Source: a virus
Taxonomy: Duplodnaviria; Heunggongvirae; Uroviricota; Caudoviricetes
Strand: one strand, 5' to 3'
DNA length: 64,000 nucleotides
IMG/VR virus record: IMGVR_UViG_3300029923_000009
Part shown: positions 1-64,000 of the stretch, one piece after another
How the letters are laid out: the number at the start of each line of letters is the position of its first letter
Numbering within the stretch: the first letter of the stretch is position 1
The notes under the pieces: generated by a model
Told to the model about the DNA's origin: nothing
The model's database searches: none
What the model saw: only the letters and a program-made list of their open reading frames with translations
Translations under genes and position numbers: made by a program

Positions 1-16
1 ATAAACAAATACAATT

Positions 17-259
17 ATGGAATTTAATTATAAATTTTGGAGTTGGAATAATGGAAAATATTATCAATCCTATCCTACTTTTTGGGGTAATACTGAAATT
101 CGTTGGTTTTCAACAAAAGAAGCAGAGAAAAGTTGTGGCGAACTGTGGATTGACAATGTGCTAATTAAAACAGGTGAAGACTTAGGTTTTAATAATTATC
201 ATGACGGTACAATTGGATTGCTTAAATTTGCGTTAGAAAATAACCTCTGTAAAAACTAA
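17..259 (+). CDS. hypothetical protein (80 aa)
   Basis: ATG ORF; no recognisable motif. Confidence 0.5.
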   Translation: MEFNYKFWSWNNGKYYQSYPTFWGNTEIRWFSTKEAEKSCGELWIDNVLIKTGEDLGFNNYHDGTIGLLKFALENNLCKN

Positions 260-266
260 TATCATC

Positions 267-548
267 ATGGAAGAAATAGTTGACCATTCATTTTGTAATT
301 GTGGGGCTGTAACCGTTTATTTTGAAAACGGTGAAAACAATTCGCTAAAAAGAAAGAACTTAAAGAAGTTTGGACTATCTTTGAAATATAGTAATGAAAT
401 GCATTCTACATACGCTTGTAATCATTGTGTTAATCATTACGGTTTAGATATATGCGAATGTGGAAGTGGTTTGAAACCTGAAAAATGTTGTAGAAAAGGA
501 AGTCGTGAACAATTTGGTGAAAGCGTTAAATTTAGCTGTAAATTTTAG
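267..548 (+). CDS. SEC-C-motif metal-binding protein (93 aa)
   Basis: C-terminal CECGSGLKPEKCC matches SEC-C motif (CxCGSGxKxxxCC) of SecA C-terminus/YchJ; extra CxC and CxxC pairs. Confidence 0.5.
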   Translation: MEEIVDHSFCNCGAVTVYFENGENNSLKRKNLKKFGLSLKYSNEMHSTYACNHCVNHYGLDICECGSGLKPEKCCRKGSREQFGESVKFSCKF

Positions 549-560
549 TAATATATTATT

Positions 561-761
561 ATGAAGCAGATAAAATACGACCTATTCAATGTGGATTCTT
601 ATATGTGTAGTGTGTTCTTTTGTCCAAATATCGTTGGTGTTCTTTCAAAGGATGAAGAAAATTCTATTTTGAATTTAGTTAAAAAAGAACATTTTGAAAT
701 TGTTGATGGTTTTGGTGTATTATATGGTTTAGTTATAAAAATAAATGCAGATTCATTATGA
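561..761 (+). CDS. hypothetical protein (66 aa)
   Basis: ATG ORF. Confidence 0.4.
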   Translation: MKQIKYDLFNVDSYMCSVFFCPNIVGVLSKDEENSILNLVKKEHFEIVDGFGVLYGLVIKINADSL

Positions 762-1093
762 TAAAAGATCTTATTAGTCAAATAGAAGCTATTAAAGAGC
801 AGTTATACACTAAAATAAGTGAACTACCCGACAATGCAAATATAAAGCGTTTAGATAGTGATTCTAATTGCTTTATTATTAATTCAAGTCAAATAATAGG
901 AAAGCCATTTTCTCCTGAATACCATGATTATAAACATCAATATAAACTTATCATTAAATATCTTAAAACGTGTGAAATTACCAACTTTGAAAATAGTTTA
1001 AATACTATAATTAAAACAAGTATTGTAAGGGATGGTAATAGAAGTGTTCGTTTAAACCCCGAAGTTGTTAAATATCTTAAAACAATTATTTAA
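758..1093 (+). CDS. hypothetical protein (111 aa)
   Basis: ATG ORF with ATGA overlap on upstream stop. Confidence 0.5.
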   Translation: MIKDLISQIEAIKEQLYTKISELPDNANIKRLDSDSNCFIINSSQIIGKPFSPEYHDYKHQYKLIIKYLKTCEITNFENSLNTIIKTSIVRDGNRSVRLNPEVVKYLKTII

Positions 1094-1135
1094 CAAATTC
1101 CATTTCATTATATCAAAGTTAAACCGTATCTTTGT
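1090..1135 (+). promoter_or_regulatory. early-class promoter (TTAACAAATTCCATTTC-N20-TATCTTTGT)
   Basis: The -7 box matches Bacteroidetes TAnnTTTG; the upstream box contains the stop of the gene ending at 1093. Confidence 0.55.
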
Positions 1136-1174
1136 GTATGAATTAAATTAATAAATCAATTAAAATAATATTAT

Positions 1175-1537
1175 ATGAAAAAAGAAACGCTTGTAAACTG
1201 TTTAAATTGCGGACATGAATTTGTTTTAACAAGTTGGGGATATGATAAATTAGAAGATGATTGTGCTTTTTATACCGTTTGTCCTGAATGCGAAAGCAGT
1301 TTTGATATTTCAGATGAAGATGCTGAATCAATTTTAATACCTGATGGTACAGAAATCAAATTATCAGATGGTAGTATTTGTATTGTTGATGGGAATGATT
1401 TTGAAGATGTAGATTTTGAAGATGATATACCTTTTGATAATATTAATTATCACGTTTGCCCTATTGAATTTACAAATGAAGAAATTTGGTCAGACCATTA
1501 TATTTATGTGAGAAGAGTAGAATTCGAATTAAATTAA
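1175..1537 (+). CDS. acidic zinc-ribbon protein (120 aa)
   Basis: CLNCGHEF...CPEC plus HVCP; early-class promoter 1090-1135 upstream. Confidence 0.55.
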   Translation: MKKETLVNCLNCGHEFVLTSWGYDKLEDDCAFYTVCPECESSFDISDEDAESILIPDGTEIKLSDGSICIVDGNDFEDVDFEDDIPFDNINYHVCPIEFTNEEIWSDHYIYVRRVEFELN

Positions 1538-1579
1538 CAAATTTCATTTCAGCCAATCAATTAAATTCACTACTTTTGT
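1534..1579 (+). promoter_or_regulatory. early-class promoter
   Basis: TTAACAAATTTCATTTC ... TACTTTTGT; contains the stop of the gene ending at 1537. Confidence 0.55.
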
Positions 1580-1612
1580 AATACAATTTAAAACAATAAT
1601 AATAATAATCGT

Positions 1613-1840
1613 ATGAAAACATTAATAACTGAAATGTCTCACAATATCGGACAAATTCGAGAAGAATTTGCAGATGAAGAAGTAAAACGAATGATTAAAC
1701 AAACAGGTAAAAATTGGTCAAAATCTTATGAAGACCAAATGTTTGTTATTGATGAATCAGATGATGATGTTATTAATCCTTGTATAAGAAAAGAAGGACA
1801 TTGTTTTGTATGTCAAGATAATTATGTTGAAAATTGGTAA
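1613..1840 (+). CDS. hypothetical protein (75 aa)
   Basis: ATG ORF; early promoter 1534-1579. Confidence 0.5.
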   Translation: MKTLITEMSHNIGQIREEFADEEVKRMIKQTGKNWSKSYEDQMFVIDESDDDVINPCIRKEGHCFVCQDNYVENW

Positions 1841-1863
1841 TTAAGCAAAATAAAACAATCGTT

Positions 1864-2025
1864 ATGGAAAAGAAAGTAGTAGTTGTAAGTTTTATCATTC
1901 CCGATAATGGTTTTGATATTGAACATATTGAAGCAGCAATAAAAAGAGGATTAGCTTTTGGATTAGATGTTAAACATATTTGTAACCCAAATGAAATAGA
2001 AGAAATGGTAATAACCATTGCCTAA
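1864..2025 (+). CDS. hypothetical protein (53 aa)
   Basis: ORF-track start 1834 is TTG; first in-frame ATG at 1864. Confidence 0.4.
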   Translation: MEKKVVVVSFIIPDNGFDIEHIEAAIKRGLAFGLDVKHICNPNEIEEMVITIA

Positions 2026-2037
2026 AAACTTTAATGA

Positions 2038-2238
2038 ATGAAAAAATATATTGTAATTGTTACGAGTGATGATATGTACCAACAGTTTACAACAGTTGAT
2101 TGTGATACACAGGAAGTAGTTCATCAACATTCGTGTGGATATTGTTCAAGTGATGAAGAAGAAAATAATGAAGTAAGAAAAGCTTGTATTATGAGTAATG
2201 GTATTTACAAAACAATTAAAATTAGTGGTAGTTTTTAA
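2038..2238 (+). CDS. hypothetical Cys-containing protein (66 aa)
   Basis: ATG ORF. Confidence 0.45.
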   Translation: MKKYIVIVTSDDMYQQFTTVDCDTQEVVHQHSCGYCSSDEEENNEVRKACIMSNGIYKTIKISGSF

Positions 2239-2248
2239 CTAAATAATT

Positions 2249-2512
2249 ATGGAAATAAATACACTTGGAGAGCCTTTAAATAAAGAATTTAATAAATTTA
2301 ATCCATCGTTTGATATTAATATCAAATTGAATACTAAAAATATTCAAACTATTCTATGGTGGTTACATGTTCACAATGGTGAGGTTGATATGGATGTACA
2401 GGATGTTGCAGCGTATAAAAAGATTATTAAAATGTTACCTGACAATGAGGAAAAAGGTAAAATTACAAGTCTTTATGATATTAATCATAAATTAAACAGT
2501 CAAGATTATTAA
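2249..2512 (+). CDS. hypothetical protein (87 aa)
   Basis: ATG ORF. Confidence 0.5.
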   Translation: MEINTLGEPLNKEFNKFNPSFDINIKLNTKNIQTILWWLHVHNGEVDMDVQDVAAYKKIIKMLPDNEEKGKITSLYDINHKLNSQDY

Positions 2513-2532
2513 TATAAATACATTATTATATT

Positions 2533-2889
2533 ATGAGAAAATTTCATTTGGTAAGTAGAATTGGTGATGATGTTTTTGTTTGTGAAACATTGGTTGAAAT
2601 GTGGAATTGTATTAATGATACTATTGAAGAACCTAAAAAATATGTTGTTGATGAAATGAACGGATATAGTTTTGTTGATTCTATAGGTGCTTATACTTTA
2701 ATTGATATGTATAAAACGGAAGATGATGTTCCCGAAACATTGTTCGAAGATGAAATAGCCATTAAAATAAAAAAAGAAGCAATTACATTCAAAACTTGGT
2801 GTGATGAAAATGTTTCAGACGGACGTGATTTAACAAATGAACAATTGTATGAGGAATTTATTAAACTCCATTATATAAAATGTGATTAA
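2533..2889 (+). CDS. hypothetical protein (118 aa)
   Basis: ATG ORF; followed by terminator 2964-2998. Confidence 0.5.
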   Translation: MRKFHLVSRIGDDVFVCETLVEMWNCINDTIEEPKKYVVDEMNGYSFVDSIGAYTLIDMYKTEDDVPETLFEDEIAIKIKKEAITFKTWCDENVSDGRDLTNEQLYEEFIKLHYIKCD

Positions 2890-2963
2890 GAAAGGATGCA
2901 ACAGAAATGTTAAGTACTAATTCGCTAAAATATATAATGGGGTTTTTATATTTATAAAATTAA

Positions 2964-2998
2964 CAAAAAGGGTTTGCGAAAGTGAATCCTTTTTTTTA
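2964..2998 (+). terminator. rho-independent terminator
   Basis: AAAAAGGGTTTGCGAAAGTGAATCCTTTTTTTT: GC-containing stem with GAAA-type loop and T-run. Confidence 0.5.
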
Positions 2999-3006
2999 TC
3001 TTTGTA
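2998..3006 (+). promoter_or_regulatory. -7 box TATCTTTGT
   Basis: Immediately after the terminator hairpin; 30 nt before ATG 3038. Confidence 0.4.
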
Positions 3007-3037
3007 CTATCAAATTAATTAAAAAACAAGTAAAAAT

Positions 3038-3340
3038 ATGAGCACAATTAAACCTGATTATTATACTTTTAATGAACATTATAACCCTAAACAGATGTAT
3101 TATGTTCTTTTGAATGGACAAACATTTTTAGCTGTTTATAATAGATTTAAAAAGCCAAATAAAAGGGTACACGTTGAGGATTTTGAATATACAATTGAAA
3201 TTACAACACTAAAAAGATTTAAACGAAATTGGATTGATGAAAATATTAATACAGTTGTTTATTTAAAGGTTATTGTGGGTACAAAAAAAGTAACGACTAA
3301 TTTGCAAGATGGTGTTTTAATTCAATTAGCAAAAATATAA
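3038..3340 (+). CDS. hypothetical protein (100 aa)
   Basis: ATG ORF after TATCTTTGT at 2998. Confidence 0.5.
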   Translation: MSTIKPDYYTFNEHYNPKQMYYVLLNGQTFLAVYNRFKKPNKRVHVEDFEYTIEITTLKRFKRNWIDENINTVVYLKVIVGTKKVTTNLQDGVLIQLAKI

Positions 3341-3343
3341 ATT

Positions 3344-3589
3344 ATGGAAAATGATAATGTAATTTTTTCAGTGGGTACGAAATTCGAAGTTGTTGGATGG
3401 GTTATGCTTAAAGGATTGGATGATGGGTGTAAGTACGTTGTTACTATCAGAGAGGATAATGTGGTTCAATTTGCAAGGATTTTGAAAAATGGTAAGAAAG
3501 CTAAAAAGCAGTTTGCTCACTATTTGAGTGATATGGAATCAAGTGTTAACTGTAAAGATCGTTGTTTAAATCATATAAATATTCTTTAA
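3344..3589 (+). CDS. hypothetical protein (81 aa)
   Basis: ATG ORF 3 nt after upstream stop. Confidence 0.5.
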   Translation: MENDNVIFSVGTKFEVVGWVMLKGLDDGCKYVVTIREDNVVQFARILKNGKKAKKQFAHYLSDMESSVNCKDRCLNHINIL

Positions 3590-3631
3590 TAAATTTCATT
3601 TTGATATATTAATGTTAAATAGTATCTTTGT
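3587..3631 (+). promoter_or_regulatory. early-class promoter (variant upstream box)
   Basis: TAATAAATTTCATTTTG ... TATCTTTGT. Confidence 0.5.
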
Positions 3632-3657
3632 ATTATCAATTTAATTAAAATATAATT

Positions 3658-3870
3658 ATGAAAATTAAAAGATTATGTGCAGGATATTATAAGGTTGTTG
3701 GTTTTATTGAAGATGTTAATATAGTAAGAATATACCATGAAGAAGATAATAAATATTATTGGTATGTTGAGATTGATGGTTGTGCTGATGATTTAATTGA
3801 TACAAAAAAAGAATGTATCTTAGGTCTCGATGAATTAATTAAAATGGGTAATATTCACCCAATAAAATAA
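3658..3870 (+). CDS. hypothetical protein (70 aa)
   Basis: ATG ORF; early promoter 3587-3631. Confidence 0.5.
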   Translation: MKIKRLCAGYYKVVGFIEDVNIVRIYHEEDNKYYWYVEIDGCADDLIDTKKECILGLDELIKMGNIHPIK

Positions 3871-3890
3871 CAACAAAAAAATAAATTATT

Positions 3891-4076
3891 ATGAGTAAAA
3901 AAATGAATACTTGGATTGAACAATTATTACCTATAATTGAAGAGTACAAAGATGGTTTTGAAAATGAACCTTTGGATAGTGATGCAGTGGATGATTTAAT
4001 TGAAATCATTAGAGCCAAAATCAATCTGCAAGAGGGTAATATTACCATTGAAGAATACGAAACACTAATCGGATAA
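3891..4076 (+). CDS. hypothetical acidic protein (61 aa)
   Basis: ATG ORF. Confidence 0.45.
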   Translation: MSKKMNTWIEQLLPIIEEYKDGFENEPLDSDAVDDLIEIIRAKINLQEGNITIEEYETLIG

Positions 4077-4095
4077 ACAAATAAAAATAATCATC

Positions 4096-4341
4096 ATGGA
4101 CAAAAATTTAAAAATCAACATTAAAAATTTTGTTATTAGAAATTCATATTTTAAACCAAATTCAAACGATGTTGATGAAGTGTTCTTTAGTACACGAAAA
4201 CATTCTTTTGGTGGTCATAGTGGGGATGCAGATTTTAATGAGGGCTATCGTATCAAAAAGATGTTAATCGCTGAATTTGGGAATATGGATATTGAAGTAC
4301 GTTCGTCTGATGAGTGGGTTAGTTTGAGCGTTTATAATTAA
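4096..4341 (+). CDS. hypothetical protein (81 aa)
   Basis: ATG ORF. Confidence 0.45.
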   Translation: MDKNLKINIKNFVIRNSYFKPNSNDVDEVFFSTRKHSFGGHSGDADFNEGYRIKKMLIAEFGNMDIEVRSSDEWVSLSVYN

Positions 4342-4353
4342 TTAATAATTAAT

Positions 4354-4399
4354 TTAACAAATTCCATTTCTATATATCAACGTTAAACAGTATCTTTGT
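4354..4399 (+). promoter_or_regulatory. early-class promoter
   Basis: TTAACAAATTCCATTTC ... TATCTTTGT. Confidence 0.55.
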
Positions 4400-4446
4400 A
4401 GGGTAATCAAAAATAAATAATTAAACAAATAAAACATACACACATT

Positions 4447-5037
4447 ATGAAAATGAAAGACAGAGTTGCATTGAACGAAGTTAAAAATTTAAGTAAAGAA
4501 ATGTACGAAACTTTTCTTAGATATAATAAAGGAATATCTAACTTTATGGAATATTTTTTTAAATATCATGCATTAAAATTTCCCGAAATTCAAATTTTCA
4601 GAGAAGAAAATGAAGATTTTTTAGACGATGGTAATACAAGAACTGCAGGTTTTACGTGGTCTGCATATTGGATTGTACCATTATCAGAAAATGAAGTTAG
4701 CGTTAGTGATGTTAGAAGTGGGTATGGAAATTCAGCAATTGTATTTCATATGGAAAATTACGATCAAAGACTATTTGATGGTCGTATAGGTGGTATTAAA
4801 TCTTTCTCACTATCTTTTAGTTTTGGTTCATATATTGATTTAGTTAAATTATCCGATGGTGCATTTATTCAGAATAATTCTAAAAGGTTGGATTTTCAGA
4901 ATAACAATTATAATGAATTAGCATTATTAAATAGAAAAGAAAATTATTTAAAGCTTATTATATGTTTGAATAAACTGAACGAGGTTAAAAAAATTGAGAG
5001 TTTTTTTGATAAACAAATTATTGATTTAAAATATTGA
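4447..5037 (+). CDS. hypothetical protein (196 aa)
   Basis: ATG ORF; early promoter 4354-4399. Confidence 0.55.
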   Translation: MKMKDRVALNEVKNLSKEMYETFLRYNKGISNFMEYFFKYHALKFPEIQIFREENEDFLDDGNTRTAGFTWSAYWIVPLSENEVSVSDVRSGYGNSAIVFHMENYDQRLFDGRIGGIKSFSLSFSFGSYIDLVKLSDGAFIQNNSKRLDFQNNNYNELALLNRKENYLKLIICLNKLNEVKKIESFFDKQIIDLKY

Positions 5038-5043
5038 TTAACA

Positions 5044-5057
5044 TACTCAATTGAGTA
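5044..5057. repeat. TACTCA-NN-TGAGTA palindrome (copy 1)
   Basis: TACTCAATTGAGTA; 27 nt before ATG 5084. Confidence 0.6.
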
Positions 5058-5083
5058 CTAAACAAATAATAAAATAAGTATAT

Positions 5084-5401
5084 ATGACAACAACTAAATT
5101 AAAAAAGTTTTTTGAGGAACATGAATATAATGTTGAGTTATTTAAACAGGATAATCAACAATGTGCAGAAATTGAAAGTTGGACAGATGGCGGTGTAGAT
5201 ATGATTATTACACTTCAACCATTCTCAATAGAAGAATTCATTAAATATGTTAATGATTTTAATATAGATGAAGAAATTGATTTGTACCGACAAGATAAAA
5301 GTTATAAAACTTCTTTTACTATCAGCGAAAGTGTTGCGGACTTTACAAAGTATTTAGAAGAATTGAAAAGTGTTGTAACTGAATTAGAAAATTTAAAATA
5401 A
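5084..5401 (+). CDS. hypothetical acidic protein (105 aa)
   Basis: ATG ORF; TACTCAATTGAGTA palindrome 27 nt upstream. Confidence 0.5.
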   Translation: MTTTKLKKFFEEHEYNVELFKQDNQQCAEIESWTDGGVDMIITLQPFSIEEFIKYVNDFNIDEEIDLYRQDKSYKTSFTISESVADFTKYLEELKSVVTELENLK

Positions 5402-5526
5402 ATATATGGGAACAGCAAGATTATTTCAAGTGGTAAATATGAGCGAAATAAGTAAACCCATAAACGAAATAGCATTTTGGAATAATAATGGGGATTATAT
5501 TTTTTTAAGAAAATAAGAATGATTGT

Positions 5527-5706
5527 ATGGGTGATAAAACATCAAAAGAATTTGCTAATACTACCACTATTGAGAATTTTGTTTTAACTATAGTTAATAA
5601 GGAATTACAAGATATGCTACCATCGTTTGATGTTAGTAAAAGTGGTTCACACATTTGGATTGAAGAAAAAACTTCAAAGACAAGAGTAATGTTGATAACA
5701 TTTTAA
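5527..5706 (+). CDS. hypothetical small protein (59 aa)
   Basis: ATG ORF absent from track (<60 aa); stop embedded in TTAACAAATTTC box. Confidence 0.35.
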   Translation: MGDKTSKEFANTTTIENFVLTIVNKELQDMLPSFDVSKSGSHIWIEEKTSKTRVMLITF

Positions 5707-5748
5707 CAAATTTCATTTCGGTATATCACTGTTAAGTATTATCTTTGT
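5703..5748 (+). promoter_or_regulatory. early-class promoter
   Basis: TTAACAAATTTCATTTC ... TATCTTTGT; the upstream box contains the stop of small ORF 5527-5706. Confidence 0.55.
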
Positions 5749-5785
5749 GTATCAATTAAAACAAATATTTATCCAATTAAAACAT

Positions 5786-6145
5786 ATGAATATGAAAACA
5801 GATTTAGAAATGACCCGTGAATTGAATGCGTTGGATATTCAGATTTATAAAATCAAAGGAACTGAAAGATTTGAAACGTGTACTCATGATTCTTATCGTT
5901 TGGAATTTGATTCAATCAAAGATGCTTATGATTACCATAAAGCAACTAATTTTTTGAATAAAGAACCAACAGCAAATGTAAAAAAATTCAAATTAGTAAT
6001 TACATCTGTATTTCATTTTCATGTTGAAATATTTGTTGATGATGAAATATTTTGTTGTAGTGATAGAAATATTTACAAATCGGAAATTATAAAAGCTATC
6101 AAGGAATATGAAGCCGAAGGATTTGTTTTGGTTGAATATTTTTAA
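5786..6145 (+). CDS. hypothetical protein (119 aa)
   Basis: Track start 5747 is GTG inside the -7 box; first ATG 5786 (alternative 5792). Confidence 0.5.
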   Translation: MNMKTDLEMTRELNALDIQIYKIKGTERFETCTHDSYRLEFDSIKDAYDYHKATNFLNKEPTANVKKFKLVITSVFHFHVEIFVDDEIFCCSDRNIYKSEIIKAIKEYEAEGFVLVEYF

Positions 6146-6187
6146 TAAATTCTATTTCCATATATCATAGTTAAAGCTTATCTTTAC
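6144..6187 (+). promoter_or_regulatory. early-class promoter (degenerate)
   Basis: TAATAAATTCTATTTCC ... TATCTTTAC. Confidence 0.4.
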
Positions 6188-6226
6188 ACTATCAATTAAT
6201 TATTTAATCAAATAAAAAACAGATAT

Positions 6227-6451
6227 ATGAATTCACGTGAAAATGAGATGAAGTTTTATAATTATATTATTGATAAGGCTATAGAATCAAAAGATGGTGG
6301 TGATTTAAAAGAATTACAGGAACTAATTCAATTATATTCTTTTGATGATATGTTAAGATATACTTTCCTTATGGGATTAATATATGGTGCGTTAATGCAA
6401 TTTAATAAAAAGATTGCTATTGAAGAATTACAGGAGTTTAAAAAGTTTTAA
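6227..6451 (+). CDS. hypothetical protein, paralog family A (74 aa)
   Basis: N-terminal half ~70% identical to 7026-7229 (NSxENExKFxNYIIDKxIxSxxGGDLKELQEL). Confidence 0.5.
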   Translation: MNSRENEMKFYNYIIDKAIESKDGGDLKELQELIQLYSFDDMLRYTFLMGLIYGALMQFNKKIAIEELQEFKKF

Positions 6452-6474
6452 CTTAAATAAATAAGTACATTGTT

Positions 6475-6726
6475 ATGAAGACCGAATATGAACAACTTAC
6501 AACAGCAAAGAAAAATATTGCAAAATCTTTGATTAAATACATAACTTTATCCAATAAACTTGGTCAACATGGAACACAAAGTATTGCTTTGATTGATGGT
6601 GTTTATGAAGCATATAACGTTACCAATATGAGTAGTGATGTGTTGGAGTTATTAATGAAGAGTTTAAATAATTGGCACGAGCAAAATGAGGAATTAAAAC
6701 GTATGTTCACACCACCAATTATTTAA
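6475..6726 (+). CDS. hypothetical protein (83 aa)
   Basis: ATG ORF. Confidence 0.5.
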   Translation: MKTEYEQLTTAKKNIAKSLIKYITLSNKLGQHGTQSIALIDGVYEAYNVTNMSSDVLELLMKSLNNWHEQNEELKRMFTPPII

Positions 6727-6768
6727 CAAATTTCATTTCCATATATCAGAGTTAAAGACTATCTTTGT
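6723..6768 (+). promoter_or_regulatory. early-class promoter
   Basis: TTAACAAATTTCATTTC ... TATCTTTGT. Confidence 0.55.
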
Positions 6769-6789
6769 ATTATAATTAAAACAAAATGT

Positions 6790-7029
6790 ATGATAAAAGA
6801 GGAATCAAATTATTTTAAATGTAAATCAACAGAATATTCTACATTTTTAAAAAATAGAATTTATCATAAAGATTTAATAGGTAAGTATCTAATATCAGAA
6901 CCAAATGATTGGGTATTAGTACCATCATATCCTACTTATCAAGAAATAATTGAAATAATTGAAATAGGTGATGATGTTCAAATTAAAAAATTATTGAAAT
7001 TATTAAAAATATGGAGAAAAGAATTATGA
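6790..7029 (+). CDS. hypothetical protein (79 aa)
   Basis: ATG ORF; early promoter 6723-6768. Confidence 0.5.
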   Translation: MIKEESNYFKCKSTEYSTFLKNRIYHKDLIGKYLISEPNDWVLVPSYPTYQEIIEIIEIGDDVQIKKLLKLLKIWRKEL

Positions 7030-7229
7030 ACTCATCAGAAAACGAAATAAAATTTTGTAATTATATTATTGATAAGGTTATAAAATCAAATGGCGGTGGT
7101 GATTTAAAAGAATTACAGGAACTAGTTCAGGCAGATACAGTTGGAATTTCTCCCGAATATTCAGAAGTTTACACAAAGGAAATATCAATATCTTTCGATG
7201 GTGATGAGTTGGTTAAGAATAATTTATAA
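7026..7229 (+). CDS. hypothetical protein, paralog family A (67 aa)
   Basis: Start moved to ATG 7026 (ATGA overlap), which aligns with the paralog at 6227. Confidence 0.5.
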   Translation: MNSSENEIKFCNYIIDKVIKSNGGGDLKELQELVQADTVGISPEYSEVYTKEISISFDGDELVKNNL

Positions 7230-7235
7230 ATAAAT

Positions 7236-7251
7236 ATACTCATTTGAGTAT
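7236..7251. repeat. TACTCA-NN-TGAGTA palindrome (copy 2)
   Basis: ATACTCATTTGAGTAT; 22 nt before ATG 7273. Confidence 0.6.
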
Positions 7252-7272
7252 CTAATAAATACATTTAATACA

Positions 7273-7752
7273 ATGGAAAATTCAATTAAAATATACGATG
7301 GTTTTATTGCAGATAAAAATACTGAACTACACTATGACCTTGAACGCTTAGACGAGTGGTTCGATCATTGTCCTGTTGAGGGTATAAGTAATTATCGTTC
7401 CGATAAAAGTTGTTTAAATCATTGGAGAATTATTGATAACGGAGAGTTTTTTACTATCATTAGTAAACCTAATTTTACAGAGGGTAAGTGCGATTATTAT
7501 AAACGGCTTGTGATTTGTAAACTTGTTAAAGATGATATGTGGAAGTACATAAACAAATTTAATTTAAGTCCTTGTATTTATAAGTTTGGTGAGGATGACC
7601 AATTTGAAAATTTTCCTGTAGATGAAGAAACATTAATTATATTAAGTGGATTTTCAGAAATTGTGATGGATTTGTTTGTTGAAGACAGTGAATCGTGTGA
7701 AAAATTATTAGACGTAATAAATATTAAAAATTTATATTATCATGAAAAATGA
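7273..7752 (+). CDS. hypothetical protein (159 aa)
   Basis: ATG ORF; ATACTCA-TT-TGAGTAT palindrome 22 nt upstream. Confidence 0.55.
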   Translation: MENSIKIYDGFIADKNTELHYDLERLDEWFDHCPVEGISNYRSDKSCLNHWRIIDNGEFFTIISKPNFTEGKCDYYKRLVICKLVKDDMWKYINKFNLSPCIYKFGEDDQFENFPVDEETLIILSGFSEIVMDLFVEDSESCEKLLDVINIKNLYYHEK

Positions 7753-7936
7753 ACAACAAATAAGAGATACCCGAAATGATACGGATGATAAGCTAATAAA
7801 AGTGTTAGAATATTTTTTATCATTGCATGAAGCGGATGAAATATTCAATATGATAAATGACCCACAATTTGAAGTTGATGATGTCATTGAACTATTGGAA
7901 AAATATGAAACTGATTATAAAAACGATATAGAATAA
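7742..7936 (+). CDS. hypothetical acidic protein (64 aa)
   Basis: ATG ORF overlapping upstream gene by 11 nt. Confidence 0.45.
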   Translation: MKNEQQIRDTRNDTDDKLIKVLEYFLSLHEADEIFNMINDPQFEVDDVIELLEKYETDYKNDIE

Positions 7937-7960
7937 AAATTAATTAAAATATTAAAAATT

Positions 7961-8242
7961 ATGGAAGTATTAGGATTTGTAGTGTTATTAATTATATTAG
8001 TTGGGTTGGGTTATTGGTTGGTTTATGATGGTCGTAATTTTAATACGATTACTCTTGTGTCTATAATATTTTCAATGTCAAGTTTTTGTTTATTTTTAAT
8101 ACCAAATAAATTAGGATATGAAAGAGGTCAAATTGATGCATTAAAAGGGAATATGCAATACGAGATGAAAATAAGTTATAAGATGGTTGATTCAGTATAT
8201 ATACCTATTGACACAGTTTATGTACTTAAAAATAATAAATAA
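7961..8242 (+). CDS. small membrane protein (93 aa)
   Basis: two hydrophobic helices near N-terminus. Confidence 0.5.
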   Translation: MEVLGFVVLLIILVGLGYWLVYDGRNFNTITLVSIIFSMSSFCLFLIPNKLGYERGQIDALKGNMQYEMKISYKMVDSVYIPIDTVYVLKNNK

Positions 8243-8259
8243 GTATATAATTATTTTAT

Positions 8260-8305
8260 TTAACAGATTATATTTTAGAATGTCAGTGTTAAACCATATC
8301 TTTGT
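8260..8305 (+). promoter_or_regulatory. early-class promoter
   Basis: TTAACAGATTATATTTT ... TATCTTTGT. Confidence 0.5.
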
Positions 8306-8325
8306 ATTATAAAAAATAAATAATT

Positions 8326-8715
8326 ATGGAAAAAGAATTTGTAACGTATGAAATTGCTTTACTATTAAAAGAGTTGGGTTATATAGGTGATGATTGTTTT
8401 GGGGTTTACATTAAAAGCATTATATCAAATGAGGGTGTTTTGGTTAATTTTGCTACCGATGATTTGAATGGTATAGATTTAGTTGGTGAAGTAAATGCCC
8501 CACTATGGCAACAGGTTATTAATTGGCTTAGGGAAAAGCATAATTATAATATTACATATAATGTATTGGAAGGGTATGATTGTAAAAAAATTATAAATTA
8601 TATTTTTAAGGGTGGTGATATTCAGTCACATTTTAAAATACTATCAAAAAAATCAGATTATTACGAGGCTCGTGAATCTGCTATTTTAAAAGTAATAGAT
8701 TTAATAAAAAAATAA
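8326..8715 (+). CDS. hypothetical protein, paralog family B (129 aa)
   Basis: Shares MxKxFVxYEIAxxLKELGF...APLWQQVINWLRxKHN with 16822-17172 and 52847-53236. Confidence 0.55.
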   Translation: MEKEFVTYEIALLLKELGYIGDDCFGVYIKSIISNEGVLVNFATDDLNGIDLVGEVNAPLWQQVINWLREKHNYNITYNVLEGYDCKKIINYIFKGGDIQSHFKILSKKSDYYEARESAILKVIDLIKK

Positions 8716-8991
8716 ATGAAAGAGTTAAATTTAGAAATGGCTTTAGGTAGCGGTAAAAACAGATTTAGGTTATTAGCTTCAATGAATAGCACACCGTGGA
8801 TTTTCATGTGGTGCGATGAAGAAGATAATTTTCTTGGAATGTCGGGTTCAGATATTGATGAATATAAGTTTGATTATACTTTGGAAGAGTTACCAAAAAT
8901 GATTGATAATGCGCAGGATTGGCTTAATCGAGCTAAAAATGCAGAACATCCATGTGCTAATATTTCAAATATTTATGTAATGGCAATCTAA
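8716..8991 (+). CDS. hypothetical protein (91 aa)
   Basis: ATG ORF immediately after upstream stop. Confidence 0.5.
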   Translation: MKELNLEMALGSGKNRFRLLASMNSTPWIFMWCDEEDNFLGMSGSDIDEYKFDYTLEELPKMIDNAQDWLNRAKNAEHPCANISNIYVMAI

Positions 8992-9011
8992 TTAAATACA
9001 AAAATAAATAT

Positions 9012-9057
9012 AAATGCAATCAATTAACATATTCTGTTTTGGTTGCATTTCTTTTTT
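9012..9057 (+). terminator. rho-independent terminator
   Basis: AAATGCAA ... TTGCATTT stem followed by CTTTTTT. Confidence 0.5.
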
Positions 9058-9060
9058 ATG

Positions 9061-9069
9061 TATCTTTGT
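9061..9069 (+). promoter_or_regulatory. -7 box TATCTTTGT
   Basis: Directly after terminator 9012-9057. Confidence 0.4.
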
Positions 9070-9098
9070 ATATCAAATAATTTAAAAGATAAGTGGGT

Positions 9099-9638
9099 AT
9101 GAAAACTGAATCAATGACGGCAAGTGAATTTTCTAAATTAGTTTATTGTGGATGTTTACCAAAAGAAAATTATGTTAATGATTTAAAACAAATTAAATAT
9201 TTCAGTTATGATGATTTTGGCTGTCATTTTTATGGAAGTAAAGAATATAATGATTCGTTGGTGTTCGTGGTTTGTTATGATGAAGAACATATTTATGGAG
9301 TTACCAAATTTGCCTATTTTTCAAATGAAGAACACTATTCAATTTCTTATTGTTCAACAAATAAAAACTATTTAAATAAAGGTATTTGTTCTAAAATGGT
9401 TGATTTATTCACTTCTTATTTTTCACATAAATACAGTAAAGAAATTTTATATGTTTCACAATATTCGGTAAGCGGTTGGAAGTATTTAAGACCATTATTA
9501 TTAAATTTATGTAAACAAAAAGATATTTCTTTCAGAGATAATATTATTGGATATATGGATGATGATGCAAAATATAGTGATGAGTATTATACACTAAGGG
9601 ATATATCTATTAAAATAGTAGGGGAAAGGTTTTATTAA
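9099..9638 (+). CDS. hypothetical protein (179 aa)
   Basis: Track start 9093 is GTG; ATG at 9099; terminator plus TATCTTTGT upstream. Confidence 0.55.
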   Translation: MKTESMTASEFSKLVYCGCLPKENYVNDLKQIKYFSYDDFGCHFYGSKEYNDSLVFVVCYDEEHIYGVTKFAYFSNEEHYSISYCSTNKNYLNKGICSKMVDLFTSYFSHKYSKEILYVSQYSVSGWKYLRPLLLNLCKQKDISFRDNIIGYMDDDAKYSDEYYTLRDISIKIVGERFY

Positions 9639-9644
9639 CAAATT

Positions 9645-9680
9645 ACATTTTCAAATATAATTATTTTGATATATCTTTGT
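9645..9680 (+). promoter_or_regulatory. early-class promoter
   Basis: TTAACAAATTACATTTTC ... TATCTTTGT. Confidence 0.5.
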
Positions 9681-9707
9681 AGTATGAATTTTAAATGATA
9701 AACAATT

Positions 9708-10226
9708 ATGAATGTAGAAATTAAGAATATTAAAATCAGTTTAGGCAATAGTGACGAAACTTATTGTTTCAATGCCGATATTTATGCTGACGGTAAAAAA
9801 GTTGGATATGCAAAAAACAATGGTCGTGGTGGAAATACCGATTATAATAGATACCCTAAATTTAGCTATGATGATATTCGTGATATTGAAAATTATTTTA
9901 AGTCAATGCCTTGTAAAGAATATACATTAAATAATGAAATTTTTAAAATGAATTATTCACTTGAAAATTTTATTGATGAAGCAGTTGAAAAAAAATTGGC
10001 TGAAAGGGATGCTGCGAGATTGAAAAATAGAATGGAAAAGGATTTCCAAAAATATATTTGTTACAAAGTTGAAAATGGATGGAATTCAACGGGTTGGAAA
10101 AATTATACTATAACTCAAATGTTGGGTACACCAGTTGGTATGTCATTGATTCAAAAGACCGTTGATACATTAAAAGAAAAAGGCGAAAAGATTTTAAATA
10201 ATAATTTAATTGGTATAAAATTATAA
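9708..10226 (+). CDS. hypothetical protein (172 aa)
   Basis: ATG ORF; early promoter 9645-9680. Confidence 0.55.
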   Translation: MNVEIKNIKISLGNSDETYCFNADIYADGKKVGYAKNNGRGGNTDYNRYPKFSYDDIRDIENYFKSMPCKEYTLNNEIFKMNYSLENFIDEAVEKKLAERDAARLKNRMEKDFQKYICYKVENGWNSTGWKNYTITQMLGTPVGMSLIQKTVDTLKEKGEKILNNNLIGIKL

Positions 10227-10232
10227 AATATT

Positions 10233-10430
10233 ATGGAAATTGAACAATGGATTTGTATTGGTATTATTGTATTAGCTTTATTATGTTTAATAACTAAAGT
10301 GATTTATAGGTGGATAGTTATTGGTAACCTGTTATGTGCTTTAGGTCTTCATGATTTTGGAGATTCACAAAGTGGTGTAATGTTCAGTAATATAACTTGT
10401 AACAGATGCGGGCATACAGACATTGAATAA
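10233..10430 (+). CDS. small membrane protein (65 aa)
   Basis: hydrophobic N-terminus; CNRCGH at C-terminus. Confidence 0.45.
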   Translation: MEIEQWICIGIIVLALLCLITKVIYRWIVIGNLLCALGLHDFGDSQSGVMFSNITCNRCGHTDIE

Positions 10431-10486
10431 TTAACAAATTTGATTTTGATAACCAAAAGTAAAATATTATCTTTGTATATCAATTA
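10431..10486 (+). promoter_or_regulatory. early-class promoter
   Basis: TTAACAAATTTGATTTTG ... TATCTTTGT. Confidence 0.5.
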
Positions 10487-10516
10487 AAAATTAAAACAAT
10501 TTAAATAAAAAACATT

Positions 10517-10756
10517 ATGAAAAATTTAACAGTAGAAACAGCAAAGGATTTTTTAAAATCAAACGGTTATTTTGTTGATAACCTTTGGCATATTGATGAT
10601 GTAAAAAACGTATGTAATTGCACCGATGAAGAAGCTCAAAAAATACTGTGCGATAGTTTAACAAATGAAGAGCTAATATCTCAAATAAATTGCGATATAG
10701 AGGATAATGCTTCAATGATGGGTTTTGAAATAATTGATACAAATAATGAAGATTAA
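10517..10756 (+). CDS. hypothetical acidic protein (79 aa)
   Basis: ATG ORF; early promoter 10431-10486. Confidence 0.5.
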   Translation: MKNLTVETAKDFLKSNGYFVDNLWHIDDVKNVCNCTDEEAQKILCDSLTNEELISQINCDIEDNASMMGFEIIDTNNED

Positions 10757-10964
10757 AAGAGAAAACGTTTATAAAGATACTACTTCTTGTAGCTTTTGTG
10801 ATAGAGGTAAATTAAGTGTTACAAGGTATAGTTTAGTTTATCCTTATCAGGAGGTAACAACTTTTATGCGAAGTAATGGAAACGGTATGAAAGTTTCTAT
10901 TTGTGATGACTGTTTGAAAGAATTGAACTTATTTAATGAACCACCAACTAAATTAATTGATTAA
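10746..10964 (+). CDS. zinc-ribbon protein (72 aa)
   Basis: Track start 10734 is TTG; ATG 10746; CSFC...CDDC. Confidence 0.45.
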   Translation: MKIKRENVYKDTTSCSFCDRGKLSVTRYSLVYPYQEVTTFMRSNGNGMKVSICDDCLKELNLFNEPPTKLID

Positions 10965-10967
10965 ACT

Positions 10968-11168
10968 ATGGATGCACTTGGACTAAATGCCTTATCAAAT
11001 ATTATTTACAGAATGGATGAGTTACCTGAAAGAATTGAATTTTTACATAGAATTACTGTTAGAGGTGATGTTGATTTACAGGGTTTTAATGAATTAATTA
11101 AAAAATGTAATATAGAAAGCGTTGAACAGGATGCTAAAAGAAAAAGCGGTGGGCGAAGAAGTTGGTAA
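10968..11168 (+). CDS. hypothetical protein (66 aa)
   Basis: ATG ORF. Confidence 0.45.
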   Translation: MDALGLNALSNIIYRMDELPERIEFLHRITVRGDVDLQGFNELIKKCNIESVEQDAKRKSGGRRSW

Positions 11169-11171
11169 ATT

Positions 11172-11217
11172 TTAACAAATTCCATTTTTACAATTGAAGT
11201 TAAAGCACTATCTTTGT
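11172..11217 (+). promoter_or_regulatory. early-class promoter
   Basis: TTAACAAATTCCATTTTT ... TATCTTTGT. Confidence 0.55.
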
Positions 11218-11259
11218 ATTATAATAACCAAATTAAAATAAATAAATAAAAACTGATAT

Positions 11260-11637
11260 ATGCTAATCAAAACTAAAGAAATTACACAAAAAAATACGTT
11301 ACTTTCTCATATGATTTTGAATTGCTTGACGAAAGAGGTAATCAATGATAAAATAGAAAGTAAGGCTGAAAGAACAGGAGATACTGAATATGATATAGTC
11401 TTAATGTTTGAGGGGGTAGAACTTGATATTAGACTTTTTACTGAACATTTGGATAAATCGTGGGATTCATGTGTAAGTGAAGCAACCCGACCCGAAGCAG
11501 AGAAAATGTTTGAAGAATTGAAACACACTTTTATTAGTAAAAACTCAACAAACGCAAAGCTTGAAAGCATTCGAAAACAAATGATTAAGGTTAATGAACA
11601 AATGTTGAATATTAATAACGCATTATTAAACTTGTAA
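11260..11637 (+). CDS. hypothetical protein (125 aa)
   Basis: ATG ORF; early promoter 11172-11217. Confidence 0.5.
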   Translation: MLIKTKEITQKNTLLSHMILNCLTKEVINDKIESKAERTGDTEYDIVLMFEGVELDIRLFTEHLDKSWDSCVSEATRPEAEKMFEELKHTFISKNSTNAKLESIRKQMIKVNEQMLNINNALLNL

Positions 11638-11640
11638 AGC

Positions 11641-12111
11641 ATGAAAAAGCAAATTATGTTTGAGGGTATGAGTTTCAACGAGGGAACGCCAAAATCTGTG
11701 ATGGAAATATTACACGCAACCAATGAATACGGTTGGAGAATTAGATTGTGGTACGGTGATGATGATGGAAAAAGTTGGAATGAGGAAAATGATATTATTG
11801 GTAAGGTTGGTAAATCAACAGGAACAAAATGTCCACTACTAATTAATAATAGCAGGTCATTAGGTGGCGGTATTATTTTATCAGACTGTATTGTTAAGAT
11901 TGTGGATGTGGTAACAAAGGAAGTATTATATCAACATCGTACTTTTAATCAGTCAAAATTTGAAGCGGTTGGTAATTCGGTGGTTGTTGATGGTAAGGTA
12001 TGGGGTAAAGAATTAACTGATTTGGATCAACCTAAATACGCTAATTGTAAAAACTTTCAACAGGCTTACAGATTAGCAGCATTTATGAATGGTGAGCGAA
12101 TGTCTAAATAA
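11641..12111 (+). CDS. hypothetical protein (156 aa)
   Basis: ATG ORF 3 nt after upstream stop. Confidence 0.55.
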   Translation: MKKQIMFEGMSFNEGTPKSVMEILHATNEYGWRIRLWYGDDDGKSWNEENDIIGKVGKSTGTKCPLLINNSRSLGGGIILSDCIVKIVDVVTKEVLYQHRTFNQSKFEAVGNSVVVDGKVWGKELTDLDQPKYANCKNFQQAYRLAAFMNGERMSK

Positions 12112-12112
12112 C

Positions 12113-12130
12113 AATACTCAAATGAGTATT
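12113..12130. repeat. TACTCA-NN-TGAGTA palindrome (copy 3)
   Basis: AATACTCAAATGAGTATT; 18 nt before ATG 12148. Confidence 0.6.
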
Positions 12131-12147
12131 TAAAGCTAATATGTTAT

Positions 12148-12435
12148 ATGAAAAAGAAAAAAGAATTAATAATAACAATCGATGATATTAGTAGAAGTGC
12201 TTGGCTTCAGCAGGGTTATAATTGGGATAGTATTTCTATTGAAAAAATAACTGAAAAAATATTAGCCGATGAGGATTGTTATAATTTTTCAAGAAATCTT
12301 GAGGATAATGGTGTTGTAAATGATTATATTAACACTGAATATATGGGATATTTAATATTTCATTGCCTTGTAACTTTATCAAATGAAGACTTAGTAAATG
12401 GGATTAACAACGCTTTAAAACAATTATTAAAATAA
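12148..12435 (+). CDS. hypothetical protein (95 aa)
   Basis: ATG ORF; AATACTCA-AA-TGAGTATT palindrome 18 nt upstream. Confidence 0.5.
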   Translation: MKKKKELIITIDDISRSAWLQQGYNWDSISIEKITEKILADEDCYNFSRNLEDNGVVNDYINTEYMGYLIFHCLVTLSNEDLVNGINNALKQLLK

Positions 12436-12446
12436 ATATAAATAAT

Positions 12447-12680
12447 ATGAAAAAATTAACATCGTTATTAGAAGCATTTCACGCAATGTTGAACGAAGAT
12501 ACATTTGCTTTGAGCGAAGATGTACTTAAAATAGTTGTAGAAGAACAGGGGTATCAGGTAACTGAAAATGAATTTACCATTCAATCAATTGAACGTGATG
12601 GTCGTATATCATTGTATTGTCAAAGTTGTTCGGATGTTATTTATGATTTTGAGGTTTATCAATTAGAAAAAATTAACTAA
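12447..12680 (+). CDS. hypothetical protein (77 aa)
   Basis: ATG ORF. Confidence 0.5.
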   Translation: MKKLTSLLEAFHAMLNEDTFALSEDVLKIVVEEQGYQVTENEFTIQSIERDGRISLYCQSCSDVIYDFEVYQLEKIN

Positions 12681-12718
12681 TTCCATTTTCATAAGTAAAT
12701 AATAAATATTATCTTTGT
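12672..12718 (+). promoter_or_regulatory. early-class promoter (variant)
   Basis: TTAACTAATTCCATTTTC ... TATCTTTGT. Confidence 0.5.
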
Positions 12719-12749
12719 ACTGTAATTAAAAACATAAAAAATTATTACC

Positions 12750-12962
12750 ATGATAAACATAAATGATAGAGAAAAATATTTAGAAAGCAAACTACCTAAA
12801 AATGTTGATATTGAAGCAAAGTATAGAAAAAATTTCGAAAGGTATGCTACCTATTTAGGTAATGGAATATATCAATGGAAAGGTATTACCGCTACAGATA
12901 CCGCTTTGTTATTTCTTATGGGTGTTCTAAGAAGTGAAAATATAAATTTTAAAGAAATTTAA
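12750..12962 (+). CDS. hypothetical protein (70 aa)
   Basis: ATG ORF; early promoter 12672-12718. Confidence 0.45.
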   Translation: MININDREKYLESKLPKNVDIEAKYRKNFERYATYLGNGIYQWKGITATDTALLFLMGVLRSENINFKEI

Positions 12963-12977
12963 TATATTATAATTAAT

Positions 12978-13232
12978 ATGAAAACAGAAATTAAAAAAAG
13001 AACATTTGAGGCTTCAAAATTTCCAAAAGGAAGTGATGAGAGAGCTAAACTAAATTGCGATCCTTTAACAAGTGAATACATGACAAGTTATAAATATACT
13101 TTATATATTTATAAAGAACAAACGGTTACTTCGTTACCTATAATTCACACATATAATTTTAGGACTAAATCCGATGCAATGGATAAAGAAAAGTCCATAA
13201 TTGATAACCCATCTTATTACGAAGCTAAATAA
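12978..13232 (+). CDS. hypothetical protein (84 aa)
   Basis: ATG ORF. Confidence 0.45.
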   Translation: MKTEIKKRTFEASKFPKGSDERAKLNCDPLTSEYMTSYKYTLYIYKEQTVTSLPIIHTYNFRTKSDAMDKEKSIIDNPSYYEAK

Positions 13233-13249
13233 ATAAGCTAATATAAGTT

Positions 13250-13540
13250 ATGAAAACAATACAGTTAACAAATGCTGAAAAGGTACTTTTAAATAATGTG
13301 GTTGAGTATGAATATAATGGTGAAAAGCTTCAATCTACATTAGATGATATATTAAACGATATATTGCTATGTGCTGAAATGAAAGTTATTAATAATAAAC
13401 CTTATTTCTTTGTTCCTTTAAAAGTGGAAGACATTTATCATCCGTTAGATCAAAAATATTATAACATATTAGTTGAAAATGGTATTAATCCATTTGAATA
13501 TATGTTCGGAGATTACGGTATAGGTAAAATAATTAATTAA
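13250..13540 (+). CDS. hypothetical protein (96 aa)
   Basis: ATG ORF. Confidence 0.5.
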   Translation: MKTIQLTNAEKVLLNNVVEYEYNGEKLQSTLDDILNDILLCAEMKVINNKPYFFVPLKVEDIYHPLDQKYYNILVENGINPFEYMFGDYGIGKIIN

Positions 13541-13582
13541 CTAATTACATTTTTACTATTCAATATATTTTACTATCTTTGT
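13535..13582 (+). promoter_or_regulatory. early-class promoter (variant)
   Basis: TTAACTAATTACATTTTT ... TATCTTTGT. Confidence 0.5.
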
Positions 13583-13612
13583 GTATTAAAATTAAATAAA
13601 AACATAAATATT

Positions 13613-13957
13613 ATGATGGGTGATGAAAATTTAGATAAAAATATTGCTATTGCAGAATTTATTGGTATGCAAAAAACCTCACTTGGTTGGTACGATGCAG
13701 AAGAAATTCTTTCTCTGCATTATACGACTGATAATACTTTCGATAGGTTATTATTTGATGTATCTTTTGATTGGTTAATACCTGTTGGATTAAAATGTTC
13801 AAACTTAGCATGTTTAGCTGAAATGGATGAATGGGATTATGGTATCATGAACGCAGCATCAACATTTAATATTAAAATTCTTTTTAAAGAAATATTTGAC
13901 TTTATTACCTTTTATAAGAAGAACCCCGACATTTTTGAATCAATTATTGAAAAATAA
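13613..13957 (+). CDS. hypothetical protein (114 aa)
   Basis: ATG ORF; early promoter 13535-13582. Confidence 0.5.
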   Translation: MMGDENLDKNIAIAEFIGMQKTSLGWYDAEEILSLHYTTDNTFDRLLFDVSFDWLIPVGLKCSNLACLAEMDEWDYGIMNAASTFNIKILFKEIFDFITFYKKNPDIFESIIEK

Positions 13958-14016
13958 TTTTTTAACAATTTTGATTTTAATAAGTAAATAAAAACAAAAC
14001 CAAACTTAATATTATT

Positions 14017-14373
14017 ATGACAGATAAGCAGATGAATAAAAATCATAATATTGAAAGATGTAATTCTCAATATTGGATTGATAGGAGTGGAAAAATACAT
14101 AAATATAAAGGTAGTTTGAATCGTGAATGTGTTTCAATACACTATGAAATAGTAAATACTTTATTCCCCGATGTACCCCACGCAAAACAGTATGTTGAAA
14201 AATTAGGTTGGTGTATGGTTGGAAGTACCGTTTATAGTACGCCTATTATCGAAATAAAGCCATCACAGGCACAAATAAATACGCTTGATAAATTAGGGTT
14301 ATATGATAGATTGTGCATTCCATATGAGGGATATATGATAAATTATAAAGAAAACGAAAGTAAATTTCAATAA
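14017..14373 (+). CDS. hypothetical protein (118 aa)
   Basis: ATG ORF. Confidence 0.5.
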   Translation: MTDKQMNKNHNIERCNSQYWIDRSGKIHKYKGSLNRECVSIHYEIVNTLFPDVPHAKQYVEKLGWCMVGSTVYSTPIIEIKPSQAQINTLDKLGLYDRLCIPYEGYMINYKENESKFQ

Positions 14374-14457
14374 AAAAATTGTCTAAAATAACAGATGAAA
14401 ATATTTCTAAAGTGCTATATGAAAACTTTTTATATTTAAACAAAAAATAAAAATATC

Positions 14458-15204
14458 ATGAACTTAAAAGATTTAAAAGAATACTATACAGTCAATAAAG
14501 ACTATGTTAAAGATCATTATTTACTTTTTAATCCAATTGTAGGTAGTGGTAAAAATCTTAATATTCAATATTATTGTAGAGTTGAGAGAGTTGGTGATGG
14601 ATTTAAAATTATTCCGAGTGAATATATTAAAAATCCTATTAATGAAGTGAAATATTTTTATACTTCAATATCTGTTTTAAAAGATGTTATTAAAAAATAT
14701 GTTGAATCATTACCTTATCACTCTGATTTCTATTACCCAAATAATAGACCGTTTGTTTTTCCTTATCTTGTTGTGAATGAATTTCTGAAAGATTTGGGTT
14801 TTGTATGTGGCTCGAATGAAACATATATCTTTGAGCAAAAAGATATTTATGGATGTACAACCAATAAAATGACTATGCGTATTAATGGACTTGATATGTC
14901 CGAATACGATGAAAGCGATGAAATAACTATAAACTTATTTACATCTAACAAATCATATATAACAGTTAAATCCGAAAAAGATGTTGATTCAATTATTTCA
15001 ATTTTAAGTAGTTTATTGAAACCGTTATTTTTAACGACAGGTATTCAAAATATTGAATTGGCTGATAAATTGAATTTTAATAGTTTCGAACCTATATTAA
15101 GTACAGTTGAGTGGTCTTCATTAAATATTGAACACTCATTATATAAACAAGAGCTAATAGGTAAGCTTGAAGATATGCTTAAAAAATTAAAAACCAGCAA
15201 TTAA
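14458..15204 (+). CDS. hypothetical protein (248 aa)
   Basis: long ATG ORF, no recognisable motif. Confidence 0.6.
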   Translation: MNLKDLKEYYTVNKDYVKDHYLLFNPIVGSGKNLNIQYYCRVERVGDGFKIIPSEYIKNPINEVKYFYTSISVLKDVIKKYVESLPYHSDFYYPNNRPFVFPYLVVNEFLKDLGFVCGSNETYIFEQKDIYGCTTNKMTMRINGLDMSEYDESDEITINLFTSNKSYITVKSEKDVDSIISILSSLLKPLFLTTGIQNIELADKLNFNSFEPILSTVEWSSLNIEHSLYKQELIGKLEDMLKKLKTSN

Positions 15205-15209
15205 TTAAA

Positions 15210-15255
15210 TTAACAGATTTCATTTTTATAATTGAAATAAATAATTTATCTTTGT
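15210..15255 (+). promoter_or_regulatory. early-class promoter
   Basis: TTAACAGATTTCATTTTT ... TATCTTTGT. Confidence 0.55.
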
Positions 15256-15292
15256 GTTACAATATAATAAAAAACAAAATAAACTATATAAT

Positions 15293-15607
15293 ATGAAAGT
15301 TACAAAAGTATTAGATCACAAATTTAGAACTGCGGCTACCAAAATGATATTAGTTTATAACGCTAAGGTAATCAATGAAGCAGTTAGAAATGGCAGCTAT
15401 AAGGTTGATGGGGAAATAAACAACGTGGAGATATATGTTGATGATAATATTGGAAGCGGATTATTTAGTGTTTTTTGTAGATTTGATAACTGTAATGAAT
15501 TGACAGGTTATATGAATTCAAAACATAATTTTCACACTCAATCGACTTGTGATTTAGCTTTGGTTGAATTTCAAAAATTTATACTTGAATTGGTGAAATA
15601 TTTATAA
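15293..15607 (+). CDS. hypothetical protein (104 aa)
   Basis: Track start 15254 is GTG inside the -7 box; first ATG 15293. Confidence 0.5.
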   Translation: MKVTKVLDHKFRTAATKMILVYNAKVINEAVRNGSYKVDGEINNVEIYVDDNIGSGLFSVFCRFDNCNELTGYMNSKHNFHTQSTCDLALVEFQKFILELVKYL

Positions 15608-15677
15608 TAGGGTGGAAGTGGTTTTTTACTTACAGTCATCGATAGTGAATTTAGTTTAAATCACAGATACCCTATTA

Positions 15678-15724
15678 TTTAACAAAAATCATTTTCAGTA
15701 TTAAAATTAATTTAATAATTTTGT
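15678..15724 (+). promoter_or_regulatory. early-class promoter (variant -7 TAATTTTGT)
   Basis: TTTAACAAAAATCATTTTC ... TAATTTTGT. Confidence 0.4.
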
Positions 15725-15749
15725 ATTATAATTAAAGAAGAGAAATATT

Positions 15750-15917
15750 ATGAATAAATTTGATGAAATATTAAAAATATTAGAAAATAGACTTGAAGTG
15801 TTGGAATCAGGGATGTACAATTATGATAAAGATGATTATTATTTTGAAATGGTTGGTAGAATTGATGAACTTAAAGATGCTATTACTACAATTGAAAATA
15901 TAATATTAAAAGATTAA
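15750..15917 (+). CDS. hypothetical small protein (55 aa)
   Basis: ATG ORF absent from track; variant promoter 15678-15724; fills the gap before 15923. Confidence 0.35.
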   Translation: MNKFDEILKILENRLEVLESGMYNYDKDDYYFEMVGRIDELKDAITTIENIILKD

Positions 15918-15922
15918 TCAAT

Positions 15923-16216
15923 ATGAAAACTATAAATTATGAAACGTCTGATAAAAGTATAAAAATAAGGTTAGAGTATTTAACAGGGCATCCATTGAGA
16001 ATGTATTATGTTGGTAAATCTTACCCTAAAACAACGCAATGTTTAATGTATGTAAATGGGTTTCTACGTGGAACAGGAACAGTGATTAAACACGAAAAGG
16101 ATATTGATAACGAAAATTTAGCAGTAAGACTTGCTACAAAAAAAGCATTACCATCATTAAATATAAAATTCCTAAGGGGAGAAGTTTGGAAATTAGTTTT
16201 AAAAGAAACAAAATAA
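15923..16216 (+). CDS. hypothetical protein (97 aa)
   Basis: ATG ORF. Confidence 0.5.
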   Translation: MKTINYETSDKSIKIRLEYLTGHPLRMYYVGKSYPKTTQCLMYVNGFLRGTGTVIKHEKDIDNENLAVRLATKKALPSLNIKFLRGEVWKLVLKETK

Positions 16217-16229
16217 ATAATATAATAAT

Positions 16230-16523
16230 ATGGAAGATGTAACGAAATTAGGTGATTTTTACCAATATTACGATACCACTATGAAGCGAAATATTTGGTC
16301 TTTAGGTTATTTTGGTGGTGGTTCAATCAATTGTCTTGATGCTTACGATGCTGCTTTACAATATGCTAAAATAGTAAATGTAGATGTATCTACTGTGCAA
16401 ATAGATGAGATATTAAGATCGAGTAGGTATAAGCATTTTAAAATCATATACTCTCGTGAGAAACAAGAACCTGTTGGTGACCCAATGAAACTTAAAAATG
16501 TGTATGAATTTTTAACAGATTAA
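16230..16523 (+). CDS. hypothetical protein (97 aa)
   Basis: ATG ORF; stop sits inside the downstream TTAACAGATT box. Confidence 0.5.
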   Translation: MEDVTKLGDFYQYYDTTMKRNIWSLGYFGGGSINCLDAYDAALQYAKIVNVDVSTVQIDEILRSSRYKHFKIIYSREKQEPVGDPMKLKNVYEFLTD

Positions 16524-16557
16524 ATTTTCATAAACCAATGTAAAGGTTTATCTTTGT
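16512..16557 (+). promoter_or_regulatory. early-class promoter
   Basis: TTAACAGATTAAATTTTC ... TATCTTTGT; contains the stop of 16230-16523. Confidence 0.5.
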
Positions 16558-16593
16558 ATCAGAAATTAATTAAAGCAAATAAAAAGTAAACAT

Positions 16594-16815
16594 ATGGAAA
16601 ATAAATTAACAGTATTATTTGGTAGCATGACGTTTTTAGAATATAATTTTGACGGTGTTTATAAAACTATTGTGCATCGAATTGATTCAATACAACACCT
16701 AACAGAGGATGAAGCTAATGAAGTGATTGATGCCGATGAATACGATTGTTACCTTATCCCTGAAGAATATAAAGGCGATATTGAATACGAATGTGAAAAA
16801 CCAAAATTTAATTAA
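16594..16815 (+). CDS. hypothetical acidic protein (73 aa)
   Basis: ATG ORF; early promoter 16512-16557. Confidence 0.45.
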   Translation: MENKLTVLFGSMTFLEYNFDGVYKTIVHRIDSIQHLTEDEANEVIDADEYDCYLIPEEYKGDIEYECEKPKFN

Positions 16816-16821
16816 ATCATT

Positions 16822-17172
16822 ATGGAAAAATATTTTGTTAATTACGAGATAGCATTAGAATTAAAAGAAGTTGGTTTTAATGAAACTTGTTTTAAAGTTT
16901 ATGATGAAGAAGGGTTCATTCAAGATGAAAAAATAATGGATGAATTGAAACTTACAAAAATTTTAGCTCCGCTTTGGGATCAGGTTTTTGATTGGCTTAG
17001 AATTAAACATAATGTGTTTGCTTGTCCTATTTTTAGCCACATTAATGGTAAAGGTTATTGGGTTACGTTTGGTAAAATGGGTAAAACTTGTAATTCAGAA
17101 TATAATTTTGACACTTACGAACAAGCCCGTGAATATGTTATTTTAGAAGCAATTAAATTAATTGAAATATAA
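16822..17172 (+). CDS. hypothetical protein, paralog family B (116 aa)
   Basis: MEKYFVNYEIALELKEVGF...APLWDQVFDWLRIKHN; paralog of 8326 and 52847. Confidence 0.55.
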   Translation: MEKYFVNYEIALELKEVGFNETCFKVYDEEGFIQDEKIMDELKLTKILAPLWDQVFDWLRIKHNVFACPIFSHINGKGYWVTFGKMGKTCNSEYNFDTYEQAREYVILEAIKLIEI

Positions 17173-17218
17173 TTAACAATTTACATTTTATTAAACCAAT
17201 AAAAACTATTATCTTTGT
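17173..17218 (+). promoter_or_regulatory. early-class promoter
   Basis: TTAACAATTTACATTTT ... TATCTTTGT. Confidence 0.5.
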
Positions 17219-17253
17219 GTATCAAAATTTAACTAAATAACATTTTGTAATAT

Positions 17254-17523
17254 ATGAAAACAGAAAAAGATTTTCCAAATGGATTTACGGATTGGTTGGA
17301 AGCACATTATAAAATAGTGATGGCAATAGAACAACAACTTAGTCATTCAGATGATGTTGGTAAAGCTTGGGATGTAGTAAAAACACGTGGTACTGGAGGT
17401 TTATATAATCTTTCAGAAGACTTAACAGATAAATTTGAGCTTGAATATGAGAGTGTAATGTGGGGAGAAGATTTAGAATATATTGATGAAATGGAAGCAT
17501 TTATAAAAAGAGAACTTTATTGA
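17254..17523 (+). CDS. hypothetical protein (89 aa)
   Basis: ATG ORF; early promoter 17173-17218. Confidence 0.5.
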   Translation: MKTEKDFPNGFTDWLEAHYKIVMAIEQQLSHSDDVGKAWDVVKTRGTGGLYNLSEDLTDKFELEYESVMWGEDLEYIDEMEAFIKRELY

Positions 17524-17547
17524 TGACAAAAAAATAAAATAATTATT

Positions 17548-17796
17548 ATGGAAACAAAGAAAATTAATTTACAGGAAATATTAGATGATATTGCAGTTGA
17601 AAAAGGTTGGTCAATTGCTGATAGAATGATTAAAGATGTTATAGTTCCTGCTATGTTTGAAGCTTGTAAACAAGTTCTTGAATTAGGATTTGAAAATGCT
17701 GATGCTGAATTAATAGATAGTACGGATGATAGTCGAGGATTAATTGTTATTGTTAAAGAATCAATTACCGATACAATCAAACAAGTTGTAATTTAA
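17548..17796 (+). CDS. hypothetical protein (82 aa)
   Basis: ATG ORF. Confidence 0.5.
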   Translation: METKKINLQEILDDIAVEKGWSIADRMIKDVIVPAMFEACKQVLELGFENADAELIDSTDDSRGLIVIVKESITDTIKQVVI

Positions 17797-17838
17797 CAAA
17801 TTTCATTTCTACTATTAAAATAAAACTACTATCTTTGT
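17793..17838 (+). promoter_or_regulatory. early-class promoter
   Basis: TTAACAAATTTCATTTC ... TATCTTTGT. Confidence 0.55.
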
Positions 17839-17864
17839 ATTAGAAATTAATTTAAACAAATAAT

Positions 17865-18134
17865 ATGGAAATAAAATATTTTTTACTAACAGAATCAGAT
17901 AACGTTGCAGTTGCAGTTATATCGGCTTACAATAGCACTGAATTAAATGAAAAAGCTAAAATAGCTTTGACTGAACATTTTGATTGTGAAATTCCAACTG
18001 AAATAGATTTGGATATGAATGATTATGGATTTGGACAAGAAGGTACGTTTGAAATTCTTGTGACTTTTGATAAAGATGATGAGGATGATACCGATACTAC
18101 TACCATTTATGTTCAGGAAGTTGTTGTTTATTAA
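17865..18134 (+). CDS. hypothetical acidic protein (89 aa)
   Basis: ATG ORF; early promoter 17793-17838. Confidence 0.5.
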   Translation: MEIKYFLLTESDNVAVAVISAYNSTELNEKAKIALTEHFDCEIPTEIDLDMNDYGFGQEGTFEILVTFDKDDEDDTDTTTIYVQEVVVY

Positions 18135-18157
18135 TTGAAACATTTAAAAATAAATAT

Positions 18158-18409
18158 ATGAAAGTACTACATATTACACCTGAAACCGATGGTTATGAAA
18201 TTGTTGAACTATTGGCTAATAGCGTTAATAAAACTAATCATTTGAAAGTTATTGATATAAATGGAGAACAGTTTATCACAGGTGGATTCATTTTAACTGA
18301 CAATGATAGAATAAGGCAAGTTTTAGATTCGTTTCCAAAAGATAAACAATATGGATTTGTTAAAGAATTTTTAATTTGTCCGTTTGAAAAAATGTATTTC
18401 GAAGACTAA
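18158..18409 (+). CDS. hypothetical protein (83 aa)
   Basis: ATG ORF. Confidence 0.5.
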   Translation: MKVLHITPETDGYEIVELLANSVNKTNHLKVIDINGEQFITGGFILTDNDRIRQVLDSFPKDKQYGFVKEFLICPFEKMYFED

Positions 18410-18539
18410 ATATATAAATAAAAAAATTATCATTTTTACCAATCAATTTATTATTAATTATTTGGGTTTTTATATGAAAACTTAACTGAAAACGAATTAA
18501 TATTCAAATAGTAATAACAACTAAAAAATTTATTTAATC

Positions 18540-18812
18540 ATGGGAGCAACAAATATTGATATTACAATTTTAATAAAGAAACAACAAGTTGAAAAGGTTC
18601 GTAAATACGTACCTACATTTGATAATGAATTTGATTATGAAACAGCAGCTACCCACGGATTAATTGATGGTAAGCTTTACGCAATAGTAGAACGAGGTGA
18701 GTTTTTCTTTGGTTTATCTAATCATATTTCATATCAGAAAAATAATAAAAACATTACTTGGTTGCGGTTGTATGAAATTGATTATGAAAATATAAATTTT
18801 CCGACTTGGTAA
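18540..18812 (+). CDS. hypothetical protein (90 aa)
   Basis: ATG ORF. Confidence 0.5.
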   Translation: MGATNIDITILIKKQQVEKVRKYVPTFDNEFDYETAATHGLIDGKLYAIVERGEFFFGLSNHISYQKNNKNITWLRLYEIDYENINFPTW

Positions 18813-18842
18813 AAACATTTTAAAAATAAATAAATTAAAAAT

Positions 18843-19112
18843 ATGGAAATAATTACTATTTTATGTCTAATATATTCGTTGGTGATTGGAATATTAACAT
18901 ATCTAATCGTTAAAGAGAAAAACGTATTCTTAATCTTTCTTTTTATAATATTACTTGTAATAACCGTATCAATATTAGGTTTTTTCGTTGGTACTAGAAC
19001 TGGTGAATCAAATGTGTTAAAGGGTAAACCAACTTATAAAATGGTTATAAACTATCAAAAAATTGATAATGTTGTTTCAGTAAAAGACACAACGTTCATA
19101 TTAAAAAAATAG
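18843..19112 (+). CDS. small membrane protein (89 aa)
   Basis: two hydrophobic helices at the N-terminus. Confidence 0.5.
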   Translation: MEIITILCLIYSLVIGILTYLIVKEKNVFLIFLFIILLVITVSILGFFVGTRTGESNVLKGKPTYKMVINYQKIDNVVSVKDTTFILKK

Positions 19113-19121
19113 ATATATTAT

Positions 19122-19167
19122 TTAACAAATTCCATTTTCACGGTTAAAACTATTATAGTATCTTTGC
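19122..19167 (+). promoter_or_regulatory. early-class promoter (for the SPFH lipoprotein gene)
   Basis: TTAACAAATTCCATTTTC ... TATCTTTGC. Confidence 0.5.
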
Positions 19168-19220
19168 ATATCAAAATTAATTAAAAACAAATAAATAATT
19201 ATTAAAAAAAACAAGAATTT

Positions 19221-20048
19221 ATGAAAAAAGTATTTTCGATTATTTTTCTAACTGTATTAATGTTTACAATGAACAGTTGCTATCGGGTTTCACCAAATGC
19301 AGGTGAAGAGAGTGTGTTAGTGTATAAACCTATGATTTTTGGTGATGGTGGGGTTGATACTACTCCTATCCCAACAGGTTCTATTTGGTGTGTTGTAACT
19401 ACAGATCATTATGAATTTCAGATTACACCAACTACCATTACCGAAGATTTTAAGAATATGATTCCATCGGATAATACACCTGTTTCCTTTTCAGTTTATT
19501 TGAAAGTCCAAATACAACAAGGTAAAACACCGTATTTATATCAAAATTTTGGTGCTAAGTGGTATGAACACAGCCTACAGGCAACATTTAGAACGATGGT
19601 TAGAGATAAGGCAAGTGCTTTTAAAATGTTTGACTTGGCAAGTAAACGAGACATTTCATCTAAATTAGAAAGTGATATTTTCAAAGACTTATCGGCATAC
19701 GCTAAAAAATTAAATATTCCTGTCAAAATTCTACAAGTTTCAATCGGTGCAATTACACCACCTGAACAAGTATTAACTGAAACAAAATTAACAGCAGCAC
19801 AAAATCAAAGTGTATTAACCCAAAATGCAAGGGCTACAGCCGAGCTTTCAAGAAAACAAGCCGAAATAAATAAAGCTATTGCTGATAAATCATACCAAAA
19901 TCAAATGGGTATGAGTGTTAATGAATATCTTCACCTAAGGCAACTTGAAATTGAAAAGGAAAAAGTTGAGTTAATTAAAGATCATGATAATGTTACCATT
20001 ATATTCGGTGGTGGGTCAGGAGTACCAATGACATATCCAGTAAAATAA
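19221..20048 (+). CDS. SPFH (band-7/prohibitin-like) domain lipoprotein (275 aa)
   Basis: N-terminal signal peptide ending in a lipobox-like MNSC; central/C-terminal region has SPFH-like pattern (PPEQVLTETKLTAAQNQ...ARATAELSRKQAEINKAIADK); own promoter 19122-19167 and terminator 20077-20118. Confidence 0.65.
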   Translation: MKKVFSIIFLTVLMFTMNSCYRVSPNAGEESVLVYKPMIFGDGGVDTTPIPTGSIWCVVTTDHYEFQITPTTITEDFKNMIPSDNTPVSFSVYLKVQIQQGKTPYLYQNFGAKWYEHSLQATFRTMVRDKASAFKMFDLASKRDISSKLESDIFKDLSAYAKKLNIPVKILQVSIGAITPPEQVLTETKLTAAQNQSVLTQNARATAELSRKQAEINKAIADKSYQNQMGMSVNEYLHLRQLEIEKEKVELIKDHDNVTIIFGGGSGVPMTYPVK

Positions 20049-20076
20049 TAAAATATAATTTTAATTAACATATTTT

Positions 20077-20118
20077 AGCTAAATCCATTTGTATATTACA
20101 TCGGATTTAGCTATTTTT
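20077..20118 (+). terminator. rho-independent terminator
   Basis: Perfect 10-bp stem AGCTAAATCC / GGATTTAGCT followed by ATTTTTGT. Confidence 0.6.
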
Positions 20119-20120
20119 GT
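20112..20120 (+). promoter_or_regulatory. -7 box TATTTTTGT
   Basis: Immediately after terminator 20077-20118. Confidence 0.4.
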
Positions 20121-20147
20121 ATCATAATTTTAAAAACAATAAACATA

Positions 20148-20336
20148 ATGAGCGTACTAAAAACAAATCCTGAAATGATGAGCGTTGTTATTAACATTCA
20201 AACAATGAAAAGTAAAATTAACCCTCTTTATAATTCACATTATGATTTTCAACAGTTGATTAAAAAGAGTGTTGAAGAATTATACAATGAACAAGATTCT
20301 TTAATTACTGAATATAATAAAACATTTAATAAATAA
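20148..20336 (+). CDS. hypothetical protein (62 aa)
   Basis: ATG ORF after terminator/promoter 20077-20120. Confidence 0.45.
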   Translation: MSVLKTNPEMMSVVINIQTMKSKINPLYNSHYDFQQLIKKSVEELYNEQDSLITEYNKTFNK

Positions 20337-20343
20337 ATATATT

Positions 20344-20709
20344 ATGACAACAGACGGAAAATTAGAAGAAAAAGAAATTGAAGTAGGTAGTGGGTTGATA
20401 TTAGAATTTGCTGGGTTTGTAAAATGTCTCGATGTTTATGCTTGGAGGAGTATCGAGGGTGACTATATACTACCTTTCAGGTCGGTTACATACCATTTAT
20501 CTTATGATACTTTGATGTCAATAGTTGAAAAAATAATAAAACTTAAAATTGATGGGTATACTCCATTTATTGAAATAACGAATCATGGTTCAAGTATTGA
20601 AGTTGGTAAAAAACCTATGAAATTTAGTGGTGTACGTGGTGAAAGTATGTTAATTAACACTTGGGTTGCGGTTGTTGAATTTTTGGATTGGTACTTAAAA
20701 ACAAAATAA
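20344..20709 (+). CDS. hypothetical protein (121 aa)
   Basis: ATG ORF. Confidence 0.5.
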   Translation: MTTDGKLEEKEIEVGSGLILEFAGFVKCLDVYAWRSIEGDYILPFRSVTYHLSYDTLMSIVEKIIKLKIDGYTPFIEITNHGSSIEVGKKPMKFSGVRGESMLINTWVAVVEFLDWYLKTK

Positions 20710-20712
20710 ATC

Positions 20713-20916
20713 ATGAAAAATAGATTTTGGAGTTCAGTTTTAATATTTGTAGTTACTTGGTTGATTACCTATTTGATTAGCGGTATAGTTCCATTTAATT
20801 GGGATATGAGCCGTTGGAGTGAAGATGGTAGAATAGCTTACACGGTGTTTTGTACGGGTATGGGTGCTTTATTTGTTGGTATATATTGGTTTAATTCTGT
20901 AACTGATAATAAATAA
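20713..20916 (+). CDS. small membrane protein (67 aa)
   Basis: two predicted TM helices. Confidence 0.45.
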   Translation: MKNRFWSSVLIFVVTWLITYLISGIVPFNWDMSRWSEDGRIAYTVFCTGMGALFVGIYWFNSVTDNK

Positions 20917-20927
20917 TATATGTTATT

Positions 20928-21473
20928 ATGAGAGATAAAATGAATTCAGTTGTTTACTTTGTTGAAGCAACAAGTTTTGAACAACATTCTTTGTGGAAAG
21001 AATATCATACTAAAACAGAATGGGAAGAAATACGTGATGGTTTTGGTGAAATTATTGGTGAATTTGGTGGAAAGCCTATTTTTTTAACCTTTAGTTTCAT
21101 TAATCTTTATGGTAAGTTAATATGTTTTTATAATCCAATATCTACAGTTGTTAATTATGTGATAATTGAAAACTATTTTAAAGCAAAATATGTTGGAGTT
21201 AAAACAACAGATGCTAAAAATTTTTCGGATGTAATTAACTTTTGTAAAATTATGAAAAAACAATATATAATTAATTATCAAATAAAAGATAAGTGTTTTA
21301 CTACGTGTTTAAACGTATTAATATCAGAATCAAACCCAAAAAATACATTAAATGAACTTTTGAGTGGTATTAAAAATGATTTTGATAATGACACCAATAA
21401 AAAAGGTCATAATGGTAATAACAGTATTTATCTTTCTGAAATTTTAATCACAAATATGTTTCCTTTAACATAA
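20928..21473 (+). CDS. hypothetical protein (181 aa)
   Basis: ATG ORF. Confidence 0.55.
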   Translation: MRDKMNSVVYFVEATSFEQHSLWKEYHTKTEWEEIRDGFGEIIGEFGGKPIFLTFSFINLYGKLICFYNPISTVVNYVIIENYFKAKYVGVKTTDAKNFSDVINFCKIMKKQYIINYQIKDKCFTTCLNVLISESNPKNTLNELLSGIKNDFDNDTNKKGHNGNNSIYLSEILITNMFPLT

Positions 21474-21510
21474 TTCATTTGTAACTATTGTTCAAATAAA
21501 CTATCTTTGT
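21465..21510 (+). promoter_or_regulatory. early-class promoter (degenerate upstream box)
   Basis: TTAACATAATTCATTTG ... TATCTTTGT. Confidence 0.45.
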
Positions 21511-21548
21511 ATTATAAAAATTAATAAACAATTTAAATAAATAAGGTT

Positions 21549-21749
21549 ATGGAAAAATATGAGTTAATGGGTATTGATGGTAACGCATTTAGTATAATGG
21601 GATATGTTAGTGGTGCTATGAGAAGTGAGGGTAAAAGTCAGGAAGAAATAGATGCTTACATTACAGAAGCAAAATCAGGAAACTATGATAATTTGTTATG
21701 TGTTAGTATGGATATGATTGATGAATTAAACAAAGAGTTGGAAAAATAA
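21549..21749 (+). CDS. hypothetical protein (66 aa)
   Basis: ATG ORF; promoter 21465-21510. Confidence 0.45.
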   Translation: MEKYELMGIDGNAFSIMGYVSGAMRSEGKSQEEIDAYITEAKSGNYDNLLCVSMDMIDELNKELEK

Positions 21750-21846
21750 TCTTAAACTTAAATACTATGGATTTTTTTATCAATGGAAAAAAGAAATATG
21801 TAGTTAGTAAGGGGTCAATCACGAAAACAATAGATCAAATAGTACT

Positions 21847-21892
21847 TTAACAAATTTGATTTCCAAAACAGACTAAAATAGCTTATCTTTGT
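21847..21892 (+). promoter_or_regulatory. early-class promoter
   Basis: TTAACAAATTTGATTTCC ... TATCTTTGT. Confidence 0.55.
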
Positions 21893-21923
21893 GTCATAAT
21901 TAAAACAAATAAAGAAATAGAAT

Positions 21924-22415
21924 ATGAAAAAAGAATTTGATTTTGGAAAAATTGACTACAATAGTATTGGTAAAAGAGTTAACACTGTTTTGGTTGAAGT
22001 TGAATTATTCGAAAAGAAATGCAAAAACTTTGAAACAAACGAAATAGAATTGATGTGGTGTTTTAGCTGTAGTTGTGGCGTTTGGAATGGTAGGAAAACA
22101 GATATAATTGCAGGAGGTAATTTATTTTCTGAATTAAAAACATTTATTAAAAATCCTTTGTTAGAAACTATTTCTATTTTATATAATAAATGGAATCTGA
22201 ATGATTTAAAGTCGGGTTCTAAGACACAATGCGAAGCAATTGAACTATTCCGTAAAGAAAATAATATGGGTGGTATATGGGCTTATGAACAAGAATGTAA
22301 TTATCTTAAATCAATTGGAATATATGAAGATGGCGATTTTAGATATGGTATCGGTTGGTGGTGTCAAGAGATACCAAATGAAGTAGTTGAAGAAATTAAA
22401 AACCTTTTAAAATAA
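21924..22415 (+). CDS. hypothetical Cys/Trp-rich protein (163 aa)
   Basis: ATG ORF; early promoter 21847-21892. Confidence 0.55.
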   Translation: MKKEFDFGKIDYNSIGKRVNTVLVEVELFEKKCKNFETNEIELMWCFSCSCGVWNGRKTDIIAGGNLFSELKTFIKNPLLETISILYNKWNLNDLKSGSKTQCEAIELFRKENNMGGIWAYEQECNYLKSIGIYEDGDFRYGIGWWCQEIPNEVVEEIKNLLK

Positions 22416-22428
22416 AATATAATTTAAT

Positions 22429-23226
22429 ATGGAAAAAGTATTATTAAACTCATTGAAAATAGGTGATGAATTTCGGTTATTAAGCGAAAATGATACGCTA
22501 TATACAATTCGTGTTGTTGATAATGATAATCGTGTATTTGTTGATAGCAACGTGACGGCACTTTCAGAAATAAGAACTGAATATGTGTATGTTGATAATA
22601 AAATTAAAAAAGCATTGGAGTGGTGGAGTGGAATAACTAATACTATGAAAAAAGTTAATTTACAAGAAACATATATTGGTAATTGTAGTTTATTGAGAAC
22701 ATTAACAGATGGAGAAATAGTTTACATTTGGGAATCTGAAAATAACAAAAAAATAACACCAATTATCAAAAACGAAAAAATGTTGGATAAAATGGAAGAG
22801 TTCATGAGAGATTCAACATCAGAATCCATATTGGATGATTGTAAAAAATGGGGTATTCCTGTGGAAGATGTTATCGAGGAAAAACCAAAGTCAATTAATA
22901 ATATGGTGGAAGATTTAAAAGAATATTTCAGAATAACATCAAGAGAAAAGGTTTTGGAAGATTGGGCAAAATCTGCTGAATATGATAATGTTGGTGTATC
23001 TGTAAGTGAGTTTCTTGATGTACAGGAAAGTTACCAATATAAATATGTTTGGCTTAATTTAATCACAGGTGCGTTTACTATGTCATGGACAGAAGAGATT
23101 GAAAAATTATATGGTTGTGATGCTGAACTGCAAGAAAAAGCCAACAAAGACGGAATGAAACTTATCAAATACCAATGTGTTAACGACCATGAGTTTGAAT
23201 TTTATAATCAAATGAAACTTAGATAA
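22429..23226 (+). CDS. hypothetical protein (265 aa)
   Basis: long ATG ORF. Confidence 0.6.
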   Translation: MEKVLLNSLKIGDEFRLLSENDTLYTIRVVDNDNRVFVDSNVTALSEIRTEYVYVDNKIKKALEWWSGITNTMKKVNLQETYIGNCSLLRTLTDGEIVYIWESENNKKITPIIKNEKMLDKMEEFMRDSTSESILDDCKKWGIPVEDVIEEKPKSINNMVEDLKEYFRITSREKVLEDWAKSAEYDNVGVSVSEFLDVQESYQYKYVWLNLITGAFTMSWTEEIEKLYGCDAELQEKANKDGMKLIKYQCVNDHEFEFYNQMKLR

Positions 23227-23240
23227 TTAAATAATAATAA

Positions 23241-23254
23241 TACTCAATTGAGTA
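23241..23254. repeat. TACTCA-NN-TGAGTA palindrome (copy 4)
   Basis: TACTCAATTGAGTA; 22 nt before ATG of small ORF 23276-23380. Confidence 0.55.
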
Positions 23255-23386
23255 CCTTAAAAAAACAAGCTAACTATGAATACTATAAAGTTATCAAAAA
23301 GACAAATAGAAATATTGGAATTGATTAATGATGATGGTTCAATAATTAAAATTAGTTGTATTACACCAATTAAAACAAATTAAATT

Positions 23387-23785
23387 ATGAAAACAAATTT
23401 GACCTTTTATTTGAACGATAAAGCGGAAACATGTATTACGACAATTTATGATTACCAAACAGCACCAATTTTTAAGAAAGGGTATAGGTTTTGGTTTTCA
23501 GTTTCGGATTTATACCCAAAGACAATATCAGAATTATCGAAAGAATATAAAACTACATTTGTTGATTCAATAATTGCTGATAATAAAGAAAAAATCAAAA
23601 ACTTTAATAATACTGAATTTAAGATTGTCTCAATATATTCTGAAATGAAATTTGATCAAAATTTATCTGAAAATCATCGAATGGTAATAGAATATAGATG
23701 TAAAAAAATAAAACATTTTTATTGGAGATTTTGGGATAGATATAAATTTAAACAGTTTTTTAATTTAAAAAATTATTTTAACTAA
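23387..23785 (+). CDS. hypothetical basic protein (132 aa)
   Basis: ATG ORF. Confidence 0.5.
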   Translation: MKTNLTFYLNDKAETCITTIYDYQTAPIFKKGYRFWFSVSDLYPKTISELSKEYKTTFVDSIIADNKEKIKNFNNTEFKIVSIYSEMKFDQNLSENHRMVIEYRCKKIKHFYWRFWDRYKFKQFFNLKNYFN

Positions 23786-23813
23786 ATCAACTTGCTTTAT
23801 AAATAAAATGTTA

Positions 23814-23825
23814 GTACATTTGTAC
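23814..23825 (+). promoter_or_regulatory. class-II promoter core GTACATTTGTAC
   Basis: TACATTTG fits TAnnTTTG; 21 nt before ATG 23846. Confidence 0.45.
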
Positions 23826-23845
23826 AAAAAAATTATAATTAATAT

Positions 23846-24127
23846 ATGAAAACGAATTTCAACTTTCAACTAAATAACTGGGAATTAAATTTAATTCTTG
23901 ATGTTAAATGTCAAGAAATAGTTAACGATGTTGTAGATGTAACAATAAGTATTATGGGTTGTAATTTTGAAAATAGATTAGGTATTTTGAATTTAGAAAC
24001 AAGAAAATTAATATGTAAAGAAAAGTTTTCAATTAAACCATATAAAGAAAACGAAGAAATTAAATCTACATATAATTTTATAGTCCCAAAAGATATTGTT
24101 AAACAAATAAAATCATATTTAAATTAA
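23846..24127 (+). CDS. hypothetical protein (93 aa)
   Basis: ATG ORF; class-II promoter GTACATTTGTAC at 23814. Confidence 0.5.
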   Translation: MKTNFNFQLNNWELNLILDVKCQEIVNDVVDVTISIMGCNFENRLGILNLETRKLICKEKFSIKPYKENEEIKSTYNFIVPKDIVKQIKSYLN

Positions 24128-24156
24128 AATAACCATTAAAAAATAAATGTAAGAAA

Positions 24157-24459
24157 ATGAAGAAATTATTATTAGTATTAGCCTTGGCTTTCTCCCTATC
24201 ATCTTGTTATGAGGATGTTAATAAATCAGTAACTAATCCAGCAAAGGAAACAACAAGTTATTTACAGCATTTACCAAAAGATACAACTGTAACGGTTGCA
24301 TATGAACGGCATAGTGTTTATATTTTTGATGCAAAAACTAATTTATTAAAATATAAAGCTGATTCTGAAATAGATAGTGGTTTTTCGATTGATATTTTTC
24401 TTTTTCTTTGTATTTGTGTTATGTTCTTTTTGCTTGGAGCTTTGATAGGTAGTAATTAA
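24157..24459 (+). CDS. lipoprotein with C-terminal TM helix (100 aa)
   Basis: MKKLLLVLALAFSLSSC lipobox; hydrophobic C-terminus. Confidence 0.55.
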   Translation: MKKLLLVLALAFSLSSCYEDVNKSVTNPAKETTSYLQHLPKDTTVTVAYERHSVYIFDAKTNLLKYKADSEIDSGFSIDIFLFLCICVMFFLLGALIGSN

Positions 24460-24468
24460 TGGTATTAT

Positions 24469-24588
24469 ATGAACAAAGAAATATATTTTAAAATTAAAAT
24501 AGGAATTATTAGGTTGATTGTTTTTATAGCTTATGCTGTATTAGGTGTATGTATCGGGTGCGGTTTAATTTATACATTAAAAATATGA
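24469..24588 (+). CDS. hypothetical small membrane protein (39 aa)
   Basis: ATG ORF not in track; hydrophobic; ATGA overlap with the next ORF. Confidence 0.3.
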   Translation: MNKEIYFKIKIGIIRLIVFIAYAVLGVCIGCGLIYTLKI

Positions 24589-24746
24589 TAAAAAGAGCAA
24601 TTGAAACAGAAGACGATTATATTGATAGAAAATATGAAAGTAGTAAACAGGTATTAGAAACATTTTATAAATTAATTTTTATAGTTTTATTTGGTGTTAT
24701 ACTTGGTAAAATTTTTGGTTATGTAATTTTAACCTTTTTAAATTAA
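24585..24746 (+). CDS. hypothetical small membrane protein (53 aa)
   Basis: Replaces track ORF 24549; ATG at 24585 is coupled to the upstream small ORF. Confidence 0.35.
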   Translation: MIKRAIETEDDYIDRKYESSKQVLETFYKLIFIVLFGVILGKIFGYVILTFLN

Positions 24747-24756
24747 TTATAATATA

Positions 24757-24939
24757 ATGATTAGATTTTTGAAAAGAAATTACTATAAACTATTTGATTA
24801 TGCTAGTCGAATAGATAACGATTCTAAAGGGAAATTCAGAGTTAAATATTCAGATGGTAAAACAACAACAAAAATGAGTTATTGGACTGCCAAAACATAT
24901 GCAACTACATTTAATGGGGTAATAATCGACGCATTTTAA
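24757..24939 (+). CDS. hypothetical protein (60 aa)
   Basis: ATG ORF. Confidence 0.4.
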   Translation: MIRFLKRNYYKLFDYASRIDNDSKGKFRVKYSDGKTTTKMSYWTAKTYATTFNGVIIDAF

Positions 24940-24955
24940 TTAAAATCAAAATAAT

Positions 24956-25123
24956 ATGGAATTAACATTTAGAAAAACAGAAACTGATGAAATTATCATT
25001 GAAGGACTTTTCCCTCTACCAGTAGTGTATCAGGATTTAGATACTGCCCTCACCTGTGAATTTGCTACGAAGTTGGAAGAGGCATTAAAGGAATACGGTG
25101 GGAATGTGATTGTAAAATTTTAA
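24956..25123 (+). CDS. hypothetical small protein (55 aa)
   Basis: ATG ORF absent from track. Confidence 0.35.
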   Translation: MELTFRKTETDEIIIEGLFPLPVVYQDLDTALTCEFATKLEEALKEYGGNVIVKF

Positions 25124-25283
25124 ATAATATGAGAAAAATATATATGGTACAGACTTTGAACTTTATAGCTCAAACAAATGTGGATTTTGTAAATGATATA
25201 CTTAAAAATTCAACTCAACAACAGTTGAAAGATGATACGTATTATTTTGTTATGAATTAATTAACAATCAAAATTTTATTGTT

Positions 25284-25541
25284 ATGGCGAATGATTATTT
25301 TAACTATGAACCTACAGCTATTGAATTGAACGAATTCAAAATGGTTAATTCAGGCTATATAAAGCCACCTAAACCATTTGAAATTATCAAACCTACTCAC
25401 GGTTCACTTGTATTAATAGAGGGTAATAATCGAACGATAATAAAGAATAATTTACCAATACCTTTATTACAACATATAAGAAGTAAAATGATAAAAAATT
25501 GTTATAAAAAGAAAAATTTAAAAATAGAACATATAATTTAA
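25284..25541 (+). CDS. hypothetical protein (85 aa)
   Basis: ATG ORF. Confidence 0.45.
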   Translation: MANDYFNYEPTAIELNEFKMVNSGYIKPPKPFEIIKPTHGSLVLIEGNNRTIIKNNLPIPLLQHIRSKMIKNCYKKKNLKIEHII

Positions 25542-25554
25542 AATAAATAAACAT

Positions 25555-25938
25555 ATGGAAATAATAAAAGTTATAATTTTATGGATACTTATAGATATTT
25601 CAATTATCTTAGTCATTATTGAAATTACGAATATATTGGTAAATGGCTATCATTTTATCCATGGAAATGGTGTGAATTTATTAATTGAAGAACTTGATGT
25701 TAGTACATCTTCAATTTTAAGTTCGATGATAGATTTAAAAGGAAAGTCAAGATTGAATGCGCAGTATATATCGAATTCAATGTCAACTTTAATCTTTCCT
25801 TATATTATTAGATGTGGAGAGTTAGGTGATAAAAGGACTACGTATATGATTATTAGGTGGACAAAATCTTATTATCTCATTAAGGATAAATACAAAGAGC
25901 TTTACCCGAAAAAAAAAAACAAACCAAAAATACATTAA
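25555..25938 (+). CDS. membrane protein (127 aa)
   Basis: N-terminal TM helix; followed by terminator 25953-25984. Confidence 0.5.
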   Translation: MEIIKVIILWILIDISIILVIIEITNILVNGYHFIHGNGVNLLIEELDVSTSSILSSMIDLKGKSRLNAQYISNSMSTLIFPYIIRCGELGDKRTTYMIIRWTKSYYLIKDKYKELYPKKKNKPKIH

Positions 25939-25952
25939 ATTTTAGTTGATTT

Positions 25953-25984
25953 AACCACATTATATTTTATTTTGTGGTTTTTTA
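25953..25984 (+). terminator. rho-independent terminator
   Basis: AACCACA ... TGTGGTT followed by TTTTT. Confidence 0.5.
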
Positions 25985-25991
25985 ATATATT

Positions 25992-26037
25992 TTAACAAAT
26001 TAAATTTTTACAAGTAAATGTTTTATAATATCTTTGT
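25992..26037 (+). promoter_or_regulatory. early-class promoter
   Basis: TTAACAAATTAAATTTTT ... TATCTTTGT. Confidence 0.5.
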
Positions 26038-26096
26038 TGCCTAATCAATAAATAAATAAATAAATGATTAATATTAAGTAAAAAAAATATACTGAT

Positions 26097-26444
26097 ATGG
26101 AAATAGAAATAGGTAAAAAATACAATTACTTTGATGATGGAAAAATATGGGAAAGTAGACGGTTGACTGTTGAAATTACAGAGATAATTCCATTTAAAGA
26201 TATTGATGATACAACACTTTGTATTTGGAAAAGTGAGGTTGAACAGTGTTATTGGTTATATTCTAAAGAAACAGACTATTTTGTTAAAGGACTTTTAGAA
26301 ACGGAATATATAGAAATAAAATACGAGGAAATTATTTTTGTTAGAACCTTAGATGGTGGATGGTTTAGTCTCGGATGGTGGGGTGGAAGATTAGATGTAG
26401 ATGGAAAACTTGCCATATTATCAAATAAGAACTCACAAAAATAA
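26097..26444 (+). CDS. hypothetical protein (115 aa)
   Basis: ATG ORF; early promoter 25992-26037. Confidence 0.5.
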   Translation: MEIEIGKKYNYFDDGKIWESRRLTVEITEIIPFKDIDDTTLCIWKSEVEQCYWLYSKETDYFVKGLLETEYIEIKYEEIIFVRTLDGGWFSLGWWGGRLDVDGKLAILSNKNSQK

Positions 26445-26448
26445 TATT

Positions 26449-26673
26449 ATGACGGAAGAAGAAAAATGGTGTCGGCGTTTAAAACGTGTAGTTGATAATA
26501 TGCCCGAAACTTTAGAGGTTTGTATATGTCTAGGTACTATTAATGTTTATTCAAATGGATCTATTCGTAGAAGTTTTGAACAAAGTGGTGATGCAGATGA
26601 AGTTGGTAAATATTCAGAATTTAATTTCACAATTTATGATACAGGGTTCTATGGAAACGAAGAAAGCATTTAA
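26449..26673 (+). CDS. hypothetical protein (74 aa)
   Basis: Track start 26401 overlaps the upstream gene by 44 nt; ATG 26449 is just after its stop. Confidence 0.45.
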   Translation: MTEEEKWCRRLKRVVDNMPETLEVCICLGTINVYSNGSIRRSFEQSGDADEVGKYSEFNFTIYDTGFYGNEESI

Positions 26674-26687
26674 TAAAATATATTAAT

Positions 26688-27116
26688 ATGGAAGACATTT
26701 TTAGAATAGTTACAAAAGCATTTGGTAATAAAGTTGATAAGGGTGGAAGTCCATATGTTTACCATCTAAATAGGGTTGCCGATAAAGTGATGGTCTATTA
26801 TAGCGAAGATTATGAGTTAAAAGAAGCTGCTTTTTGTTATGATCTTTTGGAAGACATAAAAGGTTGGACACCTGAAAAGTTGGGTGAATATGTAAGTCCT
26901 CGTGTTGTTAATTTAGTTAGTATTTTAACGCATAAAGAATATGAACCATATAAAGATTATATTGATAGGGTTGCAATGGATAAGGATGCTATTAAGATTA
27001 AATTAGCTGACTTAGAGGACAATATGGATATTACAAGATTACCTGAATTGACTGAAAAGGACATTGTGCGTTTAAAGAAATACCACAAGTACTACATTTA
27101 CTTAAAAAATTTATAG
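26688..27116 (+). CDS. RelA/SpoT-like HD-domain protein with degenerate HD motif (142 aa)
   Basis: GGSPYVYHLNRVA, AAFCYDLLED and IKLADLEDNM align to the (p)ppGpp-hydrolase HD-domain blocks (SGEPYIxHPLxVA / ALLHDVVED / KLADRLHNM), but the HD dyad reads YD. Confidence 0.55.
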   Translation: MEDIFRIVTKAFGNKVDKGGSPYVYHLNRVADKVMVYYSEDYELKEAAFCYDLLEDIKGWTPEKLGEYVSPRVVNLVSILTHKEYEPYKDYIDRVAMDKDAIKIKLADLEDNMDITRLPELTEKDIVRLKKYHKYYIYLKNL

Positions 27117-27119
27117 AAT

Positions 27120-27338
27120 ATGAAAGTAACACAAAACGGGCTACAGGAATTTCCAGAAGAGAGTGGTTTAATAATGGATGATATTATTAATTTAATGAAT
27201 TTAATAAATAAAAAAGATGGCCATTTGGGTGACATAGTTTCTTGTATTAGAACGACATGTTCAAGCCTGAAATTAAAAGCAGATAAATTATCAAAAATAT
27301 TTGAAGAACAAAAATATGAGACTAATAAAAATAACTAA
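27120..27338 (+). CDS. hypothetical protein (72 aa)
   Basis: ATG ORF. Confidence 0.45.
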   Translation: MKVTQNGLQEFPEESGLIMDDIINLMNLINKKDGHLGDIVSCIRTTCSSLKLKADKLSKIFEEQKYETNKNN

Positions 27339-27624
27339 ATATCTTAGTGCTAGAAGTTTTGATCACTATGTTGTTATATATGATGATTCAAAAACTGTAT
27401 CGGAAATCGATGAAATAGTGGAAGACTGGGGACAGTCCAACCCATCAGGTTCTAATAATGGATATAATCTTAATTGGTCATTTATTGAGGATGAAAAACT
27501 AATTGAAGATTCTTTTCTAAAAGAACTTAAAAGAATATTATTAGATATTGATGAATTACAGAAAAAAGAAATTGAATTGTATACGTATTTTAAATCAATA
27601 AAAGTAAAAGATGTAGAATCATGA
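27316..27624 (+). CDS. hypothetical protein (102 aa)
   Basis: Track start 27301 is TTG; ATG 27316. Confidence 0.45.
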   Translation: MRLIKITKYLSARSFDHYVVIYDDSKTVSEIDEIVEDWGQSNPSGSNNGYNLNWSFIEDEKLIEDSFLKELKRILLDIDELQKKEIELYTYFKSIKVKDVES

Positions 27625-27809
27625 AAAAGAAAGTAAACCTTAAAGATCCTGAAACGGACGAAATTATTGCACAGGTAAATTTACTGACAATTGATTGGTA
27701 TGACGACCTTATACCGACTTGGGAATATTTTTTAGAACAGGTTGGTGGAAATATTGAGGATTTTATAGAATATGTTAATGAAACTACAAACTTAAAAATA
27801 AGCAAATAA
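27621..27809 (+). CDS. hypothetical acidic protein (62 aa)
   Basis: ATGA overlap. Confidence 0.45.
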   Translation: MKKKVNLKDPETDEIIAQVNLLTIDWYDDLIPTWEYFLEQVGGNIEDFIEYVNETTNLKISK

Positions 27810-27810
27810 A

Positions 27811-28008
27811 ATGCAAAAAATAAATAATTTAATAGAAGATTATCAGAGACGAAGTTCAAATATTGAAAGTCAATTAAAATCTTCTAAATGTAAAGAAGAT
27901 AATGTTAATATTAATCGTTTGAGTGCTAAACTTCATTGTTATAAAACGTTTGTAGTTGAACTAGAACGTTTGGTTGATGAAATTAATGAGAAAAATCAAC
28001 GAATTTAA
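27811..28008 (+). CDS. hypothetical protein (65 aa)
   Basis: ATG ORF. Confidence 0.45.
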   Translation: MQKINNLIEDYQRRSSNIESQLKSSKCKEDNVNINRLSAKLHCYKTFVVELERLVDEINEKNQRI

Positions 28009-28043
28009 TTGTTAATTTATTTTGTTAATCCAATACCTTTACG

Positions 28044-28052
28044 TATCTTTGT
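28044..28052 (+). promoter_or_regulatory. -7 box TATCTTTGT
   Basis: 30 nt before ATG 28082. Confidence 0.4.
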
Positions 28053-28081
28053 ATTAGAAATTTAAAGAAGAAAATTATATT

Positions 28082-28411
28082 ATGGAAACAACATTTAGTA
28101 CGATTAATTTTATTGAACCTACGGATGAGTTCAAAAAAGAATTTTTCGATGTTTTGAATATTAAGGAATTTTTTAATATGGACTTAATTGCTTATTCTTT
28201 TTATTATAAAGATGTTTTAAAAGATAATAACCTTAAATTAGATGAACTCGAAAGATCTTTTAATGGGTATGTAAAATTTTATAATTTACAGTATTCATTA
28301 TTAGAAATCTATGAAATGTTCAAAGATTGGACTGAAAATGATTTAACTAATTTCATGGCTTATTATAGACCAATTTTTTTAAAAAATAATAAAGATACAA
28401 ATGAACAATAA
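28082..28411 (+). CDS. hypothetical protein (109 aa)
   Basis: ATG ORF; -7 box 28044-28052. Confidence 0.5.
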   Translation: METTFSTINFIEPTDEFKKEFFDVLNIKEFFNMDLIAYSFYYKDVLKDNNLKLDELERSFNGYVKFYNLQYSLLEIYEMFKDWTENDLTNFMAYYRPIFLKNNKDTNEQ

Positions 28412-28733
28412 AGAATTTATATTATGTGCAGCTATTCATTATAAAAATGGTGCTGAAACAACCGTATATGGGGTTGAAGATGGTGTAATTGTTTGTGGGA
28501 GAAGACATGGAGATTGTTATGCTATTTTGAAAGGTATATTGAATATTGGTGATGATTATAATATTGATGATTTACCCGATAGAGATGAGCAGGGATTTTT
28601 AACATCTGAAAATAGGTTTGTTTCAAGACGTGAAGCGTGGTTTATAGCTAAAAAAAATAAACAAATTAGATTTGGGTTAGAAGCAACAGAGAATGGAGAA
28701 TTTAGTGAATTAATTTCCGAAAACTTATATTAA
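28401..28733 (+). CDS. hypothetical protein (110 aa)
   Basis: ATG ORF overlapping the upstream stop. Confidence 0.5.
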   Translation: MNNKEFILCAAIHYKNGAETTVYGVEDGVIVCGRRHGDCYAILKGILNIGDDYNIDDLPDRDEQGFLTSENRFVSRREAWFIAKKNKQIRFGLEATENGEFSELISENLY

Positions 28734-28747
28734 AATACTAATATTTT

Positions 28748-29026
28748 ATGAAAACAAATATTTTAGATAGAAGATTATCAGTCGAAGATCAAAGTGAAAT
28801 TTTAGAAACGTTGTTTTCTTTTAAATGTGTAAAAACGGATGAAAATGATGATAAACATGTTATTATCTACGATGAAGAGGGTTACGAATTTTATGGTAAT
28901 GATATTAACCTGAAATATGATTTAACAAATATTCGGGGAATTATATGGTATGCCAAAGACATATCAGCTTATAATGCTATTTGGGAACATAACACCAAAA
29001 TCAAAAATCTTTTAAATATAAGATAA
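28748..29026 (+). CDS. hypothetical protein (92 aa)
   Basis: ATG ORF. Confidence 0.5.
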   Translation: MKTNILDRRLSVEDQSEILETLFSFKCVKTDENDDKHVIIYDEEGYEFYGNDINLKYDLTNIRGIIWYAKDISAYNAIWEHNTKIKNLLNIR

Positions 29027-29027
29027 G

Positions 29028-29267
29028 ATGATGGAACAACAGAATATAATAAAAGGCAATAAAGTTAAATTTTACGATTGTTTTCAAGTTTCAATTGATA
29101 AAGATGCATCTGGAACTAATCCAAAACATTACCCTATTGGTATTGTCGATAAGGTTTATATCTATCACAGTATTTTTGGTTATTCTGATCAGGTTTGTGA
29201 CATTAAAATAGGTAATAGAATATCAAGAGCGCATTTCACTAATTGTGTTACCAAAATACCCAATTGA
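29028..29267 (+). CDS. hypothetical protein (79 aa)
   Basis: ATG ORF. Confidence 0.45.
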   Translation: MMEQQNIIKGNKVKFYDCFQVSIDKDASGTNPKHYPIGIVDKVYIYHSIFGYSDQVCDIKIGNRISRAHFTNCVTKIPN

Positions 29268-29269
29268 GT

Positions 29270-29503
29270 ATGCTGAAAAAGAAAAAACTCACAGTTAAAG
29301 AAAAACTGTTTAATGATATTGATAGTGTAATATCAATTAAACTTAGTTTAACGGGGCTTAAAGAGTTCGAAAACTATTTTAGAACCGAACTATTCACTGC
29401 AGGACCCGATCAATGGAATGAGCTTGAAATAGCTATTTGTGACTATAATATGAGAATACAAACTGAATTAGAAACCGAAATAAAAAAACTACTAATAAAA
29501 TGA
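29270..29503 (+). CDS. hypothetical protein (77 aa)
   Basis: Track start 29243 is TTG; ATG 29270. Confidence 0.45.
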   Translation: MLKKKKLTVKEKLFNDIDSVISIKLSLTGLKEFENYFRTELFTAGPDQWNELEIAICDYNMRIQTELETEIKKLLIK

Positions 29504-29793
29504 AAAATATAGAGAAAAAATATACAAAAGAAGAAATTCTTTTATTTAATGAAAATGATTGGGAGTTTGGTCGTAGTAGTGGCTATGCTGGTTATTATCG
29601 GAAAGGATCAGAATATTGTGATAAGGAATCTAATTGGATCTATGAACAAGATTATATGGATCGTAAAAATCTATTGGAAAAGTATTATGAAGATTATAAA
29701 CTACTTCACAATTTCAGACTTGAACAATTAGAATTTGGAAAATACCCCGACTACATCATTCAAGATTTTTTAAACAACAAATATTTTAAATAA
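29500..29793 (+). CDS. hypothetical protein (97 aa)
   Basis: ATGA overlap. Confidence 0.5.
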   Translation: MKNIEKKYTKEEILLFNENDWEFGRSSGYAGYYRKGSEYCDKESNWIYEQDYMDRKNLLEKYYEDYKLLHNFRLEQLEFGKYPDYIIQDFLNNKYFK

Positions 29794-29803
29794 ACAATAT
29801 TAT

Positions 29804-29959
29804 ATGGTATTATTCATTTTAATTTTAGGTTTAATTCTTAATATTTTGAGTGTTTATGTTGATATTAAGAAAAAATATTACTATGTTCTTATATTAAACG
29901 CAATTGCGGTTGTTTTAATATCTTTTGCTATTATTAATCACTTCTTTAAAATTATATAA
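29804..29959 (+). CDS. hypothetical small membrane protein (51 aa)
   Basis: ATG ORF absent from track; two hydrophobic segments. Confidence 0.35.
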   Translation: MVLFILILGLILNILSVYVDIKKKYYYVLILNAIAVVLISFAIINHFFKII

Positions 29960-29963
29960 ATAT

Positions 29964-30308
29964 ATGAAACTAAGCGAAATTCACAATGGTTTAGAAAACC
30001 AAAATATTAGAGAAATGTTATCAAAAAAAATAGGTGATTTGGTTTTTAATTTACCACAAAAAATACAGGTAGATAATAAACTATATATTCTTGATTGGTC
30101 AATTAAAAATGAAGAGGCTGAAATAGCCTATCATACGGAATTATTAAATAAAACAAAAGAAAAACAAGCCTGTAGATTACTAATTAAAATGATGGGTTGG
30201 GAGGAATATGATGTTTCGGATTACACACAATTGGATTTACCTAATTGGATTAACTTTATTGGAACTGAAAACGAATATCATAACCTTTTAAAACAATTAA
30301 ACGTATGA
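29964..30308 (+). CDS. hypothetical protein (114 aa)
   Basis: Track start 29925 is TTG; ATG 29964. Confidence 0.5.
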   Translation: MKLSEIHNGLENQNIREMLSKKIGDLVFNLPQKIQVDNKLYILDWSIKNEEAEIAYHTELLNKTKEKQACRLLIKMMGWEEYDVSDYTQLDLPNWINFIGTENEYHNLLKQLNV

Positions 30309-30592
30309 TATTAATGTATATTTTCGCTGGATTAGTATTATTGTGTGCCATAGCCTCTGGTGTTATGGTTGATAACGATAACAAAAATGGTAAATATAAT
30401 ACGGCTATGATAGTATTTGTGATTATGCTTCTTTTTTCGGTAATTGTTGGTGGAATAACATCAAAAACATCATATAAGGATGGCTTTGAAAAAGGATACC
30501 AAAAAGGTCAAGTTGACTACCAAAAAGGCAAAATAGAATATAAGGTGGAAATCAAACAAGTAACCGATACAATTATATCAAAAGCTAATTAA
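30305..30592 (+). CDS. small membrane protein (95 aa)
   Basis: ATGA overlap; two TM helices. Confidence 0.5.
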   Translation: MILMYIFAGLVLLCAIASGVMVDNDNKNGKYNTAMIVFVIMLLFSVIVGGITSKTSYKDGFEKGYQKGQVDYQKGKIEYKVEIKQVTDTIISKAN

Positions 30593-30595
30593 TAA

Positions 30596-30609
30596 TACTC
30601 AAATGAGTA
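30596..30609. repeat. TACTCA-NN-TGAGTA palindrome (copy 5)
   Basis: TACTCAAATGAGTA; 18-27 nt before ATG 30627/30636. Confidence 0.6.
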
Positions 30610-30626
30610 CCTAAAATAAACTAAAA

Positions 30627-31109
30627 ATGTTGATCATGGGAAAATATAGAATAAAAATAGACTATAGTACTGGAGATAGTTTTAGTAACAGTTATGAATC
30701 TGACCTTATCGACCTTGAATGGGATGATATTGAAGTAGCTAAAAAAAATTTGGGTAGAATTAAAGAGCATTACGAAATGTATCAAAGACTAAATAGCTAT
30801 TTTAATAATATAAGTCAATTCGATATAGTAAATGAATATAAAAATAAAGATTGGTTTGTTTCTGGGGAAAATAAGTTATTAAATATAAAAAATAACTGTA
30901 TCATTACTAAAGAGGAAGCTGATAGAATTGGGGTGGACAACTTTAAGGTTGTAATAGATGTTGATATGGCCTCAAGATGTATAATATTTATTACAGATAA
31001 TAAAACACCTATGCAGATAGGGTGCTTTTGGTGTGGATGTTTTGAACATCTTGATGGTGCCGAAATTATAATTGATCAAGATGATGATATTAAATTCATA
31101 GTAAATTAA
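30627..31109 (+). CDS. hypothetical protein (160 aa)
   Basis: ATG ORF; TACTCA-AA-TGAGTA palindrome upstream. Confidence 0.55.
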   Translation: MLIMGKYRIKIDYSTGDSFSNSYESDLIDLEWDDIEVAKKNLGRIKEHYEMYQRLNSYFNNISQFDIVNEYKNKDWFVSGENKLLNIKNNCIITKEEADRIGVDNFKVVIDVDMASRCIIFITDNKTPMQIGCFWCGCFEHLDGAEIIIDQDDDIKFIVN

Positions 31110-31117
31110 ATAATATT

Positions 31118-31163
31118 TTAACAAATTTCATTTTACTAGTCCAATTAAATAAATTATCTTTGT
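31118..31163 (+). promoter_or_regulatory. early-class promoter (DUF262 operon)
   Basis: TTAACAAATTTCATTTTAC ... TATCTTTGT. Confidence 0.55.
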
Positions 31164-31194
31164 ATTATAAAATAAATTTAAATTAAAATATATT

Positions 31195-31638
31195 ATGACA
31201 AAAGAATTAGAATTAAAGAAAATAATCCGTAATGAAAAATTTTTACGTGAAAGAATTTCTATCGCTCTTGAAAAGGAGTTACAACTACAAAAAAATTCTG
31301 GTAAAAAATTTATTACAACTGAAGATGTTGATTCACTAATTAAACAAATTATAAAAGAAGAAAGTAATAAAACATTTACTTCTTGCAAGGCAAAACCAAT
31401 GAAAATTGAAGAACAGGTTGTGGAACATTTTACCCCAAATGATGAAAGTATTGGGTTTCTAACAGCAAACGAATTTTTATATTTAAGAATTCAAATTAGA
31501 AATGAATATGAGTCTGGTTGGTATCTAATGTTTGAAGGAGAAAGAATAATGATTAAGCCTAATGGCGATATCGAAAAATGGCCGAACAATTTATATAACA
31601 CAGCGACGGATCTTTTGAATGAACTTTTTGGAATTTAA
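31195..31638 (+). CDS. hypothetical protein (147 aa)
   Basis: First gene of a 3-gene unit; early promoter 31118-31163. Confidence 0.55.
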   Translation: MTKELELKKIIRNEKFLRERISIALEKELQLQKNSGKKFITTEDVDSLIKQIIKEESNKTFTSCKAKPMKIEEQVVEHFTPNDESIGFLTANEFLYLRIQIRNEYESGWYLMFEGERIMIKPNGDIEKWPNNLYNTATDLLNELFGI

Positions 31639-31652
31639 ATATAGTAAATATT

Positions 31653-32501
31653 ATGGGAAAAATTAACAGAACACAACTTGAAATTGAAAAACTACTTTTA
31701 GAACCTTTTAAAGTTGGTGAGGTAGTTAGTGTAGACGAACGTTTGGTAGGTAATAGAGGATCTTCCAAAACATCTGCTAAAATTATTGAGATTGATGGTG
31801 ATGAAGTTGTTTTGGAAGCGTTCGGTGGTTATAAAGATAAAAAAACGTATAAAGTTCACATATCCAACTTAGGAAAAAGTATTTATTACGTTGGTTATTC
31901 CCCGATGGTAAGACCATCATATCGCTTAGAAACCATTAATTTCTCACTTGAATCAATTGTTTTTGATTGTGGTTTTGATAGACGTGAAAGAAAATTTAAA
32001 CCAGATGAAAATATTGGTGAAATTACTGTACCAGAATTGAATTGGAACCCATATGTAATTCAATCTGATGGTTCAAAATTTTATTATCAACGAGAGTTTG
32101 TTTGGACATTGGAGGATAAACAATCATTTATTGATTCAATTTATAACAACATATCTTTAGGTAAGGTTATTTTAAGGGAACGTGGTTTTGAATGGAATAG
32201 ACAACAGGCATTACTTGGAAATACGGTGTTTGGTTATAAAGATATTGTTGATGGAAAACAACGTTTGAACTGCATTCTATCGTTTTTACAGGATGAATTT
32301 CCAGATTCAAAAGGATTTTATTATTCTGAATTTTCAAAAGCATCCCAAAACCAATTTTTAAATCACCAATTGCTTGGCTATGCAAAATTAGATGAAAACG
32401 CATCTGATAAAGATGTTATCGATTGTTTCCTTAGAACAAACTTTTCAGGAGTACAAATGAGTAAAGAGCACTTAGAGTATATTAAGACTATTAAATTATA
32501 A
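31653..32501 (+). CDS. protein with DUF262 (ParB/Srx-like, DGQQR-motif) domain (282 aa)
   Basis: Residues ~145-282: FYYQREFVWTLEDKQSFIDSIYNNISLGKVIL ... IVDGKQRLNCI match the DUF262 N-terminal domain of GmrSD-type proteins (QR..VW...Q...LIDSI / DGQQR); a 140-aa N-terminal extension is unassigned. Confidence 0.6.
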   Translation: MGKINRTQLEIEKLLLEPFKVGEVVSVDERLVGNRGSSKTSAKIIEIDGDEVVLEAFGGYKDKKTYKVHISNLGKSIYYVGYSPMVRPSYRLETINFSLESIVFDCGFDRRERKFKPDENIGEITVPELNWNPYVIQSDGSKFYYQREFVWTLEDKQSFIDSIYNNISLGKVILRERGFEWNRQQALLGNTVFGYKDIVDGKQRLNCILSFLQDEFPDSKGFYYSEFSKASQNQFLNHQLLGYAKLDENASDKDVIDCFLRTNFSGVQMSKEHLEYIKTIKL

Positions 32502-32505
32502 TATC

Positions 32506-33042
32506 ATGGAAAAATATAAATTACTTGAAAAGGCCTATGAAATTGACCTAAGTAAAATTGATGAACGTTATGTGTATGAACGAGAAATTGCATATGCAGA
32601 TAGCGTTGGTAAAGCTAAAACAAAATTATTAAGTACGGCAAATTATAATGGAATGCAACTTTATATCGGCGATGATCTAACATATATTAATATACCTGTT
32701 ATTAGAGCTAAGGATCATGATAAATTCGAATTTGAGGGTAAGGGAGAAACCATGTATTCAATAAATGAAATACTTCATGATCGAGAGCGAATAACGAAAT
32801 TAGACGAACTACTTAATAATGAAAATATAAAATTCTGTTACATTAAGAAAGGTAGCTACTATAAACCAGGATCATGTGGATATACGGATTTTAAACACAG
32901 GGCGGGGGTATTTACAAAAGAAGATGCTGTTCAAAGTGCTAAATCATGTGATGACCTTTGGATTATCCCAGTTATCATTGAAGAGCATAACGAGATGATA
33001 AATAAAGAGATTGAAGAACTACAAACGAGGTTATTGAATTAG
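32506..33042 (+). CDS. hypothetical protein (178 aa)
   Basis: ATG ORF 5 nt after the DUF262 gene; followed by terminator 33055-33090. Confidence 0.55.
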   Translation: MEKYKLLEKAYEIDLSKIDERYVYEREIAYADSVGKAKTKLLSTANYNGMQLYIGDDLTYINIPVIRAKDHDKFEFEGKGETMYSINEILHDRERITKLDELLNNENIKFCYIKKGSYYKPGSCGYTDFKHRAGVFTKEDAVQSAKSCDDLWIIPVIIEEHNEMINKEIEELQTRLLN

Positions 33043-33054
33043 ATTAATATAAGT

Positions 33055-33090
33055 TAAAGGATTTGCGAAAGTAAGTCCTTTTCTTTACTT
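33055..33090 (+). terminator. rho-independent terminator
   Basis: AAAGGATTTGCGAAAGTAAGTCCTTTTCTTT; same GCGAAAG loop architecture as 2964. Confidence 0.5.
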
Positions 33091-33094
33091 TTGT
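33086..33094 (+). promoter_or_regulatory. -7 box TACTTTTGT
   Basis: After terminator 33055-33090. Confidence 0.4.
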
Positions 33095-33137
33095 ATCATA
33101 ATAATTTTAATTAAAAACATCTAATAAACCAATAGTT

Positions 33138-33392
33138 ATGAAATACAACAAAACATCATTGAATAATGCTATTATAACAATGGCTGAAAATTTCAAACAA
33201 AAAGACAGTTTCGAAGCTCTAATTAAAGCATATCAAGGAACACCAAGAATTGTAGAAATGATAGTTTACCAAATATTCTTAAATAAATTTGATTCAAGGT
33301 CATGTTCTGACGAATTATATGATGCATTTGATATAATATTGAATTATGCAAGAGAATTAGAAAAAAATGGGTTTGTTGAATTTAAAGATTAA
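33138..33392 (+). CDS. hypothetical protein (84 aa)
   Basis: ATG ORF. Confidence 0.5.
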   Translation: MKYNKTSLNNAIITMAENFKQKDSFEALIKAYQGTPRIVEMIVYQIFLNKFDSRSCSDELYDAFDIILNYARELEKNGFVEFKD

Positions 33393-33398
33393 ATAAAT

Positions 33399-33995
33399 AT
33401 GATTGAAGCAAATATTACAAGCTATATTGGACAGGATAACGATGCAGTGCATTATTATTGCCACTATGATGAGGAAAATTATGAGATTCCAAAAAAATAT
33501 GGATCGGTTGGTTATGGGTGTGATGAACTATTTAGAACGATTACAGATACTATTGAAGTAATACGTTTGAATAATAAAGATAGGGCACATGGAATACGTT
33601 TAGGTGGGAAAACAAATAGATTCAATACGTTCGAAGAAATCCATAATGAATTATTAAAAAAGTTCCCTAATGAAAATATAGTTACATATCAAGATAATCA
33701 ACCATTTAGGGAAATGTTATGTTTTATTGATGGGCATGATCTTGGTTATAAGGGATTGGGTGAATTGTGGTTAAATGTTCCTCACACTTGTTGGAGAGAT
33801 TTATTACCAAACGAAGGTGAAATAATAGTTAAATGTGAACATTGTGGAACTGTTCACACATTTGAAGAAATAGTTATGGATGAATATTATCATGAAATAG
33901 AAAAAAGAACGTTAATTAAATTCGCCACTCGTGGTTATGAGATGAATGATAGATGTTGTAAATTTCCTGATTTAGTTTGGAACGTAATACTATAA
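33399..33995 (+). CDS. Cys/His-rich hypothetical protein (198 aa)
   Basis: CHYDE, CEHCGTVH, CCKFPD and multiple His; putative metal-binding. Confidence 0.55.
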   Translation: MIEANITSYIGQDNDAVHYYCHYDEENYEIPKKYGSVGYGCDELFRTITDTIEVIRLNNKDRAHGIRLGGKTNRFNTFEEIHNELLKKFPNENIVTYQDNQPFREMLCFIDGHDLGYKGLGELWLNVPHTCWRDLLPNEGEIIVKCEHCGTVHTFEEIVMDEYYHEIEKRTLIKFATRGYEMNDRCCKFPDLVWNVIL

Positions 33996-34004
33996 TATCC
34001 TATA

Positions 34005-34334
34005 ATGAGCCAAGAAGAATATGAAAAATTATTAGATCACTCAACTACTTACCGTACAAGTGAAAGGTGCTTTGAAATTCAGGGTGGTATTGATTGTTTT
34101 TTAATTAATTTTGTTAGATCAATTATAAATAGAAATTTTACTTCAAGCGATCAAAACCGTTATCGTGTGAATGTTTTTAAATCACCCGATGTTTTAGATA
34201 AACGAAATGCATCACCATATTACGAAAAAGGTGAATATGTGGGTTATAAATGGTTTTCGGAATTTTTAAATGTTTCATCGAACATGTGTTTATATGTTGA
34301 AATACACAAGGATTTAATTAAAAAAGTTTTATAA
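34005..34334 (+). CDS. hypothetical protein (109 aa)
   Basis: ATG ORF. Confidence 0.5.
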   Translation: MSQEEYEKLLDHSTTYRTSERCFEIQGGIDCFLINFVRSIINRNFTSSDQNRYRVNVFKSPDVLDKRNASPYYEKGEYVGYKWFSEFLNVSSNMCLYVEIHKDLIKKVL

Positions 34335-34337
34335 GCT

Positions 34338-34442
34338 ATGAAAAACAACGAACATTTTTTAGGTGAAGAAATATGGTTAACTTGGGTAGGTAATTGTGTT
34401 TCAAATATTCAGGAAAACCATTTAAAAGTGGTTCAAAAATAG
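34338..34442 (+). CDS. hypothetical small ORF (34 aa)
   Basis: ATG ORF filling an otherwise gene-free gap. Confidence 0.25.
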   Translation: MKNNEHFLGEEIWLTWVGNCVSNIQENHLKVVQK

Positions 34443-34456
34443 AAAAAGTTGTTAAT

Positions 34457-34558
34457 ATGATGATTAACCCATTATCTAATAAAATCGCTTTTAAAATGGA
34501 AGATGGTACATTTGTTGACTGTTTTCGTTGTTACATAACTAATTATAAAAAAAAATAA
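34457..34558 (+). CDS. hypothetical small ORF (33 aa)
   Basis: ATG ORF filling the gap. Confidence 0.25.
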   Translation: MMINPLSNKIAFKMEDGTFVDCFRCYITNYKKK

Positions 34559-34565
34559 ATATATT

Positions 34566-34754
34566 ATGAGACACCATTTAAATATTATTGCTTCGAATTA
34601 TAAATTTGATAAAGAAAAATTTACAGAATTCGCATTGAAACCACAGAATTATAATAAATATGGAATTATTAATGAAAATGGGTTTGTCACTACCAGTACG
34701 TTTTTTACCGATGCGTTAGTATTTGCGTTTAAAAAAGAATATGAACTGAAATAA
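34566..34754 (+). CDS. hypothetical protein (62 aa)
   Basis: ATG ORF. Confidence 0.45.
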   Translation: MRHHLNIIASNYKFDKEKFTEFALKPQNYNKYGIINENGFVTTSTFFTDALVFAFKKEYELK

Positions 34755-34774
34755 ATAAATAATAAAAACAAGTT

Positions 34775-35041
34775 ATGGACTACATACATAAAACTTCAAC
34801 CATCGGTTTCTTGGGAAGCTCTTACAATTCTAAATGCAAAGGTATTCTTGAAGATGGGGCTATTGAAATTGAACAACCTAAAGAATGGTGTAAAAATCTT
34901 GTATGCGTTGTTGATAATGGAGAATTTGGTGCTTCGGCATTTGTTCGTGATGAATCTGATTTTGGAAGATGTACAAATCCAAACGACATTAGACCAACAA
35001 GATGGTTTATCTGGAATAAAGTAGAATCATATATTGACTAA
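34775..35041 (+). CDS. hypothetical protein (88 aa)
   Basis: ATG ORF. Confidence 0.5.
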   Translation: MDYIHKTSTIGFLGSSYNSKCKGILEDGAIEIEQPKEWCKNLVCVVDNGEFGASAFVRDESDFGRCTNPNDIRPTRWFIWNKVESYID

Positions 35042-35059
35042 AATAACAATTAAAATATT

Positions 35060-35356
35060 ATGAAAGATAATAAAATATTAGAATTAATAGACAGTTATTG
35101 GAAATTTGATGATGATCAATACCCAGCCTCATCGTATCACGATAAACAAGATTTATTGTTAGCAATTGAAGATGAACTATATGCTCAATTAGCAGCTGTT
35201 CGTAATAAAATGAGTCCAATCAAAAATTTAATTGCTTTGGTGGAAAATTTTAATGTTAACTTAATAGCGGAAGAAACAAACGTAAGTAAACTTTTCAAAG
35301 TTGAAATAGTTAAATCGAAAAATGTAATTAAACAAATTTGTCAAACAGAAGATTAA
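35060..35356 (+). CDS. hypothetical protein (98 aa)
   Basis: ATG ORF. Confidence 0.5.
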   Translation: MKDNKILELIDSYWKFDDDQYPASSYHDKQDLLLAIEDELYAQLAAVRNKMSPIKNLIALVENFNVNLIAEETNVSKLFKVEIVKSKNVIKQICQTED

Positions 35357-35373
35357 ATTAAATAAGATATATT

Positions 35374-35649
35374 ATGGGAATGGATGAAAAATTAGCATAT
35401 GACTGTAATGATTATATTAAACGGGCAGTTAGATCGACAATATCGACAATGGTACAACCAAAAATTATAAGCACAAAAAAAGATTTACTTCTTAAAAAGA
35501 AAAAATATCTTGAGTATATGCTCGAATACTATACTAAGGAACGTGACAAAAAAGATGTAAGTAGTCTTATCACATTACCATTTACACTTGCCGTAAACAC
35601 GACAAAAGATTCACTTGATTTGGTTGATATAATGTTAATAGATTTATAA
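35374..35649 (+). CDS. hypothetical protein (91 aa)
   Basis: ATG ORF. Confidence 0.5.
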   Translation: MGMDEKLAYDCNDYIKRAVRSTISTMVQPKIISTKKDLLLKKKKYLEYMLEYYTKERDKKDVSSLITLPFTLAVNTTKDSLDLVDIMLIDL

Positions 35650-35707
35650 ATAAAAATAACAACACACATTGGAAAATAAAGAATTACTTAGTGAGATTTT
35701 GGATTCA

Positions 35708-35902
35708 ATGAAAGAATTTAAAATAATTGCTTATGGTGAGGATGAACATATTGCAAATAAAATCATGGCTGTAATTAAATCATCATTACTCACTAAAATA
35801 AATACGCTTATAGTTAGTAGTACCGATATTTGTGATTATGATGCTGGATATATTATGGCACTAGAGGGTGTTTCAAACCTCATTGATGACGAATTATCTT
35901 AA
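35708..35902 (+). CDS. hypothetical protein (64 aa)
   Basis: Track start 35669 is TTG; first ATG 35708; the start is uncertain. Confidence 0.4.
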   Translation: MKEFKIIAYGEDEHIANKIMAVIKSSLLTKINTLIVSSTDICDYDAGYIMALEGVSNLIDDELS

Positions 35903-36150
35903 AAAAGCTTAATTAATTTGTATATTTGAATTATTTATTATATTTTTACAGTCCAATTAATAGATAACCAACACAAAATTGTCTTTATTCCAAAATAATA
36001 CATAAACAATATAAAAATAACCCCTTAAATTTGTTTTAATCAATGAAATACCTTACATTTGCAAACTGTTTTTTTTAATAACAATCGGTAGGTGATTACA
36101 ACCATTAAAAACAAAATGGATTTTTCGCCTATCAAAAAATTTAACTTGAT

Positions 36151-37734
36151 ATGAAAAATTTAAATGTGAAACAAGACTTGAAAGAATTGGTTACGCAAAT
36201 TGACGTAACTCCAAATGTGAATTTTTTAACAACATTAAGAAATTCTGGTTATAATAATTATACGGCTATTGCTGATATAATTGATAACTCGTTAGATACA
36301 GATGTAAACTCTAAAAACGTTAAGGTTCAAATTAAGAGAACTAAAGATGATTACGAGTTTATTAAAATTTGTGATGATGGGTGTGGTATGAATATTGAAA
36401 CTCTTAATGAGGCCTTTAAGCTTGGTGCGTTAATGGGTAAAAATAAAGAATTTGATCTTGGTTCGTATGGGACTGGGTTAAAGGCAGCGGCTCTATCATT
36501 GGGTCGTAAATTTGTTGTTAAAACTAAAGCGTCAGATGACGATTTTTATATCGCTACATATGATTTGGATGTTATGATAATGACAAATACATTTGAAATT
36601 CCTGTTACAATAGGTAGTTGGGAAGAATATAGTGAATTTAAACGTGAGACTGGAAGTGATATAGGTACAGTTGTGATAGTATCTAAATTAGATAGAATAA
36701 CAAATGCTAATATTACTGTATTCAAGGACATATTAAAAGGTAAACTTGGATTGTTTTATAAGTACTTTATTGATGAATTAAATATTAATTTATTTGTTAA
36801 TAATGAATATATAAAAAGTGTTGATCCAATGCTTAGAAATGAACCATATACTACATGTCTAACATCGAATGAAAAATTTGAGTATAATGAGTCTGAATTT
36901 AGATTCAGCGTATTTAATATTGAGTTCGTTAGCCAATCACTTTCAAATGAAGTAAACCGAAGTTCAGCTTATTCTGGGTTGTATGTTTATAGAAACAATC
37001 GTTTAGTTGGGAGTAGCTTGGATTTAGGTATTGTTGGTAAGGTTGGTGATGGTCACTTAAATGGTCTTAGAATTGAACTATTTTGTAGTGGTGATAGTGA
37101 TAACTTATTTGGCTCAACCTTTAATAAGATTATACACGAAAAAGATAAAAATGAAATCGATCAAGGGTTCAGAGATGTATGTAAAGGTAAACTTCGTGGT
37201 TATATTAAGACAGTAAAAAACAACGAAGATTCTAAAACAACCAACGAAAAGATTAGCGATGATGTTAAAAGTGAAATGGCTGAAATAGTCAAATCAATTA
37301 ACCAAAATCCATTTATTGGAATAAAAAAGGAACGTGGGAAAAATGAGCAACATAAAGATATTATTCCAGCAACAACAGAAAAAGAAAAGAAGGAACCAGT
37401 TGACGATAGGATAAAAAACAAACTTGCTCCTCGAAAAAGAGAAGATAAATTTGCTGATTATCGGTTTACTAAGCTTGGTGAAAATGGGTTAATCTTTAAA
37501 TCGGTTAAGGAACACGGACTATATATTATAGAGATAAATCAAGAGCATCCATTTTGGATTAGATTTTTAAATAATGCAACTCTCCAAACGAAAGATGTAA
37601 TTATTAAAATGTTATTTTCGTTAGGTGTATCTTTAGAAGAAACCGAATATTATAATAACCCTGAAAAGGAAGACTTATTGAATGAGTATTTTATTAAAGT
37701 AAGTGAACGACTAAGGAAGTTTATTATATATTAA
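36151..37734 (+). CDS. GHKL-superfamily ATPase, HATPase_c_3 (MORC/MutL-like) type (527 aa)
   Basis: Bergerat-fold motifs: N box IADIIDNSLD, G1 box DDGCGM, G2 box GSYGTGLKAAALSLG; long Lys/Glu-rich C-terminal extension; monocistronic between a 250-nt gap and terminator 37768-37805. Confidence 0.75.
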   Translation: MKNLNVKQDLKELVTQIDVTPNVNFLTTLRNSGYNNYTAIADIIDNSLDTDVNSKNVKVQIKRTKDDYEFIKICDDGCGMNIETLNEAFKLGALMGKNKEFDLGSYGTGLKAAALSLGRKFVVKTKASDDDFYIATYDLDVMIMTNTFEIPVTIGSWEEYSEFKRETGSDIGTVVIVSKLDRITNANITVFKDILKGKLGLFYKYFIDELNINLFVNNEYIKSVDPMLRNEPYTTCLTSNEKFEYNESEFRFSVFNIEFVSQSLSNEVNRSSAYSGLYVYRNNRLVGSSLDLGIVGKVGDGHLNGLRIELFCSGDSDNLFGSTFNKIIHEKDKNEIDQGFRDVCKGKLRGYIKTVKNNEDSKTTNEKISDDVKSEMAEIVKSINQNPFIGIKKERGKNEQHKDIIPATTEKEKKEPVDDRIKNKLAPRKREDKFADYRFTKLGENGLIFKSVKEHGLYIIEINQEHPFWIRFLNNATLQTKDVIIKMLFSLGVSLEETEYYNNPEKEDLLNEYFIKVSERLRKFIIY

Positions 37735-37767
37735 TTAGATTAATGTAGTTTTTCAATTATTACTAAT

Positions 37768-37805
37768 AAAAAAACCCATAAGCTAAATACTTGTGGGTTT
37801 TTTAT
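37768..37805 (+). terminator. rho-independent terminator
   Basis: AAAAACCCATAAG ... CTTGTGGGTTTTTT. Confidence 0.55.
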
Positions 37806-37845
37806 TAAAATTTGTTAACCAACTTGTTTATTACTATTTTTATTA

Positions 37846-37863
37846 GTACATTTGTATCGAATT
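37846..37863 (+). promoter_or_regulatory. class-II promoter GTACATTTGTATCGAATT
   Basis: Identical 18-mer also at 41270; TTTGTTAACC lies about 21 nt upstream (the -33 TTTG). Confidence 0.55.
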
Positions 37864-37888
37864 AAAAACAAACTTAAAACTAAATTAT

Positions 37889-38290
37889 ATGGAACAACAA
37901 TTAATTGATAAAATAAATAAATTATGCCCAGAAAATCAGGGTATTTTTATTGAACCATTCGGTTGCGATGGAATAAATGAACCATTAATTTATATTCGGT
38001 GGGTTACTGGTGGGATTGGCGGTGGAGGCTATCACGAAGACGATTATCAACGACGATATGATGGCAACGGTAAACCACAATTTGAAGTATTAAATTTGGT
38101 TTTAAAAGAACTGAAACAAAATATAACGTTCTCACAATTTAAAGAAATTGAAGAATTAATCATATCAACAGAGAAAGATGAATTTCCTGACTACTATGGT
38201 AACTTCGAAGAGTATGGAATTGAATATATTAAATTAAGCCAATTAGAAGCACAAATTAATTATTTTAAAACAATTGAAAATTATGACTGA
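37889..38290 (+). CDS. hypothetical Gly-rich protein (133 aa)
   Basis: ATG ORF; class-II promoter 37846-37863; contains GGIGGGGYHEDDY. Confidence 0.5.
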   Translation: MEQQLIDKINKLCPENQGIFIEPFGCDGINEPLIYIRWVTGGIGGGGYHEDDYQRRYDGNGKPQFEVLNLVLKELKQNITFSQFKEIEELIISTEKDEFPDYYGNFEEYGIEYIKLSQLEAQINYFKTIENYD

Positions 38291-39107
38291 AGTTGAAAAA
38301 ATACATAATGAAATTGATACAGCCCAAGATCGTTTACTCAATCAGGCTATGTTATTAATTTCAATGAATGATGTTTCTCAAGAACTTAAAAGCAAAGCTG
38401 ATAGACTTCTAAAAATTGGGTTTACAAGTAACCCATTGATTAAAGATGTTTTGAATAAAACAAATAGTTTGGTAAAAACAACCGAACAAGCAAATACTAT
38501 TTCTCATTATAAAACCGAGTACCCAGGATTAAAGTTTTTAACCGAAACAGAATTTGATAGGATTTGTGATAAATACAAATTGATTTATGCACCTGTAGCT
38601 AATTATATTAAAGATATACCTGAGGTTAATTTGAAAGAAATTGAAACAGTAATAGAGTTGAACCCAAGCGACTATTTTGTTAATGTAATACAAATAAAGG
38701 TTCGTATAGACAATGAATGTATATCCTATTTAACAGATGAGGAGAAAGAGTTAATATATGTTAAAGGGTTTTATATTAATAATAAAGATTTAATTGGTTC
38801 TGGTTCTGGGATGTATGGTTATAGTCCAGATATAATTGTTTCTAAATTATTGGGTAGATCAATATTGTTTCAATTTAGTACTATTCACTGTGATATTATA
38901 GCTAGGGTAGAAAAGTCTGGTTTATTTATAGCTGCACCAAAGTCACATTTCAATTTGAATGGATTGGAAAAACAAGGAAAAGGATTTTTTAAAATCTTTA
39001 AAATAGAGCCAAAAGACCCGATTGTTTTTCGATATGTTAATGGTGGAATTCAAGTTATTACCAAATGGGGAAATGAAGCTAATGATCCGAATTTAATAAT
39101 ATTTTAA
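38283..39107 (+). CDS. hypothetical protein (274 aa)
   Basis: Track start 38274 is TTG; ATG 38283 overlaps the upstream stop (ATGACTGA). Confidence 0.55.
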   Translation: MTEVEKIHNEIDTAQDRLLNQAMLLISMNDVSQELKSKADRLLKIGFTSNPLIKDVLNKTNSLVKTTEQANTISHYKTEYPGLKFLTETEFDRICDKYKLIYAPVANYIKDIPEVNLKEIETVIELNPSDYFVNVIQIKVRIDNECISYLTDEEKELIYVKGFYINNKDLIGSGSGMYGYSPDIIVSKLLGRSILFQFSTIHCDIIARVEKSGLFIAAPKSHFNLNGLEKQGKGFFKIFKIEPKDPIVFRYVNGGIQVITKWGNEANDPNLIIF

Positions 39108-39133
39108 ACAATTGAAAACATAATATTAATAAT

Positions 39134-39457
39134 ATGAAAATACTAAGAATCTCAATTAGTTTAAATAAGGCTGGATTTACAACGGATATAGTGGAATATG
39201 ATGCTTCAGAAAAAAAGCTAATATATGTACTCACCAGATGTTCAGTTGATGGTGATACTGTAATTAGAAAAATACCCAAAGGTGAATTGACTGTTTTAAG
39301 ATCACATATGCATCACACAACTAATTTCATAGAGTACAATACCTATGCATTTCCAGAAGATGTTGATACAACCAAAGATAGATTAACAAAAGCAATTGTG
39401 GAAGTAGCTAAAAATTTTGAACAAGATCTAAACCAGTTACTTAAACACATTAAATAA
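39134..39457 (+). CDS. hypothetical protein (107 aa)
   Basis: ATG ORF. Confidence 0.5.
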   Translation: MKILRISISLNKAGFTTDIVEYDASEKKLIYVLTRCSVDGDTVIRKIPKGELTVLRSHMHHTTNFIEYNTYAFPEDVDTTKDRLTKAIVEVAKNFEQDLNQLLKHIK

Positions 39458-39468
39458 AAACCAATATA

Positions 39469-39669
39469 ATGAAAAAATTTATCACTAACACTTTTATACC
39501 GTATTTTATTTTTTTTATTGTGTGTCTATTAATTGTTCATTTTGGTGTTGGTGAAGTACTTAATATAAAATCGGAAATTTTTGTTGCAACGATTATCGCA
39601 ATGTTTTTAAACATACTCTTCGATATTTCTGAATCAATTGATAATATAAATAAAAAATTAACTAAATAA
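39469..39669 (+). CDS. small membrane protein (66 aa)
   Basis: two TM helices. Confidence 0.45.
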   Translation: MKKFITNTFIPYFIFFIVCLLIVHFGVGEVLNIKSEIFVATIIAMFLNILFDISESIDNINKKLTK

Positions 39670-39680
39670 ATCTATAAAAT

Positions 39681-40097
39681 ATGGCTTGGCAGTTCTACGC
39701 AATTATATTCGTTACGTTTTTGGGTATATCACATTTAGTTATTAATTTGGGTATTAATAAAATCAATCAACTAAAAACCTACTTTATTAAACATAAAATT
39801 CCGCTAATATTTGATGAAATATGGGTGAAAGATGACCTACTTAAAATTAAATATATTAATATCTCGGATCAAAAAATAGTCGGATTTAATATGATTATTG
39901 AAATAGAAAAAAAAGATGGCGAAAAGGAATTAATCGATTACTATGTTGATAAACTAGAATCACCAATAAAAATGTTTATTAATAAGACATTTACATTATA
40001 CGTTCCTATAAGTGAAAATGAAAAAATAATAAACACTTATACTACTAAGGTACTGTTTTTAGATGGTAGTTTTTGGAAACTTAAAAAAATAAAATAA
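39681..40097 (+). CDS. membrane-anchored protein (138 aa)
   Basis: N-terminal TM helix. Confidence 0.5.
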   Translation: MAWQFYAIIFVTFLGISHLVINLGINKINQLKTYFIKHKIPLIFDEIWVKDDLLKIKYINISDQKIVGFNMIIEIEKKDGEKELIDYYVDKLESPIKMFINKTFTLYVPISENEKIINTYTTKVLFLDGSFWKLKKIK

Positions 40098-40098
40098 T

Positions 40099-40323
40099 AT
40101 GAAAGAAAATAACGAAATTGAAATTGTTAAGGCTTTGGGTGAAACAATTGGCTATGGACATATGATGGTATTGGCATCTGCATTGTGGAGAGAGAGTTTA
40201 AAAGAGAAAAACTACCCAACATCTGGTGCATTTATTGGTGTCTGTATGTCTTCGGTGTATAAAAAATATCGAAATGAAATTGAAAATGAAAATAAATTTT
40301 ACGATAAATATATAACAAAATAA
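40099..40323 (+). CDS. hypothetical protein (74 aa)
   Basis: ATG ORF 1 nt after the upstream stop. Confidence 0.45.
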   Translation: MKENNEIEIVKALGETIGYGHMMVLASALWRESLKEKNYPTSGAFIGVCMSSVYKKYRNEIENENKFYDKYITK

Positions 40324-40329
40324 ACTTAT

Positions 40330-40887
40330 ATGGAATTAAATGAGTTTGGTAGTAAAATCAAGGGTCTTATGGGCTTAAAAGAAAATAAACAAGTAAATGG
40401 TTTTGGTTGTGTGATGTTGTATGTCTACTTTCCAGAATTTAAAGAGTTACAATCTAAAATTGATGAGAAGGATTTATATAATGATGATACAAAGTCATAT
40501 GGTTTTGAAAAATCGGAACATATTACCCTTTTATATGGTCTCCACGAAGAAGTTAAAGATCAACAAGTTAAAGATATTATGAGTAAATTTGATTTTGAAG
40601 ATGTAGAAATTAAAAATGTTTCTTTATTTAAAAATGAAACATTCGAAGTACTAAAATTTGAAGTTTATAAAGAAAAGTATTTATCTAAATGTAATAAGGA
40701 ACTTTCAAAATTACCTAATACAAACGAATATAAAATATTTAATCCTCATTTAACACTGGCGTATTTAAAATTAGGTGAAGGTGATAAATATATTGAAATG
40801 TTTAAAGACCTGAAATATGAATTACAACCAACAAAAATAGTATATTCAAAAATAGATGGTTCGGAATTAAAAATAAAAATTGATTAA
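40330..40887 (+). CDS. 2H-superfamily phosphoesterase (LigT/ThpR- or Acb1-like) (185 aa)
   Basis: Two H-x-T-x motifs (EHITLLYGL and NPHLTLAYL) about 90 residues apart; ~185 aa, the typical size for 2',3'-cyclic phosphodiesterase / 2'-5' RNA ligase family. Confidence 0.65.
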   Translation: MELNEFGSKIKGLMGLKENKQVNGFGCVMLYVYFPEFKELQSKIDEKDLYNDDTKSYGFEKSEHITLLYGLHEEVKDQQVKDIMSKFDFEDVEIKNVSLFKNETFEVLKFEVYKEKYLSKCNKELSKLPNTNEYKIFNPHLTLAYLKLGEGDKYIEMFKDLKYELQPTKIVYSKIDGSELKIKID

Positions 40888-40889
40888 TC

Positions 40890-41081
40890 ATGACAAATAA
40901 AGAATTTTACACCCATACTGGTTTTAACTTTGATGATGTAATTGAAATGTTGAAAAGTGACTCAGTATATACTGTTTTACGTTATGGTTATAAAAACCCA
41001 TCAGATAGTGGTGCTGATGAATGTGATGATTGTAAAAACATTTCACTATATGGTATTTCTCAATTATTACGTTCTATGTGA
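40890..41081 (+). CDS. hypothetical protein (63 aa)
   Basis: ATG ORF; contains CDDC. Confidence 0.45.
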   Translation: MTNKEFYTHTGFNFDDVIEMLKSDSVYTVLRYGYKNPSDSGADECDDCKNISLYGISQLLRSM

Positions 41082-41212
41082 ACTAAACCACCACCAAGCC
41101 GACAGGCTGAAGGAAGGGTATGTTTTGCTTGGATATTAAAAAATACTAATATATTATGTGGTTAATTTGTATAATTATTGCTTTTTATTTTTACTTGGAA
41201 AATGAAGAGCCT

Positions 41213-41240
41213 AACATATATTAAATATTTAATATATGTT
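41213..41240. repeat. perfect 28-bp palindrome
   Basis: AACATATATTAAAT ATTTAATATATGTT; 30 nt upstream of class-II promoter 41270. Confidence 0.6.
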
Positions 41241-41269
41241 AAAGAAATTGTTAATCACATATATTAATC

Positions 41270-41287
41270 GTACATTTGTATCGAATT
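41270..41287 (+). promoter_or_regulatory. class-II promoter GTACATTTGTATCGAATT
   Basis: Identical 18-mer to 37846; ATTGTTAATC upstream; drives the 710-aa gene. Confidence 0.55.
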
Positions 41288-41371
41288 TTAAAACAGTTAT
41301 AAATAAAATTAAACAAGTCCAATTACGAATAAAGTAGTGTTGGAAAGAAAAAAAACAAAAAATTAAAAAAA

Positions 41372-43504
41372 ATGAAAGAACTAACTAATTTAATGCAAGC
41401 ACAATTTGATAAGATGTGCGCTACTGGTAAACTTTTTAGGAGTGAAGTTACTGGTCAAAAAGTTTGGGATGTATATCTTCAAGCTTTTAATCCAGAAGAT
41501 AATCCTATTTTTCGAGATCCAAATTCAACAGTTCATAACTGTAATTTCTGTAAAAATTTTGTTCGTAGGTATGGTAATATTGTTGCTATTGGTGATGATA
41601 ATGAAATTATGTCTATTTGGGGTGTTGATGCACCTGAAGAGTATAAAAATTCAGCAAACACATTAAATAATTTAATAGCAAATTCTAAAATAGTTGAGGT
41701 ATTCTTTGAAACATATAATGAATTAAACTCATTACCTTATGAAAAGAATTGTACTAAAACACAAGCTACATTTAAATTAGGTGTTGAAAAAAATACAAAA
41801 AGGTATACGAAAGAGGAGGCTGAAATGTTCGGTGTTGTAAAGCCAAATGAAGAAATAACTTTCGACCATTTCAATTTATCTATATCAAAACAATTCGTTG
41901 ATCAAACTGGTTCTTCAGTTGAAAGTATAATTGGTAATTATAGAGATTCAAAAAATGTTTTTCAACGTGGGATGGAAGAAATTTCATTAGATACATTGAT
42001 ACTTGTAAAAGATTTAATCAATCAGGAGTCACTACTTGATGGTAAAACTCATTTATTTAAGGTTGAAAAAATGATCACGTTTAAAACAGAATATGAGTCT
42101 AAATCTCAAAAAGAGAAAGATAATTATTGCTGGGTGGCTTCATATAATAATCAGCTTGCTAAGTTCCGTAACGAACTGATTGGTGTACTTTGTAGTGAAT
42201 TGTCTGAGGGTAAGGAACTTAACGAAGCTTGTAAATCTTGGAATAAACGTGTTGATCCAATTAATTATATGAAAACAACTACCCCTATTACCAAGAAACA
42301 AATTGAGGAGGCAAAATTATTTGTAGAGGAAAATGGATTTGTCGAATCTTTTGATAGAAGGTTTGCTACCATTGATGATATAAAGGCATCCGAAATACTT
42401 CACGTTAATATGGGGGATGGATCTATTAAAAATGTTTCAATATTCGATAATGTAAAATCTACTTCGACAAGACACAAGAGGAGTGAATTCGATGGTATTG
42501 ATGAAGTTACAATTGATAAGTTTATGTCTGATATTCTACCTAATTGTACCTCTGTGGAAGCCTTTTTGTTAAGTAAACATGAGGGTAATTTGGTTTCACT
42601 TACCACTTCAAACAAGTCTGAAAGTAAGCCTATTTTTAAATGGAATAATAACTACTCTTGGACTTTTAATGGTAATTTAGCAGGTAAATCTCAAATCAAA
42701 GAAGCTGTTAAAGGACGTGGTGGAAATGTGATTGGTGATGTTAGAATAAGTTTGGCATTCCCTCTAACTACTGATGACTACGATCTTCACGTACAAGATA
42801 CTGATGGAAACCATATTTATTATTCAAATGTAAGACAAAAACACAACTCTTCTGGAATGCTAGATTTAGATGCTCAAGGTGTAGACGGTGCTCAAACCCC
42901 AGAAAAAAGAGTAGAAAACATAATATTTACAGATAAATCAAAAATAAAAAATGGAAATATAAAAATTTGGGTTGAAAATTACTCACAAAGAGGATTAAGA
43001 GTTCCATTTGATATTGAAATTGAAATTGAGGGTGATATTACAACATTAACATATGATAGGAATCATTCAGGTAATAAAGCTGAGGTCGGTAATATTGTAG
43101 TTAAAAATGGTATGTTTGAATTACATCCTGATGCTTATATGACTTTAAAGGAAAGTACAAATTTATCAAAAGAAGTTTATGGGTTGGAAACAAATAATTT
43201 TCATAAGGTTAACTTAGTATGCCTTTCACCTAACCATTGGGGTGATAATAATGTTGGTAATAAGCACTATTTATTTATGTTAGATGGTTGTAAATGTCCA
43301 ACAGATATTAGAAGTTTTCATAATGAAAACCTATTACCTGAATTGGCTGAACATAGAAAAGTATTGGAGGTACTTGGTGCGACTAATATGATTAAGCCAA
43401 CAGATAAACAGCTATCAGGTCTTGGATTTAATGCCACTGTAAGGGATGAGATAGTAGTTAGACTACAAGGTTCATTTAAAAGAGTTATCAAAATTAAATT
43501 TTAA
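41372..43504 (+). CDS. large hypothetical protein (710 aa)
   Basis: Longest ORF in the window; class-II promoter 41270-41287; no motif recognised by eye. Confidence 0.7.
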   Translation: MKELTNLMQAQFDKMCATGKLFRSEVTGQKVWDVYLQAFNPEDNPIFRDPNSTVHNCNFCKNFVRRYGNIVAIGDDNEIMSIWGVDAPEEYKNSANTLNNLIANSKIVEVFFETYNELNSLPYEKNCTKTQATFKLGVEKNTKRYTKEEAEMFGVVKPNEEITFDHFNLSISKQFVDQTGSSVESIIGNYRDSKNVFQRGMEEISLDTLILVKDLINQESLLDGKTHLFKVEKMITFKTEYESKSQKEKDNYCWVASYNNQLAKFRNELIGVLCSELSEGKELNEACKSWNKRVDPINYMKTTTPITKKQIEEAKLFVEENGFVESFDRRFATIDDIKASEILHVNMGDGSIKNVSIFDNVKSTSTRHKRSEFDGIDEVTIDKFMSDILPNCTSVEAFLLSKHEGNLVSLTTSNKSESKPIFKWNNNYSWTFNGNLAGKSQIKEAVKGRGGNVIGDVRISLAFPLTTDDYDLHVQDTDGNHIYYSNVRQKHNSSGMLDLDAQGVDGAQTPEKRVENIIFTDKSKIKNGNIKIWVENYSQRGLRVPFDIEIEIEGDITTLTYDRNHSGNKAEVGNIVVKNGMFELHPDAYMTLKESTNLSKEVYGLETNNFHKVNLVCLSPNHWGDNNVGNKHYLFMLDGCKCPTDIRSFHNENLLPELAEHRKVLEVLGATNMIKPTDKQLSGLGFNATVRDEIVVRLQGSFKRVIKIKF

Positions 43505-43541
43505 AAATTATTAACTAACAAAATTAAAACAATTAATTATT

Positions 43542-43919
43542 ATGGAAATGTACAAAGAAGCTGCAAAGCTGGGATTACGAATTGTTACTGTTAAAGGCCC
43601 TTTGTCGGTAGAACAGTTGTTTGGAACAGATAAGGAAACTCTTATTTTAGCGGAAGAGAGTTTAACTGATCAAGTTGAAAAGCTTGGTAAGGTATCAAGA
43701 AGGTCTACTGGAGTTAGAGGTAAGAATGTTGAGCTTTTAAAATTGAAATTATCAATCGTTTCAGATGTGTTAGATACTATTGAAACGGAAGAAGAAACTG
43801 CAAGAACTGAAGCTGCCAAAAGGCTTAACAATAAGAAAATTATCGAGCTTATAGCTGCTAAAAAAGAACTTCAACTTGGAGAGAAGTCTATCGAAGAACT
43901 TGAATCGATGCTTCAATAG
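43542..43919 (+). CDS. coiled-coil hypothetical protein (125 aa)
   Basis: ATG ORF; Glu/Lys/Leu-rich heptad-like C-terminal half. Confidence 0.55.
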   Translation: MEMYKEAAKLGLRIVTVKGPLSVEQLFGTDKETLILAEESLTDQVEKLGKVSRRSTGVRGKNVELLKLKLSIVSDVLDTIETEEETARTEAAKRLNNKKIIELIAAKKELQLGEKSIEELESMLQ

Positions 43920-44113
43920 TGAAAAAATACTTATTTTACCCTGAAAAGTTAAACTAAAATAATTAACAATTTAAAAACTAATCTTAGTTGTTTCTGATAT
44001 GTTTTTAATACAAAAATTCGGGGTGAAATAAGTTGTAAAATAAATTGGTTGTATTGTTTGTAATTCAAATCATATTTTACACAACTTTTACTGTTTTTTT
44101 TACACAACCAATA

Positions 44114-44151
44114 AGAATTGCCAGTTTGTGAAAATCGGTAATTCTTTTTTT
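44114..44151 (+). terminator. terminator-like hairpin
   Basis: AGAATTGCC ... GGTAATTCT followed by TTTTTT. Confidence 0.45.
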
Positions 44152-44189
44152 AATCTATTATATAATAATTAGCTATTTAAAAAACAAAT

Positions 44190-44501
44190 ATGAAAGCAGA
44201 AGAATTAATTAAAGAGGATCTTATTTCGGTGGATAAATTATCATCTTATCTTTTACCAAAATATGATAATGGGATGATTGAAGATGTTATAACAATCGTT
44301 TTGTTTAGGGATAATCTACGTTATGAAAATAGAAAAACACTTATTAAAGAGCTATCTTTAAAACATTTCTCTTTTGATAATAACCCAAGTATATCACCTC
44401 TTAGAAAACCAATGAAAGCCGAATTGGTTATTTTTGTTGATAAAGATGGCAAAACAAAAATATTAAAAAGTCGTTGGGGAAACCTTGGTATTGTCAAATA
44501 A
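44190..44501 (+). CDS. hypothetical protein (103 aa)
   Basis: ATG ORF after terminator 44114-44151. Confidence 0.5.
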   Translation: MKAEELIKEDLISVDKLSSYLLPKYDNGMIEDVITIVLFRDNLRYENRKTLIKELSLKHFSFDNNPSISPLRKPMKAELVIFVDKDGKTKILKSRWGNLGIVK

Positions 44502-44561
44502 AAAATTAATAAACTAAATCTTTTTTATTTTTCTACACTATTTATATTAAAAATATTTATA

Positions 44562-45050
44562 ATGCTAATGGAAAATAAAACATTAATAAGTCTAAATGAG
44601 AGCCAACTTACTAATTTGGTTAAAAAAATTATAACAGAGTCTTTTGGTGAGTCTAAAACACAGGCTGCTATTAATTATATTGAATATATGCGAAGGTCGC
44701 TTACACGTATTTACGGTAGGTCTAATAGGGATTTAGTAAATCGTAATTTGGATAAATATATTAAGTTGATTGAGAAAAATAACTTACAAGATACTATTGA
44801 TATATTCGGAGATAAATATAAAAATTTTGACCCCAAAGAACTCGAAAAAAATAATGTACCTAAAGAAAGTTTACCGATAATAAATCGGCCAGATGATTGG
44901 AAACAGAAAGCGCAATCTGATTTTGATAAATACTATTCTGGTATAAAAAGGTCGAGTAACAAGTTAGCTAATGAACCATATTTTGAATCAAAATTAATTG
45001 AGTCAAATATAAATTATTTATTGATGGAATATATTAAAAAGGTAATCTGA
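44562..45050 (+). CDS. hypothetical protein (162 aa)
   Basis: ATG ORF; terminator 45075-45107 downstream. Confidence 0.55.
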   Translation: MLMENKTLISLNESQLTNLVKKIITESFGESKTQAAINYIEYMRRSLTRIYGRSNRDLVNRNLDKYIKLIEKNNLQDTIDIFGDKYKNFDPKELEKNNVPKESLPIINRPDDWKQKAQSDFDKYYSGIKRSSNKLANEPYFESKLIESNINYLLMEYIKKVI

Positions 45051-45074
45051 AATAAAACATTTAATGTTAAAATA

Positions 45075-45107
45075 CCCTAAGAAACTTGTTTTTTAGGGAT
45101 TTTTTTT
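45075..45107 (+). terminator. rho-independent terminator
   Basis: CCCTAAGAAACTTGTTTTTTAGGG followed by ATTTTTTTT. Confidence 0.55.
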
Positions 45108-45120
45108 GTACATTTGTTTT
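45108..45120 (+). promoter_or_regulatory. class-II promoter core GTACATTTGTTTT
   Basis: Directly after terminator 45075-45107. Confidence 0.45.
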
Positions 45121-45140
45121 GAAATAAAAAAATATGTAAA

Positions 45141-45443
45141 ATGGATAAACGGATTACGGCTTTAAAAACCCAAATTATAAAAGAGAATATGGGTCGTTTA
45201 CTTTCTTTAAATAAAGATGGTATTGTGGATATTGATATTAACGAAAAACTTTGTATTGAGACAACCTTGGACTATGGTTTTTTCATAACAAAATTAATTT
45301 GTGAAGAAAGTACTATTTCGGTTATATCAAACCATTTTAAAGATGGTGAAAAGTGTGATACTGATATTCGTTTATTTGATTTAGAAAGCATTGACTATTT
45401 TATCACAAATATATTAGAACGTTTAATTAACAATCAAAAATAA
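45141..45443 (+). CDS. hypothetical protein (100 aa)
   Basis: ATG ORF; class-II promoter 45108-45120. Confidence 0.5.
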   Translation: MDKRITALKTQIIKENMGRLLSLNKDGIVDIDINEKLCIETTLDYGFFITKLICEESTISVISNHFKDGEKCDTDIRLFDLESIDYFITNILERLINNQK

Positions 45444-45446
45444 CGT

Positions 45447-45701
45447 ATGGTAAAAACTAAAAAAGAATTTATCATGAAGGTTCAATCTATGAAAAGGCCA
45501 TATATGTTTGAATTTGAAGAAGATTCTATGTTTAAAAATTTAAGTTTTATATGTAAGGATTTAGATAATAGTTTTAATAGATTTGAAACAAACACTATAA
45601 GATTTAATCCTGAAAATCAGATGCTGGAAGATTATAATATTAGGGTGGAAAAATATAAACAAAAAATAAATAAATGGTTTAATGAAGCAAAAAATCAATG
45701 A
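45447..45701 (+). CDS. hypothetical protein (84 aa)
   Basis: ATG ORF. Confidence 0.5.
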   Translation: MVKTKKEFIMKVQSMKRPYMFEFEEDSMFKNLSFICKDLDNSFNRFETNTIRFNPENQMLEDYNIRVEKYKQKINKWFNEAKNQ

Positions 45702-45714
45702 GAATAATTATTTT

Positions 45715-45894
45715 ATGTATTCAATAATGCGAAAAATAAAACGTTTAACCCGTAAAATAAGGTTACTGATATATATTTGTGAAAGATGGTTAAGACCTAC
45801 TTGTAGTAGATGTGGACATTATTCTTATGATGATGCCGATGGTACTATTAGTTGTCCACATTGCGGATATGTACGATACTACGAAACAAGATAA
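45715..45894 (+). CDS. zinc-ribbon protein (59 aa)
   Basis: Start moved from overlapping ATG 45682 to 45715; CSRCGH...CPHCGY. Confidence 0.4.
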   Translation: MYSIMRKIKRLTRKIRLLIYICERWLRPTCSRCGHYSYDDADGTISCPHCGYVRYYETR

Positions 45895-45917
45895 TTTTAA
45901 ATAGTAAATTCAAAAAT

Positions 45918-45932
45918 AATATATATATATAT
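45918..45932. repeat. (AT)7 dinucleotide tract
   Basis: ATATATATATATAT immediately before ATG 45933. Confidence 0.5.
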
Positions 45933-46217
45933 ATGAAAACAGCAATATTTATTAATAAACATAAACGAATACTAAAAAGATATAATGTAAATTTTGAGCC
46001 TGATTGTGATTACTACTCAATGGTGAATGGTTCATATTACTATGATATGAAAATAAGTGAAGAAATGACGGATGACTCATTTATAATCCATATAATGGGA
46101 ATAGGTATTTGTGATGGATATATTGGTGGAGATCCAGAAGGATATTTAAAATTACTATCAAAATCACTTAGAGAATATAGAAAAGACCCAATAAAATTTA
46201 AAATTGATAGTTTATGA
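45933..46217 (+). CDS. hypothetical protein (94 aa)
   Basis: Track start 45852 is TTG inside the upstream gene; ATG 45933 follows an (AT)7 tract. Confidence 0.45.
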   Translation: MKTAIFINKHKRILKRYNVNFEPDCDYYSMVNGSYYYDMKISEEMTDDSFIIHIMGIGICDGYIGGDPEGYLKLLSKSLREYRKDPIKFKIDSL

Positions 46218-46432
46218 TAATAGAAGTTAAAATGTTTACAGTACAGTGTGATAATTGTAAAAAGTTTAGTGGACAAGATTCAGATTATTCGTGTTGGAAT
46301 GACGAATCGACGGCCTGGGATGATGCATCTGAAAGTGGTTGGATAGAAGATGAAGGAAAGCATTATTGCCCTAATTGTTATACCATTGATAGTATTGATA
46401 ATATAATAATTAAACCAATAAAAATTAAATAA
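46214..46432 (+). CDS. zinc-ribbon protein (72 aa)
   Basis: ATGA overlap; CDNC...CPNC. Confidence 0.45.
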   Translation: MIIEVKMFTVQCDNCKKFSGQDSDYSCWNDESTAWDDASESGWIEDEGKHYCPNCYTIDSIDNIIIKPIKIK

Positions 46433-46996
46433 ATGAAAAAATTAAAAGAATCTTACGAGAAAATTGTTAATAAATATCTTCAACTTTTTTGTGAAAAACA
46501 CGAATTTAACATTCAAGATGGTTATTGGGTTGGTAAAGAAATTGGGGATATTATAATGATTGGTGATTATTATTTTAATTTTGATGATATACGACTTGAT
46601 ATTGATGAAAATGTTGAAGAGAAGATAATTTTTGATTGGTATGAATTTTCGGTTGAAAAAGAGAGTGATGTTAGTTATCGTTCTTGGGTTAAAGGTTATA
46701 GGCCATTAAAATGCTGGATTTCAAATTGTTTCTTTGATGAGTATTCCGAAAGAGAATTGGATGTTAAAAAATTGGGATTTGAACCTAAGTCGCTCGAACA
46801 TTTAGGATTATCGACTGGGGTTGATTCAAAATACGAATTACTACAATCCTTAGAAGCATTATCAAAATGTCAGAAATTGATGTTACCAATAGAGTGGGAA
46901 AAATATCATACTTGCAGAATTGAACGTGATTTCTTTTTAGAAGGAACGGTCAGTGATATGAATAATTATGAAAATGAAAATATAATTTATGTATAA
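46433..46996 (+). CDS. hypothetical protein (187 aa)
   Basis: ATG ORF directly abutting the upstream stop. Confidence 0.55.
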   Translation: MKKLKESYEKIVNKYLQLFCEKHEFNIQDGYWVGKEIGDIIMIGDYYFNFDDIRLDIDENVEEKIIFDWYEFSVEKESDVSYRSWVKGYRPLKCWISNCFFDEYSERELDVKKLGFEPKSLEHLGLSTGVDSKYELLQSLEALSKCQKLMLPIEWEKYHTCRIERDFFLEGTVSDMNNYENENIIYV

Positions 46997-47020
46997 TTTA
47001 ATTAATTAGCTTGCATATTT

Positions 47021-47311
47021 ATGAAAGATGCTGAAAATTATCCAGATTTATTAAAAGTTCCAGATTATGTTATTATTAAAGAATTGAGAATTGAACTAGG
47101 AAAAGCCAATGCCTATATACTGGAATTAAAACACGATTTAAATAAATTAGAAGAAAAACACTCTAAAATTGAAGATGATGTTCGAAAAAATAATCATATT
47201 AAAGGTTTGGAAAACAAAAATAACAAATTAAAAGAGAGAAATCAAATACTTACGTATGAAAACACAAGTTTAAAATTAAGAATTAACCATATACACTCAC
47301 AAAATAGATAA
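47021..47311 (+). CDS. coiled-coil hypothetical protein (96 aa)
   Basis: ATG ORF; Lys/Glu/Leu-rich. Confidence 0.5.
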   Translation: MKDAENYPDLLKVPDYVIIKELRIELGKANAYILELKHDLNKLEEKHSKIEDDVRKNNHIKGLENKNNKLKERNQILTYENTSLKLRINHIHSQNR

Positions 47312-47312
47312 T

Positions 47313-48344
47313 ATGAAAAAACTTTGCAAATTCTCGGACATAGGTCAATTTAGGGAAATTTATTCAACAATTAAACATAGAACGCAATACATTGGTAAGG
47401 ATGAAAATGGGGACTGTATGTATGATACAACAATTCCTCTTCCAATTATCAAAGTTTCAGGTACAATAAAAATTGATGGAACAAACGGAGGGATTTCAAT
47501 GAATAAAAATGGTGAAATCTGGGCTCAATCAAAAGACAATATATTGACTTTAAAGAATGATAATTATAATTTTGCTTTCACGTTAGAATCAAAAAAAGAT
47601 GTTTTTAAAGATCTACTAAATAAAATTGATTTCAAAGGATATGATTACATAACTATTTTTGGTGAATTTGCAGGAAAAGGGATACAGGCTGGAATGGCCG
47701 TATGTCAGCTTCCAAGAATATTTGTTATATATGACATTAAGCGATCATATGAAGATAATTCAAAAGGTGATAATAAATATGCGCCAATAGATCAAATTAA
47801 ACTATTGCGTTCACCTGAAAATGATATTTATAACATATATGACTTCCCAACGTTTGAAGTTGAAATTGATTTTAACGAGCCTCAGGCAGCTTTAGATAAA
47901 CTAACTGAAATAACTACCCAAGTTGGTATTAAATGCCCATTTGGTGACGCTATGGGTGTTGAAGGTAGGGGAGAAGGCATAGTTTACACTTTCTTTACTG
48001 AAACTGGTGAAAAACTTAGGTTTAAAGTAAAAGCCGAAAAAAGTAAAATTTCAAAAACGAAGGAATTGGTTGCAATCGATATAGATAGAATGAATTCAAT
48101 TAATGAATTTATTGAGTATGCTGTTACTGAAAATAGATTAAACCAAGGGCTTGAAAAAATATACGGTAACGGAGTTTTGTTTATTGAGAAGATGGGTGAT
48201 TTCTTGAGATGGTTAGCTAATGATATTATTAAAGAAGAAACAGATGTTTTGATTGGGAATAATTTGGAACCAAAAGCCGTTACAGGTGGTATATCAAAAA
48301 AAGGTAGAGATTGGTTGTTGGCTAAAATAAATAATTTCGAATAG
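47313..48344 (+). CDS. ATP-dependent RNA ligase, Rnl2-like (343 aa)
   Basis: Covalent nucleotidyltransferase motifs: I KIDGTN (cf. T4 Rnl2 KIHGTN), III IFGEFAGKG, IV GEGIVYTF, V LRFKVKAEK; length close to T4 Rnl2. Confidence 0.8.
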   Translation: MKKLCKFSDIGQFREIYSTIKHRTQYIGKDENGDCMYDTTIPLPIIKVSGTIKIDGTNGGISMNKNGEIWAQSKDNILTLKNDNYNFAFTLESKKDVFKDLLNKIDFKGYDYITIFGEFAGKGIQAGMAVCQLPRIFVIYDIKRSYEDNSKGDNKYAPIDQIKLLRSPENDIYNIYDFPTFEVEIDFNEPQAALDKLTEITTQVGIKCPFGDAMGVEGRGEGIVYTFFTETGEKLRFKVKAEKSKISKTKELVAIDIDRMNSINEFIEYAVTENRLNQGLEKIYGNGVLFIEKMGDFLRWLANDIIKEETDVLIGNNLEPKAVTGGISKKGRDWLLAKINNFE

Positions 48345-48379
48345 AAGTTAATTAATTTGGGTTATTGCGGTTTAAATAT

Positions 48380-48388
48380 TACCTTTGT
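48380..48388 (+). promoter_or_regulatory. -7 box TACCTTTGT
   Basis: 30 nt before ATG 48418. Confidence 0.35.
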
Positions 48389-48417
48389 GGCTAATTATTA
48401 AAAAAACAAAATATATA

Positions 48418-49131
48418 ATGAAAAAAGAATTAAAGCAATTTAAAATATTAAGCGAGTACGATTATAATCTAAAAAACACACAAAAAAGGTTATTTGAATC
48501 ATTTGTAACCATATCGGAAATAAATCGATATTCACATAGATTATCTGAATCGTTGTCTATGGAGTTGGATGCTACAAATTTAACCGAATCTGGTGATCAA
48601 CAAAATGTCTTGGATTTAATCGGTAGTAACCAATATGATGTTAATAATAATATTGAATTTAAGAATTCATTAAAATATGGTAATCGTGGTGAATTTTTAA
48701 GTGATTACACCGAAGATGAATATGGACAAATGAAAACATATAAACTGAAAGGTTATAATATTGGGTTTGCTATTAAGTTGGATGGTGACATAGTTTCACT
48801 TCATAATAATAGTGGTATTGGTGGGTTAGGTGGAGCTTTAGTTAAATCAGCTGTATCATTAGGTGGCACTAAAATGGATCATTTTGATGGATTTTTAACA
48901 GGATTATATTCAAAAAATGGGTTTAATGTTGTTAATTCAGATCAATGGAACGATGATTATTCCCCATCTGATTGGAAATACGTACCTGTAGACATATTTA
49001 ACCCTGATAGCTCGATTTACGCAAATACATTGAAGAAATTCCCAAGTGAAAATGAAATTACTCCAGAATTAAAACAGGAAATTAACTTATATGGTTCTGG
49101 AATGCCAGATGTTGTGTATCGCTCACTATAA
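48418..49131 (+). CDS. protein with C-terminal GNAT-like acetyltransferase fold (237 aa)
   Basis: Track start 48385 is TTG; ATG 48418; GIGGLGGALVKSAVSLG and GLYSKNGFNVV resemble GNAT motif A and the C-terminal GF motif. Confidence 0.5.
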   Translation: MKKELKQFKILSEYDYNLKNTQKRLFESFVTISEINRYSHRLSESLSMELDATNLTESGDQQNVLDLIGSNQYDVNNNIEFKNSLKYGNRGEFLSDYTEDEYGQMKTYKLKGYNIGFAIKLDGDIVSLHNNSGIGGLGGALVKSAVSLGGTKMDHFDGFLTGLYSKNGFNVVNSDQWNDDYSPSDWKYVPVDIFNPDSSIYANTLKKFPSENEITPELKQEINLYGSGMPDVVYRSL

Positions 49132-49151
49132 TATAAAAATTTAAATTTATA

Positions 49152-49853
49152 ATGTTTCAAAGCCTATTATTACACATCCCCCATTCAAGTACTTACATTC
49201 CAGATTCTTTTGGAAATATTAATGACTACACATTAATGGGAAATGTTGTTATTCAAACAGATTTATTAGTTGATGACTTATTTTACCACCCAGTAACTAC
49301 AAATGTTAAAACATTAAAATTTATTTATAGTCGGTTTTATTGTGATGTGGAAAGATATTGGGATGACAAAAAAGAACCAATGTCACTAATTGGACAGGGT
49401 GTATATTATAAACAATATTCTGATGGTTCATTAATTAATAGAACCGACTCAAAGGATGATATTAAATTAGTTTACAATGAGCATCACTCAAAATTAAACT
49501 ATATTTCCCAAAAACTTATTGCGGAAAATGGTTCTTGTTTAATCATTGATTGTCATTCTTTTACACCAACGAATGAAAATGAGCCAGATATATGTATTGG
49601 GGTTAATTATGATAAAAATGACCCAGGTCCTGAAACATTATGGTCTATTATAAATCATTTTATTGATAATGGGTATAAATTTAAGATAAATTATCCGTTT
49701 TCAGGATCAATATATCCATCAAAATATTTAAATAAAAACTTAAAATCTATTATGATTGAAGTAAATAAAAATATTTATTTGGGTAATGAGATTAAGTTTT
49801 CGAAATTAAAAAATACAATAAACGAATTATATCATAAATTGTTAAAATATTAA
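49152..49853 (+). CDS. N-formylglutamate amidohydrolase (FGase) family protein (233 aa)
   Basis: HIPHSSTYIP, SRFYCDVERY, LIIDCHSF and SIMIEVNKNIY resemble the conserved blocks of the FGase/zinc-amidohydrolase family (PHxG..P / sRlvvDvNR / DlHS / iEirqdLy). Confidence 0.5.
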   Translation: MFQSLLLHIPHSSTYIPDSFGNINDYTLMGNVVIQTDLLVDDLFYHPVTTNVKTLKFIYSRFYCDVERYWDDKKEPMSLIGQGVYYKQYSDGSLINRTDSKDDIKLVYNEHHSKLNYISQKLIAENGSCLIIDCHSFTPTNENEPDICIGVNYDKNDPGPETLWSIINHFIDNGYKFKINYPFSGSIYPSKYLNKNLKSIMIEVNKNIYLGNEIKFSKLKNTINELYHKLLKY

Positions 49854-50572
49854 TGAAAAATAAACTTTCAATTGTTGCAATTTCCGACCTTCACGGGTAT
49901 CTACCTGAAATAACCGAAGAAGCTGATATAATGATCATCGGTGGGGATATTTCTCCTTTAAATATTCAACGTAATAAACCTAAAACGAAAATTTGGCTTG
50001 AAACAACGTTTCTCGAATGGGTCAATAATTTACCAGTTAAGAAAGTATTCCTTGTGGCTGGTAATCATGATTTTGCGTTAGAGGGTTTATCTGATACTGA
50101 AAAATATTTTTTTGAAAAATTATTTGGCGGAAAACTTAAATATTTAGAAAACGAAACATTTAACCACGTTGATGATAACGGTTGTTCTTGGGTGATTTTT
50201 GGAACGCCTTATTGTCACATATTTAGTTCTGGTTGGGTATTTATGATACCAGATGATAATATGTATTTCAAATTTCTGAAAATTCCAGATGAAGTTGATA
50301 TAATTATTTCTCATGACCCGCCTTATGGTGTTGGTGAAGTTGATGTTATTTTGGAACAATATAATTTAAATGAACCAATCACGCATATTGGAAATAAACC
50401 TTTAGCAAAAAGATTGCAACAAATCAAATATAAATTTCTATGCTGTGGTCATATACATAGTGGTAGCCATATACCATATGAATTTAATGGTGGAAAATGT
50501 GTAAACGTTTCGATCAAAGATGAAGATTACCAACCAATCTATCATCCATTTTATTATACATTAGAAAAATGA
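49853..50572 (+). CDS. calcineurin-like metallophosphoesterase (239 aa)
   Basis: Motifs DLHG, GGD, GNHD, HD and GHIHSGSH in the canonical order; TAATG overlap with the upstream gene. Confidence 0.8.
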   Translation: MKNKLSIVAISDLHGYLPEITEEADIMIIGGDISPLNIQRNKPKTKIWLETTFLEWVNNLPVKKVFLVAGNHDFALEGLSDTEKYFFEKLFGGKLKYLENETFNHVDDNGCSWVIFGTPYCHIFSSGWVFMIPDDNMYFKFLKIPDEVDIIISHDPPYGVGEVDVILEQYNLNEPITHIGNKPLAKRLQQIKYKFLCCGHIHSGSHIPYEFNGGKCVNVSIKDEDYQPIYHPFYYTLEK

Positions 50573-50973
50573 TAGAACTAATAATATTTATAGGACTTAT
50601 CTTGGTGATCTCTTGGTATGGTGTTAAAGTATCAATAGGTGGTGCAAGTTTTGAAATATTTCCAATTAAACGATTTTTTACTAAATTAAATGTGATTAAA
50701 ATACAAAAAAAAGTAAACAAACAAGCTATTAGCGATGTACAAATGGGTGATTTCGGTAGATGGCTTGAAAAAAATTATGTTGGAGAATTTAATATTTATA
50801 ACACAACAATCACACCACCGAAAAAATTAGAAATATCAGATTTAATCGAAATATATAAAAAAGAAGTATTAAACTATAATGATACTTGCCCATTTTGTAA
50901 TTCAAAACACCTTCACTCATTTGTATTAAAACACACGAAATGTAAATCCTGTGACCAAATGTGGACTGATTAA
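50569..50973 (+). CDS. membrane-anchored zinc-ribbon protein (134 aa)
   Basis: N-terminal TM helix; C-terminal CPFCNSKH...CKSC; ATGA overlap. Confidence 0.5.
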   Translation: MIELIIFIGLILVISWYGVKVSIGGASFEIFPIKRFFTKLNVIKIQKKVNKQAISDVQMGDFGRWLEKNYVGEFNIYNTTITPPKKLEISDLIEIYKKEVLNYNDTCPFCNSKHLHSFVLKHTKCKSCDQMWTD

Positions 50974-51020
50974 ATTATATGATATTTGTTAAAATATTTT
51001 GATATATCAATTAAATTATT

Positions 51021-51029
51021 TACTTTTGT
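51021..51029 (+). promoter_or_regulatory. -7 box TACTTTTGT
   Basis: 33 nt before ATG 51062. Confidence 0.35.
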
Positions 51030-51061
51030 CACATAAAATAAATTATAAAAAAATAAATATT

Positions 51062-51244
51062 ATGAGCGTAAGGACGACAGCAGATGATGCATTGGAAAAT
51101 GCAAGAGAACACATATTAGATGCCTATAAGTCATTATTGGTGGTTATTAATCCAGATACTTGGGGTTCTGATTGCTATTCCGTAGAATTTAATAAAAAAA
51201 TTATGGATGCTATGAACCAATTAAATGAATTAAGAAAATTATAA
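51062..51244 (+). CDS. hypothetical protein (60 aa)
   Basis: Track start 50999 is non-ATG; ATG 51062; -7 box 51021-51029. Confidence 0.4.
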   Translation: MSVRTTADDALENAREHILDAYKSLLVVINPDTWGSDCYSVEFNKKIMDAMNQLNELRKL

Positions 51245-51246
51245 TA

Positions 51247-51468
51247 ATGAAAAATAATAATAATATTAAAACTGGAATAATCGATATTGATAATATATTA
51301 TCAAATGGGATTAATCCAACTGAATTAGAATTAATTATTGGCCCACCAACAGTTGGTATGAAACATATGTCAGTATATATGGAAAGAGCTAAAAGATTAA
51401 TGAAGGAAGCTGGTATTGGCGTTATTGAAACTAATACAGACCCAATTATAACTATCTGTAATGAATAA
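51247..51468 (+). CDS. hypothetical protein (73 aa)
   Basis: ATG ORF. Confidence 0.45.
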   Translation: MKNNNNIKTGIIDIDNILSNGINPTELELIIGPPTVGMKHMSVYMERAKRLMKEAGIGVIETNTDPIITICNE

Positions 51469-52162
51469 CGACACTATTAAAATATGTTTCATAGGGGACA
51501 TCCACGGAAAATCTGTTTGGAAAAAATTCATAAAAGATCCAACCATTAACTTTTTCGTGTTCTCTGGTGACTATGTTGATAATGATATGGGTATGGTTAT
51601 TTCTGATGAAGAAATGATTGAAAATTTTCAAGACATTATTGATTTCAAACGTAAAAATATGAATAGTGTTATTGTCCTAAAAGGGAACCACGATTTAAGT
51701 TACTGGTATTTAAACTATCCAATATTTAAATGTTCTCGTTTTAGGGAAAGTATTGCGATGGAACTAAACGACCTATATTCTTTCAATAAAGATTTATTCC
51801 AAAACGCTTGGCAATATAAAAATGTGGTTGCGACTCACGCTGGAATACAACATAATTGGTTTATAAACGAGTTTAAAGGTGATATCACACTAAACGTAGC
51901 TGATCAACTAAATAATCCGAAAGATGAAAATCAGTTAAATGCATTATATCAAGTTGGTAAAATTAGGGGTGGGTGGAAAGATGTTGGTGGTATATTTTGG
52001 GCTGATAAAAGTGAACTTAATAAATCATTAAAAGGAGTTATTCAGGTTGTTGGGCATAATAGAGTTAAAGATATTTCATATTATATAAATAAAAATTATG
52101 GTGAAATATATTTTATTGATTGCTTAGGCTATAAAGAAAACTGTCTAATATTAGAACTATAA
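51461..52162 (+). CDS. PPP-family (lambda phosphatase/ApaH-like) metallophosphatase (233 aa)
   Basis: GDIHG ... GDYVD ... GNHD motif series, spacing as in GDxHG/GDxVDRG/GNHE phosphatases. Confidence 0.75.
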   Translation: MNNDTIKICFIGDIHGKSVWKKFIKDPTINFFVFSGDYVDNDMGMVISDEEMIENFQDIIDFKRKNMNSVIVLKGNHDLSYWYLNYPIFKCSRFRESIAMELNDLYSFNKDLFQNAWQYKNVVATHAGIQHNWFINEFKGDITLNVADQLNNPKDENQLNALYQVGKIRGGWKDVGGIFWADKSELNKSLKGVIQVVGHNRVKDISYYINKNYGEIYFIDCLGYKENCLILEL

Positions 52163-52170
52163 TAATAATA

Positions 52171-52524
52171 ATGAAAAAGGAAAAATACCTTGAATATCGT
52201 AAAATATTTGAATCTAATTACCTGGGAATGATAAAATTAGGTAAACATGATTTGGGATTCGTTAATTTACATGATTTAAAAACTGGCATTTCAAGGTATA
52301 GTGAATTTGTATTTATTTATAGTTGTGATATAAATTGTAATTTTACAAATACAGTAAACTCAATTGATAGAAGAAAAAGGTTCATCACCAAATACGTTAA
52401 CCATCCAGCAATAAAAATAAAAATTGATTTTGATAACATACATCTAATTGATCGTTGGCCAGAGCGTTTTAAACAAATAACAAAATATTATAAAAATAAT
52501 AAAATAAATCATGGAATTAATTAA
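52171..52524 (+). CDS. hypothetical protein (117 aa)
   Basis: ATG ORF. Confidence 0.5.
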   Translation: MKKEKYLEYRKIFESNYLGMIKLGKHDLGFVNLHDLKTGISRYSEFVFIYSCDINCNFTNTVNSIDRRKRFITKYVNHPAIKIKIDFDNIHLIDRWPERFKQITKYYKNNKINHGIN

Positions 52525-52834
52525 AAATTATTTAGAATCATTACAGAAAATATACGATCATGTTGGGTTTGTAGAAGATTGGGTGATTTATCCTTTAGAT
52601 GATCAATTAAATAGGTATTGGGATGAGGATGGTGATAGTGTATATTATGCTGACACATATGAGGAGTTTGACTCTGAAGATGGTGGCTACTATGTTGATG
52701 AAATTTACAAGCAAAGATTTTACAACCAATGGGTTTATGTTGGTGATGATTTTACAATGATATTTTGTAACCCAGGGGTTGATGGTATGAAATACTTTAG
52801 ACTATTTGATAATTCAAAAAGAATGAAAAAATAA
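52511..52834 (+). CDS. hypothetical acidic protein (107 aa)
   Basis: ATG ORF overlapping the upstream gene by 14 nt. Confidence 0.5.
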   Translation: MELIKNYLESLQKIYDHVGFVEDWVIYPLDDQLNRYWDEDGDSVYYADTYEEFDSEDGGYYVDEIYKQRFYNQWVYVGDDFTMIFCNPGVDGMKYFRLFDNSKRMKK

Positions 52835-52846
52835 TAAAATAAATAT

Positions 52847-53236
52847 ATGAATAAAGAATTTGTCTCACTTGAAATTGCAAAGAAACTAAAAAGGCTTGGT
52901 TTTACTGAACCTTGTTTTGCTTGTTACGATAACTGCGGTATGCTATCAACGTATTCAGATATTTTTAACTCTAAAAACTATAATAGAACTGAAACTTTAA
53001 TGTGTTCAGCTCCATTACATCAACAAGTGATTAATTGGTTATACAATGAGTATAAGTTAATTGTTGGTGTTGAAACTGTTTCATTAAATGAATGGAAAGG
53101 ATTCGTATGTGTTTCAACAATGGCATTGGAAGATGTTGTTGAAATTAACGAAACTTATCCCGATGAAGATAGATATAAAGGAATGGAACAGGCTATTAAT
53201 ATCGCATTGGATATTGAAATTTTAGCATTATTTTAA
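52847..53236 (+). CDS. hypothetical protein, paralog family B (129 aa)
   Basis: MNKEFVSLEIAKKLKRLGF...APLHQQVINWLYNEY; third copy of the family. Confidence 0.55.
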   Translation: MNKEFVSLEIAKKLKRLGFTEPCFACYDNCGMLSTYSDIFNSKNYNRTETLMCSAPLHQQVINWLYNEYKLIVGVETVSLNEWKGFVCVSTMALEDVVEINETYPDEDRYKGMEQAINIALDIEILALF

Positions 53237-53274
53237 AATGTGTTTATTTATTTGGTTTATTGAGTATTTATTAA

Positions 53275-53283
53275 TAAATTTGT
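53275..53283 (+). promoter_or_regulatory. -7 box TAAATTTGT
   Basis: 33 nt before ATG 53316. Confidence 0.35.
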
Positions 53284-53315
53284 AACATTAAAAATAATAA
53301 CAAATAAAACAAACC

Positions 53316-54188
53316 ATGAAAAAAGAAACCTTAAGAGAAAACATAGCAAAACTTGTTAGAAGCGGAATTCAGGAAATAAAAGAAAAACAATTCATAACTG
53401 AAGACCTTATCACATTCGGTAGTGGAAGACCTAATTACGATCAGGTTGTTATCTTAGCTGGTGGTACGGGGGTTGGTAAAGGATTTGTATTAAATAATCT
53501 TGTTGGTATACAGGGGAAAGTTTTTGATGTAGACCAACTAAAATCTCTTGGTATAAGAAGTAAGTTGATTAAAGACAAGGTTTTAAGTTTAACAGGTAGA
53601 GATATTACTGAACTTGATTTACGTAATCCTTATGACGTTTCATTTCTACACGATGTATTCAAAGAACTACAAATTGCCGATAAGCAAGTTGAAAATTTAT
53701 TAAATGCAATGGTTGGAAGAGAAAATAAACCTAATTTGATTTTTGATGTTACCCTCGCAAATTTAGCAAAATTAGAATATGTTTCAAATCAAGTTGTTGA
53801 ATATGGTTATTCAATGGAAAATATTCATATTGTATGGATAATTAATGATATTGAGGTTGCAAGAGCTCAGAATAAAAATAGACCAAGGGTTGTATCGGAA
53901 GCTATGTTTACACAAATTCACGATCAAGTATTTCTTAGTTTAAAAAATATACTTACAGGTAGATTTCCAATCTTAGATTATATGAGCGGTGATTTTTATA
54001 TTGTTTTTAACCAAAAGAATGTCGATACTGAAATGTCTTTTTCACCAATGGGCGGAAGATATGTAAATAAAACAAACTATATTAAAATCAAAGGAAAAAA
54101 TAAACCAATGAAAACCATTGATGAAATAACCCAAGCTGTTATTGATAAAATAGTTCTTTATTCTGGAACAGACAACACACCGCTATAA
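53316..54188 (+). CDS. P-loop NTPase, possible (poly)nucleotide kinase (290 aa)
   Basis: Walker-A-like VVILAGGTGVGKGF near the N-terminus; hhhhD-like IFDVT later; which kinase family is not resolvable by eye. Confidence 0.5.
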   Translation: MKKETLRENIAKLVRSGIQEIKEKQFITEDLITFGSGRPNYDQVVILAGGTGVGKGFVLNNLVGIQGKVFDVDQLKSLGIRSKLIKDKVLSLTGRDITELDLRNPYDVSFLHDVFKELQIADKQVENLLNAMVGRENKPNLIFDVTLANLAKLEYVSNQVVEYGYSMENIHIVWIINDIEVARAQNKNRPRVVSEAMFTQIHDQVFLSLKNILTGRFPILDYMSGDFYIVFNQKNVDTEMSFSPMGGRYVNKTNYIKIKGKNKPMKTIDEITQAVIDKIVLYSGTDNTPL

Positions 54189-54227
54189 TATCATCATTAT
54201 TAAAATAAAATATTAAAATTACTTAAT

Positions 54228-54252
54228 AGACTTGCTTTTGTGAGTCTTTTTT
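54228..54252 (+). terminator. rho-independent terminator
   Basis: AGACT TGCTTTTGTG AGTCT followed by TTTTT. Confidence 0.45.
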
Positions 54253-54332
54253 ATGTGTAAAAATAGTATATAATAATTGATGATGATTTAGAAGAAAAAT
54301 AATTTTCTTACTATTTATAGTAAAAGAAAATT

Positions 54333-55319
54333 ATGGATAATCTAATAGAACAAACGCATCAAATAAAAATATATGGAAGAAATATTAGCTATTATAAAAA
54401 AATTGGGTATAATTGTGTTTATGGCGAAATTATAACTGTAACCTCAAGTAATCTAAACCCTTCAACATCTGAAAGAGTTAAGTGTGTTTGCTCTGAATGT
54501 GGAAAAATTGTGGATGTACCTTTTAAACAATATATGAACTGTAAAAAGGGATTTGTATGTTCTAGTAAATGTAAAATGAGAAAAACAAATAGAAATTTAA
54601 AAGATGAATTTGGGGTTACTAATTTCTCTCAATTAAAAGAAATTAAAGAAAAAAAGAAACAATCAGCAATAAAAAAATATGGTGTTGATAATATTTCGCA
54701 ATCTAAAGAAATTAAAGAACAGAAAAAACAATCTTCACTTAGGGTTTATGGTGTTGATAATATATCACAATCTGAGATTATTAAAAAACAGAAAATCACT
54801 ACTTGTAAATTACACTACGGTGTCGAATATGCGCTCCAGTCTACTAAGATTAAGAATAAAATAATTAAGAAATTACAATTAAAATATGGAGACAATATTA
54901 CTAATATTAGTCAAGTTGCGGAAATTATGGATAAAAAATTTTTAACTGGAATATGTGCAAAAAAATATACTCTTCCATCTGGAAGAATAGTAAGTTATCA
55001 AGGTTATGAACATTATGGGTTACAATATTTGTTAGCCAATGGATATGTAGAAGATGATATTGTGATAGGTAATAAAGAAATCGAAAATATAATAGGAAAA
55101 ATTATGTTTTACGATTTAAAAGTAAATAAGAATAGAAGATACTTTCCAGACATTTATATTAAAAGTGAGAATAAAATATACGAAGTAAAATCAACTTACA
55201 CAATAAAATTAAACGTTGATTTAATTAAAATGAAAGAAGATGCCGTTATCAGAGGTGGCTTTCCGCATGAATTTCTTATTTTTGATGCTAAAGGAAATAG
55301 AAAAGAGCATATTATTTAA
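54333..55319 (+). CDS. repeat-containing PD-(D/E)xK nuclease, candidate homing endonuclease (328 aa)
   Basis: N-terminal Cys cluster (CVCSECGK...CSSKC); three tandem ~21-aa repeats (YGVDNISQSKEIKEQKKQS); C-terminal FPDIYI...IYEVKS matches the PD-(D/E)xK core; flanked by terminator 54228-54252. Confidence 0.5.
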   Translation: MDNLIEQTHQIKIYGRNISYYKKIGYNCVYGEIITVTSSNLNPSTSERVKCVCSECGKIVDVPFKQYMNCKKGFVCSSKCKMRKTNRNLKDEFGVTNFSQLKEIKEKKKQSAIKKYGVDNISQSKEIKEQKKQSSLRVYGVDNISQSEIIKKQKITTCKLHYGVEYALQSTKIKNKIIKKLQLKYGDNITNISQVAEIMDKKFLTGICAKKYTLPSGRIVSYQGYEHYGLQYLLANGYVEDDIVIGNKEIENIIGKIMFYDLKVNKNRRYFPDIYIKSENKIYEVKSTYTIKLNVDLIKMKEDAVIRGGFPHEFLIFDAKGNRKEHII

Positions 55320-55356
55320 ATAAAGTTAATTGACTTGTTTTAACCAATAAATTAAA

Positions 55357-55370
55357 GTACATTTGTAATA
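55357..55370 (+). promoter_or_regulatory. class-II promoter core GTACATTTGTAATA
   Basis: 22 nt before ATG 55392 (HAD phosphatase). Confidence 0.45.
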
Positions 55371-55391
55371 TAATTTAAATATGTAAAATTT

Positions 55392-55949
55392 ATGAAGTAC
55401 CTATTTCTTGATTTTGATGGTGTTTTAAACGTTATACCCGAAGGATTTGATGATTTTGGTTCGATATTTCATAAACATTTTGTGTCAAATCTTAAACGAA
55501 TAATTGATGAGACTGATTGTAAGATCATAATTACATCTTCTTGGAGACAAAGTGGTTTAAAATTTATTCAAGATATGTGGGGATTTAGAAATTATCCAGG
55601 GGAAATACTTGATGTGACACCTACACTACGGTTACAAAAAGGTGGTTCTATTCAATTTTGGAATGATAAATTATCAAGGCACCCAACAGAATCAATTGGT
55701 GGATATTCAATACCAAGAGGGTGTGAAATAGAATATTGGCTCAATCACGAAAGTGAAAAATTTGGAGAAATTGAATCGTGGGCTTGTGTTGACGACGACA
55801 CAGATTTTTTATTTAACCAAAAAGATAACTATGTTCAATGTAGCGAAAACCATGATCACATAGATAAAATAGATTACGGTTACGGTTTAACAGATATATG
55901 TACACAAAAGGTAATTGATATTCTAAATAATGTTAAAATAATTGCTTAA
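55392..55949 (+). CDS. HAD-superfamily phosphatase (185 aa)
   Basis: Motif I FLDFDGVLN (DxDGV), motif II IIITSSW, motif IV CVDDDTD; class-II promoter 55357-55370. Confidence 0.7.
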   Translation: MKYLFLDFDGVLNVIPEGFDDFGSIFHKHFVSNLKRIIDETDCKIIITSSWRQSGLKFIQDMWGFRNYPGEILDVTPTLRLQKGGSIQFWNDKLSRHPTESIGGYSIPRGCEIEYWLNHESEKFGEIESWACVDDDTDFLFNQKDNYVQCSENHDHIDKIDYGYGLTDICTQKVIDILNNVKIIA

Positions 55950-55974
55950 ATCGATTATTTAAATTATCTTTGCA

Positions 55975-55983
55975 TTATAAAAT
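55975..55983 (+). promoter_or_regulatory. -7 box TATCTTTGC
   Basis: 17 nt before ATG 56000. Confidence 0.4.
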
Positions 55984-55999
55984 TAAATAATAACTTATT

Positions 56000-56248
56000 A
56001 TGGAAAAAGAAGAAATTAAATGGGTATTTGAAGAGGCTAAAATAGTTATTGAAAATAGACCAAGAACATATATTGAATGGTATGAACCTCATAATGTATT
56101 GGTTGGTGAAATGGTTCATATGAGATATGAACGAAGAGATTTTGGTGGTGGACTTATTAGCTATGTTAACACATATAATAATATAGCTACAGTTGATGAA
56201 GGTAAATTTTTCGATGCTTTAGAAAATTTATATCAATTAAACAAATAA
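56000..56248 (+). CDS. hypothetical protein (82 aa)
   Basis: ATG ORF; -7 box 55975-55983. Confidence 0.5.
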   Translation: MEKEEIKWVFEEAKIVIENRPRTYIEWYEPHNVLVGEMVHMRYERRDFGGGLISYVNTYNNIATVDEGKFFDALENLYQLNK

Positions 56249-56262
56249 AAAGTAAAAATGTT

Positions 56263-56511
56263 ATGGAACAAAAAGTATTTAAAACGGTTGAAGAAATAAA
56301 GAATTGGTGGTACACGAACGAAGGTTCTCATTATAGTTTTAGTGGTTTACTAACTTATGTAGAACGATCAATATGTGAATATCCTGTTAAGCCAAATAAA
56401 CCTACTCTTTCACAAAAACATTCAGCTAATATGGCATCAGAATATGCTAAAGAACTATTAGTATATGAGAATGAATTACTTCAATCATATCAAAGTGAAT
56501 TAAAAAAATAA
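56263..56511 (+). CDS. hypothetical protein (82 aa)
   Basis: ATG ORF. Confidence 0.5.
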   Translation: MEQKVFKTVEEIKNWWYTNEGSHYSFSGLLTYVERSICEYPVKPNKPTLSQKHSANMASEYAKELLVYENELLQSYQSELKK

Positions 56512-56519
56512 TTTATATT

Positions 56520-56933
56520 ATGGAAAAAATAGATGAAGATAAAACAGATTATTTTGTAACAAGAACATCTTTGACGGATGTGATTGCAACTACCGAATAT
56601 TTTGAAGCTGTCGAGAATGCTTTAGATACTAGGAATGAAGATTCCACATTTTTTGAAATTGATATTAACGGTGGGTTATATAAACATATTTGCCCTGTTT
56701 ATATCGATGAAATGATTAAAATACTTACCACTATTAAAGAAGATGGTTGTAATTTCGCCCAAATAGTATATCATTCTGATCATTTGTGTTGTGAGCTTAT
56801 TGGATTAGAAATTAGACGATCAACTCCTGATGAGATAGATATGCATATTAAATATGAAAAATCAGAAAAAGAGAAAGAAAAACAAATCATAGAATTAGAA
56901 AAACAAATCAGAGAAATCAAAAAGTCAATATAA
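56520..56933 (+). CDS. hypothetical protein (137 aa)
   Basis: ATG ORF; C-terminal EKEKEKQIIELEKQIREIKK coiled-coil. Confidence 0.5.
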   Translation: MEKIDEDKTDYFVTRTSLTDVIATTEYFEAVENALDTRNEDSTFFEIDINGGLYKHICPVYIDEMIKILTTIKEDGCNFAQIVYHSDHLCCELIGLEIRRSTPDEIDMHIKYEKSEKEKEKQIIELEKQIREIKKSI

Positions 56934-56975
56934 ATATATTGATATAGTATTAATTTAAAAAATAAAAAATATAGA

Positions 56976-57605
56976 ATGAATAATTTATTTATAGTTTTCA
57001 CGGTACTATGCGTACTAACAGTTTCGGTATTATACATACTTGGGTATTTTACTTTTTTAGTTAAAAAAATTTCCTTGACTAATTGGTTATTTATTGGTCT
57101 TGGTGTATTATTACTTTCAAATTTTATCTTATTAATAGGTAAAGCGAGTGAGGTGAATGAAAAATTAAATTTAGTCATAAAGGCACCTAAAGAATTTTTA
57201 ACAACAATAAAAAAAGATTCGACTATTTCGGATGCTAAACTATACCAGTATCTTCTTAAAACAAGGGTTGGAAACCCTGAAATTATATTTTGTCAAGCTA
57301 AACATGAATCATCTTCTTACAGTTCACCTTTATATTTAAGAGCAAATAACTTGTTTGGTATGAAAATATCGAATTCAAGAGTTTGTGTTGGTGGTGCAGA
57401 AAGCGGTGAATTTCAGAAATATAGTAATTGGAAAGAATCGGTAACGGACTATATTATATATGGGTTTGAAAATAATTTAAATACACTTTCACAGGCTGAA
57501 TATCTAAGATTTTTATCAACAGGTGTTTATGGTAGTGATCCACAATATACTAATAAAATCAGTAAAATGATCAAAGAAACAGATTTTAAAAAATTAGAAA
57601 ACTAA
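56976..57605 (+). CDS. membrane-anchored N-acetylglucosaminidase (FlgJ/glucosaminidase-domain) peptidoglycan hydrolase (209 aa)
   Basis: Two N-terminal TM helices; FCQAKHESSSYSSPLYLRANNLFGMK matches the glucosaminidase-domain signature (QAxxESgwg.S.La...NNlFGiK). Confidence 0.65.
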   Translation: MNNLFIVFTVLCVLTVSVLYILGYFTFLVKKISLTNWLFIGLGVLLLSNFILLIGKASEVNEKLNLVIKAPKEFLTTIKKDSTISDAKLYQYLLKTRVGNPEIIFCQAKHESSSYSSPLYLRANNLFGMKISNSRVCVGGAESGEFQKYSNWKESVTDYIIYGFENNLNTLSQAEYLRFLSTGVYGSDPQYTNKISKMIKETDFKKLEN

Positions 57606-57608
57606 AAT

Positions 57609-57794
57609 ATGGAAAGTAATTTTAAATATCATATATTCGAATATCCTTACGGTACAACCCGTTATAATCAAATATTAGAGGATAAATTAAATGAAATGGG
57701 AAATATGGGTTATAAGGTTATTTCAAGTCAATTGAAGCCTTTTAAAAATGTAACAAGTAATGCATATGAAATGATTGTAATATTTGAAAAATAA
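57609..57794 (+). CDS. hypothetical protein (61 aa)
   Basis: ATG ORF. Confidence 0.45.
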   Translation: MESNFKYHIFEYPYGTTRYNQILEDKLNEMGNMGYKVISSQLKPFKNVTSNAYEMIVIFEK

Positions 57795-57803
57795 ATAATT
57801 TTA

Positions 57804-58064
57804 ATGAAATTAATAAAGAAGAAAATAAAATCTGATAGGGTTATAACTGACTCAATTATTGGTAAGTGGATAAAGTTAACCAAAATATATTTATATGAGC
57901 ATTACTATGAAACGGATGAATTTTATATTGTTACATATAGAGTTTTACCAACTGCTGGTTTAGAATATATGATTGTTCGAAAAGATGATAATATCATAAT
58001 AAAACAAGATATGCAAGATATGAAACTACCTAAAAAAATAATTTCATTATTAGAACAATTTTAG
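57804..58064 (+). CDS. hypothetical protein (86 aa)
   Basis: ATG ORF. Confidence 0.45.
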   Translation: MKLIKKKIKSDRVITDSIIGKWIKLTKIYLYEHYYETDEFYIVTYRVLPTAGLEYMIVRKDDNIIIKQDMQDMKLPKKIISLLEQF

Positions 58065-58098
58065 GGTTAATTGTTTTGCTTAAATCAATTAATTTACT

Positions 58099-58107
58099 TA
58101 TCTTTGT
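58099..58107 (+). promoter_or_regulatory. -7 box TATCTTTGT
   Basis: 50 nt before ATG 58157. Confidence 0.45.
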
Positions 58108-58156
58108 ATTATAAAATTATTAAACAGATAAAAACAATTTAAAAAATTAAAACATT

Positions 58157-58435
58157 ATGGAGTTTGTATGTGAAGAAATCAGGAATTTGATTATTAACAA
58201 GTCATTAGAAAAATACAGTATTACCGTTAAGGACATTAAAAAGTTTAAAAATGCATCCGTCAACGGTGTTCATTGGCAAGAGAATTATACATTAACAGAA
58301 AATGAATATAAAAACTGGTTTCATTCATGTATTAACACTTTGGAAGAAAAATTTCCTGAAATGCATCCAGATATGGTTAAAACAAAATTCTTATATGAAT
58401 ATGCGTCTGTTTATGCTTTAAAAATTGAAGAATAG
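58157..58435 (+). CDS. hypothetical protein (92 aa)
   Basis: ATG ORF; early promoter -7 box 58099-58107. Confidence 0.5.
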   Translation: MEFVCEEIRNLIINKSLEKYSITVKDIKKFKNASVNGVHWQENYTLTENEYKNWFHSCINTLEEKFPEMHPDMVKTKFLYEYASVYALKIEE

Positions 58436-58587
58436 TGGGTCAGGAGAAATACTATCATAAATTTGATGAACTTACTGATATTTGTTTAATATGTGACATT
58501 TCAAAGCGAAAAATACCATATGTTGGAGACGGTATAACCGAAGAAATTACGGTAAATTTATTACTGAATATTCATTCGATAAAGTAG
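58435..58587 (+). CDS. possible small Cys-containing ORF with GTG start (50 aa)
   Basis: GTG overlaps the upstream TAG (TAGTG); CLIC plus other Cys; speculative. Confidence 0.25.
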   Translation: MGQEKYYHKFDELTDICLICDISKRKIPYVGDGITEEITVNLLLNIHSIK

Positions 58588-58631
58588 TGTATACTAAAGA
58601 ATTTATTAATTGTAAACCAAAATAATAATAT

Positions 58632-58904
58632 ATGGAGCTGAACGATTTAATAGGTAAAAACTTCAAATATATCTCCAAATATGGTGATAAGAAGGAATGT
58701 GACTGGATTGGAACTGTTGAAAATTGTATAATAATCCAAGAATGTAGAGGTTCCAAATGGGAAATGTTTAAACCAGTTATTAAAATAAAATCAGTTGCTG
58801 GACCAGTATATGAATTAAATGAATTAATATTTTTTACATTTAAACCCAAAGTAGATACTCATTTGAGTACTGAAAATAAAAATAACTTATTAATAATAAA
58901 ATAA
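58632..58904 (+). CDS. hypothetical protein (90 aa)
   Basis: ATG ORF; contains a TACTCA-TT-TGAGTA palindrome near its 3' end. Confidence 0.5.
   Translation: MELNDLIGKNFKYISKYGDKKECDWIGTVENCIIIQECRGSKWEMFKPVIKIKSVAGPVYELNELIFFTFKPKVDTHLSTENKNNLLIIK
58856..58869. repeat. TACTCA-NN-TGAGTA palindrome (copy 6, intragenic)
   Basis: TACTCATTTGAGTA inside the 3' end of ORF 58632-58904. Confidence 0.4.
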
Positions 58905-58922
58905 TAGATTATATAATATAAT

Positions 58923-59186
58923 ATGACAGAAGAAAAACTTAAAGAAATGCTCCAAAATAGATATCGCGATACAAAGTCGTATTGGAGTTTAGCACCTGTA
59001 GATTCAAAATATGCCGAAATGGTAATTGATGTTATGAAAGACGTTTATAATCAGGGCGTATCCGACGCGATAAATAATGCTAAATTAATAGATAAAAAAA
59101 TAGAATACGATGGTGTTAGGGCTGGTGGTTATCATATCGAACGTGTTATAGATGAAGATTCAATTTTAAAACTATTAATGTCATGA
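58923..59186 (+). CDS. hypothetical protein (87 aa)
   Basis: ATG ORF. Confidence 0.5.
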   Translation: MTEEKLKEMLQNRYRDTKSYWSLAPVDSKYAEMVIDVMKDVYNQGVSDAINNAKLIDKKIEYDGVRAGGYHIERVIDEDSILKLLMS

Positions 59187-59425
59187 AAAAATTAATACCA
59201 CTTATTTTTGCTATTTTACTATTTTCCTCGTGTACAAAGGATTTATCAAAAGTTTATGACTATGAGGTTATTGATACAACTTATGTCGCAAAAAATGGTT
59301 ATGGAACTATACTCGATTATATAGTTATTATTAAAATTGATACCACATATTATTCAGCTACTATAGATAATTATAGTAGATTAGTTGAAATAAATAAAAA
59401 ACTTAAAATTAAAAATCTAAAATAA
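59183..59425 (+). CDS. lipoprotein (80 aa)
   Basis: MKKLIPLIFAILLFSSC signal peptide with lipobox Cys; ATGA overlap. Confidence 0.5.
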   Translation: MKKLIPLIFAILLFSSCTKDLSKVYDYEVIDTTYVAKNGYGTILDYIVIIKIDTTYYSATIDNYSRLVEINKKLKIKNLK

Positions 59426-59429
59426 AATT

Positions 59430-59678
59430 ATGAATTCACTATCTTATTTATTACGATCTCTTATGGGATTGGATGTTCCAGCTCAAAAAAAATGTAAAAT
59501 TTGTAAAACTATTATACCATTAAATGGTGAACATTTAGATACATATAAATGCTCGGTTAAAACAATTGGTTTTGATGAAACAGGTGTACAAATTGAAACA
59601 AAAGAAGATGTTAATTATCGTATTGTGCAATGTCCTAACTGTTTAAATGAAATTAAATTATATTCACTTCAAAAATAA
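59430..59678 (+). CDS. zinc-ribbon protein (82 aa)
   Basis: CKIC ... CPNC. Confidence 0.5.
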   Translation: MNSLSYLLRSLMGLDVPAQKKCKICKTIIPLNGEHLDTYKCSVKTIGFDETGVQIETKEDVNYRIVQCPNCLNEIKLYSLQK

Positions 59679-59681
59679 TCT

Positions 59682-59921
59682 ATGGAAAACTTCATTGAAT
59701 TAACTAAATTCGTTGATCGTTTAAAAAAGATTGGTATTAATCTTAATTTATGTGCTAATTTTCCGTGGATTTATATTGATAAAATTAATAATAAAAAAGT
59801 TGTTGAAAAATTCCAAGCAAATCATGGTTTTACACTTGGTTATTATCCAATAAAACGTGATGGGGATTTTAAATTTAGTGATTTGAATGAAATATTTAAA
59901 CTAATTAGAAAATACAAATAA
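59682..59921 (+). CDS. hypothetical protein (79 aa)
   Basis: ATG ORF. Confidence 0.5.
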   Translation: MENFIELTKFVDRLKKIGINLNLCANFPWIYIDKINNKKVVEKFQANHGFTLGYYPIKRDGDFKFSDLNEIFKLIRKYK

Positions 59922-59924
59922 TAT

Positions 59925-60605
59925 ATGGAAAATTATAAGATAATCACTGACGAAGTTGCTTTGTGTAATTTTATAGATTGGTTGCCAGAGTTAGAAGATG
60001 GGGAGGGATACTATGTTACATTATTATGTCGTAATAAATATACCGATAAATTATTAAAAGATAAGGTTCAATTGAAGAGAATAACATCAAATAAAGAATT
60101 TTTATTTGATAAAATTAAACAAATGGAATGTGAACTTGGCACATATAAATACAAAGGTGAACCAATTCCTGTTGAATCAATGTGTTTATATATCACACCA
60201 AACCCAAGAAGTTACGAGAAAGCTGGTAAGAATTTAGCTAAAAAGTTAATAGATTTATGTTTTGATAAATATAGCGGATATAACCCACAAGCTGAAGCAT
60301 TAACAGCTATCCAAAAAGCTTGTAGTAGAACTGTTTTTATGGATTTTGACTTTGATAATACAACTATTGAAGAAATGAAGTCAAGTATTGTTGAAGTAAT
60401 TAACGAGAGTGCAATAACTTTTGTGCAAACTCACGGGGGATTTCACGTTCTTATTGAAGTATCAAAGATTGAAGATAAATATAAAAAGACTTATTATAAT
60501 GGTATAACTAAATTACCTAATTGTGATGCCAGGGGTGACGGATTACTGCCCATATGTGGCTGTTTTCAAGGAGGAGTAACCCCACTATTAATTAAGGCTA
60601 TTTAG
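59925..60605 (+). CDS. hypothetical protein (226 aa)
   Basis: ATG ORF. Confidence 0.55.
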   Translation: MENYKIITDEVALCNFIDWLPELEDGEGYYVTLLCRNKYTDKLLKDKVQLKRITSNKEFLFDKIKQMECELGTYKYKGEPIPVESMCLYITPNPRSYEKAGKNLAKKLIDLCFDKYSGYNPQAEALTAIQKACSRTVFMDFDFDNTTIEEMKSSIVEVINESAITFVQTHGGFHVLIEVSKIEDKYKKTYYNGITKLPNCDARGDGLLPICGCFQGGVTPLLIKAI

Positions 60606-60689
60606 AATAATTTATAAATAACAAGTTTTTGGAAATTAATTTAAATAAAAACGTGAATAAATTCCATTCCCGTATATTTATAAATAGAA

Positions 60690-60869
60690 ATGAATATGAA
60701 AAATAAAAAAACAACAATTAATTTTACGATTGATCCAGATCTAAAATATGATTTTATTAAAATTAGTGATGAATTTGGTTTTAATAGATCTAAAATGATT
60801 TCTAATTTTATTAGAAAATGGTGTGAAGAAAATAAGAGTATTAACAATTTAAAGAATGACGAAAGATGA
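60690..60869 (+). CDS. putative ribbon-helix-helix (Arc/CopG-like) DNA-binding protein (59 aa)
   Basis: ATG ORF absent from the track, which shows a minus-strand ORF here; TTINFTIDPDLKYDFIKISDEFGFNRSKMISNFIRKW fits a beta-strand + two-helix RHH pattern; its stop overlaps the start of 60856 by 14 nt. Confidence 0.4.
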   Translation: MNMKNKKTTINFTIDPDLKYDFIKISDEFGFNRSKMISNFIRKWCEENKSINNLKNDER

Positions 60870-62142
60870 ATTTATTAAAAAAGCAAAAGCAAAACATGGT
60901 GACAAATATGATTATTCACTGGTTGAATATGTAAAATCAAATATCAAAGTAATCATAATTTGTCCAGAACATGGCGAATTTTTACAATTACCAAATTCCC
61001 ATTTGGTGGGTAATGGGTGTAACAAATGTGGAATAAAATTAAAAAGTGATAAACTTAGGCACAACAATGATATTTTTATCTCTAAAGCAATTGTGATACA
61101 TGGAGATAAATATAATTATACTAAGATAGATTATAAAAATGCTCAAACTAAAGTATGTATCATTTGTCCTATACATGGTGAATTTTGGCAAACACCAAGT
61201 GATCATTTACAAGGTAGGGGATGTTCTATGTGTGGAAATGTTAATAGATCTTTAAGCAAAACTAATAATACTGAATACTTTATTAAAAAATCTAATAAAA
61301 AACATAATTTTAAATATGATTATTCCAAGACTAATTATGTAAATAGTGAGAGTGACGTATGTATAGTTTGCCCAGAACATGGGGAGTTTTATCAAAAAGC
61401 TAATTCACACATGATTGGTTATGGATGTTCTAAATGTGGCGGAAACTTTATGGATTTAGATACATTCATTGAAAAATCTAAAGAAAAACATAATAATAAA
61501 TTCACATATGAAAATGTTGATTACATAAATTCAATAATTAAAGTAGATATAACATGCCCGATTCATGGCGAATTTTGGCAAACACCAAATAGTCATTTAG
61601 ATGGTAAAGGATGCCCTAAGTGTTCAGGTAGTTATATGGATTATAATTATTTTATTGAAAAAACAAAACTAATTCATAGAGATAAATATGATTATTCAAA
61701 GGTAGAATATAAAGGAACCAATATAAAGGTTAAAATAATATGCCCTATTCACGGAGAATTTTGGCAAACACCTCATAATCATTTAAAAGGTCAGGGATGT
61801 CCTAAATGTAATGAAAGTAAAGGTGAAAAAATTGTAAATCAAACATTAACAAATTTTAAACTTAAATTTATTCGGGAACATAAATTTGATGATTGTAGAT
61901 ATAAATATTCTCTCCCATTTGATTTTTATATTCCTAAATATAATACTTGTATTGAATACGATGGGGAACAACATTATAAACAAGTAGATAGATTTGGTGG
62001 AATAGAAGGTTTTGAATCAATTCAAAGAAATGATAAAATAAAAACCCAATATTGCCTTGATAATAATATTAAGTTAATTAGAATTCCTTATACGGAATTT
62101 AATAATATAGAAGAAATATTAAATAAAGAAATTTATGATTGA
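60856..62142 (+). CDS. multi-zinc-finger protein with C-terminal Vsr/DUF559-like PD-(D/E)xK nuclease domain, candidate homing endonuclease (428 aa)
   Basis: Five tandem ~45-aa modules (CPxHGEFxQxPxxHLxGxGCxKCg); C-terminus PFDFYIPKYNTCIEYDGEQHY...QRNDKIKTQYCLDNNIKLIRIP matches the DUF559 very-short-patch-repair-like endonuclease pattern. Confidence 0.65.
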   Translation: MTKDEFIKKAKAKHGDKYDYSLVEYVKSNIKVIIICPEHGEFLQLPNSHLVGNGCNKCGIKLKSDKLRHNNDIFISKAIVIHGDKYNYTKIDYKNAQTKVCIICPIHGEFWQTPSDHLQGRGCSMCGNVNRSLSKTNNTEYFIKKSNKKHNFKYDYSKTNYVNSESDVCIVCPEHGEFYQKANSHMIGYGCSKCGGNFMDLDTFIEKSKEKHNNKFTYENVDYINSIIKVDITCPIHGEFWQTPNSHLDGKGCPKCSGSYMDYNYFIEKTKLIHRDKYDYSKVEYKGTNIKVKIICPIHGEFWQTPHNHLKGQGCPKCNESKGEKIVNQTLTNFKLKFIREHKFDDCRYKYSLPFDFYIPKYNTCIEYDGEQHYKQVDRFGGIEGFESIQRNDKIKTQYCLDNNIKLIRIPYTEFNNIEEILNKEIYD

Positions 62143-63271
62143 AAATTTAATTTTTGAAGCTATTGTTGGTAGCGTTGCTTATGGTACAAATATTGAAACC
62201 AGTGATTTAGATAAAAAGGGTATTTTTTTATGCCCTATTGATAATTTATTATCATTTGGCTATACCGAGCAAATTAATGTAACTAAAGATGAAACGTACT
62301 ATGAGGTTCGTCGATTTTTAGAATTATGTTCTGTCGGAAATCCGACCTGTTTAGAATTGCTATTTTCTGATGATGAATATATTTTACATACATCACCTCA
62401 ATTTGAACTAATACGTGAAAATAGGGATGTGTTTGTAACAAAAAAATGCGCAAATGCCTTTACTTCATATGGTTACAGTCAGATTTCAAAGGCAAATTCG
62501 TTGGGTAAAAAATTAAATTACAATGAAAATGATTATAAATTAAAGACACCTTTAGATTTTATATATTTTTATAATAATGGTAAAACATATTCTTTTAAAG
62601 AATATTTGAACGACAATGGGCTATTACAAGAAAAATGTGGCTTAGTTCGATTGGATCATATGAAAGATTGTTATGCCGTTTATTATGATTACAATAATGA
62701 TGGTTATAGAGGAATAATTGGTGAAAATAGTAATGAGGTTAGATTGTCATCTATTAAAAAAGGAGAAACGCCATTTGTGATGATATATTATAATGTTGAA
62801 GCATATTCAAAGTTCATGAAGGAGTGGAAGGAGTATAATGAATGGTTAAAAAATAGGAACACCCAAAGATATGTTGATGTTAAAAAGCACGGACAAACTC
62901 TAAGTGGTTCATTTATAGATGGTAAGAACCTATTGCATTGTCGGAGGCTCATCGATGTGGGGGTTTCGATTGCCACTACAGGCACTTTTACCGTTAAACG
63001 CCCAAATGCCGACTATTTACTTTCAATCAAACGTGGTGAAGTTCCTTTAGATAAAATAATTGAAGATGCAGAACGCGATATCGCTGGTTTACAGGAATTG
63101 TATGATAAATCAAATTTACCAGAAAAAGTTGATCCACTATTTGTAAAAGAATTATTACTTAAGATTAGGAAAATGCCAATTGATGATATTAATATAATAT
63201 CAACCAAAAGCCTTCCATTTGATTCTAATAAAATAATTGATGAAATATTAAATGAAGAAATTAAACAATGA
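62135..63271 (+). CDS. Pol-beta-superfamily nucleotidyltransferase, RlaP/PF10127-like (378 aa)
   Basis: N-terminal IVGSVAYGTNIETSDLDKKGIF (GS-x9-SDxD NTase motif) followed by RFLELCSVGNPTCLELLFS, which resembles the second conserved block of the family; ATGA overlap. Confidence 0.65.
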   Translation: MIENLIFEAIVGSVAYGTNIETSDLDKKGIFLCPIDNLLSFGYTEQINVTKDETYYEVRRFLELCSVGNPTCLELLFSDDEYILHTSPQFELIRENRDVFVTKKCANAFTSYGYSQISKANSLGKKLNYNENDYKLKTPLDFIYFYNNGKTYSFKEYLNDNGLLQEKCGLVRLDHMKDCYAVYYDYNNDGYRGIIGENSNEVRLSSIKKGETPFVMIYYNVEAYSKFMKEWKEYNEWLKNRNTQRYVDVKKHGQTLSGSFIDGKNLLHCRRLIDVGVSIATTGTFTVKRPNADYLLSIKRGEVPLDKIIEDAERDIAGLQELYDKSNLPEKVDPLFVKELLLKIRKMPIDDINIISTKSLPFDSNKIIDEILNEEIKQ

Positions 63272-63516
63272 GTAGAAAAGATTTCACCTCTTTAACAATA
63301 GAAAACCACCCCGCATGTCCAAAATGCGGAAGTGATAAAACGAGTATTGTAATTGTAAAAATAACTGATTATATACATAGAAATCAAGGATATCCTCGTT
63401 GTAATGATTGCCATTACGAAGGTTTAATGGACTATACTAAAATATATTGGGCATGTTCAGAATATAAAGGGAATATCGTATTTAATAAAGAAGATATCGA
63501 AAAAATTGTTAAGTGA
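63268..63516 (+). CDS. zinc-ribbon protein (82 aa)
   Basis: CPKCGSD ... CNDCH; ATGA overlap with the NTase gene. Confidence 0.5.
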   Translation: MSRKDFTSLTIENHPACPKCGSDKTSIVIVKITDYIHRNQGYPRCNDCHYEGLMDYTKIYWACSEYKGNIVFNKEDIEKIVK

Positions 63517-63540
63517 TTTCCATTAATAAGTAAATTACAT

Positions 63541-63549
63541 TACTTTTGT
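63541..63549 (+). promoter_or_regulatory. -7 box TACTTTTGT
   Basis: 52 nt before ATG 63601. Confidence 0.4.
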
Positions 63550-63600
63550 ACCAGAATTAAATAAAATTAATATAAACTATAAATTAAAAAAAGAAAAAGA

Positions 63601-64000
63601 ATGGGAAAAATTATTGCAGCTATTGTATTGGGTATTTTGATTTTTGGTGGTGTTATTTATACCGCAATGTATTTTAATTATAACAACCAGGATGTATCAA
63701 TTCGAAAAGAAGCTGAAGCACAACGTGGAAAAGTGGAAATTGTTTATGATAATATGTGGAAAGTTATTCACCAGACGAATGAGGTTAAAAACAGTTATTC
63801 ATCTGATTTTAAAGAAACCGTTAAAGGTATTATGGAAGGCCGATATGCTAAAGGTGATGGTAGTTTGATGAAATTGGTTGTTGAGCAAAATCCAACGTTA
63901 TCACCTCAAATGTATACTCGCGTTATGGATGCCATAAATATCGAACGTCAAGGGTTTGTGACACAGCAGACGCGTATGTTGGATATTATTCGTCAGCATG
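63601..64000 (+). CDS. N-terminally membrane-anchored protein, partial (runs off the window end)
   Basis: ATG 63601, open to the window end in this frame, absent from the track; single N-terminal TM helix, then a hydrophilic domain; -7 box TACTTTTGT at 63541. Confidence 0.5.
   Translation, partial: MGKIIAAIVLGILIFGGVIYTAMYFNYNNQDVSIRKEAEAQRGKVEIVYDNMWKVIHQTNEVKNSYSSDFKETVKGIMEGRYAKGDGSLMKLVVEQNPTLSPQMYTRVMDAINIERQGFVTQQTRMLDIIRQH

Follow-up and report, generated by a model that had tools for sequence, protein, structure and literature searches.

The window, a 64,000-nucleotide stretch of the genome of a large, uncultured Caudoviricetes phage, carries in its first half an array of small genes punctuated by a repeated, promoter-like cassette (Table 1); 87 of the 90 proteins of the array region have no Pfam match. 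Motif and position weight matrix (PWM) scans of the window located 27 copies of the cassette, TTAACAAATTYCATTTY-N20-TATCTTTGT (class I), between 1090 and 31163, all on the + strand, oriented like the genes, and all at gene ends, in agreement with the roughly 25 near-identical intergenic regions of the initial annotation. The matrix scan proposed there, run on the window with a PWM built from the cassette copies, returns 28 sites scoring above 25 in this interval, namely 27 of TTAAC type and one of GTTAA type at 28007. Copies above this threshold score 26-61 and the best minus-strand site 16; weaker variants lie at 33049, 35904, 50984, 55321, 55928, 58062 and 63504. Exact upstream-box matches (10 in the window) and those with up to two mismatches (24 in 1-31.2 kb) are confined to the + strand, and at up to three mismatches the window holds 39 matches versus 15.3 ± 4.3 in shuffled sequences. 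TATCTTTGT occurs exactly 23 times in the window, again only on the + strand and in 22 cases within 1127-31163; base composition predicts about 0.6 occurrences by chance. An independent repeat finder recovered the same cassette family. The array does not begin at the window edge but is truncated by it, as locus L059 shows with 12 further class I copies within 8.8 kb on the upstream side. The repeated cassette is thus real, and the sequence evidence supports reading it as a serially reused, promoter-like unit of Bacteroidota grammar.

Table 1. Cassettes and related features, in window coordinates; all are on the + strand.
Feature	Coordinates	PWM score	Remarks
Class I array	1..31163		before 92 small genes, median 89 aa; extends at least 8.8 kb upstream of window
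Class I, IA	1090..1135	56.6	TAA 1091-1093 is stop of ORF 758-1093
Class I, -7 TACTTTTGT	1534..1579	51.6	TAA 1535-1537 is stop of ORF 1175-1537
Class I	2960..3005		terminator-like hairpin 2965-2994 and T-run between -33 and -7; MFE -17.5, z -4.8
Class I, IA	3586..3631	51.1	box TAA is stop of ORF 3344-3589
Class I, IA	4354..4399	55.5
Class I, IA	5703..5748	52.8	box TAA is stop of ORF 5527-5706
Class I, IA, -7 allele TATCTTTAC	6142..6187	43.5	box TAA is stop of ORF ending 6145
Class I, IA	6723..6768	61.4	box TAA is stop of ORF 6475-6726
Class I, IA	8260..8305	47.6
Class I inside hairpin and T-run	9024..9069	31.3	MFE -13.2, z -4.1
Class I	9635..9680	44.1	box TAA is stop of ORF ending 9638
Class I	10431..10476	50.0	upstream stop directly 5' of box
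Class I, GTTAA in spacer	11172..11217	49.8
Class I	12673..12718	56.1	stop of ORF 12447-12680 from variant TTAACTAA
Class I	13537..13582	53.5	box TAA is stop of ORF 13250-13540
Orphan upstream box	13962..13978		no -7 element 20 nt downstream
Class I	15210..15255	52.3
Class I, -7 TAATTTTGT	15679..15724	37.9
Class I	16512..16557	49.8	TAA at box positions 10-12 is stop of ORF 16230-16523
Class I	17173..17218	43.2	upstream stop directly 5' of box
Class I	17793..17838	52.5	box TAA is stop of ORF 17548-17796
Class I	19122..19167	50.1	before SPFH/Band_7 gene 19221-20048
Cassette variant	20075..20120	45.7	11-bp hairpin across box and spacer; MFE -17.1, z -6.3
Class I	21465..21510	43.1	stop of ORF 20928-21473 from variant TTAACATAA
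Class I	21847..21892	50.9	box TAA ends 27-aa ORF 21767-21850
Weak class I, TTAACTAA..., -7 TACATTTGT	23778..23823	29.2
Class I	25992..26037	44.2
Class II type box (TGTTAA ... TTTTG) and TATCTTTGT	28007..28052	33.5
Class I	31118..31163	55.7	last in window
Class II	33049..33094		embedded terminator-like hairpin 33056-33081 (PWM scan and fold)
Weak class II-like, -7 TATTTTTAC	35904..35949	26.3
Class II (TGTTAA, TTG, N20, TACATTTGT)	37810..37855
Class II	41234..41279		before 710-aa gene; layout as promoter upstream of phi4:1 gp179/180
Class II	45072..45117		embedded hairpin and T-run; MFE -12.6, z -2.8
Class II	48343..48388
Class II-like	50984..51029	18.5
Class II-like	53238..53283
Class II	55321..55366	36.0
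Class II	55928..55973	33.1	upstream gene end within spacer
Class II, exact TATCTTTGT	58062..58107	38.7
Class II-like	63504..63549	28.7

Gene context of the cassettes

The distance from box to -7 element is 20 nt in 25 of 25 window copies and in 106 of 109 copies elsewhere, and the -7 elements of the window cassettes are all intergenic. Compared with coding DNA, intergenic + strand DNA has about a 10-fold higher density of the -7 consensus TAHHTTTG, with 43 of 77 sites in 10.7% of the sequence; the cassette itself is never found within coding sequence. An ATG follows 17-56 nt past the predicted start site, that is 20-59 nt past the end of TATCTTTGT and not 40-70 nt as first estimated, apart from two outlying distances (139 and 198 nt).

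The TAA of TTAAC is the stop codon of the upstream gene in nine window copies (1090, 1534, 3586, 5703, 6142, 6723, 9635, 13537 and 17793) when ORFs of at least 35 aa are called, and in ten if the 27-aa ORF ending at 21850 is included. This short ORF is a paralogue of the C-terminus of ORF 17548-17796. At 16521, which had been listed among these copies, the stop is a different TAA within the box (GATTAAA). The overlap of stop codon and box is real but no design feature: it is found in 36 of 89 copies (40%), close to the one-third expected if coding runs to the box in a random frame, and conservation of TTAAC is equal in copies that do not use it as a stop (84% versus 92%). We thus regard the overlap as a by-product of compaction: tight packing of genes against the box lets TTAAC serve opportunistically as a stop.

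The 27 inter-cassette modules contain 1-10 genes (mean 3.3), and only 6 a single gene. The earlier picture of about 100 tiny, individually transcribed genes therefore stands for the small genes, of which there are 92, but not for their transcription one by one. A stem-loop is present in only 5 of 40 promoters, in each case as a terminator hairpin inside the promoter; the other 35 have no significant fold, and an Rfam search of the cassette returned no match.

Conservation and rearrangement among relatives

Comparison of 111 distinct copies from the window and 24 metagenomic loci revealed a sharp rise in information content at box position 1, which fades past about +52. Pairwise identity is 86% in the boxes, 44% in the spacer and 37-49% in the flanks. 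Some 75 further distinct copies in related metagenomic phages have boxes that are 80-100% identical, with diverged spacer and flanking genes, and across 13 junctions compared with relatives, identity is 71-94% in the box, 78-100% in the -7 nonamer, 30-70% in the spacer and about 55-75% in flanking DNA. Since the boxes are conserved and spacer and flanks have diverged, the cassette appears to consist of two recognition blocks held at a fixed distance and not of a recently copied element; this pattern is that of two boxes under purifying selection, while spacer and genes drift.

Gene order around these near-identical cassettes is mosaic in the relatives: 53 of 59 gene junctions are broken with respect to the window, and at 32 of the 53 at least one of the two genomes has a cassette. 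Modules have been swapped cleanly between two cassettes, as in L035 (w4|C|x52|C|x66-w6 versus w4|C|w5|C|w6 in the window, C being the cassette) and in L051, where the single-gene module w46 has different neighbors; spacers are common to neighboring cassettes (permutation p = 0.012), and a gene 3' end was duplicated along with its cassette (17745-17809 and 21799-21863). The repeats may thus serve mainly as portable recombination homology, as mobile regulatory cassettes of the PeSL type that shuffle modules of genes from one phage to another, promoter activity being an accompanying function. We consider this possible, but less probable than a primary promoter function: cassettes are not significantly enriched at broken junctions (19 of 19 junctions with versus 34 of 40 without a cassette are broken; Fisher p = 0.16), 21 of the 53 lack a cassette in both genomes, the ends of metagenome contigs are not concentrated at cassettes (3 of 40 within 40 nt versus 15% expected), exact conservation is limited to short stretches of 17 and 9 nt, and conserved boxes around a free spacer argue for functional selection, not copying.

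A repeat with no promoter function, such as a MITE-like element, a replication or packaging iteron, a Chi-like signal or an RNA motif, would account for the high copy number, the single orientation and the sharp 5' boundary at TTAAC. It is very improbable, given a spacer of fixed length and unconstrained sequence, the ATG at 17-56 nt (apart from the 139- and 198-nt outliers), an exact match to the -7 consensus of the host phylum, no terminal inverted repeats or target duplications, and neither an Rfam match nor a significant fold in 35 of 40 copies.

A predicted sigma-A promoter and its upstream box

The -7 box matches the revised Flavobacterium johnsoniae consensus TAHHTTTG, which has its G at -5, 4-5 nt from the start site (PMC6847099), and bears out the original assignment as a Bacteroidetes sigma-A element. 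The predicted leader has a median of 29.5 nt, compared with a mean of 33 nt in F. johnsoniae (PMC6847099), a Shine-Dalgarno core is found in none of 154 genes, and start regions are A-rich at -16 to -10, with A at -3 in 64% of genes. These features are consistent with a Bacteroidota host. At the protein level, Cellulophaga phages phi4:1 and phi17:2 are the nearest relatives, and sigma-70-type promoters are not enriched (153 found versus 165 and 150 expected). Taken together, we think it likely that the cassette is a promoter read by the host RNA polymerase with its primary, Bacteroidota-type sigma-A factor.

TATCTTTG would then form the -7 element, at -12 to -5 from a start site predicted in GTATTA, 4-5 nt past the G of TATCTTTG. 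The transcript would begin with the semi-conserved leader AAUUAAAACAA; the leader motif AATTAA at +3 to +5 is present in 53% of copies versus 8% of background. After about 30 nt lacking a Shine-Dalgarno sequence would come the ATG that opens an operon of small genes of unknown function, 1-10 in number (mean 3.3). As terminators between the units are few, read-through probably makes the transcripts of successive cassettes overlap; expression would then be expected to accumulate along the array, a point against the promoter reading. Upstream, the 3' end of the box (ATTTY) would occupy the -33 position, followed by the invariant 20-nt spacer, and its 5' part TTAACAAATTYC (-49 to -38) falls at the position expected of an UP element or a class I activator site. 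The box is indeed far longer than a -33 element, as had been noted. The two C residues of TTAACAAATTYC are its most informative positions, which suggests sequence-specific recognition; position and comparison support, without proving, that it may act as an UP element or activator site. Apart from one chance match, the full cassette is absent from the genomes of 185,579 bacterial and archaeal species, and the upstream box is therefore no demonstrable host promoter feature. Host promoters almost invariably have a G at -5; the allele TATCTTTAC, present in 17 of 111 copies, lacks it and counts against the promoter reading.

The canonical G of the -33 TTTG is present in only 26 of 111 copies, so the -33 contact would be weak or replaced by the box, leaving room for a required activator. 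Class I could accordingly resemble T4 middle promoters, with host sigma reading the -7 element and a phage-encoded or virion-delivered factor binding the 17-nt box; the true immediate-early role would in that case fall to the canonical class II promoters of the same genome (GTTAA, TTG, N20, TAcaTTTG). The 85 class I copies without this G, the TTG of class II, a box conserved far beyond the usual needs of sigma or alpha contacts with its strongest positions at two C residues, the program-like succession of promoter types along the genome, and the "extended tripartite motif" of the middle promoters of the crAss-like Cellulophaga phage phi14:2 (bioRxiv 10.1101/2020.03.07.982082) all point this way. 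We nevertheless regard activator dependence as unlikely. The -33 element is weak anyway in F. johnsoniae host promoters (PMC6847099), and the 150 window proteins, which represent half of the genome and are mostly of unknown function, contain no MotA, AsiA, sigma, anti-sigma or ADP-ribosyltransferase domain. Moreover, where tiny genes of unknown function form dense arrays, as in T4, T5 and SPO1, they are typically immediate-early. For the cassettes, early timing is slightly more probable than not.

The box, together with the subclass IA inverted repeat TTAACA-N22-TGTTAA centered on -33, might instead be an operator for a repressor that silences these promoters once the early phase is over. The 6-bp arms flank -33 in 8 window copies and in 11 of 12 copies upstream of the window, GTTAA has a 3.6% chance of falling in a 20-mer, and the hexamer recurs at other positions and orientations in class II and phi4:1 promoters, as is typical of a factor binding site. 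The second arm is, however, present in only 14 of 111 copies, being absent from the majority of class I copies and from almost all of those in relatives, the spacer motifs ATATCA and GTTAAA coincide with AT-rich features that ordinary F. johnsoniae promoters have at -28 and -18 (PMC6847099), and no DNA-binding candidate was found; an operator is a rather remote prospect.

Promoter classes along the genome and known systems

With the sigma-A promoter as our preferred reading, the cassette, repeated about every kb before short operons, is the counterpart of T4-like early-promoter cassettes and embodies no new principle. Among known systems, the PeSL cassette of T4-type phages comes closest (model described in PMC2839356), but the present cassette has a stem-loop in far fewer of its promoters, 5 of 40; the stop-to-promoter layout is already present there (PMC2839356, Fig. 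2 legend). Three promoter types occupy consecutive segments of the genome: IA extends from -8.8 to +11 kb, IB covers 9 to 31 kb, and II runs from 28 kb to at least 64 kb. Class II (GTTAA, TTG, TAcaTTTG) predominates past 28 kb and is shared with Cellulophaga phage phi4:1. A GTTAA/TTAAC pentamer precedes 35 of 39 promoter-like sites in the window and 9 of 15 in phi4:1 (p = 7e-5), where it lies at -45 to -41 and, one 11-bp phase further out, at -56 to -52, an arrangement like that of UP-element subsites.

Reuse and anatomy of the cassette

The 17-nt upstream box has ten exact matches in the window, and TATCTTTGT has 23, all on the + strand. Allowing up to three mismatches yields 39 box matches versus 15 ± 4 in shuffles. 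The initial annotation had suggested a position weight matrix (PWM) scan; run on the window with an iterated matrix built from the cassette copies (threshold score >25), it returned 28 sites at 1090-31163 and 34 copies overall, every one on the + strand and at a gene end that is followed by a called ATG. Weaker variants lie downstream of 31163, and the top score on the minus strand is 16. A repeat finder recovered the family independently, and the repeated cassette that the annotation described is thus real and far above chance. Its spacer, given as about 20 nt, measures exactly 20 nt in all 25 window copies and in 106 of 109 from elsewhere. The array does not begin at 1090: locus L059, 100% identical to window 1-7552, adds 12 copies over the 8.8 kb that precede the window. 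Two further box-like sequences have no -7 element 20 nt downstream; one lies inside a gene, and the other is located between genes and could be the remnant of a promoter (see table). On a related contig, L041 (Ga0302206_1002525, 6362 nt), cassettes occupy both strands, with 4 and 7 PWM positions above threshold, and this contig may be a meeting point of divergently transcribed arrays.

The anatomy of the cassette was defined from 111 distinct copies, taken together from the window and from 24 metagenomic loci. Upstream of the box the information content is nil; it climbs steeply from the first T of TTAAC and tapers off beyond about +52 from the box start, with maxima at two C residues (that of TTAAC and that at box position 12), at the T-run and at the -7 element. 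The -7 element reads TAHHTTTG in 94 of the 111 copies, in agreement with the Bacteroidetes sigma-A grammar assigned earlier; 64 copies have TATCTTTGT and 17 a ...TTTAC variant. For Flavobacterium johnsoniae, the -7 consensus TAnnTTTG has been refined to TAHHTTTG, with T-12, A-11, T-8, T-7, T-6 and G-5 nearly invariant and a gap of 4-5 nt between element and start site (Baez et al. 2019, PMC6847099). Following that analysis, we set the G of TATCTTTG to -5, which places the box at -49 to -33, the spacer at -32 to -13 and a leader motif from +3 onward; the predicted start site then falls at box start +49 (±1). Predicted leaders are 17-56 nt long (median 29.5; the F. johnsoniae mean is 33 nt, PMC6847099), and in 53% of copies, versus 8% in the background, the leader contains the motif AATTAA(AACAA), beginning at box offset 51-53. 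The spacer is semi-conserved, with ATATCA near -28 and GTTAAA near -18, coinciding with AT-rich features at -28 and -18 in F. johnsoniae promoters (PMC6847099). At the -33 position, where Bacteroidota promoters have TTTG (or TTG) some 19-21 nt before the -7 element, the T-run of all copies ends exactly 20 nt before the -7 element and only 26/111 copies end in G; the F. johnsoniae -33 motif is itself weak (PMC6847099). In 17/111 copies (6142 and 35904 in the window), the -7 element is of another allele, TATCTTTAC, without the G at -5. This allele associates with the canonical -33 G (odds ratio 5.1, p = 0.004, relatedness between copies being ignored); one element may compensate for the other, or these copies may form a subclass of their own.

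The cassette resembles Bacteroidota sigma-A (sigma-ABfr) promoters in its -7 element, which is identical to the TTTG/TAnnTTTG-type consensus, in the AT-rich spacer motifs around -28 and -18, in a leader of about 30 nt, and in having an A at -3 and no Shine-Dalgarno sequence. It differs from them in that the -33 G is mostly missing and in the conserved 17-nt box, which is undescribed for host promoters. A sigma-70 promoter scan of the window found no enrichment. Judged from its sequence, the cassette is best explained as a putative host-polymerase promoter with a lineage-specific upstream extension that recurs over 40 times ahead of short operons of unknown-function genes.

The exact cassette pattern had no match in IMG/VR, a sensitive blastn of GenBank phages with one cassette gave chance-level matches only, and a PWM scan of the complete genome of Cellulophaga phage phi4:1 gave nothing above 14. 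Among 27 IMG/VR loci around homologues of a 710-aa window protein we found three weak PWM matches, and one of these loci, L017, has just the ATTTCATTTT half. The single match in 185,579 species genomes, on a 38%-GC Omnitrophota MAG contig, was judged to be due to chance because this contig has neither further copies nor homology to the window. In JGI metagenomes, the pattern occurs at 24 loci, one of which is the same phage (99% identity). The others represent relatives whose genes share 67-84% DNA and 37-81% protein identity (mostly 45-80%) with window genes or, for the most part, have no window homologue, and whose cassettes are nearly identical to those of the window. In 13 junction comparisons the box is 71-94% identical, the -7 nonamer 78-100%, the spacer 30-70% and the flanks about 55-75%. 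Two conserved blocks at a fixed distance, separated by a freely varying spacer, point to selection on a bipartite recognition site and not to an element that was copied recently.

Coordinates of features in the window (strand and remarks where reported)
Feature	Position	Strand	Remarks
Cassette copy	6723-6790	+	box part TTAACAAATTYC, box end ATTTC, -7 element TATCTTTGT
Class II box starts	28007, 33049, 37810, 41234, 45072, 48343, 50984, 53238, 55321, 55928, 58062, 63504		extent 28007-63549
Box-like sequence	7550-7566		inside gene
Box-like sequence	13962-13978		intergenic
Duplication, gene 3' end with cassette	17745-17809 and 21799-21863
27-aa ORF	21767-21850		ends on box TAA
ORF whose C-terminus is paralogous to 27-aa ORF	17548-17796
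Direct repeat, 78%	6184-6330 and 6983-7129
Direct repeat, 76%	8314-8383 and 16810-16879
Terminator scan hits inside cassettes	2965-2994 and 33056-33081	+
Terminator scan hit inside gene	36487-36507	+
GmrSD_N-domain protein	31653-32501
HATPase_c_3 (MORC/GHKL-like) protein	36151-37734
710-aa protein, DUF8224 / phrog_1735	41372-43504
RNA ligase	47313-48344
Metallophos phosphoesterases	49853-50572 and 51461-52162
Homing-endonuclease-like genes	54333-55319 and 60856-62142		scattered within RNA-repair-like set
HAD_SAK_2	55392-55949
RlaP nucleotidyltransferase	62135-63271

Stop codons, gene modules and T4-type promoter units

Nine window copies have the upstream gene ending on the TAA of TTAAC; a 27-aa ORF, if counted, adds a tenth. 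An upstream ORF could be identified for 89 of the pooled copies: its stop lies inside the box in 43, including 36 on the TTAAC TAA and seven outside TTAAC, often created by variant bases such as TTAACTAA or TTAACATAA. Another 44 stops lie upstream of the box (32 within 20 nt, 12 up to 78 nt away), and only 2 ORFs pass it. The stop-in-box arrangement noted in the initial annotation is therefore real (36/89), but we rejected the idea that it is a design feature: the 40% share is close to the one-third expected when genes are packed against the box in a random frame, and TTAAC is equally conserved where it does not serve as the stop (84%) and where it does (92%). The overlap is hence a consequence of compaction. 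A stop codon at the start of the unit has already been described for PeSL (promoter-early stem-loop) cassettes (PMC2839356, Fig. 2 legend).

The 28 cassettes at 1-31 kb bound 27 modules of 1-10 genes, with a mean of 3.3 genes and a mean spacing of 1.1 kb. Only 6/27 modules contain a single gene, which contradicts the view that the genes are individually transcribed. Terminator-like hairpins are rare. A significant fold (z <= -2.8) was predicted in 5/40 promoters (2960, 9024, 20075, 33049 and 45072), in each case between or across the two boxes, and terminator scans returned three hits on the + strand, two of them inside cassettes. We also considered pairing of TTAAC with GTTAA into an RNA hairpin and rejected it, as predicted folds are no better than those of shuffles (z about 0). 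The cassette gave nothing in Rfam.

The closest known counterparts are the PeSLs of T4-type phages (Arbiol et al. 2010, PMC2839356; Comeau et al. 2014, PMC4122927). Like these, the cassette is present in dozens of near-identical units with a host primary-sigma consensus, is concentrated in hyperplastic regions directly 5' of small unknown-function genes, starts at or near the upstream stop codon in AT-rich DNA, and is surrounded by gene content that is mosaic between related phages. The five hairpin-containing promoters, in which a terminator hairpin lies between the boxes, correspond exactly to one PeSL subclass. Unlike PeSLs, which have sigma-70 -35/-10 elements, the cassette follows a Bacteroidota -33/-7 grammar; 35/40 promoters are without the stem-loop that is the defining second component of PeSLs; the extra element is a specific 12-nt sequence rather than a generic AT-rich tract; and the source phage has its relative in Cellulophaga phage phi4:1 (Lightbulbvirus) rather than in T4. 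By analogy, the cassette would function as early-promoter cassettes do in the hyperplastic regions of T4-type phages, but most copies are without the PeSL stem-loop. The array reveals no new principle; it indicates that the layout of T4 phages, in which a single promoter is repeated across a region of unknown genes, also exists in a lineage that is unrelated to them and has another sigma grammar.

T4 early promoters are likewise numerous, strong, nearly identical and read by the host polymerase; their conservation extends upstream of the -35 equivalent, and they drive small host-takeover genes. They differ from the cassette in their sigma grammar, and no Alt-like ADP-ribosyltransferase was seen in the window. 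The middle promoters of phi14:2, a crAss-like Cellulophaga phage, contain an "extended tripartite motif" (bioRxiv 10.1101/2020.03.07.982082). Judged from the description of that motif, they are similar in that a phage of a Bacteroidota host uses the host polymerase at promoters with a third conserved block besides the two core elements; in contrast to the cassette, they are middle-class, few and not arranged in a dense array, and phi14:2 belongs to an unrelated phage family.

PeSL-like recombination at cassettes lacks statistical support. Gene order is nearly fully scrambled between the window and its relatives, with 53/59 junctions broken. Loci L035 and L051 exhibit clean module replacement between two cassettes, and neighbouring cassettes have common spacers (p = 0.012). 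However, broken junctions are not significantly enriched at cassettes (p = 0.16; 59 junctions), 21/53 have no cassette in either genome, and metagenome contig ends do not cluster at cassettes. A PeSL-like role in gene shuffling is plausible from these sequence comparisons. Duplication within the array can be traced at one site: the 27-aa ORF is a truncated C-terminal paralogue of an upstream ORF, and hence a gene 3' end was duplicated together with its cassette. Two pairs of direct repeats, comprising the leaders and N-terminal parts of different small genes, indicate paralogous gene starts within the array.

Putative promoter classes and the upstream box

Class I cassettes can be divided into IA, which have an additional TGTTAA in the spacer, and IB. 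In IA the spacer ATATCAnnTGTTAAA gives rise to an inverted repeat with 6-bp arms, TTAACA-N22-TGTTAA, whose centre lies at -33. Within this phage, IA is confined to the leftmost 17-20 kb (L059 1-8826 and window 1090-11217), and it is rare among copies from relatives (4/75). Class II carries [T]GTTAA (-45 to -41), a canonical TTG (-33), N20 and TAcaTTTGtatc; it supplants class I after about 28 kb, dominates from there to the window end and precedes larger nucleic-acid metabolism genes. The three promoter types thus follow one another in consecutive genome segments. The class I layout would be compatible with a T4 middle-type (sigma-appropriation) promoter, in which the -10 equivalent is kept, an activator box replaces the -35 equivalent, and the phage encodes an activator and a co-activator. 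The class II layout is also found ahead of an orthologous gene in phi4:1 (upstream of gp179/180), and 9/15 promoter-like sites of this phage contain GTTAA (p = 7e-5), often doubled at -56 to -52 and -45 to -41 with 11-bp phasing. The pentamer TTAAC/GTTAA is therefore common to class I, class II and the phi4:1 sites.

UP elements or class I activators act in the promoter region that the 17-nt box occupies. The three-segment layout, taken together with the box, fits a UP-like element that would be read by the host alpha-CTD, or a dedicated factor with a temporal programme. We put forward, as a doubtful proposal, that TTAACA/TGTTAA might be the site of a dedicated factor conserved in phi4:1-like large Bacteroidota phages, either a phage protein or the host alpha-CTD, with position and orientation defining IA, IB and II and with genome order representing the temporal programme. 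Sigma, MotA, AsiA and ADP-ribosyltransferase (ART) domains were not found in 150 window proteins, most of which are uncharacterised. If the proposal is right, it would reveal an upstream-element or activator code, the first one described for promoters of the Bacteroidota type, which could be used to build strong portable promoters in Bacteroidota.

To our knowledge, the architecture of Bacteroidota promoters is poorly defined upstream of -33, and we know of almost nothing on the transcription layout of large Bacteroidota phages. The array offers one strong promoter-like unit in over 100 natural variants, a ready-made mutational series with an invariant 20-nt spacing, a sharp 17-nt box, two -7 alleles and a conserved leader. 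This series would test recognition by the Bacteroidota polymerase (sigma, alpha-CTD) or a phage factor, with its main value upstream of -33, and could provide compact strong promoters for Flavobacteriia genetics.

The source phage and its gene content

The window makes up the opening 64 kb of an ENA metagenome contig that is 122 kb long, and its proteins recur on contigs of 0.2-1 Mb. It has 27% GC, a positive GC skew throughout and every long ORF on the + strand; tRNAs were not detected, and megablast with 44 kb of the window found no match among GenBank phages. The 710-aa DUF8224 protein shares 62% identity with a protein of an uncultured 462-kb phage, 56% with that of phi4:1 and 50% with that of phi17:2. 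The family is present in 549 GenBank phage records with very diverse hosts, including Salmonella Vi1-like phages, Ralstonia phiRSL1 and phages of Bacillus, Caulobacter and Cellulophaga. One GenBank record names it "putative RNA polymerase"; a PDB sequence search with the 710-aa protein returned no match. A Shine-Dalgarno core precedes 0/154 called genes, below the 7.6% found in random 14-mers, and the start regions are A-rich (61-70% A at -16 to -10, 64% at -3), which is the Bacteroidota pattern known from F. johnsoniae (PMC6847099). From the protein relatives, the missing Shine-Dalgarno sequences and the A-rich starts, we infer that the source is an uncultured, large phage that infects a Bacteroidota host and is a distant relative of the phi4:1 group.

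At 1-33 kb, 87/90 proteins have no Pfam family. Phage families among the window proteins include RNA ligase, RlaP nucleotidyltransferase, homing-endonuclease-like, SPFH and GmrSD_N. The genes at 47313-63271 form an RNA-repair-like set, which also includes a weak LigT / 2'-5' RNA ligase match, and NAD-salvage genes follow just past the window end (locus L066). The GmrSD_N and HATPase_c_3 domains are better known from host defence systems; here, they are encoded by phage genes placed directly after the class I array.

Follow-up and report, generated by a model that had tools for sequence, protein, structure and literature searches.

A 14-base palindrome, TACTCA-WW-TGAGTA, recurs between the genes of this jumbo phage of about 263 kb and most likely serves as the docking site of a regulatory protein. 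In the window, which is the whole stretch of 64,000 nucleotides that was analysed, the pattern TACTCANNTGAGTA has six exact matches (at 5044, 7237, 12115, 23241, 30596 and 58856), whereas none of 100 dinucleotide-preserving shuffles of the window gave a match, and the earlier note was therefore right to consider the motif non-random. It is the sole recurrent 6+6 palindrome of the window. The earlier positions were correct for four of the copies, while those given as 7236 and 12113 were off by 1 and 2 nt, respectively. When the window was widened by about 10 kb on either side (83 kb in all), two intergenic near-copies, TACTCGTTTGAGTA, were found upstream of it, at window positions -7021 and -2001. 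Together with the six exact copies these make up the eight good copies referred to below. The copies of the window, and the promoter box that drives the operon of the first one, are the following:

4391 to 4398, + strand: -7 box TAnnTTTG of a host-type early promoter, in the cassette TTAACAAATTCCATTT...TATCTTTGTA, driving the operon that holds the copy at 5044
5044 to 5057, + strand: TACTCAATTGAGTA copy between ORF 4447-5037 (stop 6 nt upstream) and ORF 5084-5401 (ATG 26 nt downstream)
7237 to 7250, + strand: TACTCATTTGAGTA copy between ORF 7011-7229 (stop 7 nt upstream) and ORF 7273-7752 (ATG 22 nt downstream)
12115 to 12128, + strand: TACTCAAATGAGTA copy between ORF 11641-12111 (stop 3 nt upstream) and ORF 12148-12435 (ATG 19 nt downstream)
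23241 to 23254, + strand: TACTCAATTGAGTA copy between ORF 22429-23226 (stop 14 nt upstream) and the 35-codon ORF 23276-23383 (ATG 21 nt downstream)
29257 to 29270, + strand: TACCCAATTGAGTA, a one-mismatch copy overlapping both the ATG at 29270 and the stop codon of ORF 29028-29267
30596 to 30609, + strand: TACTCAAATGAGTA copy between ORF 30305-30592 (stop 3 nt upstream) and ORF 30627-31109 (ATG 17 nt downstream)
58856 to 58869, + strand: TACTCATTTGAGTA copy inside ORF 58632-58904 (in its last 49 nt), followed by ORF 58923-59186 (ATG 53 nt downstream)

Of the eight good copies, seven are entirely intergenic, which, with an intergenic fraction of 12% of the sequence, has a probability of 2.6e-6 (at least seven of eight); for the exact copies only, the corresponding probability is 1.4e-4 (at least five of six). 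The seven intergenic copies lie 3-33 nt past a stop codon and 17-30 nt before the next ATG. For the five intercistronic copies of the window the distances are 3-14 nt and 17-26 nt, so that the placement right after a stop and ahead of an ATG stands as it had been described, with a slight correction of the 18-27 nt previously given to the ATG. The copy at 58856 is indeed intragenic, as had been claimed.

Each copy is placed within an operon driven by a host-type Bacteroidetes promoter, and its own gap, of 34-75 nt, contains neither a promoter nor a T-run. The nearest TAnnTTTG box is found 330-2550 nt upstream of the copies and another one further downstream. Moreover, all 58 intergenic boxes of this type in the extended 83 kb are outside the palindrome gaps, which agrees with the former observation that none of these intergenic regions carries an early promoter cassette. 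The palindrome itself was rejected as a Bacteroidetes sigma-A promoter, its gaps having neither the -33 TTTG nor the -7 TAnnTTTG. It was also rejected as an intrinsic (Rho-independent) terminator: only two of five stem pairs are G-C, the folding energy is -3.4 kcal/mol and the 3' flank is A-rich with no T-run. The window does have canonical terminators at other places, such as 2890-3037 and 33043-33137.

The 12 core positions are invariant in all six exact copies and the centre is always A/T, being AT, AA or TT on the coding strand with no strand preference. The invariance of the core, along with an A/T centre in either orientation, points to a palindrome that is recognised by its sequence and not as a generic hairpin, and the invariance counts in favour of an operator as a hairpin alone would allow compensatory changes. 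The substitution of A by G at position 6 occurs four times, in three lineages and always in the 5' half as read, this being the coding strand in this phage and in lineage A, and defined in contig L076 by reading direction only. The flanks are conserved on one side, in the form A…CYTAA. An A is found at -1 in all eight good copies and a C at +1 in six of them (P = 2e-5), followed by YTAA; the copy at 5044, for instance, has A at -1 and CTAAA at +1 to +5. A longer flank, CCTAAAA, is common to three copies. An asymmetric flank of this kind is suggestive of a direction-dependent role, exerted on transcription or on RNA.

We tentatively propose that the palindrome is a multi-copy DNA operator serving as a roadblock or silencer inside operons, modelled on the dispersed repressor sites of phage phiC31 and on the stoperators of mycobacteriophage L5. 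In this model a symmetric (dimeric), sequence-specific protein, most likely phage-encoded, would recognise the palindrome on double-stranded DNA. The site, directly past a stop codon in an early operon whose promoter is of the host sigma-A type, would lie just outside the translation-initiation region of the next, promoterless gene, and the bound protein would block or modulate the readthrough of RNA polymerase into the distal genes, giving these a separate temporal control. Protein binding, DNA rather than RNA as the target, and the roadblock effect are all things that we infer. The earlier suggestion of a site for a dimeric protein is supported by the invariant core, by the unoriented centre, by the match to phiC31 discussed below and by contig L076, in which a divergent intergenic region holds an array of six copies, next to the gene of a weak HTH_36 protein; the asymmetric flank is left unexplained by it, and the one-sided A-to-G substitution also counts against it.

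Copies in a related contig, 3300045988_176087, which has Bacteroidetes-type promoters and several genes in common with this phage, are also informative. Two of them lie between convergent gene ends with no start codon nearby, an arrangement that fits a roadblock and fits neither a promoter nor a translational operator. The RegA-type translational operator that the earlier note had considered is not supported, in view of these two copies and of the distances in this phage, where the site ends 17-30 nt (once 53 nt) short of the AUG and overlaps neither the AUG nor the ribosome-binding site.

The protein searches span 83 kb of the genome of about 263 kb. Among the 150 window proteins there was no candidate binder with an HTH, a PF25746 repressor or another DNA-binding family at E<=1e-3, and the small HTH or RegA-like protein that was to be sought is not among them. 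Since the phage looks lytic, a lysogeny-type repressor is not expected. The recurrence of the motif across phages is only modestly unusual, as two control palindromes were also multi-copy, in 7 of 240 viral stretches compared with 13 of 240 for the motif itself. It is absent from phi4:1, the closest cultured relative, and from a 42-kb stretch of LR756500.

To our knowledge, almost nothing has been described of regulation beyond the host -33/-7 promoter in phages with Bacteroidetes-type promoters. One invariant site that splits early operons would be a direct handle on such regulation and would reveal how a phage of 263 kb sub-divides its early transcription.

The closest match in sequence is found in phiC31, which has 15 exact copies of TACTCA-CG-TGAGTA (TACTCACGTGAGTA), with half-sites and 2-bp spacing identical to those of this phage. 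We take this repeated palindrome (conserved inverted repeats, CIRs) to be the DNA operator of the c repressor, and it was reportedly described as the repressor site by Ingham et al. in 1994 and Wilson et al. in 1995. All but one of the 15 exact copies are intergenic, as is a further copy with one mismatch, and the placement relative to stops and starts is the same. Both phages therefore have many copies, nearly all intergenic, between a stop and the next start in co-directional operons. The centre is free within the phiC31 group, being CG in phiC31 and in TG1 (11 copies of ACTCACGTGAGT) and AT in a phiC31-like metagenomic phage. The differences are that here the centre is A/T, the CC/GG or longer palindromic flank of the CIRs is absent and the flank is asymmetric; that the promoters are of Bacteroidetes type and not those of Streptomyces; and that this is an apparently lytic phage of about 263 kb whereas phiC31 is a temperate siphovirus of 41 kb.

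The exact half-site match is unexpected. A phmmer query with the phiC31 c protein gave zero hits at E<=10 in the proteins of this phage (83 of about 263 kb), the PF25746 repressor family was found by tblastn in Streptomyces phages only, and no protein is common to the actinophage loci and the AT-rich loci. As no protein is shared, the match may be due to convergence or chance. It is unlikely, in our opinion, that dispersed operators of the phiC31 style, with the same code TACTCA-N2-TGAGTA, are at work in large, apparently lytic phages with Bacteroidetes-type promoters. If they were, either a DNA-recognition module, by now diverged beyond detection at the sequence level, would have moved between actinophages and these phages or a widely conserved, unrecognised factor would read the palindrome, and the role of the system here would be to set the timing of distal genes in early operons instead of maintaining lysogeny. 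A match that is not due to chance would link a classical Streptomyces immunity system to unrelated phages; a chance match would make this a further example of the start-associated intergenic palindromes known in several phage groups.

As to arrangement, the proposed operator resembles the stoperators of L5 and Cluster A (also of phage R4), with many copies of one short site in short intra-operon gaps distant from the promoter (PMC4557955; PMC10276819), here in gaps of 34-75 nt with the promoter 330-2550 nt upstream. The L5 repressor sites block elongation (PMC4557955), and this block of the elongating RNA polymerase, which has been shown for L5 (PMC4557955; PMC10276819), is what we propose here. 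For phiC31 and L5 combined, 18-30 dispersed repressor-binding sites are reported in a source that does not give their sequence (PMC4557955). The L5 sites are asymmetric 13-mers in one orientation, bound by a monomer. An asymmetric site of that type was rejected for this phage, whose core is perfectly palindromic and only the flanks, A at -1 and CYTAA at +1 to +5, are oriented. In lytic phages of another kind, the Cluster O mycobacteriophages and the Microbacterium phages of Cluster EG, inverted repeats of 17-18 bp whose centre varies are present in 8-10 copies; they occupy short gaps between genes and lie 14-22 bp ahead of the start codons (PMC7302621). This arrangement is matched by the palindrome 17-30 nt before the ATG (PMC7302621). 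The Cluster EG repeat, GATCAACCNNGGTTGATC, is unrelated in sequence and comes from phages of actinobacterial hosts, so that the likeness is one of arrangement only and a common origin of the Cluster O/EG repeats and this palindrome is unsupported.

The asymmetric flank would be better accommodated if the palindrome acted as an mRNA hairpin past the stop codon, read by an RNA-binding protein or by an endoribonuclease of the Cas6/Csy4 type that would cut or protect the polycistronic early transcript and uncouple the stability or translation of distal genes. We consider this rather doubtful. The earlier statement that no stable RNA hairpin could form does not hold, as a 5-bp stem with a 4-nt loop (RWWU tetraloop) folds at -3.4 kcal/mol, or -4 to -6 kcal/mol with flanks, and in other phages the palindrome is extended by its flanks to 8-11 bp (-9 to -22 kcal/mol). 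The conserved flank is oriented along transcription, the sole tolerated change, A6 to G, would be in the loop and is always in the 5' half of the palindrome as read, and the proximity to stop codons is as consistent as that to start codons. RNA-repair genes are abundant in the window, and in the motif-bearing contig L092 a protein with a Cas6 C-terminal domain (E = 1.8e-10) is encoded 750 nt from a copy. On the other hand, there is no covariation, the stem being identical everywhere; the stem is weak for an AT-rich mRNA; and the loop is not fixed, with AA or TT on the coding strand depending on the copy. Neither Cas6 nor another RNA-binding family was found among the 150 window proteins, and in the extended window (83 of about 263 kb) the L092 protein is without homologues. 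CRISPR repeats and Cas6 sites are likewise short hairpins, conserved in sequence, that lie between the functional units of a transcript, but here there is no repeat-spacer array and the stem is weaker. Moreover, the phiC31 palindrome with the same half-sites is taken to be an operator on DNA.

Two other explanations were considered. It is improbable that the palindrome, with its 3' flank, forms a promoter or promoter core for an RNA polymerase or sigma factor encoded by the phage, which might read it as an extruded DNA hairpin in the way of the N4 virion RNA polymerase, providing a middle-class start for distal genes inside early operons comparable to the T4 middle promoters. Every window copy does precede a + strand gene that has no sigma-A promoter, the directional YYTAA 1-5 nt past the palindrome could be a -10-like or start-site element, and in contig L124 two copies follow an intrinsic terminator at a distance of 4 nt, the next ATG being 23-59 nt away, so that a start signal is needed there. 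Nevertheless the Bacteroidetes -33/-7 element is absent, the implied leaders would have just about 5-20 nt, the search of the window proteins gave no RNA polymerase or sigma family and a perfect palindrome is unusual for promoters. In 3300045988_176087, in addition to the convergent pair, copies precede separate -7-like boxes at a variable distance. A still more improbable explanation sees in the sites the marks left by junction or recombination where gene cassettes were shuffled (the boundary of a moron, or a short duplicated mini-element), or else parS-like sites of genome organisation for a ParB-type protein, gene regulation not being their primary role. This would agree with flanking genes that are orphans or have homologues scattered over unrelated phages, with the longer flank shared by three copies and with the absence of the motif from phi4:1 and the LR756500 stretch. 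The gene after the copy at 5044 has homologues in two other motif-bearing contigs, one of them with a copy at its 3' end. Against it, the genes beside the copies are not paralogues of one another, the window yielded no recombinase, transposase or ParB, and the strict confinement to stop-start gaps would be left unexplained.

Two details of individual copies can be added. Downstream of the copy at 23241 the 35-codon ORF is followed by ORF 23387-23785. In the one-mismatch copy at 29257 the mismatch destroys the hairpin (0 kcal/mol), and this copy is probably degenerate or non-functional.

The palindrome TACTCA-WW-TGAGTA (W = A or T), searched as TACTCANNTGAGTA, has six exact matches in the window against none in any of 100 dinucleotide-preserving shuffles of it, which rules out chance as the origin of the copies and bears out the recurrence described in the earlier note. 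The positions reported there stand for four of the copies (5044, 23241, 30596 and 58856), whereas 7236 and 12113 were off by 1-2 nt. No other 6+6 palindrome recurs in the window, and allowing mismatches gives a single convincing addition, at 29257. Two further near-copies were found after the window had been extended through contigs encoding its terminal proteins, by 9.7 kb on the upstream side and 9.5 kb on the downstream side.

Copies of the palindrome (window coordinates; negative values lie upstream of the window)
5044: exact, centre AT
7237: exact, centre TT (7236 in the earlier note)
12115: exact, centre AA (12113 in the earlier note)
23241: exact, centre AT
30596: exact, centre AA
58856: exact, centre TT, within the final 49 nt of an ORF
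29257: near-copy TACCCAATTGAGTA, overlapping a stop/start junction
-7021 and -2001: near-copies TACTCGTTTGAGTA, both intergenic

From these centres it follows that the centre is always A/T and that its orientation is not fixed. All 12 core positions are invariant across the six exact copies, and a change of A6 to G, seen in the two upstream copies, is the only one tolerated. Taking these eight good copies together, flank position -1 is A in all of them, position +1 is C in six (P = 2e-5), and both +1 and +2 are pyrimidines in all eight (P = 7e-6), followed by T-A-A. With such asymmetric conserved flanks, the functional element of this phage comes to about 20 nt, A-TACTCR-WW-TGAGTA-YYTAA, running in the direction of transcription. 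The earlier argument that a 2-nt loop precludes a stable RNA hairpin does not hold, since the transcribed core can pair as a 5-bp stem around a 4-nt loop; the structure is weak, however, at -3.4 kcal/mol (-4 to -6 when the flanks are included). The weak stem and the absence of a T-run exclude an intrinsic terminator; hairpin-plus-T-run terminators of the ordinary type are also present in the window.

The window has a G+C content of 26% and every gene is on the + strand. Most of the larger intergenic gaps hold one cassette, TTAACAAATTTCATTT...TATCTTTGTAT, which matches the established Bacteroidetes sigma-A consensus in both its elements (-33 and, at -7, TAnnTTTG) and is thus identified as that promoter. 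In the form TTAACAAATTYCATTT-N(~20)-TATCTTTGTAT it is highly conserved and is found every 1-3 genes, and the extended 83 kb contain 58 intergenic TAnnTTTG boxes. A second promoter-like class, which differs in its upstream part (…ACTTG…) and has GTACATTTGTA as -7 box, occurs mostly in the 24-56 kb region, where genes are larger; it may represent another temporal class.

Promoter-like gaps in the window
1094-1174, 1538-1612, 3590-3657, 4342-4446, 5707-5785 and about 40 more: TTAACAAATTYCATTT-N(~20)-TATCTTTGTAT cassette
23786-23845, 37735-37888, 41082-41371, 45051-45140, 55320-55391: second class (GTACATTTGTA)

Of the eight good copies, seven fall entirely within intergenic DNA, which makes up 12% of the sequence (P = 2.6e-6). 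These seven lie 3-33 nt past a stop codon and 17-30 nt ahead of the next ATG; for the intercistronic copies inside the window the latter distance is 17-26 nt and not 18-27 nt as first given, the placement between stop and start being otherwise as described. Gap length is 34-75 nt overall and 34-49 nt inside the window, and each gap looks like the usual minimal 20-30 nt spacer to which the 14-mer has been added. As had also been noticed, they are devoid of the early promoter cassette: none holds a TAnnTTTG element, which discards a host sigma-A promoter at the palindromes. Every copy is placed inside a promoter-delimited operon, 330-2550 nt downstream of the nearest box, and the genes that follow have no promoter of their own. 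The flanking genes are orphans without informative domains and are not paralogues of each other, so a duplicated gene cassette was rejected. Directly after copy 23241, a 35-codon ORF (23276-23383) reading MNTIKLSKRQIEILELINDDG… looks like the beginning of a winged-helix/HTH protein; it is far too short for one and has no Pfam match.

The search for a binder covered the extended 83 kb of the ~263-kb genome. None of the 150 window proteins matched an HTH, repressor, sigma, RNA polymerase, Cas6 or ParB family of Pfam (E<=1e-3), and the small HTH or RegA-like protein suggested earlier did not appear among them. The matches obtained were to RNA-repair enzymes, phosphoesterases, GmrSD_N, HATPase_c_3 and zinc-finger or homing-endonuclease-like proteins. 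No regulator was present among the best 25 PHROGs families.

IMG/VR was then scanned for two centre variants of the palindrome. Matches were mostly single and due to chance, together with several multi-copy contigs, none of them similar to the window in DNA sequence, in which the palindromes are again intergenic, just past stops and/or ahead of starts. Several of these contigs are AT-rich and 92-367 kb long. Promoters of the TATCTTTG type are common to the window and to two of them, 3300045988_176087 (lineage A) and L092, and a few accessory genes, including the one following copy 5044, are present in both lineage A and the window. In lineage A the palindrome is lengthened to ATG-core-CAT. Some copies precede separate -7-like boxes by varying distances, others come 17-20 nt ahead of an ATG, and two lie between convergent gene ends. 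In the 367-kb phage contig L124, two of the four copies lie 4 nt past an intrinsic terminator. The array of contig L076 looks like an operator or iteron cluster.

Features of other contigs that carry the palindrome
L076 6539-6690: six GGTACTNATTTGAGTAC copies arrayed in ~150 bp of a divergent intergenic region
L076 5583-6302, - strand: 239-aa protein with a weak HTH_36 match, adjoining the array, as do cytosine methylase fragments
L124 2005-2060, 6401-6425, 9941-9985: second repeated motif GATCGGAATAATAT, 5-30 nt after the palindrome, in one case inside a hairpin
L092 2420-3103, - strand: Cas6 C-terminal-domain protein, G-rich loop GLGKCTGFGFG, 750 nt from a palindrome
L092 1-305, contig end: tandem repeat of 81-nt period containing a 42-nt unit
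L074 4009-5175 and 12295-13458 (- strand): two TnpB/OrfB_IS605 (Cas12f-like TNB) matches, tentatively placed from ORF size; a resolvase match was also obtained in the AT-rich contigs with the palindrome

As controls, two palindromes of the same composition were examined in 120 stretches each. Multi-copy stretches numbered 2/120 and 5/120 (one with four copies), against 13/240 for the real motif (of which seven hold at least three copies). The motif does recur across lineages, only modestly above background, and the two controls weaken this as proof of a common system. The palindrome is not a feature of the whole lineage, as no copy was found in Cellulophaga phage phi4:1 or in 42 kb of LR756500.

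One multi-copy group, of 62-63% G+C, is a relative of phages phiC31 and TG1, and its palindromes read GGACC-TACTCAATTGAGTA-GGTCC. In phiC31 (NC_001978), TACTCACGTGAGTA has 15 perfect occurrences and one mismatched one, all of them in intergenic DNA except for one exact copy within the repressor gene. The intergenic copies lie 8-92 nt past stops and 9-395 nt ahead of starts, often within longer palindromes (tcaaCC…GGttga), and one is part of a terminator stem at 34783. TG1 has 11 copies of ACTCACGTGAGT, which is all that is kept there, with C/G at the outer position. We presume that the phiC31 copies are the "conserved inverted repeats" (CIRs), known dispersed intergenic palindromes of an actinophage, which Ingham et al. 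in 1994 and Wilson et al. in 1995 reportedly described as bound by the c repressor; we take the phiC31 palindrome to be a DNA operator. Half-sites, spacing and placement of TACTCACGTGAGTA are the same as those of the window motif, an unexpected coincidence; in any one comparison, a 6-bp half-site and its spacing would agree by chance with a probability of about 1e-3. Streptomyces phages alone yielded members of the c repressor family (PF25746), which has no match among the window ORFs or the other AT-rich loci, and all-against-all BLAST found no family common to actinophage and AT-rich loci, which speaks against a binder shared across lineages. The likeness is therefore one of sequence and placement, and homology of the two systems is at most conjectural. 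The 710-aa DUF8224 protein was also dismissed as a binder: its resemblance to the L076 HTH protein is slight and falls outside an HTH, and it has no similarity to c, the 42-kDa repressor of phiC31.

Dispersed intergenic sites are known from actinophages, among them the stoperators of L5 and R4 and, in Clusters O and EG, repeats associated with start codons (PMC7302621; PMC10276819). For phiC31 and L5, 18-30 dispersed sites of repressor binding are described, which in L5 block elongation (PMC4557955). For the palindrome itself the literature gave no relevant match, and we found there no description of a dispersed intergenic palindrome in a phage of this kind. The C.PvuII C-box (ACTCATAGT) differs in spacing.

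Our tentative reading is that the palindrome may be a multi-copy DNA operator. A symmetric protein bound to it would act as a roadblock or silencer inside the operon, thereby affecting the distal promoter-less genes. The invariant core with its orientation-free A/T centre argues for such an operator, as do the phiC31 precedent, the L076 array beside an HTH gene, and the varying geometry of copies placed between convergent genes or beside terminators or promoters. Against it count the lack of any binder in the 83 kb covered and the strongly one-sided flank. This flank, along with the strand-consistent A6-to-G change, would suit an element working as RNA, which we regard as doubtful, since covariation is absent, the stem is weak and the loop sequence varies among copies.

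The same two features are consistent with a phage-specific promoter. That seems unlikely, given the lineage A copies at convergent junctions, the absence of known promoter elements and the very short leaders implied, and a cassette-junction or parS-like site appears a little more improbable still. Targets of homing endonucleases and restriction sites were discarded, neither being multi-copy intergenic palindromes; in phages, restriction sites are depleted and not enriched.

The window DNA is present, 100% identical, in many metagenome assemblies, one of them a 263,276-bp contig (ena:ERZ27248704:k141_439970), and it therefore belongs to a jumbo phage. As all metagenomic copies are identical, strain variation was uninformative as a footprint. 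Relatives were searched by protein in viral and metagenome contigs and none was found; the window's 710-aa protein shows 56% identity to a protein of Cellulophaga phage phi4:1 and 62% to one from a 462-kb uncultured phage. No Rfam families or tRNAs were detected in the window. A cluster of RNA-repair and nucleic-acid enzymes occupies 47313-63271.

RNA-repair cluster and genes ahead of it
31653-32501: GmrSD_N protein, ahead of the cluster
36151-37734: HATPase_c_3 protein, 527 aa, ahead of the cluster
47313-48344, + strand: RNA ligase
62135-63271, + strand: RlaP
within 47313-63271: FGase, two Metallophos proteins, HAD_SAK_2 and a LigT/2'-5' ligase-like protein
within 47313-63271: zinc-finger proteins (DUF723/DUF4379 and DUF7487) that resemble homing endonucleases

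About 2.5 kb past the right end of the window, the only minus-strand gene call of the neighbourhood (7421-7735 of contig L381) is probably a mobile insertion; its product is a T5orf172/MUG113 (GIY-YIG-like) protein.

Follow-up and report, generated by a model that had tools for sequence, protein, structure and literature searches.

A phage homologue of the Aph1/PbcSpo small alarmone hydrolases with tyrosine in place of the metal-binding histidine of the HD dyad

The gene, its active site and its family

The window, by which we mean the whole 64,000-nt stretch of phage DNA that was analysed, has all of its credible genes on the + strand. The gene considered here is an ATG-to-TAG open reading frame at 26688..27116 (+; the coordinates include the stop codon), which encodes an HD-domain protein of 142 amino acid residues; the short reading frames of 53 and 43 aa on the complementary strand are without support. 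The three sequence blocks by which an earlier note on this DNA had recognized a hydrolase domain of the RelA/SpoT type are all found in the translation, namely PYVYHLNRVA (residues 22-31), AAFCYDLLED (residues 47-56) and KLADLEDNM (residues 105-113). The central observation of that note holds as well: where a His-Asp pair is expected, the protein has Tyr-Asp, with codon 51 being TAT (nt 26838-26840) and the following GAT encoding D52.

In RSH hydrolases, the catalytic metal is held by four protein ligands, i.e. the His of motif HD2, the His-Asp pair of HD3 and the Asp of HD5, whereas the attack is performed by the Glu-Asp pair of HD4 (PMC9293644). With the residues so defined, our alignments indicate that the window protein has kept the HD2 ligand as H26 (26763..26765, +), the catalytic pair of HD4 as E55-D56 (26850..26855, +) and the entire DLEDN block (27009..27023, +), which extends from D108, the metal ligand of HD5, to N112, the HD6 residue that contacts the ribose and the base (PMC9293644). 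The full set of ligands and catalytic residues reads H26, Y51-D52, D108 and E55-D56, and the His of HD3, replaced by Tyr in the Y51-D52 pair (TAT GAT, 26838..26843, +), is the sole change among them. Hence the His-Asp dyad, which is required in the Aph1 family, is absent. Also absent is the Arg of HD1, the residue that stacks on guanine in the (p)ppGpp hydrolases; its place is taken by D17 (26736..26738, +), which corresponds in the alignment with 7SMG to D24 of Aph1, a determinant of adenine specificity (PMC10083569). The respective column is occupied by Asp in 322 of the 336 domains of the profile alignment.

As regards the family of the protein, several lines of evidence converge. It matches PHROG 990 ('metal-dependent phosphohydrolase') at 4e-38, and the best solved structure by sequence is the '(p)ppApp hydrolase' of PDB entry 7SMG (E 3.4e-23 in phmmer, covering residues 2-140), whereas the (p)ppGpp hydrolases (RelH, Rel, SpoT) yield matches with E of 0.01 or worse in the search of solved structures. 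An AlphaFold2 model built from the 120-sequence alignment (mean pLDDT 96, pTM 0.90) matches 7smg_A in Foldseek with a TM of 0.88 and an rmsd of 1.6 Å at 41% identity; for Mesh1, PaSAH and RelH, the TM values are 0.72-0.82 and the identity is 18-26%. Over its full length, the protein is also 35% identical to gp220 of the Salmonella phage PVP-SE1 (E 5e-26). A search with the Pfam profile HD_4 (PF13328), which the earlier note had proposed as a check, does produce a match, but at 15.5 bits it stays below the gathering threshold of 27.2 bits (E 0.014); the His-bearing relatives P0002-P0005 carry precomputed PF13328 matches.

Members of the Aph family act specifically on nucleotides of adenosine and not on those of guanosine, and the family signature consists of D24, R96, D116, R119, K133 and Y134 in the numbering of Aph1 (PMC10083569). 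All six residues are present in the window protein. Specifically, besides D17, these are R94 (26967..26969, +), the adenine-specificity residues D114 and R117 (27027..27038, +), and K131-Y132 (27078..27083, +), which correspond to the residues that contact the pyrophosphate; N114 of Aph1 is kept too, as N112. In two members of a sister clade, P0003 (L010:1666-2094) and P0004 (L012:2537-2965), the HD His is retained but the position of Aph1 D116 shows the change D114N; this column is 100% Asp in the 30 more distant members of the 35-sequence alignment and Asn in 39 of the 336 domains of the larger set.

Judged by its sequence and predicted fold, the protein is shown to be, by descent, a homologue of the Aph1/PbcSpo adenosine 3'-pyrophosphohydrolases. 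The 7SMG match, the fold and the HD motifs bear out the previous description of a small phage hydrolase of the RSH type at the level of the superfamily, and the alignments confirm that the His of the dyad has given way to Tyr while the other motifs stay. The assignment to the (p)ppGpp hydrolases, on the other hand, has to be abandoned: with D17 in place of the HD1 Arg, all six Aph1 residues present and HD_4 below its threshold, the protein belongs to the adenosine-specific branch.

Comparison with the characterised members of the superfamily is instructive. Aph1, encoded by a prophage of Bacteroides caccae (PDB 7SMG; Ahmad et al. 2023, PMC10083569), is likewise phage-borne, has the same single-domain, all-helical HD fold and nearly the same size (about 143 aa vs 142 aa), and shares the signature residues and the Asn listed above. 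The two proteins differ in the dyad, which is H53-D54 in Aph1 and Y51-D52 here, and in their surroundings: Aph1 adjoins Apk2, a (p)ppApp synthetase toxin fused to MuF, and a second immunity gene, Tis1, whereas the window gene adjoins small unannotated ORFs. The full-length homologue gp220, which falls into the PbcSpo subfamily (Jimmy et al. 2020, PMC7229694), is encoded on its own in the accessory part of the genome of a large virulent myovirus, and that phage encodes an Rnl2-type RNA ligase, as the window encodes an Rnl2-like one. This protein neutralises all five toxSAS toxins tested, namely CapRel, PhRel, PhRel2, FaRel and FaRel2 (PMC7229694). It retains LHDVLED, in contrast to the window protein, in which the Tyr probably impairs the activity. 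Rel/SpoT, Mesh1, PaSAH and RelH (Pfam HD_4) are members of the same superfamily and possess the same six-motif active site, HD1-HD6, but their identity to the window protein is only 18-26% and their HD1 Arg is Asp in it.

The Aph1/PbcSpo-type family is large and is common in big virulent phages. A library clustered at 50% contains 8,190 of its representatives when the cut-off is E ≤ 1e-3 and 1,751 when it is E ≤ 1e-10, and 269 INPHARED phage records contain a homologue. Two family members, P0267 (316 aa) and P0323 (272 aa), are tandem-domain proteins with a degenerate N-terminal copy, in which Lys stands for the HD His and further catalytic residues are lost, and a C-terminal copy with the catalytic residues unchanged, a layout that resembles the arrangement of pseudo-hydrolase and active domain in long RSH proteins. 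P0182 (441 aa) contains four matched stretches, all of them partial domain matches only.

Distribution and origin of the tyrosine

When considering a change in a metal-binding residue, it is important to ask how rare this change is. Column 51 was read in the 35-sequence alignment, in the 120-sequence alignment and in the profile alignment, which comprises 326 proteins with 336 domains. The residue is His in 327 of the 336 domains (~98%), and the HD motif was found in all of the >10,000 jackhmmer hits collected by the authors of the Aph1 study (PMC10083569). Tyr is confined to P0105, an unrelated tip of the tree, and to the window protein, which enters the count twice, under its own name (WIN) and through the identical database sequence P0001; P0123 has Lys, as do the degenerate copies at the N-termini of the two tandem-domain proteins. 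The closest relatives of the window protein, P0002-P0005 and two JGI variants, with 66-73% identity, are all syntenic, and all six read FCHDLLED, with CAT or CAC at codon 51 where the window has TAT. Judging from these codons, the Tyr is the product of a single C→T transition (CAY→TAT), presumably the kind of substitution that mutation pressure favours in a genome with 27% GC.

Thus, the question raised in the earlier note, whether the Tyr is conserved in homologues, is answered in the negative. According to the same note, homologues restoring the His would indicate either a sequencing error or a strain-specific change; the latter half of this statement agrees with the data, the former does not, given that an identical protein is read on 23 contigs. 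Since the closest homologues all restore the His, the change is lineage-specific and does not define a 'YD' subfamily.

Changes of catalytic residues in general were found in roughly ten of about 320 sampled family members (~3%), always at the tips of the tree. Those with a single change are D108Y, D56G (twice), E55R, E55K and D52E, and several replacements are combined in P0105 (Y51 and N55), P0114 (three changes) and P0123 (four changes). Among the ~320 sampled members there is no clade with a conserved degenerate motif. This confinement to the tips suggests that an accessory function which is dispensable is lost or weakened from time to time, and not that a class of pseudo-enzymes has been selected.

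The second occurrence of Tyr, in P0105, was considered as a possible sign of recurrent selection of the YD pair and rejected: P0121, which is 85% identical to P0105, has His (HDVLED), and the patch that introduces the Tyr also removes the catalytic Glu. The genes for P0105 (L017:2501-3025) and P0121 (L018:477-1001) are identical at the nucleotide level except for two patches, one at codons 74-102 and a smaller one at codons 124-134. The main patch is dense, consists almost entirely of non-synonymous differences and extends across the HD/ED motifs (HDVLED → YDVFND); it could result from recombination with a divergent allele, from local diversification, or from a chimeric assembly.

A one-base difference from the family consensus, as observed here, is what an error of sequencing or assembly might produce. 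The identical protein, however, is present in independent JGI, ENA and Logan assemblies, where it is read on the 23 contigs mentioned above, the longest of 263 kb, and where 33 blocks of the collection have it in their index; over about 4.5 kb, the nucleotide sequence of two such contigs is 100% identical to that of the window. The possibility of an artefact is effectively refuted by these data, and we assign it virtually no weight. The 90%-identity cluster of the window protein has one member, and no His allele is known at ≥90% identity: an exact-pattern scan in which either C or T was allowed at codon 51 gave 0 matches in JGI metagenome contigs and 0 in IMG/VR, and a looser pattern for the clade retrieved two more relatives, both with His. 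The sampled population of the window phage is clonal, and the allele, being fixed on at least 23 contigs without a known His counterpart, is not obviously deleterious.

The possibility that the gene is a decaying pseudogene was rejected as well. The ORF is intact, the dN/dS values against four relatives are 0.09-0.20 (with dS saturated, >1.2 to the nearest relatives), and the window branch is not accelerated. Furthermore, the protein, at 67-73% identity to its orthologues, is conserved at least as well as the products of the flanking genes, for which the identity to the orthologues is mostly 37-77%, with two outliers at 87% and 90%. Of the 12 private changes on the window branch, H51Y alone affects a column of strong conservation, and several of the remaining ones are retained ancestral states. 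The combination of an intact gene with this pattern around H51Y fits a recent mutation and equally fits continued selection on a protein that is still useful, be it through activity or through binding.

Genomic neighbourhood

The window has a GC content of 27%, and its 148 ATG-initiated ORFs of ≥60 aa, all on the + strand, cover 88% of the length. It comes from a large uncultivated phage without a close relative in INPHARED or IMG/VR: a megablast search of positions 24000-30000 against INPHARED gave no match, and a scan of IMG/VR with the window protein gave no relative. There is no second, intact paralogue in the window, inasmuch as a search of its six-frame translation with the family HMM finds only the gene described here. 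The ten flanking ORFs show no significant match to a Pfam family, and a Pfam scan that covered 30 of the 32 window ORFs with ≥150 aa revealed no RelA_SpoT synthetase domain.

None of the 148 ORFs is preceded by a Shine-Dalgarno-like motif at -20..-4, against a background of about 10%, and the leaders (-19..-4) contain 55-70% A and 1-6% G. The lack of such motifs, along with the low GC content, suggests that initiation is independent of Shine-Dalgarno sequences, as in Bacteroidota hosts. The leader of the hydrolase gene is of the same kind as those of its neighbours, so that the gene is in a normal expression context.

Farther downstream, the window contains a cluster of genes of the RNA-repair type (40330-63271, all on the + strand). 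It includes a gene with a weak match to LigT/2H phosphoesterases (40330-40887), an Rnl2-like RNA ligase (47313-48344), an FGase-like gene (49152-49853), two Metallophos (calcineurin-like) phosphoesterases (49853-50572 and 51461-52162), a weak match to P-loop/Zeta-like kinases (53316-54188), a HAD domain of the HAD_SAK_2 'Swiss Army Knife RNA repair' kind (55392-55949) and an RlaP nucleotidyltransferase (62135-63271); PNKP is present in a relative. The cluster may represent a tRNA-repair counter-defence arsenal. These genes suggest an investment by the phage in reversing host defences directed at RNA, in line with the ancestral role proposed below for the hydrolase; they are, however, located 13-35 kb downstream of its gene.

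Other genes of the window belong to a variety of families. The gene at 60856-62142, directly upstream of the RlaP gene and overlapping it, encodes a protein of 428 aa that contains DUF723 and a treble-clef zinc finger and weakly matches the CapR-homology domain. An SPFH/Band_7 protein is encoded at 19221-20048, a GmrSD_N-domain protein at 31653-32501, and a 710-aa protein that matches PHROG 1735 (unknown function) at 6.5e-209 is encoded at 41372-43504. By far the best-conserved gene of the neighbourhood is the one at 36151-37734, the product of which, an HATPase_c_3 (MORC/GHKL-like) ATPase of 527 aa, shares 90% identity with the orthologue in L007.

Consequences for activity and alternative readings

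The following scenario can be envisaged. The ancestral protein would have been a phage hydrolase that undid the work of toxic alarmone synthetases (toxSAS, Tas1/Apk) by removing the 3'-pyrophosphate from (p)ppApp, the product of enzymes of the FaRel or Tas1 type. By descent, pyrophosphorylated tRNA ends would be a possible second target; two small alarmone hydrolases, MESH1 and ATfaRel, have been shown to remove the 3'-pyrophosphate from the CCA ends of pyrophosphorylated tRNA as well. In one phage lineage, a single C→T substitution (CAY→TAT) would then have turned the metal-binding His of the HD dyad into Tyr, with the fold, H26, D52, D108, the catalytic E55-D56, N112 and the six residues of adenine and pyrophosphate specificity all kept. 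The most likely outcome is a hydrolase that is strongly impaired or dead but has an intact substrate pocket, and the allele, hypomorphic or null, would have become fixed and be tolerated in a clonal phage population.

A severe or complete loss of turnover through H51Y is suggested by the role of the His as a metal ligand and by the behaviour of two mutants: the HD→AA variant of Aph1 no longer protects against Apk1 (PMC10083569), and the D54A replacement in ATfaRel abolishes neutralisation (PMC7229694). The scattered tip changes in ~3% of the family members and the lack of a YD clade would speak for accident more than design. We found no paper in the literature on a His→Tyr replacement in RSH hydrolases. 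The reading that we put forward, with a probability of about one half, is that the gene is a crippled or dead allele of a counter-defence hydrolase and has no new role; we infer from the considerations above both that the activity is lost and that the protein has taken on no new role.

Could the enzyme still be active? With the other catalytic and specificity residues intact, the whole gene under purifying selection, its syntenic position conserved and the allele fixed in an apparently successful phage (at least 23 contigs), it is conceivable that H26, D52 and D108, joined by water or by the hydroxyl of the Tyr, hold the metal, so that degradation of (p)ppApp or de-pyrophosphorylation of tRNA continues as counter-defence. 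The metal preference might shift in this case, to Mg2+ or to Fe3+ with a tyrosinate ligand; Mg2+ is known to prefer oxygen ligands. Aph1 is active with Mg2+ as well as with Mn2+ (PMC10083569), and, given this use of Mg2+, some residual activity of the Y51 protein is conceivable. However, a His that is ~98% invariant across 336 domains, in a motif common to all >10,000 jackhmmer hits, does not appear to be easily replaced, and the function of Aph1 does not survive the HD→AA exchange. Moreover, as inferred from the geometry of the side chains, Tyr reaches roughly 1.5-2 Å beyond His, and ligation of the metal would need a rearrangement. Retention of hydrolase activity is, in our estimate, possible but doubtful.

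A protein that has kept all the substrate-binding signature residues and lost one metal ligand might also serve as a trap, a possibility raised in the earlier note: it would bind (p)ppApp, or tRNA with a pyrophosphorylated 3' end, but not turn it over, and in this way sequester a toxic or signalling nucleotide. Degenerate HD domains do have precedents; thus, the pseudo-hydrolase domain of RelA is a degenerate HD domain with a non-catalytic role. Inactive HD-GYP proteins in general are of this kind, and one of them, the 'YN-GYP' protein PA2572, also has Tyr for the HD His, has lost detectable phosphodiesterase activity, being inactive on c-di-GMP, and yet remains regulatory, with its biological role kept (PMC3411652). 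PA2572 and the RelA pseudo-domain, however, belong to other HD families, in which the degeneracy is stable, conserved and involves more than one residue, whereas in the window phage there is one substitution in one lineage. Had a sponge been selected, one would expect a clade of such proteins, but the Tyr is conserved in no relative. In addition, the toxSAS enzymes generate product on the millimolar scale through depletion of ATP, and a 16-kDa protein that sequesters its ligand 1:1 would hardly make up for a catalyst. The D54A variant of ATfaRel gives no protection (PMC7229694), and our survey of the literature found no paper that describes an alarmone sponge. It seems unlikely that the window protein is one.

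Finally, the substrate or the chemistry might have changed, with NADPH-like compounds (as in the case of Mesh1), 3'-phospho RNA ends or second messengers of defence systems as examples of new targets. The promiscuity of RSH hydrolases, with NADPH as a substrate of MESH1 and pp-tRNA as a substrate of SAHs, would be compatible with such a change, as would the presence in the window of the RNA ligase, RlaP, HAD_SAK_2, the two Metallophos genes and the weak LigT match. But the specificity residues are the same as in the His-bearing relatives, a differing metal ligand affects catalysis and not recognition, and the RNA-repair genes are separated from the hydrolase gene by the distance given above; we consider a changed substrate highly improbable. 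Neither this reading nor that of a trap is specifically favoured by any of our results. More broadly, the chance that the protein is a natural substrate-trap form, whether an alarmone sponge or a shield of tRNA ends, or harbours a Tyr-ligated metal centre with a new chemistry appears rather small from the sequence. If true, the substrate-trap form would be the first hydrolase-derived alarmone-sequestering protein with an anti-defence function.

Returning to the reading of a crippled or dead allele without a new role, what is new here is a single-lineage variant of a catalytic site, within an already characterised hydrolase family and not within a new system. That phages employ small alarmone hydrolases to counter toxSAS, as well as defences and toxins based on (p)ppApp, is known. 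There is no ligand-bound structure of an Aph protein among the solved-structure matches, and the Y51 form, if active or tight-binding, would offer a ready-made substrate-trapping variant for structural work on this family. If the Y51 variant is dead, it represents one more case of the turnover of accessory genes in phages; if it is active or binds tightly, this would mean either that Tyr can be accommodated in the HD metal site, or that phages can convert a hydrolase into a sequestering protein.
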